Assembly: GCA_030700025.1 (NCBI GenBank)
Contig: JAUYKI010000008.1
Coordinates: forward strand, 1-57,912
Reading direction: 5' to 3'
Origin: a bacterium
GTDB taxonomy: Bacteria; Patescibacteriota; Minisyncoccia; UBA6257; 02-FULL-45-10c
DNA: 57,912 nt
Below are positions 1 to 57,912 of this stretch, one piece after another (positions within the stretch are counted from its first letter, which is position 1; each line of letters begins with the position of its first letter). Under the pieces are notes generated by a model. It searched no databases. It worked only from the letters and a program-made list of their open reading frames with translations, and was not told where the DNA came from. The position numbers were made by a program, and so were the translations under genes.

Positions 1-16
1 GCCATGGTTGCCGTAG

Positions 17-106
17 GGAACATCCCGCAGGCGTATTTTGCTTGGACCACAAAATACGCCGAGGGCGAAGAAAAATCAGCCGCTGGAGCTGATTTATTCT
101 GTTTCC
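17..106 (-). repeat. Copy 1 of a ~90-nt two-hairpin repeat (sense GGAAACAGAATAAATCAGC...CCTGCGGGATGTTCC), lying 3' of the 168..599 gene
   Basis: Near-identical to 21855..21945 (+) and 45532..45621 (-). Hairpins are AAATCAGC/GCTGATTT followed by a T-run, and GGCGTATTTTG/CAAAATACGCC. Confidence 0.8.
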
Positions 107-167
107 CGTAGGTAATCTGGCGGAGCGAGTGTATATTGATAGCGGGCGAAAGAATGTTTGAGCTATC

Positions 168-599
168 CTAAAACCGAACTGGAATCCGGAGCTCATCATC
201 ATGCTCCGGCAAACCGGATGGATTGTCTTTCTGTAAAATTAAAATTCCTTGTTTTCCTTTCGGCTTTGGAAAAATTAGTTTCGCCCGGAACGGCACAAAG
301 TTTTCCGTCATCCATTCTCCCTGGGCCTGAACCGGCATCACTGCCAGCTGGCTTCCGTCCTCGTCCAAAAGCTTCGCCGGAAAAGACGCTTCAAAAAACC
401 AATACCCGCGCGCTTCGCCGGAAATTAACAGCGGGCTGGTGATTTTCTGGTTCGGCAAAGGGCTGGTCGCCTTAATCAATCCGGCTTTTTCCGCCGGCAT
501 GGACGGCAAAACATTATCTTGCCATCGCAAGCCGAAATAAACGCCCGCGAAAACAATTATAAAAACCAAAGCCAGCCAGGATTTAGAGCTGAATTTCAC
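168..599 (-). CDS. Secreted/membrane-anchored Gmad2-type immunoglobulin-like domain protein
   Basis: N-terminal TM/signal helix. Motif ITSPLLISGEARGYWFFEASFP...GEWMTENFVPF is typical of the Gmad2 Ig-like domain. Confidence 0.6.
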   Translation of the reverse strand: MKFSSKSWLALVFIIVFAGVYFGLRWQDNVLPSMPAEKAGLIKATSPLPNQKITSPLLISGEARGYWFFEASFPAKLLDEDGSQLAVMPVQAQGEWMTENFVPFRAKLIFPKPKGKQGILILQKDNPSGLPEHDDELRIPVRF

Positions 600-608
600 G
601 ATAATATT

Positions 609-1031
609 TTAATTAATCTTTAAGAGCTCTACTTCAAAAATAAGCGTGGCGTTTGGCGGAATAGCGCCTCCGACTCCAGATTCGCCATAAGCCAGCGAGG
701 AGGGAATAGTCAATTTTCTTTTTTCACCGACTTTCATTCCCGCGACGCCCTGGTCCCAGCCCTTAATTACCATTCCCGCGCCCAGCGGAAAAACAAATAC
801 TTCCCCGCGATCCACGCTGGAATCAAACTTAGTTCCATCTATCAGCCAGCCGGTATTATAATGAACTCCGGCCAATTCTCCGTTTTTAATTTCCGCGCCA
901 GATCCTTCTTTTAATACTTCAATTTTTAATTCGGTTACGTTATTCATATCGCCTGGTGTTTTAAAGATAAAATACGCGCCCGCCGCGACTACGGCAACCG
1001 CCAACAAAGTTAATAATGTTTTTTTAGTCAT
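609..1031 (-). CDS. FKBP-type peptidyl-prolyl cis-trans isomerase with N-terminal TM anchor
   Basis: GVHYNTGWLIDGTKFDSS...FPLGAGMVIKGWDQGVAGMKVGEKRKLTIPSSLAYG...LIFEVELL matches the FKBP core. Confidence 0.9.
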   Translation of the reverse strand: MTKKTLLTLLAVAVVAAGAYFIFKTPGDMNNVTELKIEVLKEGSGAEIKNGELAGVHYNTGWLIDGTKFDSSVDRGEVFVFPLGAGMVIKGWDQGVAGMKVGEKRKLTIPSSLAYGESGVGGAIPPNATLIFEVELLKIN

Positions 1032-1088
1032 GGTATTTATTATAGCAAGTAAAAACTTTTAGAGCTATGACAATAGACAGAATATCGG

Positions 1089-1120
1089 ACATTCCAACAT
1101 TCTGCAGAATGTTGGAATGT
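1089..1120. repeat. Palindrome family copy (type A, CTGCAG centre), about 58 nt upstream of the FKBP gene start
   Basis: ACATTCCAACATTCTGCAGAATGTTGGAATGT, a perfect 32-bp palindrome. Confidence 0.9.
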
Positions 1121-1131
1121 TTTGATTAAGA

Positions 1132-1653
1132 TTAATTAATTTCGAGGATGCGGTATTCTTGCTCGCCCTTGGGAGTTTTGATTTTGATTATTTCGCCTTC
1201 TTCATGATTCATTAAGGCCGAGCCGAGCGGGGATTGGTAGGAGATCCGCCCTTTTTCCGGACTGGTTTCCTGCGAACCGACGATTTCAAAAGTTTTTTGA
1301 ACTTGTGGTGAGCTTGCCAAACCATTTAATTCCAGCAAAACTACCGAACCGATTTGGATTGTTCCCGAAGCATTCCGGCCGGATTTAATTACTACCGCGC
1401 GTTTTAATTGGTCTTCTAAACTAAAAATCTGCCGGTGCGTCCGGCGAAGAATATGCTTGGCTTCCTTATATTCGGCATTGTCCGAGCGGTCGCCATAAGC
1501 GGCGGTCCTGGCGGCTTCGGCTATATAGTCGGGAAGCGCCTTCTTAAGCTTTGCCAGCCGTTCCTGGAGGCGTTTAAGCCCCTCCGGCGTCAAATGAACC
1601 GGCCCGGTATCCCGAACCTTAAATTTTTCAGAGCTATGCTGTGGGATTTGCAT
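1132..1653 (-). CDS. greA: Transcription elongation factor GreA (ATG at 1653 preferred over TTG at 1659)
   Basis: LTPEGLKRLQERLAKLK...AAYGDRSDNAEYKEAK coiled-coil N-domain plus GreA C-terminal domain (ISYQSPLGSALM..GE.I). Confidence 0.85.
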   Translation of the reverse strand: MQIPQHSSEKFKVRDTGPVHLTPEGLKRLQERLAKLKKALPDYIAEAARTAAYGDRSDNAEYKEAKHILRRTHRQIFSLEDQLKRAVVIKSGRNASGTIQIGSVVLLELNGLASSPQVQKTFEIVGSQETSPEKGRISYQSPLGSALMNHEEGEIIKIKTPKGEQEYRILEIN

Positions 1654-1660
1654 GAGCAAA

Positions 1661-1891
1661 CTATCTTATACTAACCTTTCTAACTCCAAACTGATTAAAT
1701 CGCTCAACAATGCCTTTAACTAACTCTCTTTTTAACCTTGAATGTCTTGGAATTGTAGTAACAAATTGGCCATTTATATCTTCAATTTTAAAATGCTTCT
1801 TTCCTGATTTGACAACAAGACCGCACTTTTTGGCGGTCCTGATAAGCTCTTCAGACGAACAGTCAGAAGCGTTAATTCCCAACCCCCTCAT
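1661..1891 (-). CDS. hicA: HicA-like (YcfA family) toxin
   Basis: 76 aa. LIRTAKKCGLVVKSGKKHFKI....TTIPRHSRLKRELVKGI matches the HicA pattern. It overlaps the upstream HicB-like ORF by 20 nt. Confidence 0.55.
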   Translation of the reverse strand: MRGLGINASDCSSEELIRTAKKCGLVVKSGKKHFKIEDINGQFVTTIPRHSRLKRELVKGIVERFNQFGVRKVSIR

Positions 1892-2339
1892 AAGATGAAA
1901 TTTTCATTTCTACCTCTCTGCTTCTCTTTGGGGCCGGAAAAGCATCTAATTGATGAGCAACGCTAACCGGTGGAAGATATGTGGGCATATATTGAAAAAA
2001 TTTTTGGGGCACATTGAGATATGTTTTTACGCAGTCATTAACCATTTCTACTAATTCAGATAATGTATCGCCTTGAGTCAAACAGCCCGGAAAAGAAAGT
2101 ATTTGAGCTACAAAGCCCCCATCTTCGGAACGGCTAATTTTTACGCTTATTCGCGCAGAAAACTTACTTCTTAAGTCCTTAATTTTTTCTTTATCTATTT
2201 TAGTAATCTTTTTATCCATATATTTATAATATCGTTTCAGCCCCTCCGGCGTCAAATACACTGGCCCGGTATCCCGAACCTTAAATTTTTCAGAGCTTGT
2301 AGTGAGCTTGCCGAACCTACTATGCTGTGGGATTTGCAT
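1872..2339 (-). CDS. hicB: HicB-like antitoxin. The ORF is N-terminally fused to a duplicated copy of the first ~27 greA codons (an internal start at 2219 is possible)
   Basis: ISVKISRSEDGGFVAQILSFPGCLTQGDTLSELVEMVNDCVKTYL is the HicB/UPF0150 signature. N-terminus MQIPQHS..SEKFKVRDTGPVYLTPEGLKR duplicates the GreA N-terminus. Confidence 0.65.
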   Translation of the reverse strand: MQIPQHSRFGKLTTSSEKFKVRDTGPVYLTPEGLKRYYKYMDKKITKIDKEKIKDLRSKFSARISVKISRSEDGGFVAQILSFPGCLTQGDTLSELVEMVNDCVKTYLNVPQKFFQYMPTYLPPVSVAHQLDAFPAPKRSREVEMKISSYEGVGN

Positions 2340-2364
2340 TATTAAATATAGTATACCAATAACC

Positions 2365-2393
2365 TTGTCATAACGTCTTTTTTATGATATTAT
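2365..2393 (+). promoter_or_regulatory. Candidate sigma70-type promoter for the rlmN-like gene
   Basis: TTGTCA, 17 nt, TATTAT. AAGGAGG Shine-Dalgarno at 2419..2425. Confidence 0.35.
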
Positions 2394-2431
2394 ATCAGCA
2401 GTTCATTCATATTCCTATAAGGAGGCAATAA

Positions 2432-3286
2432 ATGGAGATAACTGAACGAATTGCATCGCCCGATGGAATTACCGTCAAGTATTTACAAACGGTTTCTGGC
2501 GGGATTTCTGTTGAAACAACCTACGTCAACCGCCCCGAAAAGCATATTATCTGCTTTTCTTCGCAAGTGGGTTGCGCAGTTGGGTGCAAATTCTGTTCTT
2601 CGGGAATTGTCAGCCGATTTAAACGGTCTCTAACGAAATCCGAAATAGTAAATCAGTGCGCAAACGTTTTGGCAGAAATTGATTTTATGACAAGTCCCAA
2701 ACCGCTTCTTCTTTCGTGCATGGGAGAGGGGGAGCCGTTTCTAAACTTTGATGCCGTCGTGGATTCTTTCCGCGCGCTATCGGCAACGCCCCTTGGGCCA
2801 ACTCCGATACGCCTGGCGGTTTCTACCTCTGGCATAAGGCCCGATTTAATTCGGAAGCTCGGAGGAATTGAATTTTCGGTTCCGCTGAAAATTCAAGTCT
2901 CGCTCCACGGAGCAACAGATGAAGTTCGCCGTAAAATTGTCCCTGTGACCGCGCCCCTGGCAAAGATTATTCCGGCCGTGCGTGATTACCTACAACAATG
3001 CAACCGCGCAGTTGATTGGAATTATGTAATGTGCAAGGGCATCAACGACAGCCCCGCGCATGCCCAACAATTAGCAGGTCTTCTTGAACAAGGCTGGCAC
3101 GTAAAATTTAATCGTTTAAATCGGGCAACCAATTCTTCGTTCTTGCCCGCTCCGCGCGAAAGGGTAGAAGAATTCCGGCGTATTTTGGAAGAAGGTGGAA
3201 TTTCTACTGAATACTATGAAACAGACGGCGCCGATATTGCCGCTTCTTGCGGACAGCTCTCGTACCGCTTCAATGAAAAGCATTAA
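2432..3286 (+). CDS. Radical SAM rRNA/tRNA adenine-C2 methyltransferase, RlmN/Cfr family (short form)
   Basis: CAVGCKFC CxxxCxxC cluster, SCMGEGEPFLN, AVSTSG, QVSLHG, and C-terminal ASCGQL characteristic of RlmN/Cfr. Confidence 0.75.
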   Translation: MEITERIASPDGITVKYLQTVSGGISVETTYVNRPEKHIICFSSQVGCAVGCKFCSSGIVSRFKRSLTKSEIVNQCANVLAEIDFMTSPKPLLLSCMGEGEPFLNFDAVVDSFRALSATPLGPTPIRLAVSTSGIRPDLIRKLGGIEFSVPLKIQVSLHGATDEVRRKIVPVTAPLAKIIPAVRDYLQQCNRAVDWNYVMCKGINDSPAHAQQLAGLLEQGWHVKFNRLNRATNSSFLPAPRERVEEFRRILEEGGISTEYYETDGADIAASCGQLSYRFNEKH

Positions 3287-3320
3287 GCCGCGTTCAATAA
3301 CGCGGCTTTTTATTTTTTTT
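3287..3320 (+). terminator. Rho-independent terminator
   Basis: GCCGCGTT-CAAT-AACGCGGC hairpin followed by a T-run. Confidence 0.7.
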
Positions 3321-3368
3321 TCTATACTAATTTTTCAGAGCTGTGTTAAAAGATTTGCAGAGTTTAAA

Positions 3369-3992
3369 CTAATTAATAAAAGCGCTTTCGTAAAGCGGGG
3401 TTTTATCATCTTTAAATCTAAAAATATATTCGGTACTATAAAACTTTTGAGTAAATAATTTAGTAGCAATAGTATATTTTATTAAAAATTTACATTCTAT
3501 AGAATTAAAATTTTGAGGGATTGGAAAAACAAAAACCATTTCTTCGCCATTGCCAATGATTATTTTTCCTGCTTCTGGGAGCGCCTGACTGTCCTTAGGA
3601 CAAAATATTGAGTCATTTATCACCTGGGCTGGTAAGATTCCGACATTTTTAATACGAAGCATAAAATCAGTAGCCGACGGATGAATGCTCTTAATTACTA
3701 AGTATGGCCTATTGCGCAACTCAAATTCTGTATTTGCTCTATTATTTTGTAAGTAGGAAAAATATATTGTTGGTAGGATAATAATTAATGGGATAATTAT
3801 TCCAATAGTTTGAATTATAAAACTTTTTCTACTCTCTAGTATATTTTTTCTGTCTTGTCTTTGTTGAGTAGAATTAGTAATTATAACATCATCTTTATTA
3901 TTGTATAGGGTTTCTAATTCCCTCTGAATCTTAAAAAGATTCCAATCTTCACCAAATAATTTTTTAAAACATTCTTTTATTCTATTTATCAT
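3369..3992 (-). CDS. Hypothetical membrane protein
   Basis: Long ORF with one clear TM helix (IIQTIGIIIPLIIILPTIYF). No recognisable motif. AT-rich. Confidence 0.5.
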   Translation of the reverse strand: MINRIKECFKKLFGEDWNLFKIQRELETLYNNKDDVIITNSTQQRQDRKNILESRKSFIIQTIGIIIPLIIILPTIYFSYLQNNRANTEFELRNRPYLVIKSIHPSATDFMLRIKNVGILPAQVINDSIFCPKDSQALPEAGKIIIGNGEEMVFVFPIPQNFNSIECKFLIKYTIATKLFTQKFYSTEYIFRFKDDKTPLYESAFIN

Positions 3993-4148
3993 TAAAGTGA
4001 TTATTAAATATAATAATACAAATTACCCATATTTTACCCCAAAACCCCTCCCGCCGCAAGCGGGAAATAAATTGTTTGATTTTAGATTCAAAAGGAAGCA
4101 TAATTTATATATTCAACTTAGAGAAGCTCCATTTTAAGGCGGTATTGT

Positions 4149-4918
4149 ATGAAATTAAATCTTAACGAACAACTTGTAACTCATTACAAAAGCGCATCGC
4201 AAAAGGCGCGCATTTTAACAGAACAATGGGTTGATAATTCAATTTTTTGTCCGAATTGCGGACGATTGAATATAGACAAGTATCCAAATAATCAACCCGT
4301 TGCCGATTTTTACTGTTCGAATTGCAAAGAAGAATACGAGTTGAAAAGTAAGCAAAACACAATCGGTACAAAAATTGTAGACGGTGCGTATCGCACGATG
4401 CTTGAACGGCTGACAAGTAGTAATAACCCGAATTTTTTTCTGCTAAATTACGACTTATCAAATCTCGAAGTGATAAATTTTCTTGTTATTCCGAAACACT
4501 TTTTTGTACCAGAAATAATCGAAAAACGGAAGCCACTTTCGCCGACGGCTCAGCGTGCCGGTTGGGTTGGTTGTAATATCCTTCTACAAAGTATTCCGCA
4601 AACCGGTAAAATCTTTTTCATAAAAAATAAACGGATTGAGCCTAAAGAAAAAGTGCTTGCTGAATGGCAAAAAACACTTTTTTGCGAGAGGAGAAAGAAA
4701 TTTCTGCTAAGAGTTGGTTACTTGATACAATGCGAAGCATCGAAAAACTTGGAAAGCGTGAATTTATGCTTGAAGATATTTATGCCTTTGAAAAAGAATT
4801 GGGCAAACTTCACCCGGACAACAAGCACATTAAAGATAAAATCCGCCAGCAATTACAATTTTTACGCGATAAGGGCTATCTTGATTTCGTATCGCGTGGA
4901 TATTATCGGCTTATATAA
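4149..4918 (+). pseudogene. DpnI-like methyl-directed type IIM restriction endonuclease, split by a frameshift in a T6 tract (4678..4683)
   Basis: N-terminal part is frame 4149... (YKSASQKARILTEQWV..FCPNCG...PVADFYCSNCKEEYELKSK..GAYRTMLERL..NNPNFFLL...RKPLSPTAQRAGWVGCNI). The C-terminal winged-helix part continues in the -1 frame (ORF 4664..4918: FLREEKEISAKSW...HIKDKIRQQLQFLRDKGYL). Confidence 0.8.
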
Positions 4919-4924
4919 GAGAAT

Positions 4925-5104
4925 ATGACGAATCGAGATTTACAAACACAATACGACAAAATTTATTCTTATTTTAAAACTACTTACGAGCATTTTAGTG
5001 ATTTAGAATGGAACGGAAAAATTTTATTTGTTTGGAAAGACGAAAATATTACAGAAAAATATTCACTAAAAGATTTAACAGGATTAATTTTTAATGAGAC
5101 ATAA
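4925..5104 (+). CDS. Small hypothetical protein (59 aa, below the ORF-track cutoff)
   Basis: ATG 4925 to TAA 5104, immediately after the DpnI-like gene. No motif. Confidence 0.3.
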   Translation: MTNRDLQTQYDKIYSYFKTTYEHFSDLEWNGKILFVWKDENITEKYSLKDLTGLIFNET

Positions 5105-5176
5105 TAAATTAAGAAAATATAAAATTATAGAAAAATAAAAAAACCTCCTTTGGAAATTTTATGTTAAACTAAATTT

Positions 5177-5602
5177 ATGCCAGGGGTATCAAATCAAAAA
5201 ACTGAAGCGGCGCTTCGTGATAGTCTTGAAAAAAAAGGGGGGTTTAAATTAAGTCGGCAGTTAAAAAATGGCGAAACGGGTCCCGATATTATAGCCATAG
5301 AGAATAACAGCAAAGAATTCTACATAGAAGTTATCGGTTATAAAAAATCGCCACCAGCACGATCGCGAGATTTTTATACTGTATTTTTTGGAGCTATTTC
5401 TAGAATAAAAGATGGCGCCAAGCATTGTGTTATTGCCTTACCTGATTTATTTGAAATTGGTTTGCCGGCTCGCGTTCGTCAATATGGTAGATTGGCTTGG
5501 CAAAGAATTGGTCAAGCATTTCCGGAATTAGAAATTTGGCTCGTGGACGTTGATAAGAAAGAATATAAGAAAACTAAATGGAATGATTGGCTTAAAAATT
5601 GA
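5177..5602 (+). CDS. Hypothetical protein, possibly with a PD-(D/E)XK nuclease-like fold
   Basis: GPDIIAIE....YIEVIGYKK resembles a degenerate PD..ExK motif. No other signature. Confidence 0.45.
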   Translation: MPGVSNQKTEAALRDSLEKKGGFKLSRQLKNGETGPDIIAIENNSKEFYIEVIGYKKSPPARSRDFYTVFFGAISRIKDGAKHCVIALPDLFEIGLPARVRQYGRLAWQRIGQAFPELEIWLVDVDKKEYKKTKWNDWLKN

Positions 5603-5621
5603 GAAGCGGTAAAGTAAATTT

Positions 5622-6263
5622 ATGAAAAATCAGAATTTTAAAAAGTGGGGGAGATTAATCAAAAAAGTATTGAATGATTGTTGGGAATTTCGAAGCTTAT
5701 GCGAAAAACCTTTTGATAGAGGATTTATAGGAGAATTATTGGTTTTAAAACGATTATTGGAAAAATATAAGGCCCAACTTGGTTCTACTCGTGGCGAGTT
5801 TTTTTATGCCGGTAGTTCTAACGCGGAATGGGACATTAAGCTTAGATTTAATGGCAAATCTATACTATTTGATGCAAAAGCAACTACAACGCCAGCGTCG
5901 AAGTCAGATAGTAGACCCAAATGGGTTCGACAGAAAGCGAGGAATTTTTGTAATATTAAGATCGGTAAAGATGGAAAACAACACGTATCTCTATTTTCAA
6001 AAAATAATTTTAATCCGAATCTATTTTATGTTTTTGTTGATGTCATAGTATGGTTAGAAAACCGCCATGCTAATTATTATATTCTTTCAGATAAAGAGGC
6101 AAAATCAATATTTGGTAAAAAGTATAAAAAGGATCATGATGGAAAAATAAGAAGAAATGATACTGCGGATTTTCATGTTGAATACAATGATGTCAAGAAT
6201 TTTAAAGACAGGTATCCTAAGTTTCAAGCGACAAAGCTTCGCCATAAAAAAATAGGAGAATAA
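5622..6263 (+). CDS. Hypothetical protein, possibly with a PD-(D/E)XK nuclease-like fold
   Basis: GELLV...EWDIKL...LFDAKAT fits the E..D..(D/E)xK spacing of restriction-endonuclease-like folds. Confidence 0.45.
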   Translation: MKNQNFKKWGRLIKKVLNDCWEFRSLCEKPFDRGFIGELLVLKRLLEKYKAQLGSTRGEFFYAGSSNAEWDIKLRFNGKSILFDAKATTTPASKSDSRPKWVRQKARNFCNIKIGKDGKQHVSLFSKNNFNPNLFYVFVDVIVWLENRHANYYILSDKEAKSIFGKKYKKDHDGKIRRNDTADFHVEYNDVKNFKDRYPKFQATKLRHKKIGE

Positions 6264-6267
6264 ATTT

Positions 6268-6456
6268 ATGCCTAAACCATTATTTGACGATACAAATGAA
6301 GCGGGTGATAAAGAAAAAGATAAGCCGGAGGAAGAAGTTAAAGAGCTAATGGAAAATCATGATTTAGATCAGGATGGGGCAGAAAAAGTAAAAGAGCTGA
6401 TGGACGAAACCGGCCTCGACGAAGACGAGGCGGTAGAATCAAAAGAGGTTTTATAA
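6268..6456 (+). CDS. Small highly acidic protein
   Basis: 62 aa, D/E-rich with internal repeat ELME.HDLDQDGAE / ELMDETGLDEDEA. Starts tightly after the preceding gene. Confidence 0.45.
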   Translation: MPKPLFDDTNEAGDKEKDKPEEEVKELMENHDLDQDGAEKVKELMDETGLDEDEAVESKEVL

Positions 6457-6473
6457 ATAAAAAATATGTAAAT

Positions 6474-6507
6474 AACATTCCAACATTCTGCAGAATGTTG
6501 GAATGTT
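6474..6507. repeat. Palindrome family copy (type A)
   Basis: AACATTCCAACATTCTGCAGAATGTTGGAATGTT, a perfect 34-bp palindrome. Confidence 0.9.
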
Positions 6508-6562
6508 GTGAATACGCCAGACGGGTGGCGTATTCAGCCTTAACGGAAAAATTAAGCAAAAA

Positions 6563-6592
6563 AACGGTAAGGCATGCTTTACCGTTTTTTTT
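6563..6592. terminator. Bidirectional rho-independent terminator
   Basis: A-run, CGGTAA-GGCATGCT-TTACCG, T-run. Confidence 0.6.
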
Positions 6593-6765
6593 GATATATC
6601 CGGCGGGGCTCCCGTTCCCGCAACGCCGTCAAGCGGCCGTAGACTGGGGAGATTAACTACATCAGATATTACTATTCAAAGCGATTTCAAGGAGGTTTTA
6701 GGACGCGAAGACGTTACTAAAAAAGTAGCAAAGCCTCAAGAATTTGTCAAAATACTTAGAAACAT

Positions 6766-6799
6766 AACATTCTAACATTCTGCAGAATGTTAGAATGTT
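6766..6799. repeat. Palindrome family copy (type A variant) overlapping the stop codon of ArsR-1
   Basis: AACATTCTAACATTCTGCAGAATGTTAGAATGTT, a perfect 34-bp palindrome. Confidence 0.9.
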
Positions 6800-7059
6800 T
6801 GCATAAACTTTAAAAATGATTTTCCGTAAGGCGAGAGCGAATGGGTAACCTGGCGGCCTTGATACTTTTTGTTTAAAAGACCGGCGTTAACTAAAGAGCG
6901 GGTATGCTGGGATATAGTTTTAAAATTACCGTTAAGCTCATTAGCAATCCCTTCAACTGTAATGCCATCTCTTTGATTTACGGTGTATATAATAGCTATG
7001 CGCCAATGATTGGCAGCTCCCTTAAAATAACGCTCTAATTGCTTTGGTGTTTTTCCCAT
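6790..7059 (-). CDS. ArsR/SmtB-family winged-helix transcriptional regulator (paralog 1)
   Basis: FKGAANHWRIAII....ITVEGIANELNGNFKTISQHTRSLVNAGLLNKKYQGRQVTHSL matches the ArsR HTH pattern. Contains no Cys. Confidence 0.8.
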   Translation of the reverse strand: MGKTPKQLERYFKGAANHWRIAIIYTVNQRDGITVEGIANELNGNFKTISQHTRSLVNAGLLNKKYQGRQVTHSLSPYGKSFLKFMQTF

Positions 7060-7084
7060 CGCTTAACTATAACAAATTTCCATG

Positions 7085-7120
7085 CAACATTCCAACATTC
7101 TGCAGAATGTTGGAATGTTG
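7085..7120. repeat. Palindrome family copy (type A), 26 nt upstream of the ArsR-1 start and just downstream of the ABC-F stop
   Basis: CAACATTCCAACATTCTGCAGAATGTTGGAATGTTG, a perfect 36-bp palindrome. Confidence 0.9.
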
Positions 7121-7142
7121 TGACAAGATAAAAAATCAGTTC

Positions 7143-8612
7143 TTAAAGCTCCTCCAAATCTAAAATTTTATCAATTCGGATTTGTTTAATAAATTCCGGG
7201 ACGTGGCTGACTAAAATCATTCCGCCCGCGTATTTGTCCAAAGCCGCGGCAATTATCGGAATATGCCGGAAGTTAATATGGTTAGTCGGTTCGTCCAGAA
7301 TCAGCAATCCCGGCTTTTGAAGCGCCAGCCGCGCGAATGCCACCAATCCCTTCTGGCCTTCGGATAAATTCCCGATTTTTGCCCGCAAGATATGCTCGTC
7401 AATTAAAAACCCCGAGGCAATGGAGCGGAGCCGTTCCTGGGTCATGTCCCACTCCATAAGATCGCTGCCTGCCGATGCCAGCGACTCATACACGGTGTCT
7501 TCAAAGTTCAGAGTAGAGAAGTCCTGGCGGTAATAGCCGACCCGGATGCCCTTAGTAATGTGTTCGCCTTTAGCGTGGCCGGTTGCCAATTTTTCCAAAA
7601 GAGTAGTTTTGCCGATTCCGTTCGGACCGGTTAAAAGCAGATGTTCGTTTTTCTTTAAAATAACATTTACTTTTTTAACTGTTGGTTTGTGGTTTTTTAT
7701 CACGGAAACCGCGGTTAATTCCAAAAGCTGTCCGCTGATGTCCTCCTGGCAGGGGATAACAAACTTTCGGATGGTTTTATCTTCCTGGCGGACGTCCACC
7801 ATTTCTTCTTCCAATTCCTCAATTTTTTCCCGCATTTTCCTTGCCACGTCCCGCATGTGCCCGCCTTTTTGCCCGAAAAATCCTGCCTGCACCTTGCGGT
7901 GCGCGATATCGCTTTCCAGCCGGGCATTTTTTCTCCGTTCATTTTCCAGCCGGACTTTTATCTGCTCCACCACGTCAAAATAGTTTCCGACGTATTGTTC
8001 CACTTTCCGGGTAAAAATATCCAGATACAAAACGCCCTGGGTAAACGCGTTAAGGAAATCGGCATCATGGGAAATAACCACGCAGGTTTTTTTATAGTCT
8101 ATTAAAAATTTAGTCAGATGGGCGATGCCGGATTTGTCCAAGTTATTAGTTGGCTCATCCAGCAGAAGCAAATCCGGGTCCTGAATCAGCGCCGACGCCA
8201 AAAGAAGCCGCGCCTGCTGTCCGCCGGAAAAAGATTTAATTATCCGGTCATGCGGGGCTTTTAAGTTGACCACCTCCAAAACATCGTCAATCCGCGGGTC
8301 AATATCGTAAACCTTTTGAGAGAAGCATTTCTCAAAAAACTTTTGGATAGTCAGTTCCATCTGATCTCTGGGAATTACCTGTCTGGCGGTGGCAACGGTC
8401 AAGCCGTCCTCCAGGCTGATCTTCCCGGAATCCGGCTTCAACGCTCCGGTAATCAGCTGGAACATCGTGCTTTTACCGGCGCCGTTCTGCCCCATGAGAG
8501 TAACTTTCGCCCCCCGGCGGATGGAAAAATCCGCCTCTTTTAAAATTGGCTTATTATGCCCGAATTCAAAATTAACATTATTGAACCTTACGATTACTTC
8601 TTCTTTAGCCAT
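7143..8612 (-). CDS. ABC-F family ATPase (two ABC domains, no TM domain)
   Basis: Walker A GQNGAGKST and GPNGIGKTT. Signatures FSGGQQARL and LSEGQKGLV. Walker B LLLLDEPTN and LLILDEPTN. Basic interdomain linker. Confidence 0.9.
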   Translation of the reverse strand: MAKEEVIVRFNNVNFEFGHNKPILKEADFSIRRGAKVTLMGQNGAGKSTMFQLITGALKPDSGKISLEDGLTVATARQVIPRDQMELTIQKFFEKCFSQKVYDIDPRIDDVLEVVNLKAPHDRIIKSFSGGQQARLLLASALIQDPDLLLLDEPTNNLDKSGIAHLTKFLIDYKKTCVVISHDADFLNAFTQGVLYLDIFTRKVEQYVGNYFDVVEQIKVRLENERRKNARLESDIAHRKVQAGFFGQKGGHMRDVARKMREKIEELEEEMVDVRQEDKTIRKFVIPCQEDISGQLLELTAVSVIKNHKPTVKKVNVILKKNEHLLLTGPNGIGKTTLLEKLATGHAKGEHITKGIRVGYYRQDFSTLNFEDTVYESLASAGSDLMEWDMTQERLRSIASGFLIDEHILRAKIGNLSEGQKGLVAFARLALQKPGLLILDEPTNHINFRHIPIIAAALDKYAGGMILVSHVPEFIKQIRIDKILDLEEL

Positions 8613-8665
8613 AACAATAAAACTTTACTTTACTTTACTTTATTACAACACAAATCCCACAATAT

Positions 8666-8699
8666 AACATTCCGACATTCTCAAGAATGTTGGAATGTT
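8666..8699. repeat. Palindrome family copy (type B, imperfect) overlapping the stop codon of ArsR-2
   Basis: AACATTCCGACATTCTCAAGAATGTTGGAATGTT. Confidence 0.85.
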
Positions 8700-8956
8700 C
8701 TTATAAACTTTATAAACGTTTCTCCGTAGGGCGAAAGGGTATGTCCCACGTTGCGGCCCTGATATTTTTTATTGAGAAGTCCCGCTTGAACTAGCCGTCT
8801 CGTATGCTCAGAAACGGTTTTGAAATTTTTATCCAAATTTTCAGAAATCATTTCCAGGGTAATGTCGGGCCTTTGAGAAACTAAAAGCAAAATCTCAATA
8901 CGGGAGTGATTAGCCGCGCCCTTGAAATGCCTTTCTAATTGCTTCGCCGTTTTCAT
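8681..8956 (-). CDS. ArsR/SmtB-family winged-helix transcriptional regulator (paralog 2)
   Basis: Collinear with 6790..7059, with a large fraction of identical residues by eye (QLER.FKGAANH.RI....NFKT.S.HTR.LV.AGLLNKKYQGR.V.H.LSPYG). Confidence 0.8.
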   Translation of the reverse strand: MKTAKQLERHFKGAANHSRIEILLLVSQRPDITLEMISENLDKNFKTVSEHTRRLVQAGLLNKKYQGRNVGHTLSPYGETFIKFIRTFQHS

Positions 8957-8972
8957 GTCTGTTTATCCTACC

Positions 8973-9010
8973 ACAACATTCCGACATTCTCAAGAATGTT
9001 GGAATGTTGT
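8973..9010. repeat. Palindrome family copy (type B), about 17 nt upstream of the ArsR-2 start and downstream of the 1041-aa gene
   Basis: ACAACATTCCGACATTCTCAAGAATGTTGGAATGTTGT. Confidence 0.85.
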
Positions 9011-9048
9011 TTTGCGGCACTTTTGGCTTGGGGAAGGATTTTAAATAA

Positions 9049-12000
9049 TTAATCGGAACCCAGCATTCTTTTTTCCAGGCTGGAGATCAGCGAAACGCGT
9101 TCACGATTCAATCGCGAGTAATCGGAGATATGGTTTAAGCAATTCCGCAGAAGCTGGGGGTGATGGTTCAGCAGTTTCTGGAAATCATTTTTGCCGATAA
9201 ATAAGGCAACGGTTTCTTTATGGGCTTTTACGGTGCAAATCGCCCCAGTGTTTAAAATAACGGACCGTTCGCCAAAAAGCCCGAATTCTAATGGTTTGTC
9301 AGATAATTCAATCGGCTCAGTCTCGGAATCGGGTTTGGCCTGGCTTAGGATAACGGAGCCGCGGATTAGGATATAAACGCCCGCGGTTTTTTTGCCTTGC
9401 CGGATCAAACAATCGCCGGCGCTGAATTTCTTTTCCGAAGCTTTGTCGGCTAAAAATATCCGTATATCTTCGGGGTTAATTCCGTTAAATATCTCCAATC
9501 CAAAAACATTATTACCAACGCTGTTTTTTCTTTGAATCAAAACATTAGCGAGAAGCCTCCGGAGCTTTGGATAGGCGGTTTTCAACTTTCCTAAATCCTT
9601 TCTTTGGATTTCCAACAGGCGGCAGGAAGTTTCCGCTATCACTGTGGCAGTCCGCTTCCGATTTTTTTTCTCAAATACAATCGCTTCGCCGATGATAGCG
9701 CCCCGGTTGCTGATTTTCGCGATTTCCACTCCGCCTACCAAAACCCGGCAGGTTCCCTGGACTAAAATAAATAAAGAATTGGCTGGGTCTCCCTCGGAAA
9801 CGATAACCCCGCCCTTTGGGCGATCCACGGCTTTAAGATGCTGGGCTAAAATCCGCTGTTCACGGCGGTTGGATTTTAGATAATCAACCAGAGGAATATT
9901 TTTAAAATCCAAATTTTCACCAATCGGATAATCGGGCAGTTCGCACAGTTTTTCAATTTCCGCGCCCAGCATTTCCGGATTTATTCTGCCGGACCGGTAT
10001 TCTTCCACCCAGTATTTTAATTTTTCATTCAGTTCATAGAGGCTCGGAAAATTTCGATTGATGATTTTTAATTGGTCATTCCAATAAGAACGCCGCGGGA
10101 GGCACTTTTCCGAATCCAGGGCATCCAGCATTTTAAAAAGCGCGCGGATAAAGTTTTTCGTTTCGGATAAGAAGCCTCTCAATTCCTTATGCGTAACCAC
10201 GGCTTTTTCTTTTATAAAAATTTCCCCTTGGTTAACCTCTCCTTGGCTGATTAGCTGGGGTTCATAAACAATGCCCGGCTTCACCTGTGCCAAAGCGGTT
10301 TTTCTAATCAAGTAATTTAAAGCCCGCTCTTCTCTTTTGGACGAAAGGTTATAAAGCCCGGCCAGATGCCGGAATAAGTTAGACATGTCCAACAAGGCCG
10401 GATCTTGACCATCTGGAACAGGATTATATAAATTCAAGCTCGTTTTTTGAGGGCTGATTTTTTTGGCTAATTTTTCAAATTGGTCAGACAGCGCCAGGAC
10501 TTGTTTTGAGTGCTTAGAGAAAAAAATAGGGGAGCGGGCATCGTCTACGCCAAGCAGGGACAAAAGATAATTCCCTAAATATCGGCGCCTTTGCGCGGAA
10601 AATTGTTTTTCCACATCCGGGTTTTTTATTCCTTTTACTTTTGCCAGTTGCCGCAAAATTTTGATAAAGCCCGCTCCCTCGTAGCCAAAAAGGTTTTCAG
10701 AATACTTGCCGGAAGCGGAATGGTACGGACCCCGGTATTTCGTGAAAGAAACAGTTTCCGGGTCAATCAAATGGCCGGTCAGTGAATAATTTCCGACTGA
10801 CCATGCTCCCATTAATATCCGATAGGCAAAATATTGCGCGTCTAATTTGGCGTATTCGTCCAGAACTTTTGGAAAATCAACCGCAATGGACGGGGAATAT
10901 TCAATGTGGCTGGGCCGGTCCAGCGCGCCATCGTCAATCCGCACTAGCAACGCCGAAGGAATCGGATTGGCGCTCCATTTATATTGTTCGGTTTCTTTAA
11001 GCGCGATAACTACGGGGTGATGGACGGCATTTTTAGTAAAGTGATTCATCCACCTGGAAAGCACTACCCGCCGGAATGATCCCACTAATTCCATTTTTCC
11101 GGTGCTGTGGCTGGGAATCAGGCTAACACAAAGAGTTGTTTTACCGACGCCCATGACATTAAAATTCTTTCCGTAATAAACCGCTCTTCCGGAACCGAGA
11201 TTCCCGCTTAATCCAATGCCCGTAGAATCTTTTTGCCGGTCCGCGTAAACCGTGATTGGTTTGGAAGCCGGATTTTTATAGTTGAGCGCTATCGCGAAAT
11301 TCCGGACTTGTTCCGCCAAATCGCCTTCGTAGCCGCGATTTTTAAAATACGCCTGATCCGTATAAACTATTTCGTAATCTTTCGGATCCAGCCGCCGCGC
11401 CGTTTGCGGAACAAAAATAGATTTGCCCAATCTTTGCATAGCCAAGGGCATTTCCGCTAAATCGCTGGCCAAGTCAATGTAAGGTTTCCGAGCAATAATC
11501 CACCAAGCCGGATCGCCCTGCCGGCCGAAAGATTTATCCCAATATTGCTGTTTCAGGTAATTTTCGTAATAATCCCGCATTAATTCTATAACAATGAATC
11601 CGCTGTTTTGGCGTTTGGTTAATTGTTTTAAGGCTAATTTTTGGCTCGGGTATTGGCTGATGATAAACAAGTCGGGTTTTAATTTTTGGACAAAATCTTT
11701 CCAAAGGACGATCGTGGCCAAAACTCCGTGAATATAATCCCGGTTGCTTACGGAATCATAAAGTTTTTTAATGCTGGGCGGAACTTCCCATCCCGCTTCT
11801 CTTTCTTTGGAAAATAAAGAGGGCTCTTTTCCGCGCATGGCAAACGCTACCGCCATATCGTCAAACGGATGATTAGACAGCAGGGCATCCACCCGCGAAG
11901 GAATATCCTGGCCGATTTGCACGTCCTGTAAAAATTTTCTGACTAATTTTACGGAGGCTCGCGGCAAGATTTGTTTATATAATTTTTCCACGTGCGCGGC

Positions 12001-12174
12001 GGCGGAACTGTCCGGCTCGATTAGAATAACGGTCCCGGTAAATCCAATGAGGGCCAGCGCGTCGCCAATTTTTTTCTCGTAACCGGGCGCCACCTCCACT
12101 ACTACGCCATTAACGGGAATTGGGTTTTCTTGAAGCAATCTTTGCCAAATGTAGGAAACGAGCTTAATGTCCAT
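9049..12174 (-). CDS. 1041-aa multidomain protein: N-terminal Rossmann/SAM-MTase-like region, central SelO/YdiU-like (protein-kinase-like fold) region, and two C-terminal cyclic-nucleotide-binding domains
   Basis: N-terminus has VVVEVAPGYEKKIG...VILIEPD...LLSNHPFDD. The middle has LGSGRAVYYG..NVMGVGKT...STGKMELVGSFRRVVLSRWMN...ALLVRIDDGALDRPSHIEY...GAWSVGNYSLTGHLIDPETVSF, collinear with SelO motifs. The C-terminus has two CAP_ED-like units (GDPANSLFILVQGTCRV...GAIIGE and GKKTAGVYILIRGSVIL...FGLFGE). Confidence 0.6.
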   Translation of the reverse strand: MDIKLVSYIWQRLLQENPIPVNGVVVEVAPGYEKKIGDALALIGFTGTVILIEPDSSAAAHVEKLYKQILPRASVKLVRKFLQDVQIGQDIPSRVDALLSNHPFDDMAVAFAMRGKEPSLFSKEREAGWEVPPSIKKLYDSVSNRDYIHGVLATIVLWKDFVQKLKPDLFIISQYPSQKLALKQLTKRQNSGFIVIELMRDYYENYLKQQYWDKSFGRQGDPAWWIIARKPYIDLASDLAEMPLAMQRLGKSIFVPQTARRLDPKDYEIVYTDQAYFKNRGYEGDLAEQVRNFAIALNYKNPASKPITVYADRQKDSTGIGLSGNLGSGRAVYYGKNFNVMGVGKTTLCVSLIPSHSTGKMELVGSFRRVVLSRWMNHFTKNAVHHPVVIALKETEQYKWSANPIPSALLVRIDDGALDRPSHIEYSPSIAVDFPKVLDEYAKLDAQYFAYRILMGAWSVGNYSLTGHLIDPETVSFTKYRGPYHSASGKYSENLFGYEGAGFIKILRQLAKVKGIKNPDVEKQFSAQRRRYLGNYLLSLLGVDDARSPIFFSKHSKQVLALSDQFEKLAKKISPQKTSLNLYNPVPDGQDPALLDMSNLFRHLAGLYNLSSKREERALNYLIRKTALAQVKPGIVYEPQLISQGEVNQGEIFIKEKAVVTHKELRGFLSETKNFIRALFKMLDALDSEKCLPRRSYWNDQLKIINRNFPSLYELNEKLKYWVEEYRSGRINPEMLGAEIEKLCELPDYPIGENLDFKNIPLVDYLKSNRREQRILAQHLKAVDRPKGGVIVSEGDPANSLFILVQGTCRVLVGGVEIAKISNRGAIIGEAIVFEKKNRKRTATVIAETSCRLLEIQRKDLGKLKTAYPKLRRLLANVLIQRKNSVGNNVFGLEIFNGINPEDIRIFLADKASEKKFSAGDCLIRQGKKTAGVYILIRGSVILSQAKPDSETEPIELSDKPLEFGLFGERSVILNTGAICTVKAHKETVALFIGKNDFQKLLNHHPQLLRNCLNHISDYSRLNRERVSLISSLEKRMLGSD

Positions 12175-12258
12175 GAATTAAGTATAACAATCTAGGGGGC
12201 TTTATAGATCGGATCTTTTGATTGAAAAATGCCCCGTGATAATTTATAGTATCACTAT

Positions 12259-12355
12259 TGCCGGATCATCCCTGGCCCCTCGTCGGGCAAGCGGAACAGA
12301 CTAATGGCAAAATAATGCCGGATCATCCCTGGCCGGGCAGGCTAATGGTAGAATA
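12259..12355 (+). repeat. Two degenerate direct copies of the 5' part of tRNA-Gln (TGCCGGATCATC ... CTAATGG), each with an insert in the D-loop position
   Basis: 12259..12309 and 12316..12355 share AATAATGCCGGATCATC and CTAATGGTAG with the genuine tRNA at 12611. Both lack anticodon and T arms. Confidence 0.8.
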
Positions 12356-12357
12356 CA

Positions 12358-12606
12358 ATGAAGTACTTTGTTTATATTTTACAAAGCTTAAAAGATGATG
12401 GGTTTTACGTAGGAATGACCACTAACCTTGAAAAACGATTAAATTATCACAATAAGAGGTTGGTAAAATCGACAAAGCATAGAGTTCCCTTTAAACTTAT
12501 TTATAATGAAAGCTTTGGTGATCGAAAAACAGCTAGAGACAGGGAGAAATATTTAAAGAGCTATAAAGGATCCAGAGAAAAGTTAACAATCCTGGAAAAT
12601 TTATAA
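12358..12606 (+). CDS. GIY-YIG nuclease family protein (small, YhbQ/UPF0213-like)
   Basis: YFVYILQS..DGFYVGMTTNLEKRLNYHN....ST..R.PFKLIY.ESF....A..REKYLK. Confidence 0.85.
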   Translation: MKYFVYILQSLKDDGFYVGMTTNLEKRLNYHNKRLVKSTKHRVPFKLIYNESFGDRKTARDREKYLKSYKGSREKLTILENL

Positions 12607-12610
12607 ATAA

Positions 12611-12681
12611 TGCCGGATCATCTAATGGTAGGATAGCGGACTCTGAATCCGCTCATCTTGGTTCGAATCCAAGTCCGGCAG
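12611..12681 (+). tRNA. tRNA-Gln (anticodon CTG)
   Basis: Manual cloverleaf: acceptor TGCCGGA/TCCGGCA (U1:A72, G73 as in bacterial tRNA-Gln), D arm ATCT..GGAT, anticodon stem GCGGA/TCCGC with loop CTCTGAA, and T arm CTTGG-TTCGAAT-CCAAG. CCA is not encoded. Confidence 0.85.
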
Positions 12682-12796
12682 CACCAGTCAGCGCAGTATC
12701 GAGGGACCGAGACCCTTCGGTTCTAGACCGAGGCGTCTCAAACTCACTGACCTCTTTTTCCTACAATGTCATACCGGCTGAGCGCCGTATTCAAAC

Positions 12797-12823
12797 CAAA
12801 AAATCGCCTTAGGCGATTTTTTT
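12797..12823. terminator. Bidirectional rho-independent terminator
   Basis: AAAAAATCGCC-TTA-GGCGATTTTTTT. Confidence 0.65.
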
Positions 12824-12934
12824 GGTTTACATTGCCTGTCAAAGTTTATAAGATGGGCCCCTGAAATTTTTAAGGTAGTAAATTTTTATTTTTTTAAACT
12901 ATTTCAATTGAAACACCCCCCCCTCCATTCCTTC

Positions 12935-13738
12935 CTATCTGTAAATTTTTGATAAAATATTTTTTAAATGAGTACCATAAGATCTAATTTCATCAATATT
13001 TACCAATGTAAATTCATCGTGAATAACATTATCTGTGAGTGTTTTATATCTTTGAACCTGACTCAATTCCTGAATTAAACTTTGATTTGCCCTATCTCCC
13101 TTTATAGGGTTATTTTCAATATGTTTTATCAACACACTTAATCCGTCGCCTTTAAGAACTAAACCTCTTCCTTCTATTTGAAGATAATATTTTAGCGCCA
13201 AAAGTAGAATAGTTCTATATTGATGTGCGATTAAATTTGAATATGATAAAAATTTTTCTTTTGGCAAATCATTTATTTCGTCTATGAGAATTTTCATCTT
13301 ATCTGATGCTTTATTCGGTTTATCAATAAAAGTTAATAATTGCTGTAATAAAAATTGTTTCCCAGCTTCCATTTTTTTTCTTGGTCTAATAAAGTTCACC
13401 TGAGCATCTTTTAAATAAATTCCGCTATGATAGATGAAACTATTATGAGCGGGCGCCTTATCAATTTTACCTTTCACGTGGGCTAAATAGTAAAAAAATT
13501 TATCAATTTCCGGATATTGTTCAATACTAGACTTACATATAATAGCAGGGTCAGAATTGCCCTCTTGATCGTAAAACTTAAGCGCCAGCTCTCCACCCCC
13601 AAGATTAAATGGGGCTACGAGGATCAAGTCATCTTCAAATTCATGCCCTAAAAAAGTTGAGTGAATATCCTGCCGCTGAAATGGCGTTTTATTTTTTAGG
13701 GCTTCTTTTATTTGATTTAAATTGAGTGTAGTAGTCAT
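12935..13738 (-). CDS. Hypothetical protein (last gene of the RM/Vsr operon). The C-terminal helical region has one Rx4H motif
   Basis: 267 aa, AT-rich, with a 7-nt gap to the upstream gene. IRSYGTHL near the C-terminus is the only HEPN-like hint. Confidence 0.5.
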   Translation of the reverse strand: MTTTLNLNQIKEALKNKTPFQRQDIHSTFLGHEFEDDLILVAPFNLGGGELALKFYDQEGNSDPAIICKSSIEQYPEIDKFFYYLAHVKGKIDKAPAHNSFIYHSGIYLKDAQVNFIRPRKKMEAGKQFLLQQLLTFIDKPNKASDKMKILIDEINDLPKEKFLSYSNLIAHQYRTILLLALKYYLQIEGRGLVLKGDGLSVLIKHIENNPIKGDRANQSLIQELSQVQRYKTLTDNVIHDEFTLVNIDEIRSYGTHLKNILSKIYR

Positions 13739-13745
13739 TGTAAAA

Positions 13746-14066
13746 TTAATTTCTATTTAATAATGAATCTATATATTTTTTATTTATTATATGAGTAATA
13801 ACTCCGCCGATAATCATTATTGGTAAGCTTAAAAGCAATAACTGATAACCCTCTGATAATTTATTCCATCCAATATTAAAAAAGTTTGATACATAAGATA
13901 TCTGTTCAAAAAATACTGAATTTAATATCAAGGTTATTAAAATGGCAAAAATTAACGATACAACATAAATAAGCCTTTCTATTATATTTAAAAGCTTATT
14001 GAATTTTTTAGGAAAATCACTGATCTTTTCGTCTCCGTTTATACCCAAACTTTTTAAGTTTTTCAT
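13746..14066 (-). CDS. Small two-TM membrane protein
   Basis: Two hydrophobic helices (LIYVVSLIFAILITLILNSVFF and LLLLSLPIMIIGGVITHII). Confidence 0.5.
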   Translation of the reverse strand: MKNLKSLGINGDEKISDFPKKFNKLLNIIERLIYVVSLIFAILITLILNSVFFEQISYVSNFFNIGWNKLSEGYQLLLLSLPIMIIGGVITHIINKKYIDSLLNRN

Positions 14067-14128
14067 AAATTTAAAATCGGCATTTAGCCGATTTATATAA
14101 AATAACAGAGAATTGTTAGATAGGCAAA

Positions 14129-14653
14129 TTATTCTTTAATATTTGCAGTTGCAATAAGAGCTGCTTTAAAAAAAGTTTCTCTATCTTCTAAATCTAAATT
14201 CAGATTCCCGGGGAGAGAAAAAAGCTTTTTTTGTTCCTCGCTAGAGAAAATATCTGGGTTCTTCATAAAAAACCATACATAAAATATTAAGAATAATTTT
14301 GGCAATTTTTTAGTCAATCCTTGATATAATCGAACACTATCGTATAGATAAAAATTAGAAAGTTCCGTATTAAAATTTAATATGTTATCCGCATCTTTAT
14401 CAGCGTGCTTGAAAAAATTTTTTGCTTCGTTCATTTTAATACTAATTTCTTTTCGTTTTTCTTCTTTAATCATTGTCATTCCCCACTGAGTAACGCTTTG
14501 AAGATTTTGGGCCTTACCCAAAGTTTCTAATATCTCATGTGCTGCCCTGGTCAAAGTATGTATTGAAACTGGCTCATTATTTTTAAAAAATAAAAAAATA
14601 GCAGTTTCGAGTTGTCGCTTAGCGGCTTCAATTTTTGGAATACTCATTTTCAT
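14129..14653 (-). CDS. Hypothetical all-helical protein
   Basis: 174 aa with an 11-nt gap after vsr. No recognised motif (AAHEILETLGK, NFFKHADKDAD). Confidence 0.5.
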   Translation of the reverse strand: MKMSIPKIEAAKRQLETAIFLFFKNNEPVSIHTLTRAAHEILETLGKAQNLQSVTQWGMTMIKEEKRKEISIKMNEAKNFFKHADKDADNILNFNTELSNFYLYDSVRLYQGLTKKLPKLFLIFYVWFFMKNPDIFSSEEQKKLFSLPGNLNLDLEDRETFFKAALIATANIKE

Positions 14654-14664
14654 AAATTCTTTAT

Positions 14665-15066
14665 CTATTTCAAAAATTTAACAATTTCATTAACCGCCTT
14701 ACTCGGATTTTTCTTTATTTCATGTTCCCAAATTCTAAAAATCTTCCACCCTTGTTTTTTATAGTATTTAGAAACTTCTTTGTCCCTTGCCGTATTCTTC
14801 GCAATTTTTTGTTTCCAATAAGTTTTATGATTAGTTGGAATGCGACAATGTTTTTTACAGCCGTGCCAAAAACAAGAGTCAACAAATATAACAGTTTCAT
14901 GCCGTTTCAAAACAATATCCGGCTTGCCAAAGTATGTGCCGGAGTTTTTGCGATAGCGAAAACCGCGTTTCCAAAGTGCTTTGCTAAATAATGCTTCAAT
15001 CTTGCTGTCTCGGCTTTTTATCCGAGACATTATTTCGCTTCGCTTTTGTTTTGAAACAGTATCCAT
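14665..15066 (-). CDS. vsr: Very short patch repair endonuclease (Vsr)
   Basis: RSEIMSRIKSRDSKIE...FRYRKN....GKPDIVL.....IFVDSCFWHGC...P..N..YW..KI..N..RD matches the Vsr family. Confidence 0.9.
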   Translation of the reverse strand: MDTVSKQKRSEIMSRIKSRDSKIEALFSKALWKRGFRYRKNSGTYFGKPDIVLKRHETVIFVDSCFWHGCKKHCRIPTNHKTYWKQKIAKNTARDKEVSKYYKKQGWKIFRIWEHEIKKNPSKAVNEIVKFLK

Positions 15067-15088
15067 ACATACGCTAAATTTAAATTTA

Positions 15089-16156
15089 TCAATCAGCGGG
15101 CGTGACTATTTTATCGTACCTGCGCTTCGCCATAAACGGCACAATTTCTTTACTTGATGGAAATTCTCCGACAAATTCTCGCCCAACATCTTGCAGTAAT
15201 TTTGCGCCGAGATTAGCCCTGTATTTTTTACTCAAACAAAGTTTATACCAATCATCTAGATCGTTAATGGTAATGACGCCTTGTATCCGCTCACTCCACC
15301 CAACTTGTTTGAGCAATGCCTCAATCGATTCTCGCTCGGTATCAACACAAACAATCACAATTCTGTCAGAAGTTATATCATCCGCGATATCTTCCATGAG
15401 TTCCGGGGTAAGCGTAAGATGCTTAACTTGAATTGCCGGACCAAAGTTAGCCCAAATGTCTAAACCTCTGTCTGAGGCATTTGTTACGCCGACGCGATAC
15501 AGTGCGGCGGGCGAAATAAGTCGAGTTTGCTTTGCGTCAATGCCAAGAACCATTTTAATAAACCTTTCAAAGTCCTTCAAAATTTCCTTATCTTTATTTC
15601 CAATCTCCAAAGTTACTTGCGCTTTCAACGCGCGGACTATTGTCGTAAAAAGAGCATAAACTAAAATTTCGTACATTTTATCTACGCTACGGCGCAACCC
15701 AGGCGTAGTTTGAAAAATAGAAACCAGCTTTTTGAGATCAAAGGTGTCCGGCGTTGATTTTCTGATATAGTCCTCAACTTCTCGAACCGATGAAAGGCGC
15801 GCTTCCAACGCTTTGTAAATATGTGCCTCAACAACACCCTTGCCTTTCCTATTTGTCTCGCCAAGTTTTACAAGCAATTCAGGCGGCATGGCGTTGGCTT
15901 CAAAAACATTGTCCTGATATTTTTGGCTTGAGGTGCTTCGCCGGCCAACCAAAAGCAAAGACACTTCGTCTCGCCAACGCTTGGAAATATTTCGGTATGA
16001 TTCTAAGTCGCTCAAATCCCAGCCCCGCTCTGTTCTGTGATGATACAAAATTTCGGCAATCTGAATTGGTTTATATAAATGAACACGCGATTTGCGTATT
16101 ACCAAGTCCAACGCTATTTTTGAAAGATTGCTTTTAGTGGGCATAAATTTTTTCAA
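15089..16156 (-). CDS. Type II restriction endonuclease partner of the m5C methyltransferase (family not determined)
   Basis: 355-aa ORF overlapping the MTase gene by 23 nt and followed by vsr. No motif could be assigned by eye. Confidence 0.55.
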   Translation of the reverse strand: MKKFMPTKSNLSKIALDLVIRKSRVHLYKPIQIAEILYHHRTERGWDLSDLESYRNISKRWRDEVSLLLVGRRSTSSQKYQDNVFEANAMPPELLVKLGETNRKGKGVVEAHIYKALEARLSSVREVEDYIRKSTPDTFDLKKLVSIFQTTPGLRRSVDKMYEILVYALFTTIVRALKAQVTLEIGNKDKEILKDFERFIKMVLGIDAKQTRLISPAALYRVGVTNASDRGLDIWANFGPAIQVKHLTLTPELMEDIADDITSDRIVIVCVDTERESIEALLKQVGWSERIQGVITINDLDDWYKLCLSKKYRANLGAKLLQDVGREFVGEFPSSKEIVPFMAKRRYDKIVTPAD

Positions 16157-17147
16157 TTTTTTCCTCTCTATTAAATAAATTTCTTTGTGCGGTCTTATGT
16201 AGTTGCGGTTTTTGATTCATCGCTTGCATCATCGCGCGCGCGACAGCCTCAATTTTCGGAATAACAACGCTATTGCCAGCTTGTTTTCTAACCTGTGTGT
16301 CAGGCACAACCATTTTGAAAGTATCGGGATAGCCCTGTAAGCGCAACATTTCTCTCGGCGTAAGACGCCTTTCTCCGTTTACCGTCAAATAATTATACGA
16401 GCCGTTGGCGCGCAAAGCGCAAGAAAAAGGATGTATGCCAAGATTGCCGCCTTTATTTTCATGCAATACAACAGGACGAACGGTAATCTTTTTGTTTTGC
16501 TCTTTTAACTTTCTTTCAAGTTTTTTACGGAAGTAGTCGCTTAAAAAATGTTTTTTATCAATCTGATCGTTCGGCTCCAAAATATTAGAAAGTGTTTTTG
16601 TTTCTGCCCCGTTTTTGGGAAATTCAAAAGGATAATTATCTTTGAAGCCGACAATCATTATTCGCTCTCTTTTTTGCGGAACACCGAAATCAAGCCCATT
16701 GAGAACCTTGTAATGAATAAAATATCCTAAATTTTCCAAATGCTCTAAAATAACTTTGAAAGTTTTACCCCCATCATGAGTGGTGAGCTGTTTTACATTT
16801 TCCAACAAAAACGCTTTCGGTTGTTTCGCTTTCAAAATTCTTTCAACATCAAAAAATAAAGTCCCGCGCGTGTCGGCAAATCCCAATTTATTGCCAATAA
16901 TACTAAACGCTTGGCAAGGAAAACCGCCAGTCAATATATCGTGATCTGGCACTTCATCGGCAACAACTTTCGTGATGTCCCCGAAAGGTTTTTCGCCAAA
17001 ATTTGCTTCGTACATGACTTGGCACGGCTCGTCCCATTCGGAAGTGAAAACGCACTTGCCACCAACTCGCTCAAAAGCGATACGGATACCGCCAATGCCC
17101 GCAAACAGGTCTATAAATTTGAATTTTTTACCATTTCTATTTGTCAT
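16134..17147 (-). CDS. dcm: DNA (cytosine-5)-methyltransferase
   Basis: FIDLFAGIGGIR (motif I), GGFPCQAFS (IV), ENV (VI), QKRERIMIVGF (VIII), GNSVVIP (X). Confidence 0.95.
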   Translation of the reverse strand: MTNRNGKKFKFIDLFAGIGGIRIAFERVGGKCVFTSEWDEPCQVMYEANFGEKPFGDITKVVADEVPDHDILTGGFPCQAFSIIGNKLGFADTRGTLFFDVERILKAKQPKAFLLENVKQLTTHDGGKTFKVILEHLENLGYFIHYKVLNGLDFGVPQKRERIMIVGFKDNYPFEFPKNGAETKTLSNILEPNDQIDKKHFLSDYFRKKLERKLKEQNKKITVRPVVLHENKGGNLGIHPFSCALRANGSYNYLTVNGERRLTPREMLRLQGYPDTFKMVVPDTQVRKQAGNSVVIPKIEAVARAMMQAMNQKPQLHKTAQRNLFNREEKIEKIYAH

Positions 17148-17216
17148 GGGTCTATTTTACCGAATCATTTTATTTATTCATAATACCCGATTTTGATAAA
17201 TTTTCCGCCACTAAAA

Positions 17217-17831
17217 CTATTTTTTATCTTGAGGTTCGTACTTCGTTTGATAACCAGTATCTTCTTTTGGCCTTAAAATATTAGGGAAATTAATATCTGC
17301 CTTAACATCAAAAGAAACCTTTTTAAATAATTGGAAAGTTTCGTATGGATCAGTAATGTGGCTAAGCGTATACGGAACATTTTCAGAATAAGCCGAGCTA
17401 TCTTTAGTTCCTGGATGCCCGATAATGCGATTGGCATAGATTGCAATACTGCCGGAATTCTTGCCAAAAATTTTATCCACAATACCGACATCCACCCTGG
17501 AGCTTTCTACCTTATCGTAATCTACAAAGTCAAAGTCTCTGCCGATTAATCCACTTTGTAAAATAACTCTTTTATCAGTAATCACATACCATATATTTTT
17601 ATAACTTAGCATCGAAATAAAGGGATTTATAAAGGCAATAAAAAAGCCGAAAGCGCCGAAAAAGATAGTGCCTAGGTTCCAAGATGGTTGGTTAAAAGCG
17701 AAAGCAATACCAATTAGAACTAATCCTACAAAGATTGAAATGAACATTTTGAAAAGGTATGGCAAAAACTGCGGTTGGTTTTGCCAGATAACTTTTTCAT
17801 TAGTATTTAAAACCTTATCTATTTCATACAT
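17217..17831 (-). CDS. Membrane protein with a bacterial PH (bPH_2/YdbS-like) domain
   Basis: Two TM helices followed by WYVITDKRVILQSGLIGRDFDFVDYDKV..SRVDVGIVDKIFG..GSI. Confidence 0.5.
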   Translation of the reverse strand: MYEIDKVLNTNEKVIWQNQPQFLPYLFKMFISIFVGLVLIGIAFAFNQPSWNLGTIFFGAFGFFIAFINPFISMLSYKNIWYVITDKRVILQSGLIGRDFDFVDYDKVESSRVDVGIVDKIFGKNSGSIAIYANRIIGHPGTKDSSAYSENVPYTLSHITDPYETFQLFKKVSFDVKADINFPNILRPKEDTGYQTKYEPQDKK

Positions 17832-18229
17832 ATGAAGTTATTATAACATAATTAATATTTATGATAAGATTAAGCCATGCAAAGAATTTTATGGGTGATT
17901 TTAATTATTGTTAGTTTTGCATCATTTCTTGGCATTGGGGTCGGCAAGTAAGGGCCCTCATTTGCATTTCAGTTATAAATTAGCCGGCTTTGATAAAAAT
18001 AATGGATATTTAGGATGTTCCAACCCCTCCGAGTATTTTGTTGGTAAAATAACATACATTTTAAATTAAGACATATTTTACGAGACACCACAAAAGTGTC
18101 TCATTTGTCTCATTTTAGCTTTAAAACAGCCCCGACCGAGACCCATCATGAGACAGCTCTAAAAAATGTTATAATTCCCTCTAAAAGGTTGGTCTCAGAC
18201 CGGAGAACACAGCCAATTAAAAATGCGTC

Positions 18230-18475
18230 ATGTTATATTACGTTTACATCTTAAAATGCGCAGATAAATCCTTATACGCCGGTTGCACTAATAATTTAGA
18301 AAAACGATTACAAGAGCACAATAAATCAAAACGCGGCGCGCACTATACAAAAATCCGCCGGCCGGTAAAATTAGTGTATTCGGAATCGTTCCGGACCCTT
18401 GGCAAGGCCCGGAAACGCGAAGCCGAGATTAAAAACTGGAACCGGAAGGAAAAATTAGCTTTAATTAAAAAATGA
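18230..18475 (+). CDS. GIY-YIG nuclease family protein (second small paralog)
   Basis: YYVYILKC.DKSLYAGCTNNLEKRLQEHN....GAHYT...RPVKLVYSESF....A.KREAEIK. Confidence 0.85.
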   Translation: MLYYVYILKCADKSLYAGCTNNLEKRLQEHNKSKRGAHYTKIRRPVKLVYSESFRTLGKARKREAEIKNWNRKEKLALIKK

Positions 18476-18717
18476 AAAAAGTATTTGCAGAAATAGGGCT
18501 TGGAAACGATACGTTTTTCTCAACGGAATTTGAAAAGGAGGGTACCGAATACAGAATTCCCAAATTTATACTTCCAACCGCAATACATGAAGTCTATTTT
18601 CGTTTTTGGTTATTCAAAAAGGTATTTATTCTGTCTACTGTAGATGGATTTAAAACGACGTCAAAAAGTAAAAATAACTTTAAAATTTTATTCGGCATTG
18701 GCGGCGAGACTAACTAA
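18472..18717 (+). CDS. Hypothetical protein
   Basis: ATGA start/stop overlap with the preceding gene. No motif. Confidence 0.4.
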   Translation: MKKVFAEIGLGNDTFFSTEFEKEGTEYRIPKFILPTAIHEVYFRFWLFKKVFILSTVDGFKTTSKSKNNFKILFGIGGETN

Positions 18718-18719
18718 GA

Positions 18720-19295
18720 ATGCTATCTAAAAATAAAACTTGCGAATGGCCATTAGGAGACGCTCAAATGGTCCAATATCACGATAAAGAATGGGGGGCG
18801 CCGGTTCATAACGACCGGAAAATATTTGAATTCTTGGTTTTAGAAAGCGCCCAAGCCGGATTATCCTGGAGAACTATTCTGCATAAGCGCCAGGGATATA
18901 AAAAGCTGTTCGCGAACTTTGACCACCGGAAAGTAGCGAGATTTGATCAGAAGCAGGTTTTGAAACTTTTGAAAAATCCTGCCATTATTAGGAATCGCCT
19001 AAAAATTGAATCAACCGTCAATAACGCGAAAAGATTTCTGGAAACGCAAAAAGAATTCGGAAGCTTCTCTAAATATATGTGGGGCTTTGTTGGCGGAAGG
19101 CCCATTGATGGAAAACGAAAAGCTTTGAAAAACATTCCGGTGATAACCAAGGAAGCCGAGCAATTCGCCCAAGATTTGAAAAAGAGGGGATTTAAATTCC
19201 TGGGGCCGACAGTGGTGTATGCCCACATGCAGGCAGTCGGAATGGCGAATGACCACATAACTGGCTGTTTCCGCTATCGCGAACTAAAAAAATAA
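18720..19295 (+). CDS. tag: DNA-3-methyladenine glycosylase I (Tag)
   Basis: C.W......YHD.EWG.PVHNDRK.FE.L.LE.AQAGLSW.TIL.KR..Y...F..F...VA........LL.N..IIRNR.KI. Confidence 0.9.
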   Translation: MLSKNKTCEWPLGDAQMVQYHDKEWGAPVHNDRKIFEFLVLESAQAGLSWRTILHKRQGYKKLFANFDHRKVARFDQKQVLKLLKNPAIIRNRLKIESTVNNAKRFLETQKEFGSFSKYMWGFVGGRPIDGKRKALKNIPVITKEAEQFAQDLKKRGFKFLGPTVVYAHMQAVGMANDHITGCFRYRELKK

Positions 19296-19311
19296 ATGGT
19301 AAAATTTAAAT

Positions 19312-19476
19312 ATGGGAGATAAACACTATATCTGCACCGGCGGATGCCTGGGCGTTTCGGATAAGCCGGGAGTTTGCCAGGCGCCAGATTGCCCGAAACA
19401 CGAACATCCCCTGGAACTCTGCAACTGCAAAGACGGAAAACACTATAACCGGCAAAATAAAAAATCTGCTAACTAG
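19312..19476 (+). CDS. Small Cys/His-rich protein (54 aa, below the ORF-track cutoff)
   Basis: MGDKHYICTGGCLGVSDKPGVCQAPDCPKHEHPLELCNCKDGKHY... has 7 Cys in CxxxC / Cx4C / CxC spacing and ends at a terminator hairpin. Confidence 0.5.
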   Translation: MGDKHYICTGGCLGVSDKPGVCQAPDCPKHEHPLELCNCKDGKHYNRQNKKSAN

Positions 19477-19489
19477 GGCAGATTTTTTA
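19457..19489. terminator. Bidirectional terminator between the Cys-rich ORF and the helicase gene
   Basis: AAAAAATCTGC-loop-GCAGATTTTTT. Confidence 0.7.
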
Positions 19490-20749
19490 TTTCCATCGAC
19501 GGCGGGGAAATCCGCCTCCACCGCTCCGGTGATGTCCGGTAAACGGCTTGCGGGGACCATGAAAACGCGGTTGAAACGGGCGTTGTCCTCCAAAGCCGGT
19601 TCTGGCTAGCGAAGGCGGGGGAGCCGGCATAGAGTCCGGCAATTTTCCCAACGGCAATGATTTTTTCAAAAATCTCTCCAGGTTCCTTAAATCCCCCTGC
19701 TGATCCGGCGTAATAAAAGAAACTGCGTGTCCGGTTGTACCAGCCCGGCCGGTCCGGCCAATGCGGTGCACGTAATCTTCAGCTTGCGGAGGCAAGTCAT
19801 AATTAATAACCACTTCAATATTCACGACATCAATTCCGCGGGAAGCAATGTCGGTGGCAACCAAAATCCGATAGCGTCCGGTTTTAAAACCCTCCAGAGC
19901 TTCTTTGCGCTGTCCCAAAGTCCGGTTGGAATGAAGTTCCGCGGCTGAATGGCGGGCATCGCGCAAATGGCGGACGATTTTTTTAGCGCCAAATTTAGTC
20001 CGGGTAAACACCAAAACCGATCCGCGGTAATCGTCCAGCAATTTATGCAAAAGCTGGGCTTTTTGTTCGCGGGAAACTATAAATCCTTCCTGGGTAACCG
20101 TAGCGGCGGCCGTGCCCGGCGGAGCAATTTCAATTTGCGTGGGCAAATGCATAAAAGTCTGCGCGATCTTGATAATGTCGGGCGGCATAGTGGCGGAAAA
20201 TAAAAGCGTCTGCCGCTGAACCGGAACGTGCTGAAGAATCCTTTTCAATTGAGGGGCAAAACCCATATCCAGCATCCGATCAGCTTCGTCTAAAACTAAA
20301 ATCTTAACTCCGGAAAAACTAAGCGTGCGCTGATTCAAATGGTCAATAATCCGGCCCGGCGTGCCAATAATAATATTCGGATTCCGATGAATGTCGGAAA
20401 TTTGCCGGCCCATAGACGCGCCGCCGATTAATACCGCGGTCCGGATGCCAAACGATATTCCAATTTGGCGGATGGCTTCTTCCACCTGAAGCGCCAATTC
20501 TCTAGTAGGCAAAACTACCAGCCCCATTCCTTTATTTTGAAGAAGATTTTGGATCATCGGAATGCCGAATGCCAAAGTTTTCCCAGTTCCAGTCTGGGCG
20601 ATGCCGACTAAATCCTGTCCGCTTAAGGCAATTGGAATAGACTGCGACTGAATTGGAGTAGGCTGAAAAAATTTATGCTTATTCAGCACGTCTAAAATAC
20701 CCGGGGCAATGCCCAGGCCGGAAAAGTTATTTGCGGGGGTTGGCATCAT
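19487..20749 (-). CDS. DEAD-box ATP-dependent RNA helicase with an RG-rich tail (start moved to MMPTPANN)
   Basis: F..PTPIQ (Q motif), AQTGTGKT, PTRELA, VLDEADRMLD, SAT, HRIGRTGR. Confidence 0.9.
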   Translation of the reverse strand: MMPTPANNFSGLGIAPGILDVLNKHKFFQPTPIQSQSIPIALSGQDLVGIAQTGTGKTLAFGIPMIQNLLQNKGMGLVVLPTRELALQVEEAIRQIGISFGIRTAVLIGGASMGRQISDIHRNPNIIIGTPGRIIDHLNQRTLSFSGVKILVLDEADRMLDMGFAPQLKRILQHVPVQRQTLLFSATMPPDIIKIAQTFMHLPTQIEIAPPGTAAATVTQEGFIVSREQKAQLLHKLLDDYRGSVLVFTRTKFGAKKIVRHLRDARHSAAELHSNRTLGQRKEALEGFKTGRYRILVATDIASRGIDVVNIEVVINYDLPPQAEDYVHRIGRTGRAGTTGHAVSFITPDQQGDLRNLERFLKKSLPLGKLPDSMPAPPPSLARTGFGGQRPFQPRFHGPRKPFTGHHRSGGGGFPRRRWK

Positions 20750-20815
20750 GTAGGCATAGTATAGCATAAAGTCCAATAAAATACTATACTTAAGCAAAAT
20801 TGGCAAGTAACACAC

Positions 20816-21784
20816 ATGCTTATTGATGATGTAAAAATTAGAATCAAGGCGGGCAACGGCGGAAACGGCGGGGTGGCTTTTAATAAAAATTTAATGAGTT
20901 TGGGTCCGGCGGGCGGAAGCGGAGGCCGCGGAGGCAGTATTTTTGCCGAAGGAGTTTCAGATTTAAGCACCTTAAGCCCGTTTCGCTACAAAAAAGAATT
21001 TCACGCGCAAGACGGCGAACACGGCCAAATGCAATTCCGCGACGGAAAAGACGGCCAAGATTTAATTTTTAAAATTCCCATCGGCACCATAGTGCATAAT
21101 TTAAATACTAATAAGGATGTAGAAATTACGAAAATAGGGGAACGAGTTTTACTGGCCCAGGCCGGACGCGGCGGAAAGGGAAACTTCCATTTCCGCTCTC
21201 CCCGCAATACTTCGCCGACCCAATTCAAACACGGCACGCCAGGGGAAGAATTTGAACTGCGCCTGGAACTGAAGCTTATTGCCGATGTCGGATTTGTGGG
21301 CTTTCCTAATGTAGGAAAATCCAGCTTACTAAATGAATTGACCCGAGCCCAAAGCAAGGTAGCTAATTACCCCTTTACCACGCTGGAACCAAATCTCGGA
21401 GTGTATTACGAACTAATCTTAGCGGACATTCCCGGGCTGATTGAGGGATCGTCCGCGGGCAAGGGGCTGGGCATAAAATTTTTACGCCACATTGAACGGA
21501 CTAAAATTCTTTTTCATTTTGTTTCCGCGGAATCGGAAGATCCGGTTAAGGATTATAAAACTATCCGGAAAGAGCTGGGGGATTATAATAAAGCCCTGCT
21601 TCAAAAATCCGAGCATCTTTTTTTGAGCAAGAGCGATATAACGTCTCCGGACGAAATAAAAAAGAAATTGGCAAAGCTTAAAAAGATAAATCCTGAAGCT
21701 CTGGCGATTTCCATACATGACGAAAAAAGCCTGGAAGCAGTAAAGAAAATCTTGAACCGTATCCAGAAGGAAAAATTTATTTAA
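20816..21784 (+). CDS. obg: GTPase Obg/CgtA
   Basis: Glycine-rich Obg fold (IRIKAGNGGNGGVAFNKN...GGSGGRGGSI), G1 GFPNVGKSSLL, G3 DIPGLIEG. Confidence 0.9.
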   Translation: MLIDDVKIRIKAGNGGNGGVAFNKNLMSLGPAGGSGGRGGSIFAEGVSDLSTLSPFRYKKEFHAQDGEHGQMQFRDGKDGQDLIFKIPIGTIVHNLNTNKDVEITKIGERVLLAQAGRGGKGNFHFRSPRNTSPTQFKHGTPGEEFELRLELKLIADVGFVGFPNVGKSSLLNELTRAQSKVANYPFTTLEPNLGVYYELILADIPGLIEGSSAGKGLGIKFLRHIERTKILFHFVSAESEDPVKDYKTIRKELGDYNKALLQKSEHLFLSKSDITSPDEIKKKLAKLKKINPEALAISIHDEKSLEAVKKILNRIQKEKFI

Positions 21785-21786
21785 GT

Positions 21787-22033
21787 AGAGAACCTCTTCT
21801 CCGTAGCGCGGGCCGAGGACTGAGCGGGCAGGGTGCCCCGCCTGCCTATTTCTTGGAAACAGAATAAATCAGCTCCAGCGGCTGATTTTTCTTCGCCCTC
21901 GGCGTATTTTGTGGTCCAAGCAAAATACGCCTGCGGGATGTTTCCCGAAATAGGCAGACGGGGCGAGCGAAGTCCGAAACCCAGTGAAAACTCACGCTGG
22001 GAGTTTGAGCGGTAGCGGGAGAAGAGGTTCTTT
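21787..22033 (+). repeat. ~247-nt long imperfect hairpin element carrying copy 2 of the ~90-nt repeat (core 21855..21945). Candidate structured RNA or MITE-like element
   Basis: Terminal inverted repeat AGAGAACCTCTTCTCC / GGAGAAGAGGTTCT. Inner stems are GCCTGCCTATTTC/GAAATAGGCAG and GGAAACA/TGTTTCC, enclosing two hairpins. Confidence 0.75.
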
Positions 22034-22043
22034 ATTTATAAAT

Positions 22044-22072
22044 AAAAAACCCGCCTTATCAGCGGGTTTTTT
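22044..22072. terminator. Bidirectional rho-independent terminator (3' of cspA)
   Basis: AAAAAACCCGC-CTTATCA-GCGGGTTTTTT. Confidence 0.75.
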
Positions 22073-22076
22073 ATGG

Positions 22077-22277
22077 TTACACTTTAGAAACGTTAGTTGC
22101 ATTAGGGCCTTTATCGCTCTGAGCAACTTCGAATTCTACTTGGTCTCCTTCTCTCAACTCATTAAACTGCACATTGCGCAATTCTTTTGAATGAAAGAAA
22201 AGGTCTTTATCGGCTCCCTCTCGAGAGATGAAGCCAAATCCGCGGTCGGTTAACCGGGCAATTTTTCCTCGTTCCAT
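22077..22277 (-). CDS. cspA: Cold-shock protein (CspA family)
   Basis: GKI.....RGFGFI (RNP1), DLFFH (RNP2), EGD.VEFEV. Confidence 0.9.
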   Translation of the reverse strand: MERGKIARLTDRGFGFISREGADKDLFFHSKELRNVQFNELREGDQVEFEVAQSDKGPNATNVSKV

Positions 22278-22356
22278 TTTAGTAGGTTGTTTGGTTAATT
22301 ATAAACTCGGCAATAGTAAAGTTGGACGACGCTCTCTTTGCGCGAAACTGTTATTC

Positions 22357-22386
22357 AGTATACACTACCCTTAACCTATTTGTCAA
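22357..22386 (-). promoter_or_regulatory. Candidate promoter for cspA
   Basis: On the minus strand TTGACA, 18 nt, TATACT. Predicts a 5' UTR of about 75 nt. Confidence 0.35.
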
Positions 22387-22388
22387 GT

Positions 22389-23636
22389 ATGCGCAAAACT
22401 AACGAAATTTACGACGTAATTGTCATCGGCGGGGGAGCATCCGGAATGATGGCGGCGGGAAGGGCCGGCGAACGGGGCAGGCGGGTTTTACTTTTGGAAA
22501 AAAACCGGAATCTCGGCGAAAAACTGAAAATAACCGGCGGGGGGCGCTGTAATATTACTAACGCCGAAGAAAATGAGCGGGTTCTGCTTTCCCATTACGG
22601 AAAAGCGGAGCCGTTTCTTTATTCGCCATTTTCCCAATTTGGAATGAAAGATACTTTTTCTTTTTTTGAATCCCAAAATTTGCCGCTGGTAGTCCAGGAG
22701 CGCAAACGCGCTTTTCCGAAAACCGAAAAAGCTGAAGATGTTTTTAAGGCGCTGGAAAAATACCTGCGAAAAGGAAACGTGGAAATTCTCTCTGATATGA
22801 AAGTAGGCGGAATGGCCGGATCCGGCGGGGCAATCAAAAAAATAATTGCCAATGGGCAGGAATTTTCCGCTTCTTCTTATATTCTGGCTACCGGGGGCAT
22901 TTCCCATCCGGAAACCGGATCTACCGGAGACGGCTTTTCCTGGCTTAAAAAATTAAGCCATAAAGTCCAAAGCCCAACCCCGACCATTGTTCCGCTCGCG
23001 GTTTCCGACCAATGGATAAAATCATTAGCCGGCGTATCTTTGCCGATGATGAAAATTACGTTTTTCCTGAACAACGAAAAAAAGTTCTCGCTAAAAGGCC
23101 CGGTGCTATTCACTCATTTCGGGCTTTCCGGACCGCTTATTTTAAATTCTGCGGGGAAAGTTTCCGATTTATTGCACGAAGGCGCAGTGACGGCCCTGAT
23201 TGACGCCTATCCGGACGCTGACCTCGGCTCGCTGGATAAGCAAATTACCAAAGTATTTGACGCCAATAAAAATAAAATGCCGAAAAATATCTTTAATGAA
23301 ATTACGCCCAAAGGAACTGCTAGCGCTATTTTATCTTTATTGAAAAACTTTAATTCCAATATAAAAGTGAATAGCGTTACTCAAAAGCAACGAAAAGAAA
23401 TCGTAAATCTTTTAAAAGCCCTGCCTGTTAACATTTCCGGATTAATGGGTTATGACCGGGCGGTTATTTCCGACGGGGGATTGGCGCTTGCCGAAGTAGA
23501 CACCAAAACTATGCGGTCCAAGCTTTATAAAAATCTTTATATTACCGGAGACTTGCTCCACATCAGCCGGCCCTCCGGCGGTTATTCCTTACAGCTTTGC
23601 TGGACCACCGGCTATGTTGCCGGAAGCCACGCTTAA
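22389..23636 (+). CDS. HI0933/BaiN-like NAD(P)/FAD-dependent flavoprotein (start moved to ATG 22389)
   Basis: [19 protein letters not shown]......[21 protein letters not shown]. Confidence 0.8.
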
Positions 23637-24301
23637 GACAAGCCCTTAAAATTTTCTTCTACTTCTTTCCAATTGACTACGTTCCACCAAGCGGCAATGT
23701 AGTCAGGCCGTTTATTCTGATATTTCAAATAATAAGCGTGTTCCCAAGCGTCTAGTCCTAGAATCGGTTTTAGTCCCTGTGAAATGGGAGAGTCTTGATT
23801 TGAGGTAGTCAAGATTGTTAGTTTCGAATTTCGGGCTTCGGATTTCGGATTTTCGGTGACTAGCCATGCCCAGCCGGATCCGAATATGCCAGAAGCGGCC
23901 GCGGTAAATTGTTCTTTAAATTTTTCAAAACTGCCAAAAGTTTTAGTAATGGCTTCGGCTAATGTTCCGGTTGGTATTCCGCCTTTCGATGGATTCGACA
24001 AGCTCGCCACGGGCTGGCTCAGGGCTGGAGAACATAAAGTTCTCCAGAAAAAAGAATGATTAAAATGCCCACCTCCGTGATTCCGAACCGCAGTCCGGAT
24101 TTCTTGCGGAATCGCGTCTAAATTAACGAGTAGTTCTTCCAATGATTTTTCTTGCAATTCTGGATATTTTTCCAAAGCCATATTTAATTTATCCACATAA
24201 GCTTGGTGGTGTTTAGCGTGGTGGATTTCCATAGTCCGGGCGTCAATAAACGGCTCTAGCGCGTCATAGGAATAAAGCAATTTGGGGAGTTCAAATTTCA
24301 T
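23633..24301 (-). CDS. sod: Fe/Mn superoxide dismutase
   Basis: [31 protein letters not shown] and C-terminal D.WEHAYYL.Y.N.RP.Y. Confidence 0.9.
23822..23856. repeat. Heptanucleotide tandem array (TTTCGRR-like, ~5 units) inside sod
   Basis: TTTCGAA TTTCGGG CTTCGGA TTTCGGA TTTTCGG, encoding [12 protein letters not shown]. Confidence 0.8.
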
Positions 24302-24331
24302 GTTATTATAATTATACTACGCTTAATTTCT

Positions 24332-24967
24332 ATGGAAAAGCTAACCGACATAAAACACCCCTGGAAACACCAGCAAATGGGCCAGAGGCCGCCCAGGGAA
24401 TCTATTTTTAAAAGATTTATAAAATGGTGCTGGAGTATCATAACCGCCCCCTTCCGGCTGATCTGGAGCTTAATCCGCGCTCTTTGGAATTTAATTACCC
24501 GCTTGCTTTCCGGCATTGTAACGGCAATCTCCGCGCTTTTCTCTAAATCAAAAAGCGGGGGATCGGCTATCGGGCGGGCCGTCAAAAACTTCGTAGCGTT
24601 CCTATGGCCGCGCAGCCAAGCCGGATGGATAATTTTACTTTTAACATTAGTTTTTTTGTGGCAAGTACTGACCTCTCTGGAATTTCCGTTGATTGATTCT
24701 AATAAATGGCAGGCGATAACCTTGAGCAATAACCAGGTTTATTTCGGCCGGCTCCAGGAAGTCAGCAATGAATACGCGACACTGAAAGATGTTTATTATC
24801 TCCAAGCGCCCTCCGGATCGCAAACCACCACTAATTTAGTAAAATTAAGCGAAAAAATCTACGGACCGGAAAATCAAATTTATATTCCAAAAGAACAAAT
24901 AGTCTTTTGGGAAAATCTCGGAGAAAATTCCCAAGTAATAAAAGCGATTGAACAGATTAGGAATTAG
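24332..24967 (+). CDS. Hypothetical membrane protein
   Basis: Several hydrophobic helices followed by an extracytoplasmic tail. The opposite-strand ORF 24298..24729 is judged spurious. Confidence 0.5.
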   Translation: MEKLTDIKHPWKHQQMGQRPPRESIFKRFIKWCWSIITAPFRLIWSLIRALWNLITRLLSGIVTAISALFSKSKSGGSAIGRAVKNFVAFLWPRSQAGWIILLLTLVFLWQVLTSLEFPLIDSNKWQAITLSNNQVYFGRLQEVSNEYATLKDVYYLQAPSGSQTTTNLVKLSEKIYGPENQIYIPKEQIVFWENLGENSQVIKAIEQIRN

Positions 24968-24979
24968 GAATTAGGAATT
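24956..24979. repeat. Heptanucleotide tandem array (ATTAGGA x3.5) at the convergent 3' ends of two genes
   Basis: ATTAGGA ATTAGGA ATTAGGA ATTT supplies the last codons and stops of both 24332..24967 (+) and fmt (-). Confidence 0.8.
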
Positions 24980-25835
24980 TATCTTGGTAGCCATTGAGAA
25001 AATCTTTCCAAGCCATCGGACTCTTGCCCTCCGGCTGAACCCTTTTTAATTCTAAATTCTCATTCTGAAAATCGGCCTCTAATAACTTAAGCTTAATTTC
25101 TTTTCCGTTTTTTAATTTTAGAATGGTGAAAACGCCCGGCTCTGGATTCAATGCCCGGATTTTCAACCAAACCTGCCGGGGCGGATCGTTTTTTAAATCC
25201 ACCAGCCCATCTGATAAAGAAAACTTTTTCGTAAAAGTGGCTTCGTTGTCATTTTGCGGCCGAGCTTTAATTTCGCCATTTAAAAACTTGGGCAAGGTTT
25301 CCACTAATAAGTTACCGCTTGATTCCGCTAGCTCTCTCATTAATTCTTCGTAACTTTGATTTTTGATTTTTGATTTTTGATTTTTTAAAATTGGCCCGTT
25401 ATCCACTTTTTCATCCATTAAATATAAAGAGGTTCCGGTTTCCGGCTCATCCTCCAGTATCGCGCTTTGAATAGGGGAAGCGCCGCGGTATTTCGGCAAA
25501 AGCGATGGGTGAACGCCGATTGTGCCCAACTTAGGAATGTCCAAAATATCTTTTTTAAGAATCTTAGAATAAGCGGCAACTATAAAAAAATCCGGTTTGT
25601 AATTTGTGATTTGTAATTTGTGATTTGCCAAAGTTTCTGGCTGTAAAACTTCAATATTATACTTTTCAGCCGTAACTTTGGCCGGCGGGGGAGTCATAAT
25701 CTTTTTTCGGCCGACCGGAGCGTCCGGAGAGCAAACTACCACTGCCGGAATAAAGCCCGCGGTGATTAATCTTTCTAAAATAATCTCCGCAAACTCCGGA
25801 GAACCAAAAAATACAAATCGTGGGTAATTGGTCAT
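24957..25835 (-). CDS. fmt: Methionyl-tRNA formyltransferase
   Basis: FFGSPEFA..IL..L.......VV..PD.P.GR......PP.K..A......V.QP, then HPSLLP.YRG..PIQ.AI. Confidence 0.85.
   Translation of the reverse strand: MTNYPRFVFFGSPEFAEIILERLITAGFIPAVVVCSPDAPVGRKKIMTPPPAKVTAEKYNIEVLQPETLANHKLQITNYKPDFFIVAAYSKILKKDILDIPKLGTIGVHPSLLPKYRGASPIQSAILEDEPETGTSLYLMDEKVDNGPILKNQKSKIKNQSYEELMRELAESSGNLLVETLPKFLNGEIKARPQNDNEATFTKKFSLSDGLVDLKNDPPRQVWLKIRALNPEPGVFTILKLKNGKEIKLKLLEADFQNENLELKRVQPEGKSPMAWKDFLNGYQDKFLIPNS
25355..25386. repeat. Heptanucleotide tandem array (unit GATTTTT, ~4 units) inside fmt
   Basis: TTTGATT x4, encoding KNQKSKIKNQ. Same unit as the gltX array at 35451. Confidence 0.85.
25596..25630. 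repeat. Heptanucleotide tandem array (TTTGTAA/TTTGTGA, 5 units) inside fmt
   Basis: TTTGTAA TTTGTGA TTTGTAA TTTGTGA TTTGCCA, encoding ANHKLQITNYKP. Confidence 0.85.
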
Positions 25836-26329
25836 TAGTTATTTGTTGCCTCGTGCTTCTTTACGTCCTTGCACCGGTCAATAAATAATTTGCCATTGAG
25901 ATGGTCCATTTCGTGCTGAAAAACCCGCGCTAACAGCCCCCAGGCCTTAATCTTTACCTTCTTATTATTTTGGTCCCAGCCGGTCAAAACTACCTTATCT
26001 GCCCGCTCTACCACTCCATAAGCAAGGGGAACGCTTAAACAACCCTCCTCCATAAGAACGGGGTCGCCGGACTCTTTAACCAGTTCCGGGTTAAAAATCG
26101 CGTAAAACTTCTTATCCGGTTGAGCCACGAACACTTTAAAATCCAGCCCGATCTGGTTGGCGCTTAATCCAATGCCGTTGGCTTTTTGCATGATTTCCCG
26201 CATTTTCTGAAGCAACTCCCGGATTTCTTTTTTGCTGTATTTGGCAAAATCAAACTTAACGGCCTTGCGCCTTAAAAACTTCTCTTCGCTTTTACTGTCA
26301 ATTGTCCAAAGATTCTCGTTAATAATCAT
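25835..26329 (-). CDS. def: Peptide deformylase
   Basis: GIGLSANQIG, EGCLSVP, HEMDHLNG. Confidence 0.9.
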   Translation of the reverse strand: MIINENLWTIDSKSEEKFLRRKAVKFDFAKYSKKEIRELLQKMREIMQKANGIGLSANQIGLDFKVFVAQPDKKFYAIFNPELVKESGDPVLMEEGCLSVPLAYGVVERADKVVLTGWDQNNKKVKIKAWGLLARVFQHEMDHLNGKLFIDRCKDVKKHEATNN

Positions 26330-26339
26330 CTTTGCTTTT

Positions 26340-26618
26340 TTAATTTTTTTTCTTCTTCAGCTCTTGAAGCATTCTCATAAAATAAGCGCCTTTGTTCTGG
26401 ATATTCGTCCGGTCAGCCAGGCCCTTTGCCAAAATAAGCAGCTTTTGAGCATCAAAAGATTTAGCTAGGCGCATATATAAAGACTTGTGCGACGGGTCGT
26501 TTAGAATTTCTGCCAGCATTAATCCAGTCATTTGATAAGGCTTATAAACGCGCGATTTCTTAGACCGCTCTTTCAAAAGTTCTAAGTATTTTTTGCTGTC
26601 TATTTTAAACTCTTCCAT
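26340..26618 (-). CDS. Hypothetical protein
   Basis: 92-aa basic helical protein. No motif recognised. Confidence 0.45.
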   Translation of the reverse strand: MEEFKIDSKKYLELLKERSKKSRVYKPYQMTGLMLAEILNDPSHKSLYMRLAKSFDAQKLLILAKGLADRTNIQNKGAYFMRMLQELKKKKN

Positions 26619-26675
26619 GCTTATAACTACTTAAGTTTATGTTATATTAAAAAGAAAGAAAAGAGATAAATATTT

Positions 26676-27245
26676 ATGAAAAAGGGGGCTCAAAGGCTTT
26701 TTATAGCCATTAATCTGCCTAACGACATTAAGAAAAAAATCGCGGAAGAAGTTGAAAAAATCCGGTATGAATTCTCCGGTGATATCCGCTTCTCCAATCC
26801 GGAAGACTGGTACATTACTTTAGTTTTCTTGGGAGACCAAAGCCGGGAGTTAATCGCCGACATTATTGATGCCGCCGAAAATACCGCGAATAATTTTCCC
26901 GCCCCAACCGTTCATTTGGAAAGCCTGACTTATGGGCCGTTGGGCAGAACGCCGAGAATGGTCTGGATCAATGGATCCGCGTCCGTTTCTAAAACATTGT
27001 CAGAAATCAAAAATTCTTTGGAGGACAACCTAGCCAATGCCGGAGTCAAGTTTAAGCAAGAATTTCGGGGATTTAAAGCTCATGTTACCTTAGCGAAATT
27101 TAACGCGGCCACCAGACAAGACTTGCCCGTAATTGAGAAAAAAATTGACTGGAAGTTTACCGCGGCTAGCGTTGACCTAATGGAGTCGCATCTCTCCAAA
27201 AATGAAGCGCCGTACGAAAAGCTGGCTGGCGCAGATTTCCTTTAG
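26676..27245 (+). CDS. 2H-phosphoesterase family protein (RNA 2',3'-cyclic phosphodiesterase ThpR/LigT-like)
   Basis: RLFIAINLP..., second HxT motif AHVTLAKF present. The first motif position reads WYITLVFLG (Tyr in place of His). Confidence 0.6.
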   Translation: MKKGAQRLFIAINLPNDIKKKIAEEVEKIRYEFSGDIRFSNPEDWYITLVFLGDQSRELIADIIDAAENTANNFPAPTVHLESLTYGPLGRTPRMVWINGSASVSKTLSEIKNSLEDNLANAGVKFKQEFRGFKAHVTLAKFNAATRQDLPVIEKKIDWKFTAASVDLMESHLSKNEAPYEKLAGADFL

Positions 27246-27264
27246 ATATTATTATTAAATAAAC

Positions 27265-28500
27265 ATGCTCAAGCTCAAACAACGCCTGCCGATAATCGCC
27301 ACAATTATTGCGGTTATTTTAGTTGGCGGGGGAGCTTATTACGCCGGCCTTGCTATTGGCGCCAGCCAATCGCGCGAGTTGATTATCCGAGGCGTCAGCG
27401 ACCTTGAGCCGGATCAGCAGATTTCCACTGACTTCAGCCTTTTCTGGGAAGCCTGGCAAAAACTAAAAGATAATCACATCCGGGGAGAACAGATTAAAGA
27501 CCAGGAGTTTCTTTACGGGGCGATCGCCGGCATTACCAATTCCCTAAAAGACCCCAACACCGTATTTTTTGAACCTGAAGACTCCAAAAAATTTGAAGAG
27601 GACGTAACCGGAAATTTTGGCGGCATTGGCGCCGAAATCGGAGTCCGCAACGAACAATTAGTTATTATCGCGCCCTTGGAAAACTCGCCGGCGGAAAAAG
27701 CCGGGTTGCTGGCTGGCGATAAAATCTTTGCCATTAATAATGAGGCGGCCGCAAAACTGGATGTAAACGAAGCAGTGAAAAAAATCCGCGGAGAAATTGG
27801 AACACAAGTTACCTTAACTATTGTAAGAAACGGGGAGGACAAACCGCGCGAAATCACCATTACCCGCGGAAAAATTGAAGTGCCAACCCTAAAACTCACT
27901 GTTAAAGAGGGGGGTATCGTTCACGTTCAATTATTCAGTTTTAATGAGAATGCGCCCTTTCTCTTCTACCGGGCAGCGCTTACCGCGCTTATGAGAAATG
28001 CCAACGGAATGGTGCTGGATTTGCGCAATAATCCGGGTGGATTTTTAGAAGTGGCGGTAAATCTGGCCGGCTGGTTCTTGGACAGGGGAGACATCGTAGC
28101 CATTGAAAAATTCCGAAGCGGAAAAGAAAATATTTTCCGGGCTAACGGCAATGGCGCTTTAAAGAAATTGCCTTTGGTAATTTTAATCAACAAGGGATCG
28201 GCGTCCGCGTCGGAAATTCTAGCTGGCGCCATCCGCGATAATAACGGGGTAAAATTAATCGGGGAAAAAAGCTTTGGAAAAGGAACGGTCCAGGAATTAT
28301 TTGACCTCAAGGATAATTCTAAGCTGAAAATAACAATCGCCAATTGGCTGATGCCCAAAGGCGAGACCATTGAACAAAACGGCCTTGCGCCGGACGTAGA
28401 AGTAAAAATAACCGAGGAAGATATTGAAGCTGAAAAAGACCCGCAATTGGAAAAAGCGCTGGAAATTTTGAAAGAAGAAATAAAAAAATACTCCGAATAA
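27265..28500 (+). CDS. ctp: S41 carboxy-terminal processing protease with PDZ domain
   Basis: GGIGAEIG, PDZ PAEKAGLLAGDKI, DLRNNPGG, LINKGSASASEILAGA. Confidence 0.85.
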   Translation: MLKLKQRLPIIATIIAVILVGGGAYYAGLAIGASQSRELIIRGVSDLEPDQQISTDFSLFWEAWQKLKDNHIRGEQIKDQEFLYGAIAGITNSLKDPNTVFFEPEDSKKFEEDVTGNFGGIGAEIGVRNEQLVIIAPLENSPAEKAGLLAGDKIFAINNEAAAKLDVNEAVKKIRGEIGTQVTLTIVRNGEDKPREITITRGKIEVPTLKLTVKEGGIVHVQLFSFNENAPFLFYRAALTALMRNANGMVLDLRNNPGGFLEVAVNLAGWFLDRGDIVAIEKFRSGKENIFRANGNGALKKLPLVILINKGSASASEILAGAIRDNNGVKLIGEKSFGKGTVQELFDLKDNSKLKITIANWLMPKGETIEQNGLAPDVEVKITEEDIEAEKDPQLEKALEILKEEIKKYSE

Positions 28501-28520
28501 CGGAGGATTTTTTATTTTAT

Positions 28521-28793
28521 TTATTGGATACTAACTACGGTGGCGTATCTTTGATTGCCGTCAAATCTTATTTTCTTAGTTTCTTTCATTCGGACCTTGC
28601 CGGTTTTCATGGCAAAAAGCGTGTCGTCTCCGCCTCGGCGGACATTTAAGCCCGGCAAATATTTCGTGCCTCTTTGGCGGATAATAATCTGGCCGATTGC
28701 CACAGCTTCACCGTGGTTTCTTTTAACGCCTAAGCGCTTAGAAGCCGACTCCCGAAGGTTTTTACTAGTACCCAGTGATTTTGTATGTGCCAT
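28521..28793 (-). CDS. rpmA: 50S ribosomal protein L27
   Basis: [42 protein letters not shown]...G.V. Confidence 0.9.
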
Positions 28794-28822
28794 AAATCTA
28801 TTTAATTGATAACTTTTAACTA

Positions 28823-29008
28823 ATGACTATTAAGAGAAATAGTATTACAATTTGCCCTATGCTGTCAACTCTCAAAAACTGGTTTAAGAACCGCTCGGTT
28901 ATCCTATTTTTGCTCCTATTTTTGCTTTGTTCTCTTAGCTTCGGCTTGGGGTATCTTTTGGCCCAGGAGGGGGATCGGGCGCCGATTATAATAGAAACCA
29001 ACCCGTAA
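28823..29008 (+). CDS. Small membrane protein
   Basis: One TM helix ([21 protein letters not shown]). The start codon is uncertain. Confidence 0.4.
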
Positions 29009-29081
29009 CTTGTAATAAGCCCTATTTAAGAGTATTCTCTTAAAAGACGCGCCTTAAAAACTTCTATACGAGGAGGGTAAA

Positions 29082-29684
29082 ATGCTAAAAGGGTTGTTTT
29101 TATTTTGCGTGGTAGGGCCATTAATGGCAGAATTTTCCGGATATTTTTGGCACCGCTTTATTTCTCACGTGGGAATTTTTAGCTGGCTGCCAAACGACTT
29201 TTTAAGGCGCCGGCACTTTCACCATCATGAAGAATATCCACTGCATAAAATACGGGATATAAGCTATGTTACATCCTGCGACATCACTTTTATTATAGCC
29301 GGATTCTTAACCTGTTTAATAGCTTTTGGCCTGGTTTTATTAAAAGCGATAACTTTATTAAGTTTTCTTTTGATCATAGCCGGTGGAATACTTTTCGGAA
29401 TAGCCATTGGCATTGTCCATGACTCATACCACATTAAATATCTGGAGCTGACAAAGCGCTGGCGATGGTTGTTTAAATTCCAATGGTTTAGAAAATATTA
29501 CGTTTGGGCGAGGCGCTGTCACGATATGCACCATGTTGTAAACGCCAACTATTTCGTAATTATTCCCGTGGATTGGTTTTTTAGAACTTTGGTAACTAAA
29601 AAGCCGGAGGCGCATGACGAGCTATTTCCCCGCTTTGACCCCGCGTTGATTAGTTCCTGCAAAAAACCCATGATCCGGCGCTGA
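29082..29684 (+). CDS. Fatty-acid hydroxylase/sterol desaturase superfamily membrane protein
   Basis: Histidine boxes HRFISH, HFHHH, HDSYH and HDMHH in a polytopic membrane protein. Confidence 0.5.
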   Translation: MLKGLFLFCVVGPLMAEFSGYFWHRFISHVGIFSWLPNDFLRRRHFHHHEEYPLHKIRDISYVTSCDITFIIAGFLTCLIAFGLVLLKAITLLSFLLIIAGGILFGIAIGIVHDSYHIKYLELTKRWRWLFKFQWFRKYYVWARRCHDMHHVVNANYFVIIPVDWFFRTLVTKKPEAHDELFPRFDPALISSCKKPMIRR

Positions 29685-29771
29685 TTTAATTTCAGCGCTT
29701 TTTAATTTGACGGCTGTTAAAAAATAAATTATATTCTGGAGGCAGTAAACGAGCCTAAAAGGAGGCAGCAA

Positions 29772-29996
29772 ATGGGATGGTTCGGCGGAAAAGGGACAAA
29801 CGAGCCGGAAGAAAAGCCACAGCAGTGCCGGGTGAAAGTATTAAATAATGATGGGAGGGTGCTTTTTGAAAAAGTAGCGCCAAAGGATAATATAAATTGG
29901 GATGGGGATAGCAGATATATTGAAATTGAAACGGGGGATGGAAGAGAGACAAATATCATGACTGGGCAGTATTTGGTGGTTATGGAGGATTTGTAA
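29772..29996 (+). CDS. Hypothetical small protein
   Basis: AAAGGAGG Shine-Dalgarno 7 nt upstream of the ATG. No motif. Confidence 0.55.
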   Translation: MGWFGGKGTNEPEEKPQQCRVKVLNNDGRVLFEKVAPKDNINWDGDSRYIEIETGDGRETNIMTGQYLVVMEDL

Positions 29997-30161
29997 GTGT
30001 CTCAATTACAGTTAGAGATGTTGCGAGACGCTAGCGTCTCAGCTGGCGTTAATTCCATTCCGGCCTGGATTTCCATCCTTGTAGTAGCCGTATTCTTAAC
30101 TTGGGCAACTTGGTATCTGACCAGGAAACTGGACCAGGAAGCCCGCGATTCCAAACCATAA
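29997..30161 (+). CDS. Possible small single-TM protein (54 aa, GTG start abutting the preceding stop)
   Basis: IPAWISILVVAVFLTWATWYL TM helix. Below the ORF-track cutoff. Confidence 0.3.
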   Translation: MSQLQLEMLRDASVSAGVNSIPAWISILVVAVFLTWATWYLTRKLDQEARDSKP

Positions 30162-30250
30162 ATTAAGTCAGGGCTTGTTTTTTAGAAAAAATAGGTTAAA
30201 ATAGATACGCTCTTTCAAATGATGGTTGCGAGAAATGCGGGAGGGAAAGA

Positions 30251-30520
30251 ATGGAAGACGTACTGCGCGGGAGGATAATTCGGGAAGCTTATCATCTGGG
30301 AAAGAAATTCGTTATGAAGCTGGACGACGGAAGCGAAGTAGTAATTGAAGAAAAAGGCGGTCCTGGCCTGCATGATGAATGGGATAACTGGACTGATGTC
30401 TCGCACCAGAAAGATGGCAAGGTTTTATCCAGCTGGAGACTGAAAGATGGCCGAGGAGATTTACCCAAGCCGCCGGACAATATGGACGGTACCGGAAAAC
30501 ATTTTCCTTCCGAATTTTAA
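30251..30520 (+). CDS. Hypothetical small protein
   Basis: GGGAGGGA Shine-Dalgarno upstream. No motif. Confidence 0.5.
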   Translation: MEDVLRGRIIREAYHLGKKFVMKLDDGSEVVIEEKGGPGLHDEWDNWTDVSHQKDGKVLSSWRLKDGRGDLPKPPDNMDGTGKHFPSEF

Positions 30521-30624
30521 TATTATATAACCTCGCTATGCGGGGTTTTTTATTTTTCTCTTTTCCAACAACCCAACCAAGAAGAAGGTTGGGTTTTATA
30601 AATCTAAATAAAAATAAAAGTGAA

Positions 30625-30768
30625 GCCATGCCACCTCTCCGAAACCCCCGCAGGCATTTGAGCTTGGTCCGCCGTTATCTTTGCGGAGCAACCGGCGGTC
30701 AAATGCCGAGGACTAAGCGAAGTGAGCCGCAGGAGCGAACTGAGCGGGTTGAGGAGAGGTGGCATGGC
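30625..30768. repeat. 144-nt GC-rich long hairpin element related to the arms of the 21787 element
   Basis: 16-bp terminal inverted repeat GCCATGCCACCTCTCC / GGAGAGGTGGCATGGC. Inner stems are GGCATTTGA/TCAAATGCC and CCGCCG/CGGCGG. Shares GCCGAGGACT.AGCG..GAGCGGG motifs with 21810..21830. Confidence 0.7.
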
Positions 30769-30784
30769 TGAGCGAGATGAAATA

Positions 30785-31549
30785 TTAAGAAAGATATCCA
30801 ACTTTCTTCAGCCAGCCCTCATTTTCCCATTCCCATAATTTTTTAGCGCTAAGAAAAGCCGAAAAATCATTTTTCCAGTAGGGGAATTCCTGCAATTCAG
30901 TGGCTCCTTGCAAATCTGACCATTCATGCTGGTCTTCCGCGCACAAAGACATTCTTCCTTTGCGAATTTTATTATTTCCGCCCTTGGGCCGCATAGTGGC
31001 TCCGCAAATATAGCAATTTTTAACCTGGTCTATCCGCAAGATCCAACGAGTCTGCAAAGTAGGGAAGTCCGGCAAAAGAGCTTCCATATAAGCCGAGGTT
31101 TGAAGGTTATAGTCGCGATAGATGGCCTGGGAGGTCTTTATATCCATAACCCCGAATTTACCGTTAAAAAGCGCGATTAAATCCACCGTGCCGGCATAAC
31201 GATGGTCTTTATGATGCACCCGCCGTTCTACCAGCTCCTTATTCACCTGCAGGCTATTACTGCTCAAAAACAGCTCAAAGGCGTCTATGGAAGGCTTGAT
31301 GTCCGGAGCCACTTCCGGAGCTTCGCCTAAAAGAATCTTTTCTACGGCCTCATGGACTTTCGTGCCTTCGGTGGCAGAAAGTTTAGCAACATCTTGGGCA
31401 GCTTTATAACTTTTTGCCGCGCCATAAAACATATAAAGCGCGGGCTTGGCTTTTATTTCAACTATTTTTGTGACACGGGGATACCATTTGCCATCAATGT
31501 CATAACCGCATGATTCTTTAAAATTTTCTTCGCTGGTAAAAAAATTCAT
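30785..31549 (-). CDS. PD-(D/E)XK nuclease superfamily protein (Cas4/RecB-exonuclease-like core) with an inserted Cys-containing segment
   Basis: GTKVHEAVE, YAGTVDLIAL..GKFGVMDIKTS, QTSAYMEAL fit the D..D/ExK..QxxxY pattern. Confidence 0.55.
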   Translation of the reverse strand: MNFFTSEENFKESCGYDIDGKWYPRVTKIVEIKAKPALYMFYGAAKSYKAAQDVAKLSATEGTKVHEAVEKILLGEAPEVAPDIKPSIDAFELFLSSNSLQVNKELVERRVHHKDHRYAGTVDLIALFNGKFGVMDIKTSQAIYRDYNLQTSAYMEALLPDFPTLQTRWILRIDQVKNCYICGATMRPKGGNNKIRKGRMSLCAEDQHEWSDLQGATELQEFPYWKNDFSAFLSAKKLWEWENEGWLKKVGYLS

Positions 31550-31620
31550 TATTTTAGGATAAGTTCTAATAATGATAACTTAAAACAAATTAAAAAACAA
31601 AAGAGCGGTTTAACCCGCTC

Positions 31621-32439
31621 TTAATCAATCTTGTAAAGATTGTGCTCCTCAATAAGCTTTCGCAAATCTTCAACCGTCGCTGATATTTTTTTTTCGGAGG
31701 GCTCTTTCAATACGCATAATTTTTCTATAATACAGGGGATGATAGCCAAGGGAGAAAAAGACAGAGCAATCACTAAATTAGTGTAATGGAATTTAGTAGA
31801 GCTGAAAAAATCCGCGACAAAACTTAACAACACCAATCCCGCGCACGCGCTCATCCACCAAAAACCCAGGCTCAAAATCAGTAAAATCGGCTCGCGCCAC
31901 TGCGCAGAATACACATCGGACCAGAGAAACAATAAAATAAATATAGGAGCCTCAAGAAACATAATCCCAAGCTGGGAAGTTCCGCAATGAACAGACACAC
32001 TGGGCATACCGCGCAGATTTTCCGAAGTAGGGGACAGGCCTAATTCCAATAACATAATGCTTTTATGTTCGCAGGCGTGCCATTCGCGGACTTCGGTAGC
32101 TTTTCTAAATTCCCAGACGGTTATCAAAAAAGTTGCGATAAAAGAAAAGCCGAACGCTCCAATAGCCGACATGATTGCTACTCTCAGCAAATTACCAAAT
32201 GACCAGACGCATAAAACCGCGTAAGGAAGGGATAAAACCCAAAACAAGACTCTTATCTTTTTCAGATCGGGCTTACTAATCTTGTCTTCTTTATGTTCCG
32301 GATTATAAGATCGGGTATAAAATAAGCGGGATCGATTAACGGAATCGGTAAACTTCACTTCAAAGCCGGTAGAATTAGACAAGCCCTCGGCATTAATGAT
32401 TTTATCGGGCCAAAGCGACAGCCAAAGCGCTTTCAGCAT
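31621..32439 (-). CDS. Polytopic membrane protein, possibly DUF1385 (YqhQ-like)
   Basis: WHACEHKSI and SVHCGTSQL resemble the HGAEHK and HPRCGTSF motifs of DUF1385. Confidence 0.4.
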   Translation of the reverse strand: MLKALWLSLWPDKIINAEGLSNSTGFEVKFTDSVNRSRLFYTRSYNPEHKEDKISKPDLKKIRVLFWVLSLPYAVLCVWSFGNLLRVAIMSAIGAFGFSFIATFLITVWEFRKATEVREWHACEHKSIMLLELGLSPTSENLRGMPSVSVHCGTSQLGIMFLEAPIFILLFLWSDVYSAQWREPILLILSLGFWWMSACAGLVLLSFVADFFSSTKFHYTNLVIALSFSPLAIIPCIIEKLCVLKEPSEKKISATVEDLRKLIEEHNLYKID

Positions 32440-32645
32440 TACCGCCTCCTTTAGTTATTCTTTAGTTATGAATGAGCAAACTGGTACTAGAATAGCCAAA
32501 AATTAACGAGTAGTCAATCTGCGTTAGTAGGGAATACAGAAAACCAGCCCAACTTTCCCAAGCTTACCTGTCGCACATTATATCTTTTATGACACTTACC
32601 TATACGTATTCTAGATTCCAGATATTAGCTTCTAAATACTAATTT

Positions 32646-32906
32646 TTACCAATTCATTCTCGCTACAATATTCTTTAAAAATTCCACGGTAAAATCTATT
32701 ATGATCATTACATATTTGCCAAGCCAGGATAAAACCTCCTGCAATGGGCCGCCAAAGCTGACCCAAAACCAAAGCATCAATCCCCGCCCTAAACGGAAAA
32801 ATTGCTGCCCAAGGCGGATTAAATCATCTCCGGACTGCGGAATATAGACTGATAACTGCTTGGCAGTGCCAAAGAATAAATCAAATAATCGAAGAAGCCA
32901 GTCCAT
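32646..32906 (-). CDS. Small hypothetical membrane protein
   Basis: 86 aa with hydrophobic segments. Confidence 0.4.
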   Translation of the reverse strand: MDWLLRLFDLFFGTAKQLSVYIPQSGDDLIRLGQQFFRLGRGLMLWFWVSFGGPLQEVLSWLGKYVMIIIDFTVEFLKNIVARMNW

Positions 32907-32930
32907 ACTTTAAGTATACTAGATACTTAG

Positions 32931-32972
32931 CCACTAGCCACTAGCCACTAGTCACTAGTCACTAGTCGCTAA
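32931..32972. repeat. Intergenic heptanucleotide tandem array (CCACTAG x3, TCACTAG x2, TCGCTAA)
   Basis: Read directly. Six consecutive 7-nt units. Confidence 0.9.
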
Positions 32973-32973
32973 A

Positions 32974-34239
32974 TTAGAGATAATCTTCGGGGCTAATAAC
33001 TACGCCAACCGGCACCAAACCGGCAGCTGGAGAAATTGATTTCAAAAGAATGCTGGGAGTCCAATAAACCCCAAAGTGCAGATGCGGACCGGTTGCATAG
33101 CCGGTATTGCCGACATATCCGATTAAATCTCCGCGCTTCACCATACTGCCGACAGCCACTATTTGCTTGGAAAGATGCGCGTAAAGCGTGGATAAATTAT
33201 TATTGTGTTCAATTAAAACATATTTTCCGTACTGATATTTTTTCCAGGAACTGACATCGTTATTATCTACCGCTCGTACTTTGCCGTCTTCGGCCGCGAA
33301 TACCGGAGTGCCGATAGGCGCTCCGCCGATATCCAAGCCGTTATGCGGCTTTCCGCGATAAAGATATGACTGCTCGCCGAAATGCTGAGTAATATAAGCA
33401 GTACCGCCGTCTTTTTTAAGCTTAACCGGCCAGGCAAAAACCCCGGGCCTTTTACTCGGCAAAAGACTTGGGTCAAACGAAGCCCGCAATGTATCTTCAA
33501 TTTTCGCGATCTGGTCCGAAATAGCGTCTTGCTGTTTTTCCAACTCACTAATTAGGGATTGATAGGTTTTTTCCTGATTTTTCGTCTGCGTTAAAAGCGA
33601 TTGCCGGTCTTTTTTCTGGCTTTCAGTTAGAACTTTCCGATTGGCCAAATTCCTGTTTTCCAGCTCTAGTTTTTGTTTTTTAGCCGCTGCCGTATCCAGC
33701 TTATTATTCAAATCGCCATTAAGTATTTGAAGCTCGCCCAATTCTTCCGACAATCCGACATTAACATTAAAAATATTTTGGACTTCGGACACGCTGGCGG
33801 CCAAGCTTTTATATTTTAAAAGCGTAATTAAAACCGCGTCTTTATCTTTTTGCTGCAGTTCCCGCAAAAGTCCGGCTATGGCTCCCCGCTTCAAATTGAT
33901 TTGAAGCTCGGTTTCATTAACGTCGTATTGCAAAGCCTCAATTTCCAACTTAGTCCGGTCAATATTTATAACGCTGGATTTTATTAATAAGCTAAGCTGG
34001 CCGATGCTGGAATCAAAACGCTTTATTTCTTGATTTAAAGTTTTGCCCTTATCCACTGTGGCTTCCAAATCTTTTTGGGCCTGTTGAATTTTCAGATTTA
34101 CCTCTTGCAAAGACTTATTTTGCTCATCAATGGCCTGGCGTAATTCTTCCAGAGTGGCGGCAAAAGCGTTAGAAATAGAAAATAGAAAATAGAAAGTAGA
34201 GAGCAGAAACGCCAAACCAATTAAAATTGTTTTAAACAT
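32974..34239 (-). CDS. M23 family metallopeptidase with a long N-terminal coiled coil (EnvC-like)
   Basis: HNGLDIG......V.A...G.V, and C-terminal GYVGNTGYATGPHLHF. Confidence 0.85.
   Translation of the reverse strand: MFKTILIGLAFLLSTFYFLFSISNAFAATLEELRQAIDEQNKSLQEVNLKIQQAQKDLEATVDKGKTLNQEIKRFDSSIGQLSLLIKSSVINIDRTKLEIEALQYDVNETELQINLKRGAIAGLLRELQQKDKDAVLITLLKYKSLAASVSEVQNIFNVNVGLSEELGELQILNGDLNNKLDTAAAKKQKLELENRNLANRKVLTESQKKDRQSLLTQTKNQEKTYQSLISELEKQQDAISDQIAKIEDTLRASFDPSLLPSKRPGVFAWPVKLKKDGGTAYITQHFGEQSYLYRGKPHNGLDIGGAPIGTPVFAAEDGKVRAVDNNDVSSWKKYQYGKYVLIEHNNNLSTLYAHLSKQIVAVGSMVKRGDLIGYVGNTGYATGPHLHFGVYWTPSILLKSISPAAGLVPVGVVISPEDYL
34171..34210. repeat. Heptanucleotide tandem array (AGAAAAT-like, ~6 units) in the signal-peptide region of the M23 gene
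   Basis: AGAAAT AGAAAAT AGAAAAT AGAAAGT AGAGAGC AGAAAC, encoding LSTFYFLFSISNA. Confidence 0.75.
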
Positions 34240-34240
34240 A

Positions 34241-34275
34241 ATTCTAGATTCTAGTTATTAGATTCTAGTTTCTGA
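34241..34275. repeat. Heptanucleotide tandem array (ATTCTAG-like, 5 units) spanning the gltX 3' end and the intergenic gap
   Basis: ATTCTAG ATTCTAG TTATTAG ATTCTAG TTTCTGA. Confidence 0.8.
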
Positions 34276-35717
34276 AGCGCTATATCCAGCCTTCTAAGCG
34301 ATTCGTCTTTTCCTAAAATATCCATTATTTCAAACGGTCCGGGCGATTTATCCTTTCCCGATAAGGCTGCCCGCATAGGCCACAATACCTCTCCCCTGCC
34401 CCGAGTATCTGCCCACGGCATAAGCTTCGCCTCTAAATTGGCTTTATCAAATTCGTCCAATAAAAAGCCTTTTAAAATTTCTCGCGCCACCCGCAAATTT
34501 TCCATAATCCGCTCCGGCTCCGTATTTTTCCAAATTAAAAGCGATGGGTCATAATCCGGCAACTCAAAAAAGAAATTATTAATATCTTTGAATTCATCTA
34601 ATTTGCTTATTCTTTCCCGAGAAGAAGCAATCAGCTTTCGAGTCAGGGGCAAATTCCCAAATTCTTCTCCAAAAATTTCTTTTATTATCTCGAGTAAACG
34701 GCCTTCATCGGCAGTCTTAATATATTGGGCGTTCAGCCAATTTAATTTCTCCACGTTAAACACCGCTCCGGATTTTTGCGCGCGGGATAAATCAAAATTC
34801 TGGATTAATTCTTCTTCGCTTAAAATTTCCCGGTCATCGGATAAATGCCAGCCCAACAAAGCGATAAAATTCATCAGCGCCTCCGGCAAATAGCCGGCTT
34901 TGCGGTATTCTTCCAAAGAAGTCGCGGAATAACGCTTAGACATTTTACTGCGGTCCGGATCCAGAATCAAAGGCAAGTGGGCATAAACCGGCGTCGAAAA
35001 TCCCAACGCTCGCTGAAGCAAAATTTGCTTAGGCGTATTGGCAATGTGGTCTTCACCCCGGATTACGTGGCTGATTTTCATTTCAAAGTCGTCTATCACT
35101 ACGGCAAAATTATACAAAGGTACTCGCAAACCCTTGGCAATCGCTAAATCTCCGAATAATGAGGTATCAAAAACAATATCGCCCCGGATAAGATCGGAAA
35201 ACTGGACTTTTTCTTCCGGAATAATAAATCGGATTACTTGGGCATCGGCTTCGGAAACTTTCCGGCTTCGGCACTTGCCGCTGTACTTCGGGGCAATGCC
35301 TCTTTCTGATTGCTCGTTTCTTTCTTTTTCTAGTTCTTCTTTAGTACAAGAACAATAATAAGCGTCGCCTTTTTCTAAAAGCTGTTTTAAATATTTTTCA
35401 TAAATATCCAACCTTTCCGATTGCCTATACGGCCCGTATTTACCAGCGTAATTTTGATTTTTGATTTTTGATTTTTGATTTTGAGCGTCAGCGATTGGTC
35501 CTTCGTCCCACTCCAAGCCAAGCCACCGTAAACCGCTAATAATATCTTTTTCCCACTTAACTTCCGACCGTTCAAGATCAGTATCTTCAATCCGCAAAAT
35601 AAACTTACCGCCGATATGCCGGGCAAAAAGCCAGTTAAACAAGGCCGTTCTGGCAGTGCCAATATGCAACGCCCCGGTTGGCGACGGCGCAATTCTTACT
35701 CTGATATTATTAGTCAT
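34251..35717 (-). CDS. gltX: Glutamyl-tRNA synthetase
   Basis: RIAPSPTGALHIGTARTALFNWLFAR (HIGH), KMSKR, class I GluRS layout. Confidence 0.9.
   Translation of the reverse strand: MTNNIRVRIAPSPTGALHIGTARTALFNWLFARHIGGKFILRIEDTDLERSEVKWEKDIISGLRWLGLEWDEGPIADAQNQKSKIKNQNYAGKYGPYRQSERLDIYEKYLKQLLEKGDAYYCSCTKEELEKERNEQSERGIAPKYSGKCRSRKVSEADAQVIRFIIPEEKVQFSDLIRGDIVFDTSLFGDLAIAKGLRVPLYNFAVVIDDFEMKISHVIRGEDHIANTPKQILLQRALGFSTPVYAHLPLILDPDRSKMSKRYSATSLEEYRKAGYLPEALMNFIALLGWHLSDDREILSEEELIQNFDLSRAQKSGAVFNVEKLNWLNAQYIKTADEGRLLEIIKEIFGEEFGNLPLTRKLIASSRERISKLDEFKDINNFFFELPDYDPSLLIWKNTEPERIMENLRVAREILKGFLLDEFDKANLEAKLMPWADTRGRGEVLWPMRAALSGKDKSPGPFEIMDILGKDESLRRLDIALQKLESNN
35451..35484. repeat. Heptanucleotide tandem array (unit GATTTTT, ~5 units) inside gltX
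   Basis: ATTTTG ATTTTTG ATTTTTG ATTTTTG ATTTTGA, encoding AQNQKSKIKNQNY. Confidence 0.85.
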
Positions 35718-35728
35718 TAGTTATTATT

Positions 35729-36874
35729 TTATTTTAATAAACTAAGGATGCCTTCGGCAATCTGCCGAGCGGCCTCCGGACGATAAAATTTTCGGGCAGC
35801 TTCACTCATTTGCCGCAACAAACCCGGATCGCGGGCCAGCCGCGCCAGGCGGTCCAAAACCAAATTGCCCAAAAAATTCTTCTGCTCAATTACCAGAGCC
35901 GCGCCGGTATTGGAATATTCATAAGCATTCTTAGTCTGATGATCACCGGCCGCTTCCGGCAAGGGCACTAAAACTGCCGGCCTGCCAAACACCGCTAACT
36001 CAAAAATAGTTCCGGCGCCCGCCCGCGCCACTACCAAATCCGCCGCTAAATAAACATCTTTTAATTCATTTTCCCAAAATGCCTTAAACCGATAACGTTT
36101 TTTAACTTCCTCCGACCAATCTTTAGTTAAAGCGGAATACTCCTGGAAAAAAGATTCGTATTCCCCTTCTCCGGTTTGGTGGACAATTTGAAATTCTCCG
36201 ATTAAAGAATTTAAATTCTCCAGCATAAATTCATTCAGCCGCCGGGCGCCCTGCGAACCGCCCATCACCATTAATACCGGAATATTATCGGCTAAATCCA
36301 GTTTCTTTTTTGCCGCCAAGCGGGCTTCTTCAGTATTATTAGCGGCGACGGCCAAGTCCTGGCGAACCGGATTGCCGACTACCGAAACCTTAGAATTATC
36401 AAAATAATCCGCCGCGGAAGCAAACGCCAAAAAGATTTTCTTGGCTAATTTTCCGGAAATAACATTAGTTTGGCCGGGAACGCTGTCCGATTCCTGGATA
36501 ATAATCGGCACCATATAAAACTTGCAGGCTAATATCACTGACAACGCGCCGGGGCCGCCCTTCGAAAAAACCGCGTCCGGCATAAACCAATAAACTTTCC
36601 ATAAGGATTGCAGTAAGCCAAGAAAAAATTTTGGAATGTCCAAAAAATTTGCCGCGGAAGCATAGCGGCGCAATTTACTGGAAATAATAGATACAAACCG
36701 GATATCATTTTCCGCTAAGGCTCCGGAATAGTCATGAGCGCCGCCAAAATAACGGGCGTCTAGAACAAGGCCGCGCTGGGCGGACAATTCCCGCAAAGCC
36801 TGCGATACGGCTATCAGGGGGAAAATATGCCCCCCCGTGCCGCCCCCGGCTAATATGATGCGTAATTTAGTCAT
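35729..36874 (-). CDS. murG: Undecaprenyldiphospho-muramoylpentapeptide beta-N-acetylglucosaminyltransferase (MurG)
   Basis: ILAGGGTGGHIFPLIAV N-terminus, GGSQGA, and C-terminal GAGT..E......P..LVP. Confidence 0.85.
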   Translation of the reverse strand: MTKLRIILAGGGTGGHIFPLIAVSQALRELSAQRGLVLDARYFGGAHDYSGALAENDIRFVSIISSKLRRYASAANFLDIPKFFLGLLQSLWKVYWFMPDAVFSKGGPGALSVILACKFYMVPIIIQESDSVPGQTNVISGKLAKKIFLAFASAADYFDNSKVSVVGNPVRQDLAVAANNTEEARLAAKKKLDLADNIPVLMVMGGSQGARRLNEFMLENLNSLIGEFQIVHQTGEGEYESFFQEYSALTKDWSEEVKKRYRFKAFWENELKDVYLAADLVVARAGAGTIFELAVFGRPAVLVPLPEAAGDHQTKNAYEYSNTGAALVIEQKNFLGNLVLDRLARLARDPGLLRQMSEAARKFYRPEAARQIAEGILSLLK

Positions 36875-36897
36875 AAGTTAATGGTTAAAGGTATTAA

Positions 36898-38004
36898 TTA
36901 AGCATGCTTTGAGATATTCACCATTATACCTGATATTGTCATATAAACCGCCAATGCCGTGCCTCCGTAGCTTATAAAGGGCAGGGGCGTGCCGGTAAGG
37001 GGCAATAGGCCGGAAATAGCGCCAATATGGATGAAGGCCTGAACCCCGATTAAAGAGCCAAAACCGACTAATAACAACTGGCCGAATTTATCCCCAATTT
37101 TCCTGGATAAAATAAAACTGCGGATAACCAGGGTAAGAAAAATCAGCATGGTAAATAATCCCCCGATAAAGCCGAACTCTTCGCCGATAATCGCAAAAAT
37201 AGAATCCCCGATCGGTTCCGGCAAATAAAGTATTTTAGTTGTGGACTGGCCATAACCCACGCCCATCAAACCGCCGGCGCCAATGGCAATCTGCGCCTGA
37301 TTAATATGGAAAGCCGATCCCTGGACATTTGTTTCAGGATTCAAATAACTCATAATTCTTTGCCAGCGATATTCAGAAGAATAAGAAATAATTCCTAAAG
37401 CAATAATTCCAATTGCCACCGTGCCAAAAATATAAGACCAGCGCGCGCCGCTGACAAAATAAACCGCTAACGCCGAAGCCATTAAAATTGCCACGGAGCT
37501 GGTAGACGGCTGGAAAATTAATAATGCCGATACTAATCCGCTAATAATCAAAAACGGAATAAATCCGCCAAAAAAACTATTCCTCCTTTCTTCGCGGCCG
37601 CTTAACCAAGCAGCCAAATAAGCCAAAAAGGCGATTTTCATAATTTCCGCCGGCTGAAAAACCAGCGGGCCCAGTTTAATCCAGCGATCGGCTCCGCCGG
37701 CCGAAACTCCCAAAGGCGTATAAATCAGAATTAAGCCGACCAGGCTTAGAATAAATAAAAATACGGCCCACTTTTGATAAGTTTTATAATATATTTTAGA
37801 GGCCAGAAAAAATCCGATTAATCCCAGAGAAAATCCGTAAGTAAGCTGATGCTTGAAATAAAAATAGCTGTCTCCGAAATTTTTTCGGGCTAACTCCGAG
37901 GACGCGCTCGCCACCATAATCAAGCCGAAAACTACCAATAAAAAAGTAGCTAGAATAATGACGTAATCCGGGGCGCTCCCCTGTTTAAAAAACTTGAATG
38001 ACAT
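36898..38004 (-). CDS. ftsW: SEDS family lipid II flippase/polymerase (FtsW/RodA)
   Basis: About 10 TM helices, QPAE..K, PEP..D.IFA..GEE.G, LP.TG..LPF.SYGG. Confidence 0.85.
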   Translation of the reverse strand: MSFKFFKQGSAPDYVIILATFLLVVFGLIMVASASSELARKNFGDSYFYFKHQLTYGFSLGLIGFFLASKIYYKTYQKWAVFLFILSLVGLILIYTPLGVSAGGADRWIKLGPLVFQPAEIMKIAFLAYLAAWLSGREERRNSFFGGFIPFLIISGLVSALLIFQPSTSSVAILMASALAVYFVSGARWSYIFGTVAIGIIALGIISYSSEYRWQRIMSYLNPETNVQGSAFHINQAQIAIGAGGLMGVGYGQSTTKILYLPEPIGDSIFAIIGEEFGFIGGLFTMLIFLTLVIRSFILSRKIGDKFGQLLLVGFGSLIGVQAFIHIGAISGLLPLTGTPLPFISYGGTALAVYMTISGIMVNISKHA

Positions 38005-39475
38005 GGCCGGCTAATTCACTGCTTAAAACCGAGTCGCGGACGGCAAATTTTCCATTAACCAGCACATCCGTAATCGCTCCGTCCTTAAATAAAACCAAGT
38101 CGGCAAAATAGCCGTCTTTCAGCAGGCCCCGGTTTTTAATGCCGTAAAATTGGGCGGCGGAAGCGGTTATTCTTTTAATCGCCTGCTCCAACGGAATGCC
38201 GCGTTTCGCGGAAAATTCCAAAAACTTCTTAAACGTTAAGGTGGAGCGTTCCAGCTTTAATCCCCTGCCCTTCTCCGGCAAGCTGGCGCCGTTAGAGCCA
38301 ATTAAAGAACGCGGGTGAACCAGAATATTTTCCAATAAATTCATATCCAAATTTTTATGAGCCAGCATGCCCCGCAATCCGGTAGAGTCCATCAAATCCA
38401 GCAGAGCCTCCAGCGGCTTTTGCTCCCGGTCATTGGCAATCTGATCAATAGTTTTTCCGAGAACATAATCCTGGTTCCGGGCTTCCGCCACAATAAAATC
38501 TTTTAAATCCAGCTTGGATAATTCTTTAATAATTTGCTTCCGGGTGGTCTCGCCTTCCAAATTAGCCAGCACAACCTCCAACGGGCCGTTTTTCGCCCAA
38601 TCCGGCAAAAGCGAATAGATCGGCACCAGGCTTTCGTCAAAAGGATTAACGTCAAAATAAACATTCGCGGTGCCGGAACTTTTTTCTACCAAGCTGACCG
38701 ATTCCTCAAATTCTTTTTCAAATCCCCTGACCGGCCGGAAGTGGCTAAGAATCGCGCGGGCGCCGGTTTCCTGGGAAACTAAAATGGTTTCTTCCACCGA
38801 TTTTACCAATCCTGCTTTTTCATCTCTTGGATGCGTGGCATAAATTCTATTATATTTAGCAACCAGTTTCACCAATTCTCGTATTTCGGCGTATGGGACA
38901 TTTTTCGCGTGAATGTAGCTCAATCCGGTGGACAAGCCAACGGCGCCTTCTTTTAAAGACCGCTCCAGGACTTTTTTAAAAACATCTGTTTCCGATTTGG
39001 TCATATCTCGGACGCCTTCGCCTACGATATCCCGCCGAATAGTGGCGTGGCCAGTTAAAGTTCCAAAATTGACTCCTAATTTCAGCTTTTGAAAAATACC
39101 GAATAATTCCGCCAGCGTATTCCAGCCGACATTCACCTGAAAAGGATCAGCCCACTTCCTGATGGAAACCAGCGAGCCATAAATCAGCGGCGCGATAGAA
39201 GAACCGCACTGGCCCCCGATAATCGTCGTTACTCCTTGAAGCAAAAAATCCTTTTGGGAAGGATTAGTGAATAAGCTTAAATAATGGTCCGAGTCCGTGT
39301 CCACATCCACAAAGCCGGGAGTGGCTGTCAATCCCAGTCCGTCTATTACCACATCGGCTTTTTTATTCGGAAAAATGCCGATCGCGGAAATTTTATCGCC
39401 GTTTATAAAAATATCCGCCCTGAACGGCTGGCTGCCGCTGCCATCAACTATTTGGACATTTTTTATCAAAATCAT
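37985..39475 (-). CDS. Amidohydrolase superfamily protein (N-acyl-D-amino-acid deacylase-like) with a degenerate metal motif
   Basis: I.N..IVDG.G......DI.I.GDKI..IG......IDG.G....PGFVDVDTDSDH. The usual HxH reads DxD. Confidence 0.55.
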   Translation of the reverse strand: MILIKNVQIVDGSGSQPFRADIFINGDKISAIGIFPNKKADVVIDGLGLTATPGFVDVDTDSDHYLSLFTNPSQKDFLLQGVTTIIGGQCGSSIAPLIYGSLVSIRKWADPFQVNVGWNTLAELFGIFQKLKLGVNFGTLTGHATIRRDIVGEGVRDMTKSETDVFKKVLERSLKEGAVGLSTGLSYIHAKNVPYAEIRELVKLVAKYNRIYATHPRDEKAGLVKSVEETILVSQETGARAILSHFRPVRGFEKEFEESVSLVEKSSGTANVYFDVNPFDESLVPIYSLLPDWAKNGPLEVVLANLEGETTRKQIIKELSKLDLKDFIVAEARNQDYVLGKTIDQIANDREQKPLEALLDLMDSTGLRGMLAHKNLDMNLLENILVHPRSLIGSNGASLPEKGRGLKLERSTLTFKKFLEFSAKRGIPLEQAIKRITASAAQFYGIKNRGLLKDGYFADLVLFKDGAITDVLVNGKFAVRDSVLSSELAGHVIQVF

Positions 39476-41802
39476 CTTTGCAAACCGTACTTATTCCGGG
39501 AAAGGTCTTTTAATTGCTCCCGCCACTCGGCGCTCCCCCGCGGAGACGGCAGGGTGTGGATATTAAACGGCTTGGAAGTTTGGCCGGAGATTAAAAGCTT
39601 CGCGTAAGCGTTAAAATTATCAATATTGATCAAATCATTTTTGGTAAAGATCGGCTCAAATTGCTTAATCAATTCCTCGGCGTCTTTGGCGCCAATCCGG
39701 AAAGTGACAATGGACCCGACGTTGCCGAAAACCGCGTCCCTAATTTTATCCGACAATTGGGCGATAAACTGGTGCGCCACGACTAAATTCAAACGGTATT
39801 TCCGGGCCTCCGATAAAATAGTGGCGATGGAATCCGTGGAAAAATTCTGGAACTCGTCAATAAAAAGATTGAAATCGCGGCGCTGTTCTTGCGCGATATC
39901 CACGCGGGAAAGCGCGGACATCAAAAGTTTTCCGACAATAATCATACCCAGCAATCCGGCGTTAATATCGCCGATCCGGCCCTTGGACAAATTAACCAAT
40001 AAAATTTTTCCGCTATCCATTGCTTCCCGGAAACGCAAAGCTGACTTCGGCTGGCTGATAATCGGCCGGACATAATCGTTGGCAATAAAATTATTAAACT
40101 TAGAAGTAATATAGGGCGTAATATTCTGCAGGGACGCTTCTCCGCCCACCATCACCGCTTCCCGCTCCCAGAAGTCTTTTATCACCGGATTTTGGCAGCG
40201 CGCCAATTTAGCCTTCCGAAAATCCTCATCCGTAAAAATTCTCGGCACATCCGCCAGGGTCGCCGGCTCATTCGGCGCGTCTTCCATCAAAAGCAGAAGC
40301 GCGCTCCGCATATATTGCTCAAACATCGGGCCCATAGTTTCCGGCGGGAAAAGCTTGTTAAAAATTCCCTGCATTTCATTCACAATAAAAGTTTTTTCTT
40401 CCGGCCGGTTAAAATCATATTCCAGCATGTTTAATCCCAGCGGATGCAATAAATCTCCCGGGTCAAAAACAATCACATCATCAACGCGTTCTTTCGGCAC
40501 TAATCCCAAAATAGAATCTATCAAATCGCCGTGCGGATCAATCACCGCCACGCCCTTGCCCTGATAAATATCGTGGATGGCCATATTCACGATTAAATTA
40601 GACTTTCCGGTTCCGGTCTGTCCGATGACATAAATATGGCGGCGGCGGTCTTCGTCGGTAATTAAAACCGGCCGGCGTTCGCCCCGGAATATGCTTTCTC
40701 CAATTAAGACTCCTTCCTTGGGCAAAATAACCGGCGGCTCAGCCTCCTTGGATTTTACCCATTTAATTTTAGGCACTTCAGTTTGAGAAGTTGGAAAATG
40801 GAATAAACTGACTATTTCATCGCTTCCTAAAATCATTTTTTGCGCTTCGTCAAACTGCCGGAAAATAAATTTAAAAATCAATTCTTTTTCGTTTCTGGGC
40901 TTGATAATATCAATATCGTTCCGGAACGGAGCGGTAAACTGCTCGTCGTAAGTGCCCGCTAAACTGGTTAAAAGTTCGCTGGTCCGAACTTCGTTCGGAG
41001 TAGAAGCCACAATCCGGACATTAACGGCAAAAATAGGCTTGGCTAATTTTTTTTCAATTGCCTTAATCGCTTCTTCTTCCAGAACCGGTTTGGAAGATTT
41101 ATCCTGCTCGGTTCCTTCCAGCGCCCGCTGAACATCTTTAAAAGATATTCCCGCTTTGGAAGCCTTTAAAACCGCGTCCAGCCTTTCGCCTTTTTTCAGC
41201 TGAACCAAAAAATTACTGGCTCTTTTTTTAAACTCTTTATCCGCGGGCTTTACTAAAATTTGAATCGCCGCGCCCTCGCCTACCGCCTCCATCTTAGAAA
41301 GATTGCTAAGGGCCGGCAAAAAAGTGTCCGAGCCCGCTTCTTCATAAGTCCGCAACGGAACCACTGAATTAAAGTTTTGCGTCAAATAAACGCCGGAGCT
41401 GACGCCCTGGCTGTTAAAAATATTATAGTCATCGCTTTCTTCCACTTGGGCGTCGTGCCAAAGGCCCTGGATGTGCCGGGACACGGACTGCAAAGAATCT
41501 CCCGGAACCGCCACAAAAAATTGGATTTCTTCGCCGACATACTGCACCGCGACTTCCAATCCGAATGGAATTTTTAAATTAGCCAAAATTCCCAAAAGCT
41601 GGCTGGATAAATTTATTTCTTTCTGCCAGGCGTCCCGGTCGCCGCCCTCTTTCTCCAACTTTTGCGGCAATCGGACCAGCAGTGTCCGGAGCTTAAGCGC
41701 GTCCCTAAAATACCGCCGATGGACATGCCGGGAAATAAAAAAAGCAATCGCGCCCGCCAATATGATGAATATAAAAAATCCTAAAAATAACAGCGCGCTC
41801 AT
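39472..41802 (-). CDS. Membrane-anchored P-loop NTPase of the FtsK/HerA-TraD/VirD4 (T4CP-like) type
   Basis: N-terminal TM helix. Walker A GQTGTGKSNL with IDPHGDL, and Walker B FNLFIDEFQNF. Confidence 0.6.
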   Translation of the reverse strand: MSALLFLGFFIFIILAGAIAFFISRHVHRRYFRDALKLRTLLVRLPQKLEKEGGDRDAWQKEINLSSQLLGILANLKIPFGLEVAVQYVGEEIQFFVAVPGDSLQSVSRHIQGLWHDAQVEESDDYNIFNSQGVSSGVYLTQNFNSVVPLRTYEEAGSDTFLPALSNLSKMEAVGEGAAIQILVKPADKEFKKRASNFLVQLKKGERLDAVLKASKAGISFKDVQRALEGTEQDKSSKPVLEEEAIKAIEKKLAKPIFAVNVRIVASTPNEVRTSELLTSLAGTYDEQFTAPFRNDIDIIKPRNEKELIFKFIFRQFDEAQKMILGSDEIVSLFHFPTSQTEVPKIKWVKSKEAEPPVILPKEGVLIGESIFRGERRPVLITDEDRRRHIYVIGQTGTGKSNLIVNMAIHDIYQGKGVAVIDPHGDLIDSILGLVPKERVDDVIVFDPGDLLHPLGLNMLEYDFNRPEEKTFIVNEMQGIFNKLFPPETMGPMFEQYMRSALLLLMEDAPNEPATLADVPRIFTDEDFRKAKLARCQNPVIKDFWEREAVMVGGEASLQNITPYITSKFNNFIANDYVRPIISQPKSALRFREAMDSGKILLVNLSKGRIGDINAGLLGMIIVGKLLMSALSRVDIAQEQRRDFNLFIDEFQNFSTDSIATILSEARKYRLNLVVAHQFIAQLSDKIRDAVFGNVGSIVTFRIGAKDAEELIKQFEPIFTKNDLINIDNFNAYAKLLISGQTSKPFNIHTLPSPRGSAEWREQLKDLSRNKYGLQR

Positions 41803-42209
41803 TGTAATAATCCCCTGTTTTTTAACTCCTGATGCATTTTAGAAGTCAAGGCATCGTGATAAGCATCCAAAAGAAACGGCCCGTATCGCCGCGCCTCTTC
41901 AACGGTTTTTTCTATGCCCTGGCTCAAGGTCAAACTAATCAATTCTTCCACTTTCATTTTTAATTCCGGGGATTCTTTTTGAAGATAATCCGGCAACATC
42001 GGAGACGGCACTGACTGATCGCCAGCCGGCTGGCTAACGCTAGGCGCGCTTACCGAAGGCGCTTGCGAATAAATTTTTGGACGCAAAACTTCCCGAACCG
42101 CGGACTCATCCGCCCTCTCGGCGCCTAATTTTGACCGAAGCTCCTTAACTTCCTGCGATAAGCGGGCCACGTCTTGTTCTAAAGCGTTATGTTCTAGTTT
42201 TGGTTCCAT
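41799..42209 (-). CDS. Hypothetical coiled-coil protein, translationally coupled to the NTPase
   Basis: 4-nt overlap with the downstream gene. Has a Ser/Pro-rich linker and no motif. Confidence 0.5.
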   Translation of the reverse strand: MEPKLEHNALEQDVARLSQEVKELRSKLGAERADESAVREVLRPKIYSQAPSVSAPSVSQPAGDQSVPSPMLPDYLQKESPELKMKVEELISLTLSQGIEKTVEEARRYGPFLLDAYHDALTSKMHQELKNRGLLQ

Positions 42210-42224
42210 GATAAAATAATAAAT

Positions 42225-43748
42225 ATGAAAAAACTCGCTCTTCTTTTAACTATCTTAATTATAGCTTCCTTTTTACGGCTCTACAATTTAACCGACCTGC
42301 CTCCGGGCCTGTATCCGGACGAGGCCATGAACGGCAACAATGCCCTGGAGGCGCGGGCAACCGGCCATTGGAAGGTATTCTATCCAGAAAACAACGGCCG
42401 AGAGGGGCTATTTATTAACATCCAGGGCCTTTTCCTGGCAGTCTTGGGCAACCAGCCATGGGCATTACGCCTGCCCAGCGCTATTTTCGGCATTTTAACG
42501 GTTTTGGGCATTTACTTCTTAACTAAAGAGCTTTTCCAGGAATGGCCCAAAAAGGACCTGGGATTCAAGATGTCCAGGGCAGAAAAACTCGCGCTCTTAG
42601 CCGCCTTTTTTATTGCCGTCAGTTTTTGGCATATTAATTTTTCCCGCATCGGCTTTCGGGCAATTATGGCGCCGCTTTTATTGACCTGGGGAATTTATCT
42701 TTTAATCCGCGCCTTCCGCAAACCGCATTGGTTCGCGCCGATTATTGCCGGTTTTATTTACGGGCTCGGCCTCCATACTTATATCGCCTACCGCGCCACT
42801 CCATTGTTAATAGTCATTTGTTTTTGGTTAATGGTTCGGAAGTATGGCTGGGAACCGGTTTTGAGAATCGGTTTTATTTTTACGGTTATTGCTTTTTTAA
42901 CTTTTCTGCCCTTGGGATTATATTTCTGGGAAAATCCGGCGGAATTTTTCGGAAGAACGACCCAAGTTTCTGTTTTTAACTCCCCTGCTCCGCTAAAAAA
43001 TCTTGGAGAAAATATTTTGAAAACCGCGGGGATGTTTAATTTTTCCGGCGACTGGAATTGGCGGCATAATATCGCCGGACGGCCACTTCTGTTTTGGCCG
43101 GTAGGAATTTTATTTCTGGTAAGTATTTTTTATGGGGTTTATTTAGTGTTCAGGGGTTTTATAATTTCTAATTTGCGATCTCTAATTTCTAAGCAAATCC
43201 CCAACCCCGATAATAACAATCGCCAAAATTTCATAATTTTATTAGCTTGGCTTGTGATAGCCGGGTTGCCGGTAATAGTTTCCAATGAGGGCCTGCCCCA
43301 TGCCCTGCGGGCAATTTTGATGGCCCCGCCGGTGTTTATCATAGCGGCCTTCGGCGGAATAAGCGCTTACGAATTTTTAAAACAGCATTGGAGCCGAAGC
43401 TCGTCCGTCATTGGTTGTTTATTTGTCGCTGTCCTAGTTGTGGAATCTTTTTATTCTTATTTTATAACCTGGGGCAAAAATCCGAATGTCCAGGGAGCAT
43501 TCAGCGCCGATTACATTCAAATCGGCCGGACCTTAAACTCATTGCCGAAAGAACTGCCTAAATACGTGGTTATTCAAGCCGGAGGCGGTTTGGTTCGGGG
43601 AATTCCGATGCCCAGCCAGACGGTAATGTTTATAACCGACAGCTTCACTTCCGAAAAACAGAAAACCAAAAATATAACTTATTTATTGCCCGGGCAAGAA
43701 AATCAAATTCCGGCCAACGAAAAAAATTATATTGCTTATATAAAATAA
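42225..43748 (+). CDS. GT39/ArnT-like (PMT_2) membrane glycosyltransferase
   Basis: N-terminal LPPGLYPDEA loop motif after TM1, and many TM helices. Confidence 0.7.
   Translation: MKKLALLLTILIIASFLRLYNLTDLPPGLYPDEAMNGNNALEARATGHWKVFYPENNGREGLFINIQGLFLAVLGNQPWALRLPSAIFGILTVLGIYFLTKELFQEWPKKDLGFKMSRAEKLALLAAFFIAVSFWHINFSRIGFRAIMAPLLLTWGIYLLIRAFRKPHWFAPIIAGFIYGLGLHTYIAYRATPLLIVICFWLMVRKYGWEPVLRIGFIFTVIAFLTFLPLGLYFWENPAEFFGRTTQVSVFNSPAPLKNLGENILKTAGMFNFSGDWNWRHNIAGRPLLFWPVGILFLVSIFYGVYLVFRGFIISNLRSLISKQIPNPDNNNRQNFIILLAWLVIAGLPVIVSNEGLPHALRAILMAPPVFIIAAFGGISAYEFLKQHWSRSSSVIGCLFVAVLVVESFYSYFITWGKNPNVQGAFSADYIQIGRTLNSLPKELPKYVVIQAGGGLVRGIPMPSQTVMFITDSFTSEKQKTKNITYLLPGQENQIPANEKNYIAYIK
43163..43192. 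repeat. Heptanucleotide tandem array (AATTTCT-like) inside the GT39 gene
   Basis: AATTTCT AATTTGC GATCTCT AATTTCT, encoding IISNLRSLISK. Same unit as the alr array. Confidence 0.75.
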
Positions 43749-43757
43749 CTTAAGACT

Positions 43758-43796
43758 AAAAAATACAAAGCCCCATACGCTAAAAGCGTATGGGGC
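43758..43796 (-). terminator. Rho-independent terminator for the 43881..44486 gene
   Basis: GCCCCATACGC-loop-GCGTATGGGGC followed on the minus strand by TTTGTATTTTTT. Confidence 0.65.
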
Positions 43797-43798
43797 CG

Positions 43799-43857
43799 CA
43801 AAGGTTCAAAAGAACAAAGGGCTAGGCCCAAAGTTCCAAGAACCAAAGTTCAAAGAG
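43799..43857. repeat. Low-complexity 7-8-nt periodic array (CAAAG-containing units)
   Basis: CAAAGGT TCAAAAGA ACAAAGG ... CCAAAGT TCAAAGA, read directly. Confidence 0.6.
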
Positions 43858-43880
43858 CTACTTGTAGTGAGCTTGCCGAA

Positions 43881-44486
43881 CTACTTGCGAACCGCGAGAA
43901 ACCGACAGCGGGAGTCCCACCCGCCGCAGAACCAGCCGAGGTCCAGGTCCCGCTCGACGCCGACACCGCAGAGACACGGCACGCGGCGGTCGCCAATGAA
44001 GCCCCGCCAGACAGAAAGCGAACCAAGCAGGACAATCGGATACTTCCGCTGTTCGTCCGGGTTAGCTTTGGCGTAGGCCAGGCCTTCCGGAAGTTCGGCG
44101 GGGCGATATCCTTCTTTGTCCATTTCTCGGATTGCTTCGTCAGAGTCAATGTCTCGGTTGAAGTGATAAACTTTCATTTCCGCTTCCCCATTGGGACGCC
44201 GGTTGATCTGGAAGTTCTTTTCCGTGATGTCCGAGTTGACGTAGTCAAACCGGCCGTCTTCCTTGATCATGTTGGCGAGAGGGCGGGTGTAGTCGACGAA
44301 CAAACGGACGAGGCCGTCGGCCACTGACCTTACCTTTTCAAACGGATTTTTATGCTCCGCAAACAACTGCAACTGCAATCCTGTTATCTTTCCTTCCCGC
44401 GCTTGACGGATAATGTCCTGGAGCGGGCCCAAGACATCCAGACTCGGCTTTCCAGCCAAGCCATGACGATTTTTTGCCATCGCCAT
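43881..44486 (-). CDS. Hypothetical protein, paralog family A (soluble form). Visibly GC-richer than its neighbours
   Basis: The C-terminal ~130 aa are collinear with the C-terminus of 44775..45458 (DY...I..KNF....F.R.I...E...EM...G..PA...E......P......LGS......VP......L.L....W....F.A..K). Confidence 0.6.
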   Translation of the reverse strand: MAMAKNRHGLAGKPSLDVLGPLQDIIRQAREGKITGLQLQLFAEHKNPFEKVRSVADGLVRLFVDYTRPLANMIKEDGRFDYVNSDITEKNFQINRRPNGEAEMKVYHFNRDIDSDEAIREMDKEGYRPAELPEGLAYAKANPDEQRKYPIVLLGSLSVWRGFIGDRRVPCLCGVGVERDLDLGWFCGGWDSRCRFLAVRK

Positions 44487-44619
44487 ATCCTCCTCGCCCC
44501 GTTCTACGGGGCTTGTTATTTAAGTTGCTCCGGCTGCTAACCGAAGCGCCCCACAGCTTGTATGAGGCCGCGGACCAACCGATTATGAAATAAATATTAA
44601 AGTATTAAAGAACGAATAT

Positions 44620-44648
44620 ATGTTATCAATATTTCTTTAATCTGTCAA
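44620..44648 (-). promoter_or_regulatory. Candidate promoter for 43881..44486
   Basis: Minus strand TTGACA, 17 nt, TAACAT. The -35 abuts the 36-bp palindrome. Confidence 0.3.
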
Positions 44649-44649
44649 C

Positions 44650-44685
44650 CTATACTTATTCTCGCCATGGCGAGAATAAGTATAG
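44650..44685. promoter_or_regulatory. Perfect 36-bp palindrome between divergent promoters (candidate shared operator)
   Basis: CTATACTTATTCTCGCCATGGCGAGAATAAGTATAG. Confidence 0.6.
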
Positions 44686-44710
44686 TGTAATAAAGTAAAA
44701 AATCAAAAAA

Positions 44711-44739
44711 TTGACAATTTAGCTTTAATAAGTTAATAT
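44711..44739 (+). promoter_or_regulatory. Candidate promoter for 44775..45458
   Basis: TTGACA, 17 nt, TAATAT. AAAGGAG Shine-Dalgarno before the ATG. Confidence 0.4.
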
Positions 44740-44774
44740 ATACCCACTAGTTCTTTCCCAAAAAGGAGCCACTA

Positions 44775-45458
44775 ATGATCTTAGGCGCGATGGCGATTGC
44801 TCTTGGCCTGTGGATGGCGTTGTCTATTAGGGAGGAAAAGAAGCGGGATGTTTTTGCTGTTGCTGCTTACATCTTTGCCTATCTAGTCCCCCTTTCCTGT
44901 TTTCTAGTGGGAGTCCTGGCAATCTCAGAAGCAATGAATACATCGGCGAAAAAGCCGGAATTAACTCCCAATCACAAATCGACCGTTGCCGAGAAATCCG
45001 TCAACCGTCCAACTCCGGCAAGTCCGGATCAAGTTGTCCGGCGAATTACCATTAACTACGACGCCCCGGTTGAGTGGCTGATAGAAAACGGCAATTACGC
45101 CTGGCGCAATAGATTAATCAGCTCTAAGAATTTTCCCAATTACCGCACCGGCCTTCAAACCGCCGAAATCCATATTATTAGTTTTTCCCGGACCATCAGC
45201 ACCGGCGAAGTATTCAAGGAAATGTTTCTTCTCGGGCTGTTGCCTGCCAGCGCTCATGAACTCCTGACTCTCAAACTCAGGCATCCCGATCTTATAGTTT
45301 CTAAAACTTTGGTGGCGCTGGGCTCTTACTATCAGCGCGAAGAAAACAGAATTCTAGTGCCGGCAATTTACCTGGAAAATGATTTAGCGATTCTGAGCCT
45401 TCGGCCGGAAAATATCCGCTGGACTGCCGATTATTGTTTTGTTGCTATTAAAGAATAA
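44775..45458 (+). CDS. Hypothetical protein, paralog family A (two-TM anchored form)
   Basis: Two N-terminal TM helices, then a domain collinear with 43881..44486. Confidence 0.6.
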   Translation: MILGAMAIALGLWMALSIREEKKRDVFAVAAYIFAYLVPLSCFLVGVLAISEAMNTSAKKPELTPNHKSTVAEKSVNRPTPASPDQVVRRITINYDAPVEWLIENGNYAWRNRLISSKNFPNYRTGLQTAEIHIISFSRTISTGEVFKEMFLLGLLPASAHELLTLKLRHPDLIVSKTLVALGSYYQREENRILVPAIYLENDLAILSLRPENIRWTADYCFVAIKE

Positions 45459-45462
45459 ATTT

Positions 45463-45495
45463 AAAAACCGAGAATTATCTCGGTTTTATTTTTTA
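45463..45495 (+). terminator. Rho-independent terminator
   Basis: AAAAACCGAGA-ATTA-TCTCGGTTTTATTTTTT. Confidence 0.75.
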
Positions 45496-45531
45496 CCTAT
45501 ATGTACCAAAGTGTAGGCTATGTCTTTTGAA

Positions 45532-45621
45532 GGAACATCCCGCAGGCGTATTTTGCTTGGACCACAAAATATGCCGAGGGCGAAGAAAAATCAGCCGCTG
45601 GAGCTGATTTATTCTGTTTCC
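45532..45621 (-). repeat. Copy 3 of the ~90-nt two-hairpin repeat, 3' of the 45645..45866 gene
   Basis: About one mismatch versus copy 1 over the core. Confidence 0.8.
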
Positions 45622-45644
45622 CGAAAAAGATATAGCCGGAGCCC

Positions 45645-45866
45645 TCAAATGAAGTATAGCGGTCCGGTATAAGCTGATCCAACCCAAAATCCAACCAGGT
45701 ACGCGAACATGACCACCACAACCAATAAAATAGAGGCCCAAATCAGAAAAACCATTCCCAATTTATATTTCTTACTAATCAGTAAAGCTCCAGCCGCCAA
45801 AGCCGGCTGTAAAATGGCAAAGACCATTAAGCCAATGGCTATCAGCGACCCCCATTTCAGTCCCAT
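45645..45866 (-). CDS. Small two-TM membrane protein (start moved to MGLKWG, GGAGGA Shine-Dalgarno)
   Basis: 73 aa with two hydrophobic helices. The longer track ORF has no SD and overlaps the divergent gene. Confidence 0.5.
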   Translation of the reverse strand: MGLKWGSLIAIGLMVFAILQPALAAGALLISKKYKLGMVFLIWASILLVVVVMFAYLVGFWVGSAYTGPLYFI

Positions 45867-45895
45867 GTTATCCTCCGGAATTTGCCGTGAACTGA

Positions 45896-45924
45896 TTGTA
45901 TTGTACAACAAAATACGATATAAT
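45896..45924 (+). promoter_or_regulatory. Candidate promoter for 45952..46392
   Basis: TTGTAT, 17 nt, TATAAT. Confidence 0.4.
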
Positions 45925-45951
45925 AACAAACGTTGTTCTTTAAATTTGAGA

Positions 45952-46392
45952 ATGGAGCAGAACATGAAAGAAATAGAAATGCTGGTGGATTTAACCGCGC
46001 ATGCTCAGAGCGTATTTATCATGCTGGGAGTCTTGATATTGATTCTCGGAGTTTTTTGTTTGTGGGCCCGCGCCGCGGAAGACGGAAAAAAGATTTTCCC
46101 CGTTAGTTTTGGCATTCTTTGTCTGGTCTTTGGATTATTTCTTTCGGCGGGGTTAGGTTATGTTTTACCCGCGTTGAATGGAAAATCGCCTTATAAAGTC
46201 GTTGTTCAGGGCGTTTATCAAGAAGCAACTTATCATAATTCCGGCGGGCTTTTTAGCTATGCTTACACGGTTATTCATTTTAATGACGGCAGCACTTATT
46301 TGATCATGGGCCGGCACAATGTCCCATTTTCCAAAAATACTACTATTGTTGTTGAGCAAAATAAACGATATTTAAAAATACGGGGCCGATAA
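45952..46392 (+). CDS. Hypothetical two-TM membrane protein (start moved to MEQNMKE)
   Basis: The upstream 81 codons of track ORF 45709..46392 overlap the opposite-strand gene and the promoter. Confidence 0.5.
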   Translation: MEQNMKEIEMLVDLTAHAQSVFIMLGVLILILGVFCLWARAAEDGKKIFPVSFGILCLVFGLFLSAGLGYVLPALNGKSPYKVVVQGVYQEATYHNSGGLFSYAYTVIHFNDGSTYLIMGRHNVPFSKNTTIVVEQNKRYLKIRGR

Positions 46393-46407
46393 AGATTGTT
46401 AAATTAT

Positions 46408-46435
46408 AAAACCTCGCTTCAAGCGAGGTTTTTTC
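46408..46435. terminator. Bidirectional rho-independent terminator
   Basis: AAAACCTCGC-TTCAA-GCGAGGTTTTTT. Confidence 0.75.
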
Positions 46436-46440
46436 TTAGT

Positions 46441-47661
46441 TTAAACAGTAAACATTCCGTTCTCGTAAATGAGTTTCCGCGAACCGTCTTTCAGCCGGGC
46501 AACCACCGTTCTCGGAGTCGTGGAAACGATATCCGTATGCACGGAAGACTGATTGAACCCCAACCGTTCCATTTCTTCGTCGGTCAGCGACGCCTGATCG
46601 CCCCGGTAACAATCGCGGTAAGCGCTGCCAAGCGCGATATGCGTATTGCCATGCCCGTGGACGCCGGCAGTATTTTCGTCATAAAGAGTTTCCGCCATAA
46701 ATTTGGAAATGCGGGAAAACCTTTTATCGGTCAGCGAAAACTCGCCGACTTTATTGGCATTTTCCGTTTCCACCATCGCCCGCAAAACTTCCTCATTCTT
46801 ATCCGCGCTCAAGCGAGTTACCGTTCCGCCGGCAAATTCCAGCCTGATTCCTTCAATCAAATTGCCGTAGCGGTAAAGAGGCTGGTCAAAACGAATCCAC
46901 CCTTCGGTGCCGCGCCAGTCCGGAGATGTAAATAATTCAAAGCTCGGAATATTCCGTCCGGAACCGCCGATAAATTGGCGCCTCTCTCCAAGCCAAATCC
47001 GCAGATCAACATCATCGCCAACGATATGCGCAGATTCAATATCTAAAGCATTCAACCGATCCCGGACCGCGTAAAGCTCTCTGTAAACTTCCTGCCAGCG
47101 TGCGATTGGATTTTCCTCATCTAAAAAGCAAGTACGGGTAATTTGGTCCCAATATTCCTCCAACGGCATCCGCGCTTCGCGGGCCATTGCTTCGGTTCCA
47201 AAAAGCGCGAGCGTCCAGCTGAATTTCCCACGGCTCTCTTTGACATCACGCCATTCCATATACGGATGCATCGCCTTACCTTGTGCCATAATTTTGGCGG
47301 GATCCACGCCGCGAAGTTCATACGGACTAGTATCGGCCATAATGGCAGCCATATGATCAACCTGATCAATTAAACCGCGGTAAAATTTATCCGGGAAAAA
47401 ATTAATCTGCTCTTCCGACGCCATTTCAAAAAAATCGCGCCTTGGAGAAAAACTTTTGTCCGCGGACGGAGTATAAAACGGGATCACGTGCCCGCCGGCC
47501 TTCAAAATCGCCCTCTGCATCGCCGCGTAAAGCGGACGCGCTGCTTCGGGAGCCCGAAGCCAAACGACCTCGCCCTTCTTAATTCCCGTTCCACCGCCTA
47601 AGGCAAAATTCACCAGAACATCAGCGTACCGTTCCATGATCTTCGCGGACGGCGTAAACAT
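46441..47661 (-). CDS. M29 family aminopeptidase (AmpS/PepS-like)
   Basis: Overall N-terminal pattern (ERYADVLVNFAL......GE.V.......A..L..A..RA.L.AGG) and C-terminal HIALG...... resemble aminopeptidase T/S. Confidence 0.7.
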   Translation of the reverse strand: MFTPSAKIMERYADVLVNFALGGGTGIKKGEVVWLRAPEAARPLYAAMQRAILKAGGHVIPFYTPSADKSFSPRRDFFEMASEEQINFFPDKFYRGLIDQVDHMAAIMADTSPYELRGVDPAKIMAQGKAMHPYMEWRDVKESRGKFSWTLALFGTEAMAREARMPLEEYWDQITRTCFLDEENPIARWQEVYRELYAVRDRLNALDIESAHIVGDDVDLRIWLGERRQFIGGSGRNIPSFELFTSPDWRGTEGWIRFDQPLYRYGNLIEGIRLEFAGGTVTRLSADKNEEVLRAMVETENANKVGEFSLTDKRFSRISKFMAETLYDENTAGVHGHGNTHIALGSAYRDCYRGDQASLTDEEMERLGFNQSSVHTDIVSTTPRTVVARLKDGSRKLIYENGMFTV

Positions 47662-47730
47662 TCTCTGCCTCCCTATGCAGTTATTAACGAACTTGGAGGG
47701 ATTATATCAGATTTAAAGATTTTTGTCCAA

Positions 47731-48750
47731 TCAGCCGTGTTTTATTTCCATCACATCCCCGTCTTGCACAACGTATTCTTTTCCTTCCAAACGCAGTTGG
47801 CCTTTTGGCTTAGCCGCGGCCCAGCTTCCTACCTCCAGTAATTTCTGCCAATGAATTACTTCCGCTTTCACGAATTTCTTTTCAAAATCAGTATGAATCA
47901 CGCCCGCGGCTTGCGGCGCCTTCGCTCCCCGTTCAATAGTCCACGCCCGAGTTTCGTCTTCACCGGTGGTAAAAAAACTGATCAATCCTAAAATTTCATA
48001 AGATTTTCTGATTAATCCGCCGAGATCCGCCGACTGGCTCAAATCCATTACAACATAATCTGCTCCCTGGCCCTTTATCTTTTCCAGTAAAGCCGGCGAA
48101 GCGTCTTCCGGCTTGCCGTTTAAAAGATAAATAATCGGCTTGGCGGTTAATAAGCTCAATTCTTTCATTCGGACATTCTTGAGAATGTTGGAATGTTTTT
48201 CGATGTTTAATAGTTCGCCTTTTTCTAAAACTAATCTGGCTTGCTGTAACGCTTCTAAATCTTCTTTAGCCTGTTTATTTCCAGTACGCGCCTCGCCCTC
48301 TGCTTTTTTGTAAACTTTTTCAATCGTGTCTAAATCTTTCAAGGCCAGCTCGGTATTGATAATTTCCATATCCCGGACCGGGTCCACGGTTTGTTCCACG
48401 TGGATAATTTCTCCGTCCGGAAAGCAGCGCAGGACTTCCACAATCGCGTTGGTTTCCCGGATATGAGTTAAAAATTGATTGCCCAAGCCCTCGCCTTTGT
48501 TGGCGCCTTTCACTAAACCGGCAATATCATAAAATTCCACCACCGCGGGAATTTTCTTTTTAGACTTGCTCATCTCCGCCAGCTTATCCACCCGCTCGTC
48601 CGGCACCGGCACTACGCCGATATTCGGATCAATGGTCGCAAAAGGATAATTGGCGATGTTTACCTCCACCTTCGTCAGGGCTTTAAAAAGCGTGGACTTA
48701 CCGACGTTCGGCAGGCCGACAATACCGATTGAAAGTTTCATATAAGCCAA
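47731..48750 (-). CDS. ychF: Ribosome-binding ATPase YchF/OLA1
   Basis: GIVGLPNVGKSTLFKALT.....ANYPFATIDPN.G.V.VPD.R, and a C-terminal TGS-like IHTDFEK.F..AEVI. Confidence 0.9.
   Translation of the reverse strand: MAYMKLSIGIVGLPNVGKSTLFKALTKVEVNIANYPFATIDPNIGVVPVPDERVDKLAEMSKSKKKIPAVVEFYDIAGLVKGANKGEGLGNQFLTHIRETNAIVEVLRCFPDGEIIHVEQTVDPVRDMEIINTELALKDLDTIEKVYKKAEGEARTGNKQAKEDLEALQQARLVLEKGELLNIEKHSNILKNVRMKELSLLTAKPIIYLLNGKPEDASPALLEKIKGQGADYVVMDLSQSADLGGLIRKSYEILGLISFFTTGEDETRAWTIERGAKAPQAAGVIHTDFEKKFVKAEVIHWQKLLEVGSWAAAKPKGQLRLEGKEYVVQDGDVMEIKHG
48166..48197. repeat. Palindrome family copy (type B-like, imperfect) inside the ychF coding sequence
   Basis: CATTCGGACATTCTTGAGAATGTTGGAATGTT, encoding EKHSNILKNVRMK. 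Confidence 0.8.
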
Positions 48751-48814
48751 TAGATTACCATAATGTTATAATTAGGAAAAGGTCGTTAAAAACGTTTCTA
48801 AACATTTTAACTAC

Positions 48815-49063
48815 ATGGAACTTAAACCTAAAGCTCTTGGATTAACCGTAGGATTATTAAGTGGCGCTGGATGGCTAGTAATGATGGGTGTATCCCTGCT
48901 AACCGGATTTGGAACCAGAACCCTGCATACCTTCGGCTCATTTCACCCGTGGTTCTCCTATTCCTGGACTGGCTTAGTTTGGATGGTGATCCTGCACTTG
49001 GTAGCCGGATATGTGCTCGGTTTGATATTCGCTTCAGTATATAACTGGGCTCTGAAAAAATAG
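48815..49063 (+). CDS. Small membrane protein (2-3 TM)
   Basis: 82 aa, hydrophobic throughout. Confidence 0.5.
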   Translation: MELKPKALGLTVGLLSGAGWLVMMGVSLLTGFGTRTLHTFGSFHPWFSYSWTGLVWMVILHLVAGYVLGLIFASVYNWALKK

Positions 49064-49078
49064 AGCCTAAAGATTATA

Positions 49079-49116
49079 AAAAATAACCCAGACATTGCGT
49101 TGGGGTTATTTTTTTA
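49079..49116 (+). terminator. Rho-independent terminator
   Basis: AATAACCCA-loop-TGGGGTTATTTTTTT. Confidence 0.6.
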
Positions 49117-49159
49117 ATACAATAATCACAAGCACTTTAATAACTCAAAGGAGGCGGAT

Positions 49160-50263
49160 ATGAAAACCATCGTCCTGACTGGCGGTCCCTGCGCCGGCAA
49201 AACCACTGCCCGTAATTATCTTTATGAAAAACTGTCCGATATGGGATTCTCTGTTATTTTCATGCCGGAAATACCCACGCTGGTTATTAACGCCGGACTT
49301 GATCCGCGCGATCCCAATAAACGATTCAGCCGTCTGGAATTCCAGAATTTCCTGCTTCAGCTTCAAATCCAATCCGAAGAAGCTTTTAAAAAAGCCCTAA
49401 AAATCAAAGGCGGAGAAAAACGGATAATTATTTTTGACCGCGGAGCCATGGATTTCCGCGCCTACACCGAACCGGACGAGTTCAAAGAAATTCTACGGCG
49501 CAATAACTGGAATATCGTCCAGCTTCGCGACGAGCGTTATGACGCGGTATTCCATCTGGTAACGGCCGCTGAAGGAGCTCCGGAATTTTATAACTTAAAC
49601 AATCCGGCTCGTTTGGAAAATCCGGATCAGGCCAAAGAAACCGACTGCAAAACCAAACAGGCTTGGCTGGGACATCCGCATTTGCGGGTCATAGATAATT
49701 CCACGGGCTTTGACGATAAAATGAAACGTCTGCTGAACGAAGTCCGCCGGACGCTCGGCGTGCCCGCGGCTATTGAAACCGAGAGAAAATTTTTGGTTAC
49801 CAACGCTGTTACTCCGGACGCGATTCCCGTGCCGATGCAAATCATAGAAATTGAACAGTTCTACATCGCGGGCGCTTCGGTCCGATTCCGCCGCCGCAGC
49901 CAGGGCTGCCATGGAACGGTTTATTACCGGACGGAAAAACTGGATACCGATTCCCCGCTTTCCCGGATCGAAACCGAAACCCAGGTAACTGCCAGAGAAT
50001 ACTATCAGGCGTTAGCCCAAAAGAATCCGGAAACGGACATTATTCAAAAACTCCGGGCTTGCTTCCTGCATCAAAACCAGTATTTTGAACTGGATATTTT
50101 CATCAATCCCGCGAGATTGCGATGGCTGACGCTTTTGGAAATTGAATTGACCGAAGAAAACGATAAAATTGAAATTCCGGACTGGCTCCTGCCGGTTACG
50201 GAAGTTACCGCCGACCCGAGATATAAAAACTTTGAATTAGCCCGAGCTCTGCCCCGCCGATAA
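49160..50263 (+). CDS. Fusion of a P-loop NTPase/kinase-like domain (AAA_28/NadR-like) with a C-terminal CYTH (triphosphate tunnel metalloenzyme) domain
   Basis: Walker A LTGGPCAGKTT and FDRGAMD. The CYTH signature IETERKFLV (ExExK) starts the C-terminal half. Confidence 0.6.
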   Translation: MKTIVLTGGPCAGKTTARNYLYEKLSDMGFSVIFMPEIPTLVINAGLDPRDPNKRFSRLEFQNFLLQLQIQSEEAFKKALKIKGGEKRIIIFDRGAMDFRAYTEPDEFKEILRRNNWNIVQLRDERYDAVFHLVTAAEGAPEFYNLNNPARLENPDQAKETDCKTKQAWLGHPHLRVIDNSTGFDDKMKRLLNEVRRTLGVPAAIETERKFLVTNAVTPDAIPVPMQIIEIEQFYIAGASVRFRRRSQGCHGTVYYRTEKLDTDSPLSRIETETQVTAREYYQALAQKNPETDIIQKLRACFLHQNQYFELDIFINPARLRWLTLLEIELTEENDKIEIPDWLLPVTEVTADPRYKNFELARALPRR

Positions 50264-50269
50264 AAAAAT

Positions 50270-50293
50270 AAACCTCGCATTGCGAGGTTTTTA
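50270..50293 (+). terminator. Rho-independent terminator
   Basis: AACCTCG-CATTG-CGAGGTTTTT. Confidence 0.6.
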
Positions 50294-50336
50294 CATTCAA
50301 CCATCAGCGCGAGGCTAATTATTACCAACTAATCTT

Positions 50337-50543
50337 TTACCATCCTGTCTCTCCCCCGTCACTATCCGTTGTTTCGAGTACGTACACGCCAAAGAATAAG
50401 GCTAAGACTAATGCGATAAATGGCAATATGAAAAACAATATAAAACAACTAATCAAGTAAACCCCCAAAAAATAACAATCAGTCTTTCGATAACAATCAG
50501 TCCTTCGACGAGTTTTCGCTTTTGTGCCCCTCCTGCGCGCCAT
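50337..50543 (-). CDS. Tiny membrane protein with an Arg-rich N-terminus
   Basis: Consensus-like promoter and GGAG Shine-Dalgarno upstream. One or two TM helices. Confidence 0.45.
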   Translation of the reverse strand: MARRRGTKAKTRRRTDCYRKTDCYFLGVYLISCFILFFILPFIALVLALFFGVYVLETTDSDGGETGW

Positions 50544-50579
50544 TATCTTCTCCTTTTTCGATTTTTAAATTACGGTAAT

Positions 50580-50608
50580 AGTATAATTCATGATTTCGCT
50601 TGTGTCAA
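50580..50608 (-). promoter_or_regulatory. Candidate promoter for 50337..50543
   Basis: Minus strand TTGACA, 17 nt, TATACT. Confidence 0.45.
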
Positions 50609-50669
50609 GTACTTAATGTTATAAAAAACACCCCCCAACTTTCGTTGAGGGGTTCGGGATAAACCCGAG

Positions 50670-50900
50670 TTAGCACCGCTTCCGCTGGGGTTCCTCCTGG
50701 CAGAGGAAGTACAGAACCTGCGCGCCCACCGCGAGAACACCCGCAAAGCACGCCGCCAGAAGCCACCAATTGGGAGAGGTATTGTCGGAAGCAGGCATGG
50801 CGCTAAACCAAGCGTAAACACTCACGCTCAGGCCGAATGCCAGGGGAACTCCGGCCAGGACCGAAAGGGTCTTCTTCCAGAACCGCTTCAGCTTCTTCAT
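50670..50900 (-). CDS. Tiny two-TM membrane protein
   Basis: Perfect consensus promoter and GGAGG Shine-Dalgarno upstream. Confidence 0.5.
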   Translation of the reverse strand: MKKLKRFWKKTLSVLAGVPLAFGLSVSVYAWFSAMPASDNTSPNWWLLAACFAGVLAVGAQVLYFLCQEEPQRKRC

Positions 50901-50946
50901 TGATTGCCTCCTTGGAAGGTTAAATGCCGTTTAAGGATCTATAAGT

Positions 50947-50975
50947 ATTATACTCTATAATTCGCCTTTTGTCAA
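50947..50975 (-). promoter_or_regulatory. Consensus sigma70 promoter for 50670..50900
   Basis: Minus strand TTGACA, 17 nt, TATAAT. Flanks resemble the 50580 promoter (AAGTAC[CT]TGACA). Confidence 0.5.
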
Positions 50976-51377
50976 GTACCTAAGGGTATCCTCCGGGATC
51001 TCAATCCGCGCCCCTTTCGGACTAATCCCCGGATAACGCCACACCGAAATTATTTTAATTTTACCCGTTTTGGAATTTGAAATTTGGGATTTGGGATTTG
51101 CTTGCTTAACGGCAAGCTGGTACATCACCCACAGCTCTTCCCGCCCACTTCTACCGAATGGGCGAGGCTCGCCCGCCTTTGGCGAGGCGGCTTTCCCCGG
51201 CCTATCATTCCGCTTCATTACTGCCACGGTTCGCGGAGCAATTCCCTCTTCTTTACGGTCATGAGTTTTTAAAATCGTTTTTATTTTTTGCGGCATAATC
51301 CGATACTGAAGCATTTTGTGCTTAGAGTGGTCGGTCCAGATATATTCCGAATCGTTTTTTGGAAACTTGAATAACAT
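50955..51377 (-). CDS. Hypothetical protein (weak DUF4258-like N-terminus) with low-complexity inserts
   Basis: WTDHSKHKMLQYRI....I..IL. The rest contains a GC-rich Pro/Gly insert and a heptamer array. Confidence 0.4.
   Translation of the reverse strand: MLFKFPKNDSEYIWTDHSKHKMLQYRIMPQKIKTILKTHDRKEEGIAPRTVAVMKRNDRPGKAASPKAGEPRPFGRSGREELWVMYQLAVKQANPKSQISNSKTGKIKIISVWRYPGISPKGARIEIPEDTLRYLTKGEL
51068..51102. repeat. Heptanucleotide tandem array (ATTTGGG-like, 5 units) inside 50955..51377
   Basis: TTTTGGA ATTTGAA ATTTGGG ATTTGGG ATTTGCT, encoding ANPKSQISNSKT. Confidence 0.8.
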
Positions 51378-51396
51378 ACCTGTATAATAATATCAT

Positions 51397-53229
51397 ATGG
51401 CTAGACTTTCTCTTTTCTCTCCTTGGCCAATAGTAATCCTGCTTGCGGCTTTTTCTTTTGTTTTAATGCTCGGCCCGGCGGCCAGCGACTCGGCGATTAT
51501 GGATGAGCTTGCCCATATTCCCGCTGGATATGGCTATATGAAATACCAGGACTACCGGCTTAATCCGGAACATCCGCCATTAGTTAAAATGTTTGCCGGC
51601 TTCCCCTTAGTTTTCCAAGGGCTTAATTTCCCAACCGATCAAACCTCCTGGATAACCGACATTAACGGCCAATGGATCGCCGGATCCCAGTTCTTATACG
51701 AATCCGGAAACAACGCCGACAATATTCTTTTCTGGGCCCGGCTGGGGCCAATGCTCCTGACCCTGGGGCTGATAATCCTAGTTTATATTGTTGCTCGTGA
51801 AATCTTAGGCCGCTGGTGGGCGCTTTTGCCGGCATTTTTTACCGCCCTATCTCCGAATATCCTTGCCCACGGACATTATGTTACCACGGACATTGGCGCG
51901 GCCTTTGGAATTCTTTTATCCACTTATCTTTTTCTAAAGTATCTCAACCGGCCCGGCGGCAAGTCGTTAGTTTGGGCAGGATTAGGATTCGGCCTCGCCC
52001 AATTAATGAAATTTTCCGCGGTTTTGCTGATACCCTATTTCTTGGGAATATTTTTCATTTTTTGGCTGATTAACCGCCGGCATAGAAAATTCTGGAAATC
52101 ACTGCTGGATATCTTTTTGATTTTTATTATCGGAACCGCGCTGATTTATATTGTTTATCTTTTTGCCGTCTGGAATTATCCGGCAGAAAAACAAGTAACC
52201 GACACGGAAGCGATTACCCAGTCCTTCGGAGCGCGTCCGCTTGCCGATTTGAATATCTGGATGGCGGGCAATAAATTTCTGCGGCCGCTCGGACAATACT
52301 TGCTGGGCGTGCTAATGGTGATGCAGCGTTCAGCCGGAGGCAATACCGGTTATTTCTTAGGGGAAGTTTCCGCGGCAGGCTGGTGGTATTATTTCCCGGC
52401 GGTGTTTGTAATGAAGGAACCGCTGGCCATCCTTATTACTATGGCATTAGCCCTAGTCCTAAGTTCTCTGAATATCTTAAGGAGTTTTAAAAATGGCATC
52501 CGGAACGCTTGGCAAAAGTTTTTAGAATACGCCAAAACCAGCTTCAGCGAAATGGCAATGTTTTTATTCGCGGTAATGTATTGGGCGTATAGCATGAATA
52601 GCAATCTGAATATCGGTTTCCGGCACCTGATTCCCACTCTGCCGTTTATGTATATCCTCGTCGCGAGCGCGATTAAAAAATGGTTCGCTATCAATCCAGC
52701 TTCCCTGGCCGTAAATTGGTGGGAAAAATTATCCAATCTTCTCGGCCGGCTGGTCAACTTTTCCGTAAAATTCGTCCTCATGGGAGCGCTCATGCTATGG
52801 CTTTTAATCAGCTCTCTATTTAACTACCCTTATTATCTTTCCAGCTTCAACGAATTCTTCGGCGGCGTTAATAACGGTTATCAATATGTGGCTGATTCCA
52901 ATTATGATTGGGGCCAGGACTTAAAGCGCCTGAAAATCTGGGCGGAACAAAATCTCCAGCCGGATAAAAAAATCGCGGTAGATTACTTCGGCGGCGGCCA
53001 TCCGCAATATTATTTAGGCAACCAAGCAGAATATTGGTCTTCCTCCCGCAATAATCCAAAAGACGAAAGCATTAACTGGCTGGCAGTATCCATAAATACC
53101 ATCCAAAGCGCCGTATCCCCGACCCTGCCAGGATTCATCCGAAATCCGATAGATGAATACCGCTGGCTGGAAAATCCATTAATTCCATTCGCTAAAGCCG
53201 GAACTTCCATCTTTATTTACAAACTTTAA
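51397..53229 (+). CDS. GT39/PMT-like membrane glycosyltransferase (second copy)
   Basis: DELAHIPAGY...NPEHPPLVKM loop after TM1. More than 10 TM helices and a C-terminal soluble domain. Confidence 0.7.
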   Translation: MARLSLFSPWPIVILLAAFSFVLMLGPAASDSAIMDELAHIPAGYGYMKYQDYRLNPEHPPLVKMFAGFPLVFQGLNFPTDQTSWITDINGQWIAGSQFLYESGNNADNILFWARLGPMLLTLGLIILVYIVAREILGRWWALLPAFFTALSPNILAHGHYVTTDIGAAFGILLSTYLFLKYLNRPGGKSLVWAGLGFGLAQLMKFSAVLLIPYFLGIFFIFWLINRRHRKFWKSLLDIFLIFIIGTALIYIVYLFAVWNYPAEKQVTDTEAITQSFGARPLADLNIWMAGNKFLRPLGQYLLGVLMVMQRSAGGNTGYFLGEVSAAGWWYYFPAVFVMKEPLAILITMALALVLSSLNILRSFKNGIRNAWQKFLEYAKTSFSEMAMFLFAVMYWAYSMNSNLNIGFRHLIPTLPFMYILVASAIKKWFAINPASLAVNWWEKLSNLLGRLVNFSVKFVLMGALMLWLLISSLFNYPYYLSSFNEFFGGVNNGYQYVADSNYDWGQDLKRLKIWAEQNLQPDKKIAVDYFGGGHPQYYLGNQAEYWSSSRNNPKDESINWLAVSINTIQSAVSPTLPGFIRNPIDEYRWLENPLIPFAKAGTSIFIYKL

Positions 53230-53280
53230 AATTTGAGGTAAAATAACAGGAATCTTTGATAATCCCACAAGGAGAAAGCC

Positions 53281-53796
53281 ATGCCGAATTTGGTTCCTAA
53301 AAACATTCCCGGCGTAGTCGGGATGATGGTTCGCGGAGAATGAAAATGTGATACCTGCGGAAAACGGGCCAGCTCCGGAGCTCCTCTTAACATCGGCGAT
53401 CCCTTTAATATGGCTATGGTTCAGGAAGTTCATAAACAAATGGGCTATCCGGACTGGAAACCTAATTCAAACTATCCAATTCCCGTTCTCGGACACTGCA
53501 GCGATTGCGTAGAAAAATACAGCGCGGAATTAATCAAGTTATATTCAAAAATCACCGTCTGCGATCTATGCGGATTAAAAGACGGCGCCCAATACAGAGA
53601 GTTTACTTGGGGCAATTCTGATTTTTATATTCCGGAGACGTTAAACGAGATCTTTAAACGCTGCGGGAGAGCCAGCCCGTTTTTATCTAATCCGGCCAGC
53701 GCCACACTAGGCATTCCTACGCTGGCATTTTGTCCGGATTGCTGGAGAAAATTTACTGATGTGTTCGTGGCAATAATTAAGCAAAACCCCGATTAG
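53281..53796 (+). CDS. 4xCxxC zinc-ribbon-like protein with an in-frame TGA at 53341..53343 (the uninterrupted minimal ORF is 53410..53796)
   Basis: AAGGAGA Shine-Dalgarno 5 nt before ATG 53281. The first CxxC (KCDTCG, 53347..) lies between the TGA and the first downstream ATG. Three more CxxC motifs follow (CSDC, CDLC, CPDC). Confidence 0.45.
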
Positions 53797-53805
53797 TCGG
53801 GGTTT

Positions 53806-54585
53806 TTAATTTTTATAGTAAATCCGATTATCTATCCGCAAATCTACATAATCAATTTTCCGCAGATCAAGCGTTTCAAAAAGTTTCTGAAAAGATTCAA
53901 TATTAGGCGCCGGGTCAAACCGGATGCTGAATAAAATATCCGAGCCCTCGTAAGTTTCCACCCTTAATTCCTGAAGCTTGCGGTCCAGGCCTATTTTTCG
54001 GATTGCTACATCCAATTTGCCCAAGTTTTTCAAAATACCGGTTAAATTATTAATAAACCGCTCTTCAATGACCGGAAAGCCTAGCCGGAGATCAGCAGTC
54101 TGCAAATCGTAAACTTTCAAAATTAATGAGCCTTCGGTAGCCGGCGCTTCTTCAAAAACAACGCCATCGCTATCCAGCCAATAGCAATTCTCTCCCTCAA
54201 CACACCAGATGCCCAAGCGCTCCCGCTCTTGAACCGTAATATTGATGGACCGCTTCAGCCAGTCTTTTTCAATCGTGGCGCCGGCCAGCGCCGTGCCGGT
54301 TAAAGCCACGTCGCCCCTCTGCCAGGCCAAAAAATTATTCCAGCTGAAAAAACTGGAAATCGGCCCCCGTAAAACTTGCGGTTTTAAAATCGCCAAAGCG
54401 GTTTCCGCGCTAACACGGCGATTACCCGTTACCGCGAAGCTATCCACCTTAAAAATCGGGGAAAAAACCAAAACGTAAACAAAAACAGTAAAAACAAAAA
54501 ATAATCCCGCGGCGGATAAATAAACCCGGATTCTGATTTTTCTCCGTTTCTTTAATAAAGAGTCTTGGTCAAAATATGCCTGCAT
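53806..54585 (-). CDS. ftsQ: Cell division protein FtsQ-like (TM plus POTRA)
   Basis: N-terminal TM helix then FKVDSFAVTGNRRVSAETALAIL (POTRA start). Lies next to alr in a cell-wall context. Confidence 0.6.
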   Translation of the reverse strand: MQAYFDQDSLLKKRRKIRIRVYLSAAGLFFVFTVFVYVLVFSPIFKVDSFAVTGNRRVSAETALAILKPQVLRGPISSFFSWNNFLAWQRGDVALTGTALAGATIEKDWLKRSINITVQERERLGIWCVEGENCYWLDSDGVVFEEAPATEGSLILKVYDLQTADLRLGFPVIEERFINNLTGILKNLGKLDVAIRKIGLDRKLQELRVETYEGSDILFSIRFDPAPNIESFQKLFETLDLRKIDYVDLRIDNRIYYKN

Positions 54586-54606
54586 TGATTTAGGGCCCGT
54601 AACCGC

Positions 54607-55731
54607 CTAAACCACAATTCTATCTATCAGGGGGTTTATGCGGGTTACAATTTCATAATGGCTGGTATTAGCCTTCTGGGCAACCTCCGATGCCGAAATC
54701 CCCTTGCCCCGCTGTGAGCCGATGATTGTTGCCCGATCGCCCGCCTTACAGCTAATTCCGGTTATATCCACCACGATTAAGTCCATAGAAATCCTGCCCA
54801 AAACCCGCGCCCGCCTGCCGTTAATTAAAACCTCGCCCATTCCGGAGAGATTCCGGGGAAATCCATGCCAATAGCCAATCGGCAAAACCGCCATTTTCCC
54901 AACGCGGGTAACTCGTTCTATTAGATCATAACCGATAAATTGCCCCTCCTGGATATTCTTTATTTCGCTAAGATAGGTGTGCCAAGACAAAACCGGCCTC
55001 AGCGCAACCCGATGGCATTGCATTTCCAGCTCCTTAGACGGCCAAAGGCCATGCAATCCAATACCGATTCTGACCGCGTCCAAATGATAGCGGGGGTTCA
55101 TTAAAGTTCCGCCGGTAGCAGACGCGTGCCTTACGAAATTACGGAAACCCGCTTTTTCCAGTAAAGAAATAGCTTTTTTAAATTCTTTAAATTGTAAATC
55201 AGTATAAGTGGGATAATTTAAATCCTTAGCGGAAGCAAAATGGGTATAGACGCCTGTCAGGCAATTTCTAATTTCTAATTTCAAATTTCTAATTTTCCGA
55301 ATTACTGGCGGGAGGTCTTTTAAATAAAATCCCTGGCGGTGCATGCCGGTATCAATTTTAAAATGGAACTTGGGTTTGATTTTGCTCTTAATCCAATTAT
55401 CCAAAGCGAATGTGCTGGAAATAGTTACCGTCAAATCGCGCTTGCCGGCCAATTTTAAAAAGCCCGGCAAAGTCGGCCCTAAAATTAAAATCGGCTTGGT
55501 AATCCCCGCATCCCTTAACTTCAAACCTTCAATTATTTCATCTACGCAAAAACCGTCCGCGCCAAAGCTGTCCATCATCTTAGAAAATTCCTCTAACCCG
55601 TGGCCATAAGCATTGGACTTAACTACGGCCCATAACTTTACCCTTGGTTTTAATAATGAACGAAAAAGCCGGTAATTATGGGCAGCGGACTTTTGATTTA
55701 TCTCCACCCAAGTTTTACAATTTTTCAACAT
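54607..55731 (-). CDS. alr: Alanine racemase
   Basis: AVVKSNAYGHG PLP-lysine motif, and C-terminal GY..... with RISMD. Confidence 0.9.
   Translation of the reverse strand: MLKNCKTWVEINQKSAAHNYRLFRSLLKPRVKLWAVVKSNAYGHGLEEFSKMMDSFGADGFCVDEIIEGLKLRDAGITKPILILGPTLPGFLKLAGKRDLTVTISSTFALDNWIKSKIKPKFHFKIDTGMHRQGFYLKDLPPVIRKIRNLKLEIRNCLTGVYTHFASAKDLNYPTYTDLQFKEFKKAISLLEKAGFRNFVRHASATGGTLMNPRYHLDAVRIGIGLHGLWPSKELEMQCHRVALRPVLSWHTYLSEIKNIQEGQFIGYDLIERVTRVGKMAVLPIGYWHGFPRNLSGMGEVLINGRRARVLGRISMDLIVVDITGISCKAGDRATIIGSQRGKGISASEVAQKANTSHYEIVTRINPLIDRIVV
55263..55297. repeat. Heptanucleotide tandem array (AATTTCT, 5 units) inside alr
   Basis: AATTTCT AATTTCT AATTTCA AATTTCT AATTTTC, encoding IRKIRNLKLEIRN. 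Confidence 0.85.
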
Positions 55732-55768
55732 AAAATCGTGATTCGCGTTATTTTGAATCCGATTCGCA

Positions 55769-57043
55769 TTATTCGCGATTACTCGCTTTAATTTCTTCCA
55801 TTCCTAAGTAGTTTTGCAAGGCTTTTGGCACGCGGATAGTTCCCTGCTCGGTTTGGTAGTTTTCGATAATCGCGATAATCATCCGGCCGATGGCGAATGC
55901 GGTGCCGTTAAGCATGTGCGCAAACGCGGTTTTTCCGTCTTCTTTTTTATATTTAATATTCAAACCGCGGGACTGAAAATCCACCGTGTTGGAAGTAGAT
56001 TGGGTTTCGCGGTATTCTCCCTTTCTGTTATTTCCTTGGCCTGAGCCTGCCGAAGGCTGGCCCGGAAGCCAAGTTTCTACGTCATATTGCCGGCCATCAG
56101 ACCATCCCATATCGCCGGTGCAAATTTCCACTACCCGATAAGGCAATTCCAGCGCCTGCATTAATTTTTCCTGCAAAGAAAGCAAAAACTTATGTTCTTT
56201 TTCCGAATCTTCCGGAGCCGAAAAACTGAACATTTCTACTTTATCAAATTGATGCACTCGTAAAATACCCTTAGTGTCTTTTCCATAAGAACCGGCTTCT
56301 TTGCGGAAGCAGGTAGAAAAACCAACATAGCGCAGGGGCAGAGTTTTTAAAACTTCGTCTTTATACATTGGCCCGATGGAATGTTCGGAACTTCCGACTA
56401 AATATAAATCATCCGCTGGCAAATAAAACGCGTCTCCGCCTTCAATAAACTTAACCTTTCCCATACCAACCATTATTTCCGGCCTTACCAAAACCGGCGG
56501 AACAATCGGCGTAAACCCTTCCTTAATCAGCGTTTTTAACGCTAAATCCACCAAGGCGAACTCCAGCATGGCTGCCGCCCCCTTGATATAGCCGAAACGG
56601 CTGCCGGAAATTTTAACTGCCCGTTCGGTATCAATCAGGCCCAACCCCTGAGCCAATGATAAATAATCCTTAGGATCTTTTAATTTGGGCTTGGCGCCCT
56701 CTTCTCGCAAAACCTTGTTGTGAGTCTCATCTTTGCCAACCAGCGCGGAATCCAGCGGGAGATTCGGCATTTGGTGTAAAATTTCCGTCCGGAATTTGTC
56801 CAAATCCATTAACTCTGCTTCCACTTTTTTAATATCTTCTTTTAACGCTTTGGCTCCTAAAATATCTTTGGCTTCGCCCAGCTCCCGCTGTTTGTGCCGG
56901 AGCTCGTCAAATTTAGTGTTAACTGACCGCCATTTTTCATCCAGCTCTAAAAATTTGTCTACCAATGCCGGATCGGCATTTTTGGCTTTTAATCCCTTTT
57001 TAACTTTTTCCGGTTCGTTTCTAATTAAATTTATATCTAACAT
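55769..57043 (-). CDS. serS: Seryl-tRNA synthetase
   Basis: MLDINLIRN N-terminal coiled coil and class II motifs (FRKEAGS.GKDT.G..RVHQF.KVE, GTA.A..R). Confidence 0.95.
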   Translation of the reverse strand: MLDINLIRNEPEKVKKGLKAKNADPALVDKFLELDEKWRSVNTKFDELRHKQRELGEAKDILGAKALKEDIKKVEAELMDLDKFRTEILHQMPNLPLDSALVGKDETHNKVLREEGAKPKLKDPKDYLSLAQGLGLIDTERAVKISGSRFGYIKGAAAMLEFALVDLALKTLIKEGFTPIVPPVLVRPEIMVGMGKVKFIEGGDAFYLPADDLYLVGSSEHSIGPMYKDEVLKTLPLRYVGFSTCFRKEAGSYGKDTKGILRVHQFDKVEMFSFSAPEDSEKEHKFLLSLQEKLMQALELPYRVVEICTGDMGWSDGRQYDVETWLPGQPSAGSGQGNNRKGEYRETQSTSNTVDFQSRGLNIKYKKEDGKTAFAHMLNGTAFAIGRMIIAIIENYQTEQGTIRVPKALQNYLGMEEIKASNRE

Positions 57044-57044
57044 A

Positions 57045-57912
57045 TTATTCTTTCGGTCTTAATGTCGGGAAAATTATAATTTCTTTAACCGCGTGGGCCT
57101 TAGTTACTAAAGAAACCAAGCGGTCTATGCCGATTCCTAATCCCGCGGCCGGCGGCATGCCGTATTCCAGCGCTTCCAAAAAATCTTCGTCCAAGCGCGA
57201 TGCCTCCTCATTGCCGGCGCGAAATTCTTTTTCCTGCCGTTCCATCTGTTCTCTTTGCGCCGAAGGATCATTCATTTCCGAAAATCCCTTTACGATTTCC
57301 GCCCCTTTTACAATTAACTGGAAGCTCTCGGTTAATCCAGCCCCCCCTTCTTTGAATTTAGCCAACGGCATTATGCTTTCCGGATAATCCATAACCAGCG
57401 TTGGATTTTGAAGTTTCGGACGGACTTCGTGTTTAAACATTTCATCCAAGTCCTGCGGTTTTACGGATTTATAATCCTTCCCGGTGTGGGTTTTAAAAAG
57501 CTCCGCGAAAGTTACTTTGCCCCAACTGCCTCCGATAAACGGCTTTAATAATCGCTCCACAAAATCCATTAAGCCATGATAGTCCTGGTAAGCCCAATAT
57601 AATTCCAGCATGGTAAATTCCGGATTATGGTCGCGATCCATTCCTTCGTTCCGGAAGTTCCGGCCGATTTCAAAAACTTTTTCAAAACCGCCAACCAATA
57701 AACGCTTTAAATAAAGCTCCGGAGCAATCCGCAAATACAAATCCGCATCCAAAGCGTTATGGTGGGTTTTAAAACGGCTTAGCCCTGGCGCCGCCCGGAA
57801 CCGATTGAAGCATCGGGGTTTCCACTTCTAAAAATCCAGCCTGGGCTAAAGTAGACCGCAATCCGGCCACTAATTCCGACCGCTCAACAATTTTATCTTT
57901 AGTCTCCGAATT
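57045..57912 (-). CDS. lysS: Lysyl-tRNA synthetase (class II). The 5' end runs off the window and the reading frame is interrupted by a +1 frameshift at 57769..57774
   Basis: Upstream frame: ...AGFLEVETPMLQSVPGGARAKPF then TAA (57771..57769). Downstream frame: KTHHNALDADLYLRIAPELYLKRLLVGGFEKVFEIGRNFRNEG... Confidence 0.85.

Follow-up and report, generated by a model that had tools for sequence, protein, structure and literature searches.

Two small genes resembling ArsR-type repressors flank a gene for an ABC-F ATPase in a Patescibacteria contig of 57,912 nt (the whole stretch analyzed here, referred to as the window), and palindromes lie at both ends of each repressor gene. The question raised by this locus is whether it represents a dedicated circuit, in which an ABC-F translation factor is controlled by two ArsR proteins through co-diverged operator/repressor pairs, as a sequence-only reading had proposed, or whether the regulators and their palindromes have an existence of their own. 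Comparison with other genomes indicated that a self-contained, conserved unit of approximately 320 bp (palindrome, small ArsR/SmtB-fold gene, palindrome) is present twice at the locus, and that it recurs nearly unaltered in many ultra-small CPR/Patescibacteria from groundwater. No earlier description of this unit was found in the literature searched.

Two regulator genes between palindromes

Both regulator genes are on the minus strand. arsR-1 (6790–7059) encodes an 89-aa protein of a subfamily with an SQHT recognition helix and arsR-2 (8681–8956) encodes a 91-aa protein of an SEHT subfamily; the two share 66% identity. Pfam HTH_5 matched them just above its cut-off (23.0 and 28.4 bits, cut-off 22), NCBIfam NF033788 matched below its cut-off (39 and 32.6 bits, cut-off 55), and the best PDB sequence match was CadC (E 0.004). 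An AlphaFold2 model (pLDDT 89.7) has the topology α1-α2-α3-αR-β1-β2-α5, and its top Foldseek matches were CadC, SmtB, CzrA, NolR and HlyU, with TM scores of up to 0.85 (CadC). The HTH_5 matches and the modeled similarity to CadC support the predicted identity of both products as ArsR/SmtB-type winged-helix proteins. Both translations are free of cysteine, as previously remarked, and neither contains a metal or thiol ligand site of the α3 CXC, α3N or α5 His/Asp/Glu kind; the α5 helix (PYGKSFLKFMQTF) has no cluster of His, Asp or Glu, and the invariant His residues occupy DNA-binding or structural positions.

Seven copies of the palindrome are present in the window: five at 6474–9008, one at 1088 and one degenerate copy within ychF at 48164. 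The five clustered copies (6474–6507, 6766–6799, 7086–7119, 8666–8699 and 8975–9008) are perfect or near-perfect palindromes of 34 bp, or 38 bp if conserved flanks are counted, and each arm comprises two tandem 8-mers, AACATTC(C/T) (A/G)ACATTCT, which provides the four 8-bp half-sites noted before. The window holds 18 half-site matches (1.93 ± 1.54 expected from shuffles) and a relaxed palindrome scan of shuffled loci returned no match; the palindrome pairs around the two genes are real and not due to chance. The gene order given by the sequence-only reading was correct but its count of four palindromes was not, as a fifth copy lies at 6474, 258 nt from that at 6766. Its two centre variants were recovered, CTGCAG at 6474, 6766 and 7086, and CTCAAG (plus strand) at 8666 and 8975.

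The position of each copy relative to the genes is precise. The downstream copy of arsR-1 (6766–6799, perfect) encodes the C-terminal ..MQTF (or ..(Q)TF) and the TAA stop; it differs from the upstream copy (7086–7119, perfect) at positions 8 and 27 (TA versus CA..TG), and it is this difference that creates the stop codon. The upstream copy is situated 23 nt past the ABC-F stop and 26 nt ahead of the arsR-1 ATG and is a putative arsR-1 operator. For arsR-2, the downstream copy (8666–8699; CTTGAG centre on the gene strand, one A/C arm mismatch) encodes ..TFQHS and the TGA stop, 53 nt ahead of the ABC-F ATG, while the upstream copy (8975–9008), which is the same variant, lies 40 nt past the stop of a gene for a 1041-aa cNMP-binding protein and 18 nt ahead of the arsR-2 ATG, and is the putative arsR-2 operator. 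These distances agree with the 17–26 nt claimed earlier, and the encoding of both C-termini by the repeat was likewise borne out. The remaining clustered copy (6474–6507) is perfect with a CTGCAG centre (CA..TG variant), lies 17 nt past the stop of a plus-strand ORF (6268–6456) and would form an RNA hairpin of −23.7 kcal/mol without a U tract. Between this copy and that at 6766 is a 258-nt spacer (6508–6765, minus strand) that contains no ORF, Rfam family or ArsR remnant, but does feature a short hairpin (6510–6535) and a canonical bidirectional intrinsic terminator (6558–6591). The spacer is likely the end of an arsR-2/ABC-F/arsR-1 transcription unit. The palindrome itself was rejected as an intrinsic (Rho-independent) terminator: its stem is approximately 29% GC, its flanks read N-T-(T) with no T run, and the canonical terminator is separate from it.

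A promoter-like site precedes each regulator gene. For arsR-1 (7066–7095, minus strand), a −35 element TTGGAA within the palindrome arm is followed, after an 18-nt spacer, by a TG-extended −10 element TATAGT that ends 6 nt before the ATG, which would make the transcript near-leaderless. For arsR-2 (8965–8993, minus strand), the −35 element TTGAGA is the palindrome centre itself, the spacer is 17 nt, and a TG-extended −10 element TAGGAT ends 8 nt before the ATG. Across genomes, a correctly spaced −10 box was found at 11 of 16 ArsR genes. The proportion was 14 of 66 for the other genes downstream of a palindrome and 50 of 149 for control sides, which face gene ends; this promoter geometry thus sets the regulator genes apart from the other palindrome neighbors. 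With a −35 element inside the palindrome and a −10 box 6–8 nt ahead of the ATG, the upstream palindrome is positioned like an autoregulatory operator.

Recurrence of the unit and its relationship to ABC-F

Beyond this contig, the palindrome was found at 119 or more loci in GTDB genomes, whose hosts range from 27 to 60% GC and are mostly Patescibacteria of several classes; a few loci are in MAGs labeled Kiritimatiellia, Verrucomicrobiota or Omnitrophota. In the source groundwater metagenomes, word depth at the palindrome was approximately 150–500-fold that of adjacent sequence, and the flanks were numerous and varied. An ArsR homologue was the sole strongly recurrent neighbor (31 of 119 loci; next families in 12 loci at most), and among the neighbor families of these loci no transposase, integrase or recombinase recurred near palindrome copies. 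An integron attC/cassette array identity was also rejected, since the 34-bp palindrome is perfect and integrase families are not among the recurrent neighbors. Arrays of palindrome-separated genes do occur in a few loci. Nearly all regulator homologues are bracketed by two palindromes, with an upstream gap of 16–47 nt and a stop-codon overlap of −10, −19 or −2. This was also true of all six homologues that were picked by protein search alone, each with different neighbors. The expected association of palindromes with ArsR genes in related genomes holds in one direction only: regulator genes are invariably linked to palindromes, but the majority of palindromes lie scattered at a distance from regulator genes.

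Regulator homologues share 75–86% identity across classes. The GC content of the ArsR ORF follows that of the host (r 0.90, 28–53%), while the palindrome core is constant in hosts of 27–60% GC and its 28 bases are identical across classes. These comparisons point firmly to long residence of the unit under constraint. Protein and palindrome also co-vary. SQHT regulators (arsR-1 type) are flanked by GC/AT-centred palindromes in 10 of 11 loci, whereas in 13 of 16 loci with SEHT regulators (arsR-2 type) the flanking palindromes have CA/TG-type centres (Fisher p 3.4e-4, with loci counted as independent and shared ancestry ignored), although the SEHT-type centre is partly set by the stop codon (TGA) and the −35 element (TTGAGA). 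Of 89 pairs of copies within one locus, 72 were of the same centre class (45.5 expected). As judged by sequence, the two protein subfamilies thus pair with the two palindrome centres, and the notion of co-diverged cognate pairs extends to other genomes.

The gene between the two modules (7143–8612, minus strand) encodes a 489-aa ABC-F family ATPase that has a linker between its two ABC nucleotide-binding domains and no membrane domain (two ABC_tran stretches and a weak ABC_tran_Xtn match); its best NCBIfam match, ribo_prot_ABC_F, scored 313 bits, below the cut-off of 380. The proposal of dual ArsR control draws on the gene order and single common strand, on the real cognate pairing of protein type with palindrome centre, and on the lack of a canonical terminator between arsR-2 and ABC-F, where the first one encountered is that at 6558–6591, past arsR-1. 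ABC-F could thus be read through from the arsR-2 promoter, and this may occur in the present genome, but the linkage is not conserved. Taken together, 80 ABC-F orthologue loci (64–78% identity, 576 kb) contain a single palindrome and a single ArsR homologue gene, the ArsR unit adjoins different genes in each genome examined, and the flanking genes of the 119 loci share little function (minor recurrent families were NUDIX, TspO and YchF). Furthermore, the side of palindrome 8666 that faces ABC-F has no −10 box at promoter spacing. ABC-F is an incidental neighbor and not a conserved partner of the palindrome–regulator unit, and a circuit designed for its control by two repressors is very unlikely.

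Solitary palindromes at gene ends and within genes

In approximately 70% of palindrome loci, an ArsR gene is missing from the surrounding 8 kb on either side. Solitary copies favor gene ends. Intergenic solitary copies lie between convergent genes more often than between divergent genes (22 versus 8, p 0.016; background 120 versus 116), and those between tandem genes are nearer the stop in 35 cases and nearer the start in 10 (p 2.5e-4), at a median of 16 nt from the stop. The solitary copy in the window (1088–1121, one mismatch, CTGCAG centre) is of this kind, 10 nt past the greA stop and 56 nt ahead of a gene for an FKBP-type PPIase. A further 14 copies are located inside genuine housekeeping ORFs, and 11 of these are translated in one frame, (K/Q)HSNILxNVGML. 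The degenerate copy (48164–48197) within ychF (47731–48750, minus strand) is in this usual frame and reads KHSNILKNVRM. In PGK, the palindrome coincides with a clean 15-aa insertion that is missing from the nine closest orthologues, which is the pattern of a repeat in frame within a conserved ORF that defines Rickettsia palindromic elements. MnmA carries 13 additional residues at a palindrome copy and TspO carries 7; the in-gene copies of ychF, TspO and one MnmA are not clean insertions and differ in length by just 0–7 aa.

The idea that the palindromes serve as operators of a regulon is contradicted by this distribution, with most loci distant from any ArsR gene and copies that hug stop codons or sit in frame within housekeeping genes, without promoter geometry. 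Seven copies were counted in the 58-kb window and one in 576 kb of unselected CPR DNA. Based on the latter, copy number seems low, which fits better with a small set of functional sites than with a proliferating repeat.

Possible origin and roles of the palindromes

We lean, with little more than even confidence, towards an autoregulated winged-helix–turn–helix protein whose cognate binding sites have spread by insertion, in a manner that resembles REPIN-RAYT systems and Rickettsia palindromic elements. The protein would be a sequence-specific binder of the palindrome, as its association with the repeat and the geometry of the unit suggest, and the four 8-bp half-sites suggest two dimers. Since the upstream palindrome overlaps the −35 element and spacer of a near-leaderless promoter, binding would shut off transcription of the regulator gene itself, which would amount to negative autoregulation. 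The downstream palindrome, which lies over the stop codon, closes the unit. Its role could be that of a second operator, of an insulator against neighboring transcription, or of the second boundary of a cassette that recombines. Solitary copies would be further instances of this binding site that spread through insertion or recombination and settled where insertion is tolerated, namely just 3′ of stops, between convergent genes and in one reading frame of coding regions. These are not promoter operators; they might act as roadblocks or hairpins bound by protein, mark positions on the chromosome, or be carried along as neutral passengers. The window would then hold two units, which belong to two old subfamilies with different palindrome centres and by chance lie on either side of ABC-F.

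A different view is that the palindromes function chiefly as nucleic-acid hairpins at message 3′ ends (terminators, attenuators or 3′-end stabilizers, as REP elements can be), with no need for the ArsR protein. Their tight placement past stop codons and between convergent genes would suit this, as would the stability of the predicted RNA hairpins (−17 to −24 kcal/mol). Of 110 changed core positions, about half (54) fall in 27 symmetric double changes that preserve base pairing; single mismatches number 41 and single G-T changes 13. The symmetric changes are more than protein binding by itself can account for, and they point to hairpin or cruciform formation or to template-switch correction. 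However, no U tract follows the hairpin, in a genome that does use canonical terminators (6558–6591), and single changes of the G-U and A-C type show no sense-strand bias (31 versus 24, p 0.42). A generic hairpin would not retain 28 identical bases in hosts of 27–60% GC, and strong terminators in PGK, MurC, MurD and TsaD would cut short essential transcripts. A mainly 3′-end role is unlikely. A function in site-specific recombination, akin to that of loxP, dif, pdif modules or integron attC, would also explain a 34-bp arm–centre–arm layout, the common centre usually shared by two copies around one ArsR gene (as attL and attR share a core), the gene–palindrome–gene–palindrome arrays seen in the window and in loci L077, L036, L200 and L202, and a unit context that differs in each genome; the genes between copies, ArsR included, would then be cassettes moved by a recombinase. 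No integrase or recombinase is recurrent near the copies, variation is confined to two central bases, the attC hallmarks (imperfect pairing with extrahelical bases, 57–141 bp) are missing, and solitary copies in naive coding sequence are unlike the products of conservative site-specific recombination. Movement of this kind is distinctly unlikely.

The protein and its few sites per genome might instead form a chromosome-level landmark system with no transcriptional role, comparable to ParB/parS, MatP/matS, Noc/NBS or Tus/RTP-Ter. In tus-TerB, rtp and spo0J-parS, a site is found at the protein's own gene and mediates autoregulation, and the same arrangement is suggested here. Low copy number, conservation of the site across lineages, placement that is indifferent to gene function (in-gene copies included) and the local clustering of seven copies in the 58-kb window are further points in its favor. 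Against this, the GC-skew signal in the window is weak, a perfect palindrome cannot supply the polarity that a replication fork trap needs, and neither a partner ATPase nor any other gene is associated with the unit. This makes a landmark function, taken alone, highly improbable.

The proposed insertion-spread binding site with its own autoregulated protein invites comparison with REPIN/REP-RAYT systems (Bertels & Rainey; PMC3116915, PMC3337134, bioRxiv 10.1101/2021.07.10.451892). In both cases cognate palindromes flank a protein gene that is present in a single copy, additional palindromes are found elsewhere in extragenic and mostly 3′-end positions, protein and repeat types co-vary, and inheritance appears to be mainly vertical over the long term. 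In contrast to RAYT, which is an HUH/Y1 transposase, the protein here is a non-catalytic winged-helix protein of 88–91 aa (no catalytic motif in the 88-aa form), and the Y1 (IS200-like) transposase family is absent from the recurrent palindrome neighbors. There are apparently a few copies instead of tens to hundreds per genome, the core sequence remains the same from class to class and between phyla instead of being species-specific, and the palindrome is perfect and lacks a spacer. The fold (TM 0.75–0.85), small size, lack of a thiolate metal site and inverted repeat over the gene's own promoter are shared with cysteine-free ArsR/SmtB autorepressors of the SdpR, NolR, PagR and HlyU type. Unlike in these, the site is a 34-bp palindrome of four half-sites with a second copy over the stop codon, and a conserved target operon is lacking. 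Sites are also scattered, some of them within genes through insertion, and NCBIfam scores are under the family cut-offs. Rickettsia palindromic elements (PMC1779305) likewise occur both between genes and in frame inside conserved coding genes of a reduced genome, but they are 100–150 bp in length, abundant, limited to one genus and without a dedicated binding-protein gene, whereas the element here is 34–38 bp. As in pdif modules and integron cassettes, short palindromic sites enclose single genes, which are sometimes arrayed; in this case, however, no Xer or IntI association was found, the site architecture differs, and solitary copies lie within coding sequence.

A gene nested between its own sites, a 28-base core unchanged across classes, and insertion of the site in essential genes could reveal a new spreading route for short palindromes or a conserved chromosomal function. 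More specifically, and as a tentative and rather doubtful suggestion, the unit could be either a new long-lived, genome-inherited element, similar to REPIN-RAYT in its single copy, vertical inheritance and flanking repeats but with a non-catalytic binder that recruits host replication or repair to copy a 34–38-bp hairpin, or a Patescibacteria-wide landmark system of the parS/Ter type. The analysis also corrects the tempting but wrong reading of ArsR control of an ABC-F factor. The two natural protein/site variants in one genome make a direct in vitro comparison feasible, and the protein–DNA pair is easy to detect and thus usable as a marker. CPR/Patescibacteria represent a large and mostly uncultured part of bacterial diversity in which gene regulation and genome dynamics are almost unstudied; if true, either reading would be a conserved and so far undescribed piece of CPR genome biology.

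A palindrome cluster with two bracketed regulator genes

Five copies of a 34-bp palindrome (AACATTC-YN-ACATTCT-NN-AGAATGT-NR-GAATGTT), each arm of which consists of two tandem 8-mers, lie within 6474–9008. In minus-strand order, the cluster comprises a palindrome (8975–9008), arsR-2 (8681–8956), a second palindrome (8666–8699), the ABC-F gene (7143–8612), a third palindrome (7086–7119), arsR-1 (6790–7059), a fourth palindrome (6766–6799), an ORF-less spacer of 258 nt (6508–6765) containing a canonical terminator (6558–6591), and the last palindrome (6474–6507). Another copy is found outside the cluster, 10 nt past the greA stop (1088–1121), and a degenerate one inside ychF (48164–48197); the window holds 18 half-site matches against 1.9 expected. 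The palindrome-to-ATG distance is 18 nt for arsR-2 and 26 nt for arsR-1, and the downstream copies supply the stop codons: the TA variant at 6766 provides the TAA of arsR-1, and the centre of the copy at 8666, which reads CTTGAG on the gene strand, provides the TGA of arsR-2. The sequence-only reading, which had described both regulator genes as starting just after one palindrome and ending within the next, stands on this point.

Both regulators match Pfam HTH_5 slightly over the cut-off and score under the cut-offs of the NCBIfam ArsR/SmtB models. CadC is the closest solved structure by sequence (E 0.004), and an AlphaFold2 model (pLDDT 89.7) has ArsR/SmtB topology with a TM score of 0.85 to CadC. 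Neither protein contains cysteine, and the alpha5 helix lacks a metal-ligand cluster. ArsR-1 and ArsR-2 are 66% identical. ArsR-1 has more in common with homologues from other genomes (75–86% identity) than with ArsR-2, which in turn shares up to 74% identity with homologues of its own type. The two genes are therefore members of two old subfamilies rather than recent duplicates. The regulator has more than 1300 homologue clusters, and the named ones come from Parcubacteria-group lineages.

A promoter scan identified TTGGAA-18-TATAGT ahead of arsR-1 and TTGAGA-17-TAGGAT ahead of arsR-2. Both promoter-like sites are TG-extended, with the -35 element within the palindrome and the -10 box ending 6–8 nt before the ATG, and the same -10 box recurs ahead of the regulator ATG across lineages. 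A correctly spaced -10 box is present on 11/16 palindrome sides that face an ArsR gene start, compared with 14/66 sides facing another gene start and 50/149 control sides facing a gene end. The upstream palindrome thus resembles an operator for autoregulation, set on a promoter that is nearly leaderless, whereas solitary palindromes, those without an adjoining regulator gene, do not look like operators. From this geometry and from its association with the palindrome, the regulator is predicted to bind there and to repress its own gene.

The spacer at 6508–6765 gives a palindrome-to-palindrome spacing equal to that of the ArsR units. A third, decayed ArsR cassette was considered here and rejected, as tblastn found no significant remnant. 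Within the spacer, some 170 nt without an ORF, GC-rich in part (6592–6765, minus strand), separate the arsR-1 stop palindrome from the terminator. This segment has no Rfam match (an E-value scan of 6440–6830 gave no credible hit, and a gathering-threshold scan of the window returned one tRNA and nothing else); the folding z-score for 6500–6770 is -2.4, and the segment may belong to a 3′ UTR or encode a small RNA. Directly after the palindrome at 6474, a short hairpin, AATACGCCA-(GACGGG/CGCGGG)-TGGCGTATT (6510–6535), has a near-identical copy in a Giovannonibacteria palindrome locus (L080, 6562–6583), and a similar hairpin lies 3′ of a palindrome on another source-metagenome contig (loose end at 1125); these may represent another small repeat family. 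The 53-nt gap between the palindrome at 8666 and the ABC-F start codon contains about four units of the tandem repeat CTTTA/TAAAG (8624–8645).

Conservation of the palindrome–regulator unit

Scanning a single genome of each species for the exact pattern located the palindrome in at least 119 loci. Among the matches listed, hosts include Saccharibacteria, Paceibacteria-type groups and Doudnabacteria, with GC contents of 27–60%; a few palindrome-bearing MAGs are labelled Kiritimatiellia, Verrucomicrobiota, Omnitrophota or Gammaproteobacteria. The conserved unit reaches A-N-[34]-N-T. In the source groundwater metagenomes, the depth of the palindrome word is approximately 150–500 times that of its flanks, of which there are many different ones, and Logan contigs end at every palindrome, which shows that the community contains the repeat in very high abundance. 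In the paper library searched, neither the sequence nor CPR/Parcubacteria palindromes of this kind had a prior description.

The palindrome's most frequent neighbour, by a wide margin, is an ArsR homologue (31–33 of 119 loci among the matches listed). Bracketing of these homologues is near-universal: the upstream copy ends 16–47 nt before the true ATG, and the downstream copy overlaps the stop (-10, -19 or -2) or directly follows it. All six homologues selected by protein search, and hence independently of the palindrome, show the same arrangement (upstream gap 25–41, stop overlap -10), and their neighbours all differ, including glycosyltransferase, BipA, DnaJ with TyrRS, PIF1 with DUF559, and SdpI with DUF2196. 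The unit proposed from the window is reproduced in other genomes, although palindromes are also scattered there as solitary copies. The GC content of the ArsR ORF tracks that of the host (r 0.90) while the palindrome core is constant, which indicates long residence with purifying selection on both protein and site.

Cognate pairing of regulator and palindrome variant, suggested from the two pairs in the window, gains comparative support. For regulators with the recognition-helix motif SQHT (the arsR-1 type), the flanking palindromes have GC or AT centres in 10/11 loci; for those with SEHT (the arsR-2 type), the centres are CA/TG/TA/CG in 13/16 (Fisher p 3.4e-4, without correction for phylogeny). 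One caveat is that the centre in the SEHT type has further roles: it contributes the TGA stop and, when oriented one way, a TTGAGA -35 element. Of 89 within-locus pairs of palindromes, 72 agree in centre class (45.5 expected; permutation p <0.0002). The window, where both regulator types are present, is one of five mixed-centre loci.

Solitary and in-gene copies

Intergenic solitary copies favour convergent over divergent regions (22:8, p 0.016; background 120:116). In tandem regions without an ArsR neighbour, 35 lie nearer the upstream stop and 10 nearer the downstream start (p 2.5e-4), with a median of 16 nt between stop and copy. Flanking genes are mostly heterogeneous, with NUDIX, TspO, YchF and ABC ATPases recurring a few times. 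TspO is often near an ArsR unit, being within a few genes of one in five of seven TspO loci (L003, L059, L077, L097 and L098), where MsrB and SdpI-domain membrane proteins also occur, and it twice holds a palindrome, in the same loop both times. By analogy with SdpR/SdpI, these neighbours may hint at a membrane partner.

Fourteen palindromes lie inside real ORFs, among them PGK, MurC, MurD, TsaD, a Gnd-like dehydrogenase, TspO, YgjP and the YchF of the window; MnmA carries the palindrome twice, at different positions. The same reading frame, (K/Q)HSNILxNVGML, is used in 11 of the 14. PGK of a Brennerbacteria MAG has a clean 15-aa insertion (PQHSNILQNVGMLWR) at the palindrome that is missing from its nine closest orthologues (63–76% identical), and one MnmA has 13 additional aa where its copy lies. 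TspO (+7 aa) and YchF (+5 aa relative to its closest orthologue) look like cases of insertion followed by trimming, or of replacement.

Several explanations for the solitary copies were weighed. A regulon was rejected: Pfam analysis of 68 start-adjacent and 91 stop-adjacent genes found ArsR alone strongly recurrent, and the -10 spacing test for non-ArsR genes was negative. Termination would fit the placement near stops, but no T run follows the palindrome hairpin, and the in-gene copies argue against strong termination at those sites. Positions 8/27 are complementary in 120 of 132 exact copies and 9/26 in 111 of 132, and departures from the core comprise 27 symmetric double changes that keep Watson–Crick pairing, versus 41 single mismatches and 13 single G-T changes. 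Co-evolution with a protein cannot explain the symmetric changes, since they differ between copies of one genome; such changes point to quasi-palindromes corrected by template switching, or to formation of a hairpin or cruciform. An RNA hairpin was rejected, as G-U and A-C changes have no sense-strand bias (31:24) and so lend no support to mRNA-specific structure.

Carriage by phage was likewise rejected, since a set of 2.9 million viral contigs gave no match. Recurrent genes beside ArsR units encode a DUF559/MTES_1575 protein and a PIF1-like helicase, the latter often accompanied by HTH_40 (L200, L202, L014, L039, L044 and other palindrome loci), and GIY-YIG mini-proteins and TraG/VirD4-like genes are frequent in palindrome loci (in the window at 12358–12606, 18230–18475 and 39472–41802). 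As candidates for a mobilising enzyme, the PIF1-like helicase, the DUF559/MTES_1575 nuclease-like protein, GIY-YIG and TraG/VirD4 are all too seldom adjacent for any of them to be implicated.

Genomic setting and the unit of biology

In the 1132–2339 interval (minus strand), a HicB-like ORF (1872–2339, minus strand) upstream of a HicA-like ORF (1661–1891) opens with a repeat of the first ~35 GreA residues (MQIPQHS..EKFKVRDTGPVHLTPEGLKR). A HicAB cassette seems to have entered greA at its 5′ end, which became duplicated; a joint going back 330 is also present here in one metagenome contig. A low-GC (~36%) island at 3300–6460 contains a DpnI-family restriction enzyme gene (4149–4928), a 77% identical copy of which lies near the ArsR unit of another palindrome locus (L104), and ORFs without a family match (3369–3992, 5177–5602 and 5622–6263); it is probably a defence island adjoining the palindrome cluster. 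On the other side, a 1041-aa protein (9049–12174, minus strand) has two C-terminal cyclic-nucleotide-binding domains, to which its PADLOC matches (Pycsar-effector-like) are confined; its long N-terminal region has no family match.

Control of the ABC-F gene by both regulators, as proposed in the sequence-only reading, is not borne out. Across 80 ABC-F orthologue loci from metagenomes (64–78% identity, 576 kb), there is one palindrome (with 2 mismatches) and one ArsR homologue; the arrangement in the window is therefore specific to this genome. This sample also shows the palindrome to be rare in unselected CPR DNA, so that each genome probably has a low and uneven number of copies. REPIN-RAYT (PMC3337134, PMC3116915), in which palindromic repeats have a cognate transposase, is the closest architectural analogue of the module, although a non-catalytic winged-helix protein replaces the transposase here. 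In insertion behaviour, the closest analogue is the Rickettsia palindromic elements (PMC1779305), which the in-gene insertions match. The unit of biology is the palindrome–winged-helix–palindrome module together with solitary sites spread by insertion, not an ABC-F regulon.

Follow-up and report, generated by a model that had tools for sequence, protein, structure and literature searches.

We identified a previously undescribed three-part protein, encoded by an ultra-small CPR/Patescibacteria bacterium, in which a methyltransferase-fold domain, a highly divergent SelO-like domain without the catalytic Asp of SelO, and two cyclic-nucleotide-binding (CNB) domains are joined on one polypeptide. 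Judged from its sequence, the protein probably carries out nucleotide-transfer chemistry in a new form that is gated by a signal, and we give an even chance to the reading that we favour, in which it would act as a cNMP-gated nucleotidyl-transferase whose acceptor chemistry is not that of SelO. Its gene occupies positions 9049..12174 on the minus strand of the window (the whole stretch of DNA analysed, 57,912 nucleotides) and is a complete ORF with an ATG start, specifying 1041 aa plus a stop codon.

Profile and structure searches agree on the three folded modules, all given here with minus-strand coordinates. The N-domain (residues 1-232, 11479..12174) has a class-I (Rossmann) methyltransferase fold and is followed by the SelO/YdiU-like domain (residues 233-748, 9931..11478), which comprises an N-lobe extension, a catalytic core and a helical C-terminal region. 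A flexible linker (residues 749-769, 9868..9930; pLDDT <50 at residues 749-755) then leads into CNB-A (residues 770-890, 9505..9867) and CNB-B (residues 891-1010, 9145..9504), and a C-terminal helix closes the chain (residues 1011-1041, 9052..9144; DSSP helix 1006-1038). The AF2 model of the full-length protein (1041 aa) has a pLDDT of 88.1 and a pTM of 0.73, and that of residues 1-760 a pLDDT of 92.0. The original prediction had proposed this architecture from short motifs, each of which we located in the translated ORF: VVEVAPGYEKKIG (residues 25-37), ILIEPD (50-55) and SNHPFDD (100-106) at the N-terminus, and LGSGRAVYYG (326-335), MGVGKT (341-346), STGKMELVGSFRRVVLSRWMN (357-377), ALLVRI...RPSHIEY (408-426) and MGAWSVGNYS / NYSLTGHLID (455-471) in the SelO-like region. 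The searches recovered both the SelO-like and the CAP_ED folds, and the complete architecture is rare rather than a common, annotated one, with 13 proteins when clustered at 90%. A full-text literature search found no paper describing a methyltransferase-fold/SelO-like/CNB architecture.

The middle region, which had been called SelO-like from collinear landmarks, is assigned to this fold by structure. Using the model of residues 1-760, Foldseek ranks 1-9 were all SelO/YdiU (6eac, 6iii, 6k20, 6lna, 9l29, 9jym and 9jyn; E 5.4e-12 to 2.9e-10), with TM scores on the target of 0.54-0.65 over ~560 aligned columns. At the sequence level, alignment to SelO gave an E of 0.032 in hhalign and of 3.2e-5 in a HMMER one-target search. 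Pfam SelO (PF02696) matched 10 of 52 relatives at E <= 1, and its gathering score of 22.8 was passed by two relatives only (P0036, 26.4 bits; P0081, 22.9 bits). The 1041-aa protein itself had no Pfam SelO match, even at E <= 10, and a family profile search of the PDB found no SelO by sequence.

Active-site conservation was counted in 138 family proteins from several phyla, with the roles of SelO/YdiU residues taken from published work (PMC7359531; bioRxiv 10.1101/692707). In the catalytic-loop equivalent MGAWSVGNYSLTGHLID (residues 455-471, 10762..10812, minus strand), which hhalign and HMMER place in the same register, G461 (10792-10794) occupies the position of the SelO general base D246/D252. 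Across the family this position is Gly in 110 proteins, Ser in 23, Asn in 4 and Ala in 1, and never Asp. N462 and D471, aligned with the metal-binding residues N247 and D256 of SelO (N253 and D262 in P. syringae), are invariant (138/138). The predicted exchange of the catalytic Asp for Gly, with the metal-binding Asp retained, is therefore found in two independent alignments of the same register and holds family-wide.

The nucleotide-phosphate pocket (10897..11247, minus strand) is assembled from five segments: the Q-loop YADRQKD (310-316), in which Q314 is SelO Q75; the Gly-rich loop LSGNLGSGRAVYYG, in which R330 is R87; beta3, FNVMGVGKT, with M341 instead of K107 and K345 close by; alphaC, ...FRRVVLS, with R369 instead of E130; and the Arg segment ALLVRIDDGALDRPSHIEY, in which R412 and R420 are R170 and R177. 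D312, Q314, R330, R412 and E499 share the invariance of the two metal ligands (138/138), and R420 is present in 137/138, with one Lys. The beta3 Lys/alphaC Glu ion pair of SelO (K107/K113 and E130/E136) is lost in favour of M341 and R369, a substitution that the original prediction had overlooked. Positions 341 and 369 covary, being Lys and Glu in 72 of the 138 proteins, Leu, Met, Ile or Asn with Arg in 54 CPR-clade sequences, and Lys with Ser, Asn or Cys in the other 12. The change from K341/E369 to (L/M)341/R369 confirms the register and appears compensatory.

Family-wide conservation of metal and phosphate ligands would be expected of an enzyme rather than a dead scaffold, and with the phosphate and metal residues kept across 138 proteins the label 'pseudokinase' should not be taken to mean inactive. 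A catalytically silent nucleotide binder is nonetheless possible, since the equivalents of three SelO-essential residues (K107, E130 and D246) are all missing from the 1041-aa protein, and in YdiU most active-centre mutations abolished activity completely, whilst mutation of D246 abolished self-AMPylation (bioRxiv 10.1101/692707). The domain would then be a true pseudoenzyme, a nucleotide- and metal-binding module with an allosteric or scaffolding role, leaving the chemistry to the methyltransferase-fold domain, which has strictly invariant residues of its own (H102, D105, D106, K35 and Y175), and making the cNMP a second input. We consider this unlikely: not only are N462, D471, the phosphate Args and Q314 conserved as described, but the invariant acids D312 and E499 have no SelO counterpart, and the loss of the Lys/Glu pair is offset by an Arg, unlike random decay. 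In addition, core-only forms occur (L003 and L007) with no N-domain gene nearby, so the core must be able to function alone.

In the favoured reading, that of a cNMP-gated nucleotidyl-transferase, the SelO-like domain would bind its nucleotide in the 'flipped' mode of SelO, with R330, R412 and R420 holding the beta- and gamma-phosphates, N462 and D471 holding two metals, and Q314 and S459 placed at the alpha-phosphate. The alpha-beta phosphoanhydride would be cleaved and the NMP moiety then transferred. With Gly in place of the general base, and no family member having Asp there, the acceptor is probably not a Ser, Thr or Tyr hydroxyl activated in the manner of SelO. Either another invariant acid (D312, D316 or E499) may serve as the base, or the acceptor may need none, as would be the case for a phosphate, a carboxylate or water. 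In place of the Lys-Glu pair with which SelO grips the gamma-phosphate, the CPR clade has Leu/Met together with the helix-C Arg R369, which probably touches phosphate directly.

The C-terminal tandem would provide the gate. Pfam cNMP_binding (PF00027) matches the protein in two stretches at 99.7 bits (gathering 27.5; E 9.4e-29), the best of them at residues 786-864 within CNB-A and the second, together with the alignment, defining CNB-B. The tandem also aligns over both of its domains with that of PKA-R/PKG (Foldseek E 1e-15 to 2.6e-15; phmmer E 9e-11), in keeping with the two cNMP-binding units originally proposed. CNB-A carries a canonical phosphate-binding cassette, GEAIVFEKKNRKRTATV (residues 829-845, 9640-9690, minus strand), reading G829-E830...R841-T842-A843, and 11 of 13 orthologues retain its G-E and R-T-A-(T/S). 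In the CNB-B cassette, GERSVILNTGAICTVKA, G-E is kept and the Arg that contacts the cyclic phosphate is missing in all 13. By analogy with PKA/PKG, a cNMP bound to the intact cassette of CNB-A would turn the enzyme on or off, and CNB-B may act as a structural or relay domain. Most family members lack the CNB domains and stop at about residue 750, where the linker to the tandem starts; the tandem seems to have been gained by fusion once, within one Parcubacteria clade.

For the N-terminal ~230 aa, previously described as methyltransferase-like, the fold is recovered by Foldseek, in which ranks 10-50 of the search with residues 1-760 were all class-I SAM methyltransferases (E 3e-4 to 2e-3; TM on the target up to 0.64), and a BFVD structure search agrees. 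The domain has a putative motif I, VVEVAPG (residues 25-31), a putative motif II, IEPD (52-55), and a post-beta4 SNHPFDDM (100-107); the motif I candidate reads E27-V-A-P-G31, with a single Gly, and the likely acidic end of beta2 is E53-P-D55. E. coli RsmA aligned to it over motifs I and II (VEIGPG / IELD; hhalign E 0.019), and an hmmsearch of the PDB gave KsgA 3tqs as the sole match (E 1.1). No methyltransferase Pfam model was significant, with Methyltransf_23, 24, 25, 33 and MTS all sub-threshold (E 0.015-0.23). We infer a methyltransferase from the fold and from sub-threshold matches to motifs, of which motif I is degenerate (A-P-G). Invariant residues of the domain are P30, G31, K35, F45, G47, H102, D105, D106 and Y175, and some stand-alone homologues have signal-peptide-like N-termini.

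Most family members carry the N-domain and the core on one polypeptide, and this two-domain module moves as a unit into other fusions. In one relative (L002) the N-domain is a separate gene (49% identity, E 3e-89) with a 4-bp overlap with the core gene, which argues for a functional link between the two. In the favoured reading the N-domain is an obligate partner, mostly fused and in this relative translationally coupled; its likely binding partner is SAM, or else an adenosyl ligand or substrate, and it would share its target with the core.

The family is small, with 839 matches among 1.84 billion representatives, and its members have no functional annotation. The 12 other full-length orthologues share 54-68% identity with the protein and bear no database label other than 'cyclic nucleotide-binding domain-containing protein' or 'CRP-like'. 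Gene neighbourhoods revealed no conserved operon partner hinting at a substrate in the orthologue loci. The same-strand ArsR/ABC-F/ArsR genes that had been noted downstream are present (ArsR 8681-8956, ABC-F 7143-8612, ArsR 6790-7059), and none of six orthologue loci shares this neighbourhood. The gene at 49160..50263, originally predicted to encode a CYTH fusion and possible cyclase, mainly specifies an AAA_28 P-loop protein, whose CYTH match reaches 18.9 bits against a Pfam threshold of 23.2 and is missing from a 52%-identical orthologue; it is not a conserved partner of the gene at 9049..12174, and the proposed link between the two is weak. Neither the neighbourhood nor the 39 scanned ORFs of the window yielded a cyclase.

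Water as the acceptor would not need a substrate-activating Asp, and the protein could on this ground be a cNMP-gated (di)nucleotide pyrophosphatase, for instance one that hydrolyses NAD+ to NMN and AMP like the SelO/YdiU NADase. YdiU-NAD complexes (9l29, 9jym and 9jyn) are among the top structural matches, NADase activity has been reported for SelO (PMC13391479), P0081, one of the family, carries a fused glutamine-dependent NAD+ synthetase, and NUDIX genes lie <=5 kb away in three orthologue loci. However, the reported NADase requires a C-terminal Cys/Sec-Ser-Ser tail (PMC13391479), which is absent from the 1041-aa protein, where the CNB-bearing C-terminus reads ...EKRMLGSD. The synthetase fusion is one case, NUDIX genes occur widely and those seen here are neither tightly linked nor in the same operon, and hydrolysis would leave the methyltransferase-fold partner without a role; we judge this reading to be quite improbable. 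An anti-phage effector of Pycsar or CBASS type, in which an infection-made cyclic nucleotide from a cyclase encoded elsewhere would activate a toxic SelO-like NMPylase through the CNBs, is very improbable: although the CNB region scores best against PADLOC Pycsar effector models (PycTIR, 84.5 bits, E 1.9e-24) and the gene sits between two low-GC islands with HaeII R-M, Vsr and DpnI-like genes, the match is limited to the generic CNB domain (residues 775-883), the Pycsar layout, with the CNB on a TIR or transmembrane effector encoded beside a PycC cyclase, is not seen, the scan for cyclases described above was negative, the gene's own GC content is native and differs from that of the islands, its orthologues lie among housekeeping genes (ClpB-like ATPase, GTPase, MFS transporter) with no defence context, and most of the family lacks the CNBs.

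We also entertain, as a long shot, a wider version of nucleotidyl transfer: a two-step 'nucleotidylate-then-methylate' machine with new kinase-fold chemistry, placed under cNMP control in one Parcubacteria clade. The base-less SelO-like domain would move an NMP onto an acceptor other than a hydroxyl, for instance a nucleotide phosphate, the 5' end of an RNA or a metabolite, and the methyltransferase-fold domain would take over the product, either methylating it or recognising it by way of an adenosyl pocket, with the cyclic nucleotide possibly reporting a host-derived signal to an epibiotic bacterium. Such logic would resemble that of the nidovirus NiRAN domain and cap methyltransferases, NiRAN being likewise a very divergent SelO-like kinase fold whose nucleotidyl transfer is coupled to methyltransferases (PMC7359531, PMC8863163). 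NiRAN retains all SelO catalytic residues, including the Asp (PMC7359531), and the BFVD structure search returned no viral match beyond generic methyltransferases and kinases; the analogy is one of logic only.

SelO is among the best examples of a supposed 'pseudokinase' with proven enzyme activity; its known reactions continue to grow in number and now comprise AMPylation, UMPylation and NAD+ hydrolysis. Since the flipped-nucleotide pocket is kept, the general base dropped and the Lys/Glu clamp re-engineered in one clade, nature has in this family put to the test which residues the SelO fold needs and which other acceptors are possible. Regulation in Patescibacteria is poorly understood; the fusion to a PKA-type cNMP sensor would, to judge from our searches, make this the first SelO-like enzyme gated by a cyclic nucleotide, and would point to cNMP signalling in these genome-reduced bacteria. 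Some 800 'hypothetical' proteins from Parcubacteria, Omnitrophota, Riflebacteria and other groups would gain a structural and mechanistic annotation.

Set beside known systems, the protein has the whole-domain fold and collinear landmarks of SelO/YdiU (PF02696; PDB 6EAC, 6K20, 6LNA) at a sequence identity of merely 12-13%. It retains equivalents of Q75, R87, R170, R177, N244 (as Ser), N247 and D256, and the wider family keeps the K107/E130 pair too. It differs from SelO in that D246 has given way to Gly (in the family at large to G, S or N), K107 and E130 are Leu/Met and Arg in the CPR clade, three new acids, D312, D316 and E499, are invariant, the loop that fixes the base is different, the regulatory Cys/Sec-Ser-Ser tail is gone, and methyltransferase-fold and CNB domains flank the core. 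Amongst class-I methyltransferases, with which it has the common Rossmann-type fold, the N-domain is closest in motifs to the KsgA/RsmA/Erm rRNA adenine dimethyltransferases, having a putative E-h-(G/A)-P-G motif I, a likely acidic beta2 end (IEPD versus IELD) and an N-x-P-F-like motif after beta4, whereas most stand-alone homologues have Leu for the aromatic of N-x-P-F and the H102-P-x-D105-D106-M signature is peculiar to this family. In contrast to PKA-R/PKG, whose two consecutive CNBs align with ours over ~270 columns, the sensor lies C-terminal rather than N-terminal to the kinase-fold domain, no inhibitor or pseudosubstrate segment was identified in the 1041-aa protein, CNB-B is without its cassette Arg and the domain under control resembles SelO instead of being a phosphotransferase. 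The likeness to these kinases lies in the G-E...R-T-A cassette of CNB-A and, as in PKG, in the presence of sensor and kinase-fold catalytic domain on a single chain.

The gene at 9049-12174 (minus strand, ATG start) encodes a 1041-aa protein, as originally predicted, and all the motifs quoted in that prediction were found in the protein in the order and at the positions claimed. Its GC content (~0.445) is that of the bulk of the window. Pfam and NCBIfam searches with the protein returned cyclic nucleotide (cNMP)-related matches only, the cNMP_binding model being matched twice (99.7 bits, E 9.4e-29). The two cNMP domains proposed for the C-terminus were confirmed by Pfam, by phmmer against the PDB, where they jointly match the tandem CNB-A/B of PKA regulatory subunits and PKG (E 9e-11), and by Foldseek using a full-length AF2 model (pLDDT 88.1, pTM 0.73), which also matched the tandem CNB of these proteins (E about 1e-15). 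The first of these cyclic-nucleotide-binding domains, CNB-A (residues 770-890), carries a canonical phosphate-binding cassette (G829-E830...R841-T842-A843) that is kept in 11 of 13 orthologs; in CNB-B (891-1010) the G-E is present and the cassette Arg is missing in all 13.

Residues 1-760 gave zero matches in Pfam or NCBIfam, and SelO was not found in the PDB by sequence, either with the protein or with the family profile. Used as a query, this region retrieved 54 homologs (90% cluster level), of which all those carrying an organism name are Patescibacteria (Vogelbacteria, Harrisonbacteria, 'Patescibacteria group'). The Foldseek search with the full-length model was dominated by CNB matches, and became informative once residues 1-760 were modelled separately, yielding a very confident AF2 model (pLDDT 92.0, pTM 0.79). 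SelO/YdiU structures then occupied ranks 1-9 against the PDB (6eac, 6iii, 6k20, 6lna, 9l29, 9jym, 9jyn; E 5.4e-12 to 2.9e-10; TM on target <=0.65), with alignments of about 560 columns, the whole SelO chain. As only 28 PDB chains reached E <= 1e-3, this structural match is specific. When 52 family members were scanned singly, 10 reached the Pfam SelO model, and two homologs exceeded its gathering score of 22.8 (P0036, 26.4 bits; P0081, 22.9 bits); the matched stretches are collinear, with profile positions 83-177 covering the N-lobe and 215-289 lying around the active site. Aligned by hhalign to the single E. coli SelO sequence, the family is likewise collinear, and the match is weak (E 0.032). 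Foldseek and Pfam together thus bear out the SelO-like core (residues 233-748) first recognised from motifs.

We compared the active site of this core with that of SelO/YdiU, taking residue roles from PMC7359531 and a YdiU preprint (10.1101/692707). E. coli SelO was aligned with the family in two ways, by hhalign and by HMMER using a profile of 138 sequences (one-target test, E 3.2e-5), and the two registers are identical. Across the 138 proteins, the equivalents of Q75, which contacts the alpha-phosphate (Q314), R87 and R170, which hold the beta/gamma-phosphates (R330 and R412), and the metal ligands N247 and D256 (N462 and D471) are invariant; R177, which also holds the beta/gamma-phosphates, corresponds to R420 (R in 137, K in one), and N244, another alpha-phosphate contact, to S459, which is invariant in a 52-sequence alignment. 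The general base D246 is replaced by G461, with Gly in 110, Ser in 23, Asn in four, Ala in one and Asp in 0/138 sequences. The Asp-to-Gly change at the catalytic position, the central observation of the original prediction, is found in both alignments and therefore stands, extended to the whole family. In YdiU, mutating most active-centre residues leads to complete loss of enzyme activity, and mutation of D246 abolishes self-AMPylation (10.1101/692707). Three acids are invariant and family-specific, D312, D316 and E499; the first two flank Q314, whose YdiU equivalent contacts the alpha-phosphate, and are therefore candidate substitutes for the missing base. With the base absent and the phosphate and metal contacts retained, it is conceivable, and in our judgement unlikely, that the SelO-like domain is a nucleotide-binding pseudoenzyme.

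A further substitution had been overlooked: K107 (SelO beta3 Lys) corresponds to M341, and E130 (SelO alphaC Glu) to R369. These two positions covary, with K and E paired in 72/138 sequences, L, M, I or N paired with R in all 54 sequences of the Patescibacteria (CPR) clade, and K341 accompanied by S, N or C at 369 in the remaining 12. This covariation corroborates the alignment register, and the change does not look like decay. Rather, the pattern suggests that the gamma-phosphate clamp has been re-engineered with compensation, an Arg on helix C taking the place of the beta3 Lys.

For the N-terminal domain (residues 1-232), the predicted methyltransferase-like character was upheld at the level of fold, while sequence support stayed below threshold. 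With the 1-760 model, every Foldseek match from rank 10 to rank 50 was a class-I SAM methyltransferase (E 3e-4 to 1.7e-3), among them PcaA/UmaA, MnmM (TM on target 0.62-0.64), NSun6, VCP-KMT, Bud23, GNMT, M.TaqI and Tfb1m; the viral structures of BFVD gave the same picture, and no specific relatives were found among them. Matches to Methyltransf_* models were scattered and sub-threshold (E 0.015-0.23). The single PDB profile match was KsgA (3tqs, E 1.1), spanning motifs I-II, and hhalign against E. coli RsmA (E 0.019) placed VEVAPG on VEIGPG and IEP on IEL; because the alignment is limited to motifs I and II, membership of the KsgA/Erm subfamily is not established. The structural matches support a methyltransferase fold for the modelled domain, with SAM binding putative. 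Many stand-alone homologs of this domain exist (237-267 aa), in which P30, G31, K35, F45, G47, H102, D105, D106 and Y175 are invariant. Four of them (P0165, P0171, P0173 and P0182; those named are Bdellovibrionales) have a hydrophobic, signal-peptide-like stretch at the N-terminus; one would not expect this of a SAM-dependent enzyme, and it calls for caution regarding methyltransferase activity.

The family is small and distinct. When 1.84 billion representative proteins were searched exhaustively with a profile, 839 matched at E <= 1e-3, of which 391 remained at a cut-off of 1e-10 and 192 at 1e-30, and no canonical SelO protein was drawn in; all named members are 'hypothetical' or 'cyclic nucleotide-binding domain-containing'. 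Besides the CNB-bearing form, we found the N-domain with the core (730-930 aa), the core by itself (lengths of about 500 or 620-670 aa), the N-domain alone, and the module embedded within giant proteins of 7620 and 4071 aa (P0055 and P0056; the 4071-aa one named Omnitrophota). The N-domain and core are fused to radical-SAM domains in P0064 and P0074 and to NAD+ synthetase and CN-hydrolase in P0081, and the core alone to APH-type kinase domains in P0129 and P0135. A cNMP-gated nucleotide or NAD+ pyrophosphatase seems to us somewhat less probable still than a pseudoenzyme. In one relative (contig L002), the N-domain has a gene of its own (240 aa; 49% identity, E 3e-89), with an overlap of 4 bp between it and the core gene, and these split genes provide Rosetta-stone evidence that N-domain and core act together. 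The 13 CNB-bearing proteins fall within one clade of 16, so the sensor was probably added once, tentatively so because the neighbour-joining tree is without bootstrap support. The distant core-only member P0054 keeps the K/E pair; its gene belongs to a cluster on one strand (L007, 1523-9299) that also encodes two small proteins paralogous to each other, of 209 and 179 aa, and a protein of the adenosine/AMP-deaminase family (860 aa).

Across the loci of seven relatives, no conserved operon partner was found. In the window, a 92-bp gap (8956-9051) separates the SelO-like gene from the downstream ArsR gene; it contains an inverted repeat at about 8965-9010 (AACATTCCAACATTC...GAATGTCGGAATGTT) that overlaps a promoter-like -35/-10 pair, and no terminator-like site was found in it. 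The repeat looks like an ArsR operator, and the ArsR/ABC-F/ArsR cassette is therefore probably an independent, autoregulated unit. As the cassette adjoins the ortholog at 0/6 loci, we rejected a functional tie between the two. A TrmB/AAA_17/Gfo-Idh-MocA synteny is common to only two close relatives (72% identity) and does not occur in the window. At three loci (L003 7661-8230, L005 11424-11993, L006 8235-8639) the ortholog is closely followed downstream by a gene for a small GTPase, and at three (L002 1173-1580, L003 4421-4846, L004 10571-11098) there is a NUDIX gene within 5 kb, proximity that may reflect lineage synteny rather than a functional link.

No nucleotide cyclase was detected among the 39 window ORFs scanned. 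The supposed CYTH fusion at 49160-50263 proved to be a P-loop protein matching AAA_28 (E 7e-20). Its CYTH score of 18.9 bits falls short of the gathering score of 23.2, and its ortholog on the Harrisonbacteria contig L008 has no CYTH match at E <= 1e-3. The gene order from YchF and AAA_28 to PMT (47731-53229) is shared with L008 (558-12358), where the block includes the SelO-like gene, separated by about 3 kb from an AAA_28 gene that is 52% identical to 49160-50263; in the window the SelO-like gene lies 37 kb away, indicating that either the gene moved or the block was rearranged. The gene at 26676-27245 encodes a LigT/2H-family phosphoesterase (E 1.4e-14). This enzyme family has 2',3'-cyclic phosphates as substrates, which could matter should the CNB domains bind a non-canonical ligand.

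Two low-GC islands (2000-6000 and 12000-18000; GC 0.34-0.39 versus about 0.45 elsewhere) flank the SelO-like gene. The first holds a radical-SAM gene (2432-3286) and a DpnI-like gene (4149-4928), with which a HicB-like gene (1872-2339) is grouped, and the second Vsr (14665-15066), a HaeII endonuclease (15089-16156) and a C5 DNA methylase (16134-17147). An 82-aa GIY-YIG nuclease gene (12358-12606, plus strand) ends 5 bp upstream of tRNA-Gln(CTG) (12611-12682, plus strand). Despite these surroundings a role as a defence effector is highly improbable, PADLOC matches being confined to the generic CNB domain, with no defence-system membership found beyond that.

Taken together, we count as established the three folds, the active-site substitutions with their conservation pattern, and the coupling of N-domain and core; as to function, we infer that the protein works like a SelO-family enzyme. 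Its SelO-like domain would retain flipped-mode binding of nucleotide and metal and would cleave the alpha-beta bond, with an acceptor chemistry unlike SelO's that would use an alternative base or an acceptor requiring none. The methyltransferase-fold domain may recognise or act on the target of the SelO-like domain, and activity would be gated by cNMP binding to CNB-A, by analogy with PKG. A full-text literature search found no published description of this family or architecture, and a review of bacterial pseudokinases mentions canonical SelO alone; the family should interest those who study pseudokinases, AMPylation or CPR biology. The protein departs from SelO proper in three respects: it does not reach the Pfam threshold, has no K/E pair and lacks the general base.

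Follow-up and report, generated by a model that had tools for sequence, protein, structure and literature searches.

A probable family of base-paired interspersed repeats lying 3' of genes in Paceibacteria

What is a repeat of about 90 nt, folded into two hairpins, that recurs just behind genes in a single patescibacterial contig, and why does one of its copies, the one following obg, lie inside a much longer hairpin? In the window (the whole stretch of DNA analysed, 57,912 nt) two core sub-patterns have exactly three matches each, at 17-106(-), 21855-21945(+) and 45532-45621(-), where shuffled sequences give a chance expectation of zero. The three copies of about 90 nt, which lie within 58 kb, are 99-100% identical; copy 2 carries one additional T (GATGTTTCC), and copy 3 one G>A change that disrupts one pair of hairpin B. 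Both the copies and their fold had been proposed by a sequence-only reading, and the proposed arrangement of a closing stem with hairpins A and B is indeed the minimum-free-energy structure of the core (-39 kcal/mol, z -5.4), in which hairpin A, AAATCAGC/GCTGATTT, extends to 13 pairs. The core copies and their enclosing stems are located as follows.

17..106, minus strand: core copy 1, 90 nt (CM 119 bits).
107..128, minus strand: 5' arm of the outer stem of copy 1, GCTCCGCCAGATTACCTACG; the full stem is visible in the 90%-identical copy L022 5039-5169.
21835..21966, plus strand: extended core element of copy 2, i.e., the core with its own outer stem GCCCCGCCTGCCTATTTC / GAAATAGGCAGACGGGGC (from fold and alignment).
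21855..21945, plus strand: core copy 2, 91 nt (exact pattern matches; fold z -5.4; CM R1 111 bits), comprising the closing stem GGAAACA/TGTTTCC, hairpin A at 21866-21888, and hairpin B with its base at 21896-21937.
45516..45637, minus strand: copy 3 with its flanking stem GGCTATATCTTTT / AAAAGACATAGCC (from the fold with flanks and the sequence).
45532..45621, minus strand: core copy 3, 90 nt (CM 112.5 bits).

The estimate of a 90-nt unit thus holds for the cores (90-91 nt), but the repeat unit itself is longer, each core being enclosed by an additional stem, and the repeat finder extends the similarity of copies 1 and 2 to 111 nt. The outer stem of copy 2 resembles that of copy 1 and of the copy in L022 (GCTCCGCCAGATTACC / GGCAACCATGGCGGAGC); in copy 1 the 3' arm of this stem is truncated by the contig end, with bases 1-16 reading CTACGGCAACCATGGC. 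Open frames that cross the repeat are spurious, the changes in its stems being compensatory and not codon-wise. The 74-aa 'protein' P0247 is an example of such a frame running through the repeat, and frames of this kind need flagging in annotation.

The position of copy 1 at the very start of the contig could point to an assembly artefact, or the similarity could be due to chance, and to either we assign a negligible probability: all three junctions recur in a Logan assembly made independently from the same run, homologues are present in the independent samples ERZ4903055, ERR4450749, and ERR4450750, and the expected number of chance matches is zero. At each of the three loci, the Logan short-read contigs of this sample break off 25-30 nt (about k-1) into the core, and two of these break points imply additional copies with shared flanks. 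The repeats have a practical consequence, which is that they break short-read assemblies of these bacteria, three times here.

At obg, copy 2 is part of a composite 247-nt block (21784-22030), which is placed between the gene and its terminator.

21776..21783, plus strand: left copy of an 8-bp direct repeat, TTTATTTA, overlapping the last obg codons; candidate target-site duplication.
21784..21834, plus strand: left arm of an outer, G+C-rich long-hairpin element, with terminal inverted repeat AGAGAACCTCTTCTCC.
21967..22030, plus strand: right arm of the outer long-hairpin element, with terminal inverted repeat GGAGAAGAGGTTC.
22031..22038, plus strand: right copy of the direct repeat, TTTATTTA; the two copies flank the 247-nt composite.
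22040..22073, both strands: native bidirectional intrinsic terminator common to obg(+) and the cold-shock gene 22077-22277(-).

The stretch 21785-22036 (252 nt) is predicted to form a single long hairpin (-130.6 kcal/mol, z -8.6), and the long-range stems noticed earlier are all present in it, GCCTGCCTATTTC/GAAATAGGCAG as well as the 16-nt terminal inverted repeat with one mismatch. Without the core, the flanking 156 nt (21787-21854 and 21946-22033) have a G+C content of 60%, compared with 43% for the window. The terminator, a hairpin of -17.1 kcal/mol followed by a gene that carries a CSD domain, is outside the element and marks the ancestral 3' end of obg. It is conserved in a relative, L014, whose Obg is 97% identical; there, the obg stop is followed by GGC and the same terminator, a single TTTGTTTA precedes them, and the whole 247-nt block is absent. 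The block is thus an insertion polymorphism and not a fixed RNA gene at obg, which leaves without support one of the two options that the sequence-only reading had offered for the nested copy, a large structured RNA. The other option, a MITE-like element within a second palindromic element, is in agreement with the absence of the block in L014, with the occurrence of the core alone at two other loci, and with 10-mers that the outer arms share with a fourth element in the window.

30624..30769, minus strand: E2, a fourth, diverged member of the family, 146 nt (fold z -7.9; CM 17.9 and 12.8 bits; motif scan).

The count of three copies was therefore correct for the core, but incomplete for the family, which has four members of 90-250 nt in 58 kb. 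E2 is closed by a perfect 17-bp terminal stem, AGCCATGCCACCTCTCC/GGAGAGGTGGCATGGCT, and hairpin B agrees with that of the core in its base (CCTCGGC...GCCTGCGGG) and in the CCAAGC end of its loop. The 10-mers GCCGAGGACT and ACTGAGCGGG occur in both E2 and the left arm of the outer element, and TCCGAAACCC in both E2 and the right arm; these three exact matches are non-collinear, and as many were reached in none of 500 shuffles. Local alignment of the outer element, E2, and L022 5205-5447, three long hairpins rich in G+C, gave no significant collinear homology. The motif CTCGG-N8-38-CCAAGC occurs six times in the window, with 0.74 expected, and four of the six are family members. A weak CM match at 12762-12835(-) was not accepted as a member: it combines a closing stem with a small hairpin and one resembling a terminator, but the motifs of hairpin B are absent.

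Two further members are found in other genomes. The copy in L022 is 90% identical over 128 nt on a contig otherwise without similarity to the window, and is located 3' of the terminator of its upstream genes, flanked by two terminators. A strongly diverged member (CM R1 31 bits, E about 2e-5) lies between cupredoxin and ferric-reductase genes in L023, a relative with 77% identity in Obg, and in L024. At the orthologous site of L026, which is syntenic with L023, there is no element but a simple hairpin, and the outer stem of the L023 element resembles this plain terminator hairpin. In total six distinct members are known, three of which are near-identical. The exact 19-mer GGAAACAGAATAAATCAGC gave nine matches and no further copy among GTDB representative genomes; two matches were read (L004 and L002) and are due to chance, and the other seven, single matches in unrelated taxa, were taken as chance unread. 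All three matches of the exact 19-mer TTTTGTGGTCCAAGCAAAA in JGI metagenomes were read and are likewise chance. Both 19-mers span positions that differ in L022, so that these scans were poorly aimed. Viral contigs were scanned four times with core and outer patterns, exact or nearly so, without any match, and a looser linear motif gave 61 G+C-rich chance matches, none with a stem or CM match there; blastn of the composite gave no match to phages and plasmids. Searches for further empty sites yielded, for copy 3, an 87% relative of the neighbouring 227-aa protein on a contig that is non-syntenic downstream and, for copy 1, a 79% relative too diverged for the junction to be defined.

The only part that is conserved across the family is hairpin B, which consists of a 5-bp base (CYCUC/GNGRG), a bulge in the 3' strand, an upper stem of 9-11 bp that is free in sequence, and a loop ending in CCAAGC. 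The upper stem differs in sequence between members, yet pairing is kept: the core, L023, and E2 have an identical hairpin B architecture with unrelated upper stems, completely re-paired in L023 and E2. The outer stems vary in the same manner with their pairing maintained. Covariation, a lack of which had been named among the grounds for abandoning a structured element, is present in the form of four compensatory base-pair changes between the window copies and L022, with 97.8% of cells paired, a result reached by 3 of 500 shuffles, while slid controls gave 0-1. The compensatory changes together with the re-paired hairpin B indicate that the element is under structural constraint; since three of the six members are near-identical, the covariation rests on few independent events, and repair of palindromes by template switching could produce a pattern resembling selection. 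Such a constraint could apply to the DNA no less than to the RNA. The two strands, sense and antisense, are equally stable when folded, with few G-U pairs and no asymmetry in energy or G-U content, as expected of a palindrome at the DNA level.

The relationship between ends and interior bears on whether these repeats are classical MITEs, i.e., elements whose terminal inverted repeats are bound by a DDE transposase that makes a staggered cut and leaves a target-site duplication of fixed length. The elements are small, non-coding, and multi-copy, the outer element and E2 have terminal inverted repeats of 16-17 nt, and the composite combines flanking 8-bp repeats (TTTATTTA) with a clean empty site in a relative. 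However, the terminal repeats are unrelated between members (AGAGAACCTCTTCTCC, AGCCATGCCACCTCTCC, GCTCCGCC..., AAAAGTCCCACG...) and the conserved part, hairpin B, is internal, the opposite of what a DDE-type MITE shows; the inverted repeat of the core itself measures only 7 bp, and no insertion sequence with matching ends is present in the window. The search for target-site duplications had a mixed outcome, with 8 bp at the composite and a possible direct repeat CTACG/CCTACGG at copy 1, but nothing clear (none or 2 bp) at copy 3, E2, L022, and L023, and no consistent duplication among the five members other than the composite. We therefore regard a DDE-type MITE as quite unlikely. No transposase or recombinase was detected by Pfam among the 30 window ORFs scanned, nor among the genes called beside the L022 and L023 copies. 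The repeats are apparently mobile, with a mobilizing mechanism that is inferred.

The hairpins also invite comparison with known structured elements. The loop of hairpin B, GGUCCAAGC, recalls what we take to be the conserved loop of some twister ribozymes, a 12-mer of the outer arm, GGGCAGGGTGCC, is identical to part of E. coli rnpB, and imperfect palindromes found 3' of genes in a single orientation are a feature of integron attC sites. A known family, be it a twister-type ribozyme, an RNase P fragment, SRP, an sRNA, or attC, is nevertheless very improbable. In line with the earlier failure to match the repeat to an RNA family by motif, Rfam gave no match to any member tested at gathering scores, and a search of four members, both strands of each, gave nothing relevant at E<=10; in the window, a tRNA at 12611-12681 alone passes the gathering threshold. 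The rnpB similarity is neither significant nor collinear, and an RNase P fragment was rejected. An attC site was rejected as well, there being no RYYYAAC/GTTRRRY core sites, no cassette array, and no integrase among the scanned ORFs; the ends are GGAAACA/TGTTTCC, and distances of 9-24 kb separate the copies, which lie next to housekeeping genes. Template and variable repeats of a DGR do not apply, as the copies are outside coding 3' ends and do not differ at adenines, and the lack of an array excludes CRISPR.

Position and orientation assign a possible role to transcription. The sequence-only reading had placed each copy 3' of a same-strand stop codon, and this was borne out and extends to the new members: copy 1 follows a Gmad2-domain gene (168-599(-)), copy 2 follows obg (20816-21784(+)), copy 3 follows a small membrane ORF (45645-45965(-)), and E2 is sense to its upstream gene (30785-31549(-)). 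All five unambiguous members (copies 1-3, E2, and L023) are sense and just 3' of a gene (p about 0.03). Three members sit between a stop codon and the native terminator; for copy 3 this is a bidirectional terminator at 45463-45494 with a hairpin of -12.7 kcal/mol. Copy 2 is on the plus strand between minus-strand copies and no GC-skew switch accompanies it, so that the skew profile gives no support for replication direction as the cause of orientation, and this explanation was rejected. That orientation follows the local gene and not one replication direction hints that transcription or RNA matters.

Hairpin A (-11.5 kcal/mol, three G-C pairs, an A-tract and a U-tract, tail UUUUUCUUC) had been likened to a terminator, which is plausible for the core copies as judged from the predicted fold, even if a simple terminator scan flagged its antisense version only. 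In L022, however, its stem is almost entirely A-U, and it is not conserved in L023 or E2; termination, as far as the sequences of the members indicate, is not a conserved feature of the repeat family.

These observations bear on a functional cis-acting RNA module of the 3' UTR, which would protect the upstream mRNA from 3' exonucleases, terminate or pause transcription, or bind a protein through the CCAAGC loop, and which selection would maintain as RNA while duplication or recombination spread it. The sense orientation behind genes, the three members between stop codon and native terminator, the compensatory changes with a conserved loop and base of hairpin B, and the resemblance of hairpin A, with its A- and U-tracts, to this genome's own terminators are all consistent with such a module. 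On the other hand, neither strand gives the more stable fold and G-U pairs are few, close relatives do without the element at the same loci, copies within one genome are near-identical beside unrelated host genes, little transcription is expected for the L022 copy between its two terminators, hairpin A is not conserved family-wide, and five of five in sense orientation amounts to a p of about 0.03 only. We consider an RNA module a tentative alternative, one that overlaps with our preferred explanation, as is also the case for REP and ERIC, which combine dispersal as repeats with stabilization of RNA.

Our preferred explanation, which we hold to be probably correct, is that the 90-nt repeat represents the most strongly conserved part, the core, of a lineage-restricted family of small, heavily base-paired, non-coding interspersed repeats in Paceibacteria (Patescibacteria/CPR). 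The family is probably a previously undescribed one, of the same general kind as REP/BIME, ERIC, Correia, or MITE. Copies of this interspersed repeat would be gained and lost at intergenic sites, mostly in the short spacers between stop codon and intrinsic terminator. At obg, the extended core (about 132 nt, 21835-21966) would occupy the apex of the second, G+C-rich long-hairpin element, and the 247-nt block would have been inserted at TTTATTTA between obg and its terminator, either as a whole or as its two parts in succession. Hairpin B would be the site recognized by a protein that copies or moves the element, presumably supplied in trans and not encoded nearby, and the variable outer stems would be either part of the element or hairpins into which it landed. 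When transcribed in the 3' UTR of the upstream gene, the element would be bound to form a very stable stem-loop; in the near-identical cores, hairpin A with its U-run could terminate or pause transcription, as a side effect or secondary use and not as a conserved function.

A more specific proposal, in our judgement doubtful, takes the bulged hairpin B (CYCUC...CCAAGC...GNGRG) as the hallmark of a new class of element that would specifically insert into the apical loops of other hairpins (including intrinsic terminators and other copies of the family), or create such loops, with its orientation set by transcription of the upstream gene. The resemblance of the L023 outer stem to the plain hairpin of L026, the apex-nested copy 2, and the hairpin-flanked copy 3 fit this proposal without proving it. 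If true, the streamlined genomes of CPR bacteria would contain a mobile element that targets hairpin loops, or else an RNA module of 3' UTRs that is mobile and has its own binding protein. CPR/Patescibacteria have small, streamlined genomes in which mobile DNA is usually said to be scarce, and a full-text literature search turned up no account of repeats resembling MITEs or REPs in these genomes. Apart from their effect on assembly, the repeats are markers for strain-level variation, and they may lead to a mobilization system that recognizes hairpins, or to an RNA-binding factor, in a phylum whose characterized regulators are few.

With respect to known systems, the family resembles MITEs such as Correia/NEMIS of Neisseria and RUP of pneumococcus in being small, non-autonomous, multi-copy, and intergenic, with terminal inverted repeats, an empty site in a relative, and a flanking direct repeat at one copy, and like nested MITEs it has one element inside another; it differs in that the ends are not conserved between members, no constant target duplication is evident, and no parent insertion sequence is known. 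The IS200/IS605-derived PATEs are similar insofar as mobility would rest on recognition of an imperfect, bulged hairpin, whose stems can covary, and not on terminal inverted repeats, and would leave no regular target duplication. PATEs have two similar subterminal hairpins, one at the left and one at the right end, insert 3' of a fixed tetra- or pentanucleotide, and are oriented with replication, whereas here hairpin A has no sequence relationship to hairpin B, the flanks on the left are not constant (TACG, TCTT, TTCG), and orientation follows the gene.

REP/BIME sequences are hairpin repeats located just 3' of genes, often before terminators, in which structure is preserved over sequence and which stabilize the upstream mRNA; they are thought to be moved by RAYT (TnpA-REP), an enzyme that recognizes a folded single strand. 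The present family shares with them the hairpins 3' of genes and the retention of structure rather than sequence. REPs are 20-40 nt long, have a conserved 5' GTAG, and number in the hundreds, arranged in pairs or clusters, whereas the unit described here is 90-250 nt, two-hairpin or nested, with GTAG in some flanks only; no RAYT gene or Y1 transposase domain was found among the 30 window ORFs scanned. ERIC (IRU) sequences of Enterobacteriaceae and Vibrio are imperfect palindromes of about 127 nt in transcribed intergenic regions, close relatives differ in the copies they carry, insertions within the element produce larger variants, and the stem is preserved by compensatory changes. The Paceibacteria family is like ERIC in being about 100-150 nt, non-coding, and palindromic, in its transcribed intergenic sites and variable presence, and in its insertion variants and compensated stem. 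It belongs to a different phylum and has no sequence similarity to ERIC, and in contrast to ERIC an internal hairpin alone is conserved across genera while the outer stems are free, and the orientation appears to be fixed relative to the upstream gene.

The repeat and the fold reported in the sequence-only reading are confirmed. That reading had claimed three copies of a core of about 90 nt. Pattern searches with two long stretches of the core found three matches apiece in the window, against 0 expected in shuffles. All three copies are supported by the pattern matches and by repeat families D3, I1 and I2, and for copy 2 the region 21600–22200 was also read.

Core copies in the window
17–106 (−): copy 1, about 40 nt 3′ of a Gmad2-domain gene
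21855–21945 (+): copy 2, between the obg stop and a bidirectional terminator
45532–45621 (−): copy 3, between the stop of ORF 45645–45965 (−) and a bidirectional terminator at 45463–45494

Copy 2 has one additional T, a single G>A in copy 3 disrupts a pair of hairpin B, and copy 3 is flanked by a 13-bp inverted repeat. Folding of the core returns the structure that had been proposed, a closing stem with hairpins A and B (−39 kcal/mol, z −5.4 as RNA; z −6.0 as DNA). Folding also reproduces the long hairpin at obg, where 252 nt (21785–22036) form one continuous hairpin (−130.6 kcal/mol, z −8.6; opposite strand nearly equal, z −8.5), and the 16-nt terminal inverted repeat of this composite is found with 1 mismatch.

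Comparison with contig L014 (ENA, a different sample), whose Obg is 97% identical to that of the window, assigns the composite to an insertion. In L014 the obg stop TTTGTTTAG is followed by GC, TAAAAAACCCGCC... (the terminator) and the cold-shock gene, whereas the window has about 255 additional bases between TTTATTTA and TAAAAAACCC; the terminator (22040–22073) and the cold-shock gene downstream are kept in both. An 8-bp direct repeat, TTTATTTA, at 21776–21783 and 22031–22038 flanks the 247-nt block 21784–22030, and the composite without its core (21787–21854 plus 21946–22033, 156 nt) has 60% G+C versus 43% for the window. The block is missing in L014, and the composite is therefore a presence/absence polymorphism between close relatives, not a fixed RNA gene of the locus. 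The copy 3′ of obg is best read as a nested insertion. The single clear direct repeat agrees with a classical DDE-type MITE, whereas the unconserved ends of the members do not.

GTDB genomes and JGI metagenomes, scanned with exact 19-mers, gave no real match. Relatives were sought by searching a spurious composite-spanning ORF against protein representatives, which yielded a 74-aa 'protein' (P0247) on contig L022 (ENA ERZ4903055; 47% G+C). This contig carries a core copy with 90% identity over 128 nt, between the terminators of convergent genes and beside a 243-nt G+C-rich long hairpin, and apart from the repeat it has nothing in common with the window. The unit exceeds 90 nt: in L022 a further stem, GCTCCGCCAGATTGCC / GGCAACCATGGCGGAGC, encloses the core (z −7.2), and copy 1, truncated by the contig end, has the same 5′ arm at 107–128. 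L022 and the window copies differ by 13 substitutions, hand-counted from the alignment with compensatory pairs computed directly: eight make up four compensatory pair changes, one pairs a former A-C mismatch, one opens a loop-closing pair, and three fall at unpaired positions. Of the four compensatory pairs, three are neighbours in hairpin A (CAGC/GCTG to CTTT/AAAG) and the fourth, T-A to C-G, belongs to hairpin B. Four such pairs are equalled by just 3 of 500 column shuffles, slid controls give 0–1, and 97.8% of the cells of the four-sequence alignment are paired.

A covariance model trained on the three window copies plus L022 yielded two more members.

Diverged members
30624–30769 (−), window: E2, model match 30636–30755; 16 nt 3′ of the stop of gene 30785–31549 (−), ahead of terminator-like hairpins
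9209–9312 (−), contig L023 (relative with 77%-identical Obg): 31 bits, E ~2e-5; between two co-directional genes

Contig L024 is identical to L023 at the family member, and the terminal stem of E2 runs for 17 bp without a mismatch (fold z −7.9). Hairpin B has one shared architecture across all members, as read from the sequences with pairs checked by script, and its upper-stem sequences are unrelated from member to member; hairpin A has no conservation beyond the close copies.

Architecture of hairpin B (5-bp base; bulge in the 3′ strand; upper stem; CCAAG(C) at the loop end)
Core copies and L022: CCCUC/GCGGG; U; 11 bp; present
E2: UCCUC/GCGGG; U; 9 bp; present
L023: CUCUC/GAGAG; UUC; 9–10 bp; present

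The linear motif CTCGG-N8-38-CCAAGC occurs six times in the window versus 0.74 expected (4/6 in family members, 2/6 coding) and, among 26 fetched loci, in L022, L023, L024 and one chance locus. A control motif, CCTCGG..CCAAGC..CCTGCGGG, occurs in 61 IMG/VR contigs, none with a model match at the motif site; all lie in 62%-G+C sequence and their stem is at most 5/7 complementary, against 6–7/7 in family members. Elsewhere in the window, 12762–12835 (−) gives a weak model match (21.5 bits), with a CAATGT/ACATTG closing stem, a terminator-like hairpin (AAACCAAAAAAATCGCC...GGCGATTTTTTGGTTT) and a small second hairpin, an outline as in the core but without the hairpin B motifs; an ordinary terminator is one possible reading, a degenerate relative the other.

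A second presence/absence case is provided by L023 and contig L026, which are syntenic (cupredoxin and ferric-reductase genes in both) and whose flanks align, the orthologous spacer of L026 having a simple terminator-like hairpin only. At the site of the L023 element, L026 has at 7690–7745 (−) a plain hairpin, GGAATCCCGCTA...TAGCGGGATTTTT, with a near-repeat after it (GGGATTTTTGCTATA / GGGAGTTTTGGTATA), and the stem of this hairpin is similar to the L023 outer stem AAAAGTCCCACG/CGTGGGACTTTT; there may be a hint here that the L023 element sits within a former terminator hairpin.

The outer element of the composite occurs once in the window and shows no significant collinear alignment with E2 or with the long hairpin of L022. 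Three exact 10-mers (GCCGAGGACT, ACTGAGCGGG, TCCGAAACCC) are common to the outer arms and E2 on the same strand, which is matched by 0 of 500 shuffles; they come in a different order in each, which gives the outer element and E2 the look of modular, rearranged relatives. On the strand assignment of the 10-mers, the nested extended core is inverted relative to its host element. The long hairpin of L022 (5205–5447, z −7.3, terminal repeat ATAGAAACCCTCTCTCCA / TGGAGAAGGGTTTCTAT) directly adjoins the core-type element between the two convergent terminators; it is like the outer element in style, without significant homology.

Further copies are present in the source sample. Logan contigs (k=31, run SRR13727534; L001, L017, L020) recover all three window junctions, and each ends 25–30 bases (~k−1) into the core, which is the behaviour of a repeat in de Bruijn assembly. 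The final 30-mer at copy 1 starts at CCTACGG and that at copy 3 takes in two flank bases; this implies that the sample holds additional copies with the same flanks as copies 1 and 3.

The location 3′ of genes in sense orientation was upheld, with 5/5 unambiguous cases sense to the upstream gene (p ~0.03). No single DNA strand is favoured (order along the window −, +, −, −), and the GC-skew profile of the window has no clear switch to account for the orientation. The main rival explanation is a stem-loop in 3′ UTR RNA, protein-binding or stabilising, which is not exclusive of mobility. Folding is equally good for the sense and the antisense strand of the three extended elements, with few G-U pairs (1–3 of 45–52 pairs), and these predicted folds therefore do not show an RNA-specific constraint.

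Several other features were seen in passing. A perfect or near-perfect 33–35-nt palindrome, AACATTCCAACATTCTGCAGAATGTTGGAATGTT, has seven window copies (1089–1121, 6474–6508, 6763–6799, 7085–7119, 8666–8699, 8972–9007, 48166–48197), five of which bracket ArsR-type HTH genes (6790–7059, 8681–8956) and an ABC ATPase gene (7143–8612); they look like operator sites of ArsR-type regulators or another small repeat family. A DpnI-like endonuclease gene (4149–4928) and a cluster of Vsr, HaeII-type endonuclease and C5 cytosine methyltransferase (14665–17147) may be horizontally acquired because of their low G+C (36–37%). A 65-nt direct repeat (1571–1635 / 2233–2297, 94% identical) within adjacent minus-strand ORFs (GreA-like 1132–1659 and 1872–2339) suggests a partial gene duplication. 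Runs of 6–7-nt units (GATTTTT / AATTTCT-like) lie at 25349–25384 and 35447–35482, 36-nt stretches of 97% identity (D2, D6), and also at 25588, 43150, 51061 and 55257. A spacerless palindrome with 35-nt arms (44633–44702, 80% complementary) lies upstream of ORF 44775–45458 (I20), and Logan contig L017 begins at its centre. In L022, about 270 nt at 3421–3693 between 31-nt inverted repeat arms (87% complementary) lie in two putative minus-strand tRNA genes, judged by eye.

Obg homologues place the host in Patescibacteria, class Paceibacteria, the closest proteins being 97% and next 80% identical and the named matches Paceibacterota, Parcubacteria and related candidate groups. The window spans a whole contig of 57,912 nt. 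The absence of a match to known RNA families holds: Rfam at gathering thresholds finds only a tRNA in the window, and nothing relevant around the element at E ≤ 10. Readings as a known RNA family, an attC site, a DGR repeat or an RNase P fragment were likewise tested or weighed, and all were discarded. A 12-mer in the outer arm (21826–21837, GGGCAGGGTGCC) is identical to part of E. coli rnpB, the overall similarity being neither significant nor collinear. In 30 window ORFs searched with Pfam, among them every neighbour of the copies, no transposase or recombinase was seen (housekeeping, restriction-modification, ArsR-type regulators, ABC ATPase), nor do genes adjoining the L022 and L023 copies have such domains.

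The evidence best supports a family of small interspersed repeats, non-coding, strongly paired and restricted to one lineage, with copies that come and go at intergenic sites. The conservation of hairpin B is most simply explained by recognition by a mobilising trans-acting protein: the bulged hairpin would be the site at which this protein copies or moves the element. Mobility and an RNA role need not exclude each other, as the precedents of REP and ERIC illustrate. Full-text searches of the literature turned up no account of MITE-like or REP-like repeats, or of the hairpin B motif, in CPR bacteria; the family is new, and belongs to a phylum from which, by these searches, such repeats have not been reported. 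Dispersed repeats that are palindromic and structured are a well-known kind; what is unusual here is the conservation, with an internal hairpin retained, ends free, and copies nested at hairpin apices.

Follow-up and report, generated by a model that had tools for sequence, protein, structure and literature searches.

Here we report that tandem arrays of AT-rich heptanucleotides are common in the genes, essential ones included, of a tiny uncultured Parcubacteria (Patescibacteria/CPR) bacterium. At least some of these arrays appear, on comparison with relatives, to be old, since they lie at orthologous sites, some of them in register, across deeply diverged lineages. Non-triplet repeats would be expected to disappear from essential genes, since every slip by a single unit shifts the reading frame. 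Against this expectation, heptamers are common in such genes and occupy the same sites across diverged CPR lineages, with the units of an array changing together. We consider it probable that the arrays are AT-rich heptanucleotide microsatellites kept uniform by slippage or conversion, filtered by selection, old, and without a necessary function of their own.

The DNA analysed, here called the window, is 57,912 nucleotides long. The best named relatives of its GltX and Fmt proteins belong to Harrisonbacteria, Paceibacterota, Wolfebacteria and similar groups. Loci used for comparison are designated by L numbers.

Heptamer arrays in the window

Tandem Repeats Finder (TRF) detected 11 arrays of period 7 in the window, with 3.4-5.4 copies and 67-100% matches, starting at positions 23822, 24956, 25355, 25596, 32928, 34173, 34241, 35452, 43158, 51069 and 55263. 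When periods 2-15 were scanned, six arrays were found at period 7, five at period 14 and a single one at period 5 (ACTTT x4.2 at 8622); the remaining periods gave zero arrays in the window. The chance expectation, estimated from 30 first-order Markov shuffles, is about zero arrays per period, and in exact run lengths period 7 stands out by a discrete group of runs (9-24) above the background common to all periods. Apart from 7 and its multiple 14, no period yields more than a single array in excess of chance in the window. TRF, period scan, shuffles and run lengths agree that the family of arrays is real and non-random, as the first-pass annotation of this DNA had held, and the array sequences and peptides it quoted proved correct on re-reading. 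Its list of arrays stands for the 11 that TRF confirms, but not for the spacer between the GT39 gene and ORF 43881-44486 (43799..43857), where irregular CAAAG-type repeats at 7-8 nt spacing form no clean 7-nt array; here TRF gives only a 15-nt period x1.9 at 43828-43856, and membership of the family is doubtful. The whole set is confined to 23.8-55.3 kb; the window's remaining 26 kb contain no heptamer arrays. Across about 1 Mb of fetched loci, mostly from unrelated bacteria, period 7 is the most frequent TRF period.

Artefacts of assembly or sequencing had been named as a possible refutation, and we regard their probability as negligible. Short-read graphs do break at two identical 31-nt arrays: a Logan contig of the same genome (L099, run SRR13727534), 100% identical to window positions 25359-35476, ends exactly inside two identical (CAAAAAT)n arrays. 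This contig was nevertheless assembled separately, though not necessarily from separate reads, and agrees with the window at the four arrays it carries. Contigs of relatives from unrelated projects (Logan, JGI, ENA, NCBI) hold arrays at the same gene positions, and every host ORF is intact. The arrays are not an assembler-specific error.

Arrays in housekeeping genes

Eight of the 11 arrays lie in intact ORFs, all uninterrupted and with the expected Pfam domains, which bears out the claim of in-frame arrays in conserved housekeeping genes. That all eight keep the frame is less remarkable than had been supposed: purifying selection on essential genes guarantees it, and it is trivial where length is unchanged.

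Two of these arrays lie in fmt, on the minus strand. Site 1 (25355..25386; sense AAAAATC x4.4, perfect) encodes KNQKSKIKNQ, and site 2 (25596..25630; sense TCACAAA/TTACAAA) encodes ANHKLQITNYKP. Alignment to solved Fmt structures from the PDB gives zero net insertion at both, and in an AlphaFold model (pLDDT ~90-96) site 1 is a strand (residues 149-156) and site 2 a helix (residues 69-78). At both fmt sites the array stands in, one for one, for residues already present, which shows that enzymes such as Fmt tolerate repeat-encoded sequence in their structured elements. The expectation that arrays would lie in surface loops is contradicted by these two elements, and the description of the arrays as inserted does not apply to them.

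Net insertion is found elsewhere. The sod array (23822..23856, minus strand; sense TCCGAAA, ~5 copies) encodes a 12-residue peptide in the hairpin after WAWLV, a net gain of 7 residues over PDB Mn-SODs and of 6 over the array-free L094 ortholog. The alr array (55263..55297, minus strand; sense AGAAATT x4.7), encoding IRKIRNLKLEIRN, adds a net 3-4 residues relative to solved structures; the aligned L092 protein has CAAGTAT copies in this position and 7 additional residues. The weakest member of the family is the degenerate AATTTCT array in a GT39/PMT_2 membrane protein (43158..43192, plus strand; 67% matches), which encodes residues 313-323, IISNLRSLISK. An array in an unannotated ORF of 140 aa (ORF 50955-51377; 51068..51102, minus strand; sense CCCAAAT/TCCAAAT) encodes ANPKSQISNSKT; no ortholog of this ORF was found in the fetched loci.

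Arrays also lie at gene ends and in spacers. At 24956..24979, ATTAGGA x3.4 spans the overlap of the convergent fmt and ORF 24332-24967 and, as first described, provides the stops of both (TAG at 24965-24967 on the plus strand, TAA at 24957-24959 on the minus strand). It also encodes the last Fmt residues (FLIPNS), in a tail of pLDDT 45. L094 and L095 keep the convergent overlap and lack the array. The C-terminal tail of the window's Fmt is also present in P0130. The junction of gltX and the M23 peptidase gene (34241..34275; sense CTAGAAT) holds an array that covers the final codons of gltX, its stop included, together with the M23 5' leader; L009 has AAAATGA x2.6 there and L008 has no array. 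The segment encoding the M23 signal/transmembrane peptide (34171..34210, minus strand; sense TTTTCTA) is T-rich and its peptide hydrophobic; L009 has a degenerate 7/14-nt periodic stretch and L008 non-repetitive DNA. Directly after the M23 stop, about six copies of M23-sense CTAGTGA/CTAGTGG (32928..32972) carry stops in all frames on both strands. L095 has a degenerate four-unit array in this spacer with the same first TAGCGACTAG, and L008 none.

Arrays at the same sites in relatives

Orthologs at 53-77% protein identity have heptamer arrays at the same sites as the window, namely the gltX loop, both fmt sites, alr and the spacer after the M23 gene. In the gltX loop (35451..35484, minus strand; sense CAAAAAT, 33 nt), the window encodes QNQKSKIKNQN between WDEGP and GPYRQ. 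With homologous flanks and in one register, the units are CAAAAAT in the window, CAAAGTT in L009 and L092, CAATTAC in L090 and CAATTT(C/T) in L091, in arrays of near-constant length (33-36 nt); between species, arrays of 33 nt stand against others of 36 nt. Between the window and L009, the same two unit positions differ in all five copies, and the encoded peptides differ completely among relatives (QNQKSKIKNQN, QVQSSKLKVKS, ELPITNHQLPKK, EFTISNFQFSNK). L008 has lost this loop, and L095 has none.

At fmt site 1, L094 has an array identical to that of the window, L097 an AAATTAC array and L002 an array of 14-nt period. At site 2, five lineages (the window, L095, L097, L094 and L001) have arrays of the same codon count, and array-type peptides are found in most of 24 orthologs. 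L094 and L001 have the boundary unit TTGGCGA in common at this site, and their remaining units, TTAGAAA and TTGGAAA, are one base apart. Distant orthologs that encode equivalent residues non-repetitively had been named as a refutation, and this is half borne out: L001 and L095 at fmt site 1, as well as PDB homologs, have non-repetitive DNA for these residues, and many other orthologs carry arrays at the very same site. The same gene positions with altered units indicate that the arrays are long-lived and change as blocks, and are not recent insertions.

The closest relative departs from this pattern. L008, at ~84% nucleotide identity, lacks arrays at all four comparable sites, and decayed remnants were not found at any of the four. 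Over a common 13 kb in which SNPs are also absent, L092 and L093 are identical at every heptamer array, while a 24-nt repeat differs.

Census and footprints of selection

A census of Parcubacteria loci (203 kb) gave 49 arrays, 30 of them in ORFs (~60%) and 19 between genes. Of the 30 genic arrays, 21 have a unit without stops when read in the sense direction, and 11 of the 19 intergenic units have stops on both strands. Lengths of 30-35 nt account for 27 of the 49, the mode being the same in genes and spacers. The 49 arrays fall into 30 AT-rich unit classes; no more than two G or C per unit are present in 46 of them, and an A3-5T core is seen in most. The hydropathy of the encoded peptide tracks sense-strand composition: A-rich sense arrays encode hydrophilic surface segments, and T-rich ones lie in the two membrane/signal-peptide segments.

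Protein-level selection is visible within the arrays: the mutated copy is exactly the one in which the majority unit would be read as a stop. In alr, the single variant copy TGAAATT turns an in-frame TAG into TTG; in GT39, the middle units are altered so that an in-frame TAA is removed; at fmt site 2 of L094, TTTGAAA stands for TTAGAAA in the copy where TAG would be in frame; and in gltX of L009 and L092, TCA and TAC take the place of an in-frame TAA. Such stop-breaking copies suggest a homogenising force at the DNA level opposed by selection at the protein level, and arrays of this kind may allow the two to be told apart.

Origin and maintenance of the arrays

If the arrays are microsatellites, as we propose, they would pervade a Parcubacteria clade, housekeeping genes included, and would arise by slipped-strand mispairing or intra-array conversion in a 7-nt register from AAAT-type core units. 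Slippage or conversion would also keep them uniform, an altered unit spreading to all copies, and array size would settle at about 4.5 units (30-35 nt). Selection on the protein has left its footprints: in genes only frame-preserving states survive, the stop-free orientation of the unit prevails, and where the majority unit has a stop, the copy in that frame stays mutated. Arrays with stops on both strands are limited to spacers and gene ends, where they can provide stop codons. A slip by a single unit would shift the reading frame, with lethal effect in gltX, fmt or alr, so that homogenisation would have to proceed by rarer three-unit (21-nt) steps or by length-neutral conversion.

Several observations fit this proposal poorly. 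Neutral arrays should decay, and in-register persistence across 53-69% protein identity is long for drive alone. An array-free L008 without remnants seems hard to reconcile with simple inheritance. The microsatellite reading does not account for the 7-nt unit or for the array limit of ~32 nt, and the distribution of array types at fmt site 2, which does not track overall protein similarity, and the 26 kb free of arrays also speak against it. A process or function specific to the clade and acting in a 7-nt register over ~32 nt, either length-neutral 7-nt-offset rewriting by replication or repair or a nucleic-acid element recognised by its periodicity, would account for periodicity, register and length that last while units and peptides change, and for the array-free close relative. 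We regard such a process as possible, if unlikely.

Selected DNA or RNA elements (a binding platform, a pause site or an all-frame-stop insulator), whose periodicity and ~32-nt length are maintained and whose peptides are by-products, are a doubtful explanation, although a number of findings recommend them. Orthologous sites keep periodicity, register and length while their peptides are completely different, the first bases of the post-M23 array are kept in L095, and the 30-35 nt mode is common to genes and spacers. Two array pairs, picked for matching peptides, are identical at every synonymous position (window and L094 at fmt site 1, L009 and L092 in gltX), against ~50% identity at third positions elsewhere in the gene, which hints at constraint. 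Other array pairs differ at 2-4 of the 7 unit positions, however, and over all pairs this mean divergence is near that of the whole genes at the nucleotide level. Units vary by site and lineage with only AT-richness in common and so offer no common recognition motif, the places of the arrays (mid-gene, signal peptide, gene ends) are structurally unrelated, the closest relative lives without all four comparable arrays, and Rfam has no family matching them. A switching role, in which 7-nt slips would toggle genes and create population heterogeneity, is far less plausible still. Non-triplet repeats in ORFs are the classical architecture of phase switches, and some arrays do lie at gene starts and ends. 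Phase-variable loci affect dispensable genes, usually related to the cell surface. The hosts here, though, are single-copy essential or housekeeping genes (gltX, fmt, alr, sod) in which an off state would be lethal or costly, the arrays are short (~4.5 units), and L092 and L093 show no polymorphism over their SNP-free 13 kb; we rejected phase-variable loci on these grounds.

The first-pass annotation read the arrays as inserted in frame, which would make them copies of a small mobile or templated cassette from a common source. Rickettsia palindromic elements, which are palindromic mobile elements of 100-150 bp, are true in-frame insertions. In both cases conserved housekeeping genes tolerate in-frame repetitive DNA at surface-exposed positions, but the arrays are direct repeats of ~32 nt, in many cases substituted for existing residues and passed on at a fixed site. 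Identical units do recur in unrelated genes of one genome, and the pairs first noticed hold when units are compared as cyclic permutations (fmt site 1 with gltX, GT39 with alr); L097 has one unit at both fmt sites and L091 has five AAAATTG arrays. Array size is narrow, and compared with orthologs there is extra length in SOD, in the GltX loop and in the Fmt tail. The recurrence does not, as had been argued, weigh against independent slippage: unrelated arrays of different genomes have a unit in common in 1.9% of pairs, a background that predicts about one of the window's 55 pairs from a small repertoire, and two were found. The window alone has at least eight different units, different units lie in the same register at distant orthologous sites, which argues for descent in place, and the alr array, with its small net gain, mostly replaces residues. 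With no net insertion in fmt, direct repeats only, and neither target duplications nor terminal motifs found in the array flanks, a mini-element of the Rickettsia type was rejected, and a cassette of any kind is improbable.

Relation to known heptamer repeats

The cyanobacterial STRR sequences of Calothrix and Nostoc are tandem heptamers with several unit families per genome and of unknown function. The arrays described here are alike in being tandem heptamers of several unit families, and unlike in their AT-rich units and in a Parcubacterium, not a heterocystous cyanobacterium, as host; the STRR units CCCCAGT, TTGGTCA and CAACAGT are never tandem in our data. A closer match is found in the long SSRs (LSSRs), over-represented in several bacterial groups; heptamers are their commonest class in many bacteria, and slippage of the polymerase is the cause that has been put forward (Mrazek, Guo & Shah 2007, via PMC4679880 and PMC4692102). 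As in LSSRs, 7-nt units stand head to tail in runs far longer than chance, the genome has many arrays with different units, heptamers outnumber other unit sizes, and slippage is suspected. The LSSRs surveyed are mainly intergenic, coding ones having multiple-of-three units (PMC4679880, PMC4692102); ours, by contrast, are ~60% genic, essential genes included, their sites are conserved between distant relatives, and whole arrays switch unit together.

Arrays of GGGAATC and GGGGA(T/C)T in Xanthomonas and Nostoc prefer about four units and recur in the same intergenic spacers of related species, where they vary in sequence and length (PMC4692102). Our arrays resemble them in a marked size preference and differ in having no G3-4 tract per unit; GGGAATC and GGGGATT are never tandem here. 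With 0-2 G or C per unit, the shared size preference is not explicable by G-quadruplexes. The TAACTGA repeats of marine Beggiatoaceae occur as 2-6 copies of one dominant unit, mostly directly upstream of start codons; forward copies provide stops in all frames at ORF ends, and a few reverse copies are read through inside ORFs, at protein termini (PMC4679880). Stop-bearing arrays at gene ends are common to both systems, whereas ours have many units and mid-gene positions; TAACTGA has zero tandem copies in the window. No report of Patescibacteria as hosts of heptamer repeats was found in the literature searched.

The first-pass annotation knew of no described mechanism or function for such arrays. 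For the 7-nt preference, the literature searched offers only polymerase slippage, and that speculatively (PMC4679880, PMC4692102). The Parcubacteria arrays may serve as a natural system for this old question, as the excess of heptamers and their size of ~4-5 units, noted in 1990 and 2007, are still unexplained. Two practical observations were made in the course of the work. Short-read assemblies break where two loci have one unit in common, and repeat-encoded low-complexity peptides can mislead homology searches, KNQKSKIK having captured one database scan.

Heptamer arrays as a discrete repeat class

Heptanucleotide repeats are already known as a class of long simple sequence repeats (SSRs); we found no description of a CPR lineage whose housekeeping genes are heavily occupied by such repeats in frame, of sites conserved over deep divergence with concerted unit turnover, or of structured protein segments replaced by array-encoded sequence. 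In the window, Tandem Repeats Finder (TRF) lists period-7 arrays starting at 23822, 24956, 25355, 25596, 32928, 34173, 34241, 35452, 43158, 51069 and 55263, with 3.4-5.4 copies and 67-100% matches. Under a single scoring rule for periods 2-15, with Markov shuffles as the null (~0 expected per period), period 7 yielded six arrays and period 14, a multiple of 7, five; period 5 yielded one (ACTTT x4.2) and the remaining periods none. Exact period-7 runs form a second population at 9-24, past the short background common to all periods, so the arrays are a discrete class rather than the extreme of a random distribution.

The arrays are real. The finding of the first-pass annotation is genuine, and the sequences, peptides and gene assignments it quoted are correct. 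Two of its arrays are weak: the one in GT39 is detected with only 67% matches, and 43799-43857 is irregular, TRF giving there only a 15-nt period at 1.9 copies.

No heptamer array was found in window 1-23.8 kb, against 11 in the following 31.5 kb. Restriction-modification genes and low-GC stretches lie within the first 18 kb, and the array-free region (1-23800) looks partly accessory, with a DpnI-like gene (4149-4928), a HaeII-like endonuclease (15089-16156), a C5 methylase (16134-17147), GC of 34-37% and a tRNA-Gln at 12611. Ordinary genes there also lack arrays (DEAD helicase and Obg, 19.5-21.8 kb). The window holds a typical CPR housekeeping set (murG, ftsW, gltX, M23 peptidase, def, fmt, sod, alr, serS, aspS and PMT-type glycosyltransferases). 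A cyanobacterial host, suggested by the STRR repeats described in the literature, was considered and rejected, as GltX and Fmt have all their best relatives among Patescibacteria; among the matches listed these are uncultured Patescibacteria/Parcubacteria, with names including Harrisonbacteria, Paceibacterota, Wolfebacteria, Zambryskibacteria, Liptonbacteria and Jorgensenbacteria.

Arrays at orthologous sites

We compared the window with loci fetched from other genomes or assemblies (L numbers) and with protein orthologs (P numbers). The array in the gltX loop (35451..35484, minus strand) recurs, with place and register both unchanged, in five lineages whose GltX is 58-69% identical to that of the window, within homologous flanking sequence and with units that each start with CAA. 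The unit is CAAAAAT in the window (33 nt), CAAAGTT / AAAAGTT in L009 and L092/L093 (33 nt), CAATTAC in L090 (36 nt), CAATTT(C/T) in L091 (36 nt) and, as inferred from the peptide, CAAAGGT in P0012. Between the window and L009 two unit positions differ, the same two in 5/5 copies; this is concerted change and not independent substitution.

At fmt site 2 (25596..25630, minus strand), 14 codons separate QPE from DF in the window, L095, L097, L094 and L001; the units are of ACAAAT(C/T) type in the first three, TTAGAAA in L094 and TTGGAAA in L001, the last two having the boundary unit TTGGCGA in common. At site 1 (25355..25386, minus strand), L094 (76% identity) carries the identical perfect array, (AAAAATC)4.6, L097 carries (AAATTAC)4.7 with the register unchanged, L002 has an array of 14-nt period, and the sequence is non-repetitive in L001 and L095. 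Most of 24 aligned Fmt orthologs (53-76% identity) have array-type peptides at one or both sites. Elsewhere, L092 carries CAAGTAT copies at the aligned site in alr, and the spacer after the M23 stop in L095 holds a degenerate four-unit array starting with TAGCGACTAG as in the window. The closest relative, L008 (syntenic, ~84% nucleotide identity), has an array at 0/4 comparable sites: its gltX loop is missing through a clean deletion between GGACC and GGGCC, and the other three sites are non-repetitive.

We also observed that the CAAGTAT array of L092 alr (19500-19570) is split by a GC-rich block, CCATGCCTACCGGCAGGCAGG, of exactly 21 nt or three unit lengths; this block does not resemble decayed array.

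Array-encoded segments in the proteins

The reading of the arrays as in-frame insertions into surface loops is right only in part: it holds for SOD and GltX and fails for Fmt. In SOD, the array lengthens the hairpin after WAWLV by 7 residues compared with PDB enzymes, and by 6 compared with the L094 ortholog. The GltX array lies between WDEGP and GPYRQ, in a loop that varies among lineages and is missing in L008 and L095. In Fmt, both arrays align residue by residue to native sequence of solved structures with no net gain, and in an AlphaFold2 model (alignment of 24 orthologs; mean pLDDT 90.8) site 2 is predicted as helix 69-78 and site 1 as strand 149-156, with block pLDDT of ~89-96; disorder is predicted only at the array-encoded C-terminal tail (pLDDT 45). 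The alr array covers a helix/loop segment with a gain of 3-4 residues.

Two further ideas were dropped. Parcubacterial Fmt orthologs are similar in length, against a shortening of Fmt by the stop-supplying array. Length differences in multiples of 7 aa do hold for SOD versus PDB homologs and for alr in L092 versus the window; they are not claimed as a rule, since P0139, an Fmt ortholog, differs by ~12-15 aa. A further lineage-specific insertion in SOD, 13 residues long (residues 88-101, window ~23998-24037, minus strand), is absent in L094 and PDB homologs; it is GC-rich and does not belong to the heptamer arrays.

Footprints of selection

Translation of a heptamer array takes its unit through all three frames, which requires a unit free of stops on the sense strand. 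In a census of 49 arrays from 203 kb of Parcubacteria loci, 21/30 genic arrays have a stop-free sense unit, and 11/19 intergenic arrays have stops on both strands. The window's units with stops on both strands (ATTAGGA, CCACTAG and ATTCTAG) are confined to gene ends and provide stop codons there. If a genic array has a majority unit with a stop, the copy in which that stop would be in frame is the variant one: alr AGAAATT has one TGAAATT copy (TAG to TTG), L094 fmt site 2 has a single TTTGAAA copy among TTAGAAA units, AAGTTAA arrays of L009/L092 gltX read TCA and TAC at precisely the positions where TAA would be in phase, and the middle units of the GT39 array are altered. A-rich sense arrays encode hydrophilic peptides (mean hydropathy -0.8 to -2.6), and the two T-rich sense arrays lie in a signal peptide (+1.7) and a membrane protein (+0.6). 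Together, the stop-breaking copies, stop-free units and hydropathy pattern show that uniform arrays are a DNA-level tendency opposed by protein-level selection.

Unit repertoire and generality

In the same census, array length peaks sharply at 30-35 nt (27/49), in genes and spacers alike, even though arrays as short as 17 nt would pass the detection threshold. AT-rich units prevail: 46 of 49 contain no more than two G or C bases, most have an A3-5T core, and only 30 classes are represented. The first-pass annotation had treated the recurrence of units in unrelated genes as special; unit sharing in the window (fmt = gltX, alr = GT39) amounts to 2/55 pairs against a between-genome background of 1.9%, which is near expectation because the repertoire is small. 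Within-genome copying of units was likewise set aside, the enrichment (7.6% versus 1.9% of pairs) coming mostly from one cluster in L091.

Period 7 is the commonest TRF period, mostly with 3.6-5.4 copies, in ~1 Mb of fetched control loci, mostly from unrelated bacteria (a GltX-alignment scan of metagenome contigs, with relatives of at most 53% identity among the matches listed), and some of these arrays fall inside long ORFs. An Fmt scan of genome contigs, whose matches were dominated by the low-complexity KNQKSKIK pattern, yielded L001 and L002 and, among the matches listed, similar arrays in a gammaproteobacterial and a Bacteroidales MAG. These properties agree with published work on heptamer SSRs. 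According to PMC4679880 and PMC4692102, no long SSR class is more abundant than heptamers, slippage tied to the polymerase footprint has been proposed as the cause of heptamer repeats, and heptameric repeats lacked a detailed study as of 2015; PMC4692102 also reports a four-unit preference in Xanthomonas and Nostoc. The G-quadruplex invoked there for Xanthomonas heptamers cannot apply to the window's arrays. A literature search found no paper tying heptamer repeats to Patescibacteria.

The gammaproteobacterial MAG locus L005 has ten arrays in 18 kb (4238-16481), the AAAATCA unit of the window included, and heptamer arrays of ~4-5 copies, some in long ORFs, occur in unrelated phyla at GC 36-66% (L005, L007 1063-1094, L042, L040). 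The parcubacterial L091 has ~15 heptamer arrays in 21 kb and a second, distinct family of many arrays with ACGCAGACT-type units and 10/21-nt periods (132-192, 2793-2933, 4074-4137, 21075-21217 and others).

Origin and maintenance of the arrays

That the arrays are artefacts is unlikely, because separate assemblies and unrelated projects show them. L099, a Logan contig of the same genome from a separate assembly (run SRR13727534), matches window 25359-35476 at 100% identity, so the arrays internal to that stretch are reproduced. Its ends (window 25359 and 35476) fall exactly inside two identical (CAAAAAT)n arrays in fmt and gltX, as would be expected of a 31-mer assembly graph at a shared repeat; such shared arrays thus fragment assemblies of these genomes. 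Exact-protein look-up returned no match for the window's GltX and, for its Def, matches only from the window's own genome. Mobile in-frame cassettes are an unlikely source, since fmt shows no net insertion, arrays descend in place and their flanks bear no signatures. Nor are contingency loci a likely description, since the host genes are essential and the heptamer arrays of L092 and L093, contigs from different samples, are identical over their shared 13 kb. The sole difference between these two contigs lies in a PMT_2 glycosyltransferase gene, where a 24-nt in-frame repeat differs by one copy (L092 21235-21258).

The arrays exist, are at least partly inherited in place, change their units in concert and are filtered by selection. 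Slippage or conversion plus selection is probably, though by no means securely, the explanation, in which case a function of the arrays need not be assumed. The homogenising force would be slipped-strand mispairing, or conversion within an array, on a 7-nt register, which low-melting AAAT-type sequence may favour. As a one-unit slip would be lethal in essential genes, turnover there would require 21-nt steps (three units, 7 aa) or length-neutral conversion; the +7 aa in SOD and the alr difference between L092 and the window fit the former route, and equal-length gltX and fmt arrays with changed units the latter. A selected element or dedicated process seems rather improbable, and is kept alive by several misfits. 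For a neutral repeat, staying in register across this much divergence is a long persistence; L008 is without all four comparable arrays and without recognisable remnants; array types at fmt site 2 are discordant with overall similarity, the window and L094 being closest and differing in type; and slippage or conversion accounts for neither the 7-nt unit nor the ~32-nt size. Furthermore, two array pairs are identical at every synonymous position, against ~50% for gene third positions elsewhere: window and L094 at fmt site 1 (11/11 codons identical in the array, 56% elsewhere) and L009 and L092 in gltX (11/11, 49% elsewhere). These pairs were picked for matching peptides and other array pairs differ at 2-4/7 unit positions, so array constraint beyond synonymous sites, seen in two selected pairs and not in general, is possible and unproven.

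Other features of the window

A TraG/VirD4-like coupling-protein homolog of 776 aa (DUF87, T4SS-DNA_transf) is encoded at window 39472-41802 and at L090 1354-3681. It adjoins amidohydrolase, ftsW, murG and gltX, a synteny kept in at least two Parcubacteria. One tRNA is the only Rfam family member found in the window. A perfect palindrome that has no relation to the heptamer arrays, CAACATTCCAACATTC-TGCA-GAATGTTGGAATGTTG, whose arms each contain tandem 8-mers, lies at window 7085-7120 and is found again between genes within the first 9 kb (1095-1114, 6481-6508 and 8974-9009); a terminator-like or REP-like hairpin family is one possible identity, an operator another. The 8-mer GAATGTTG occurs 14 times versus 1.85 expected.
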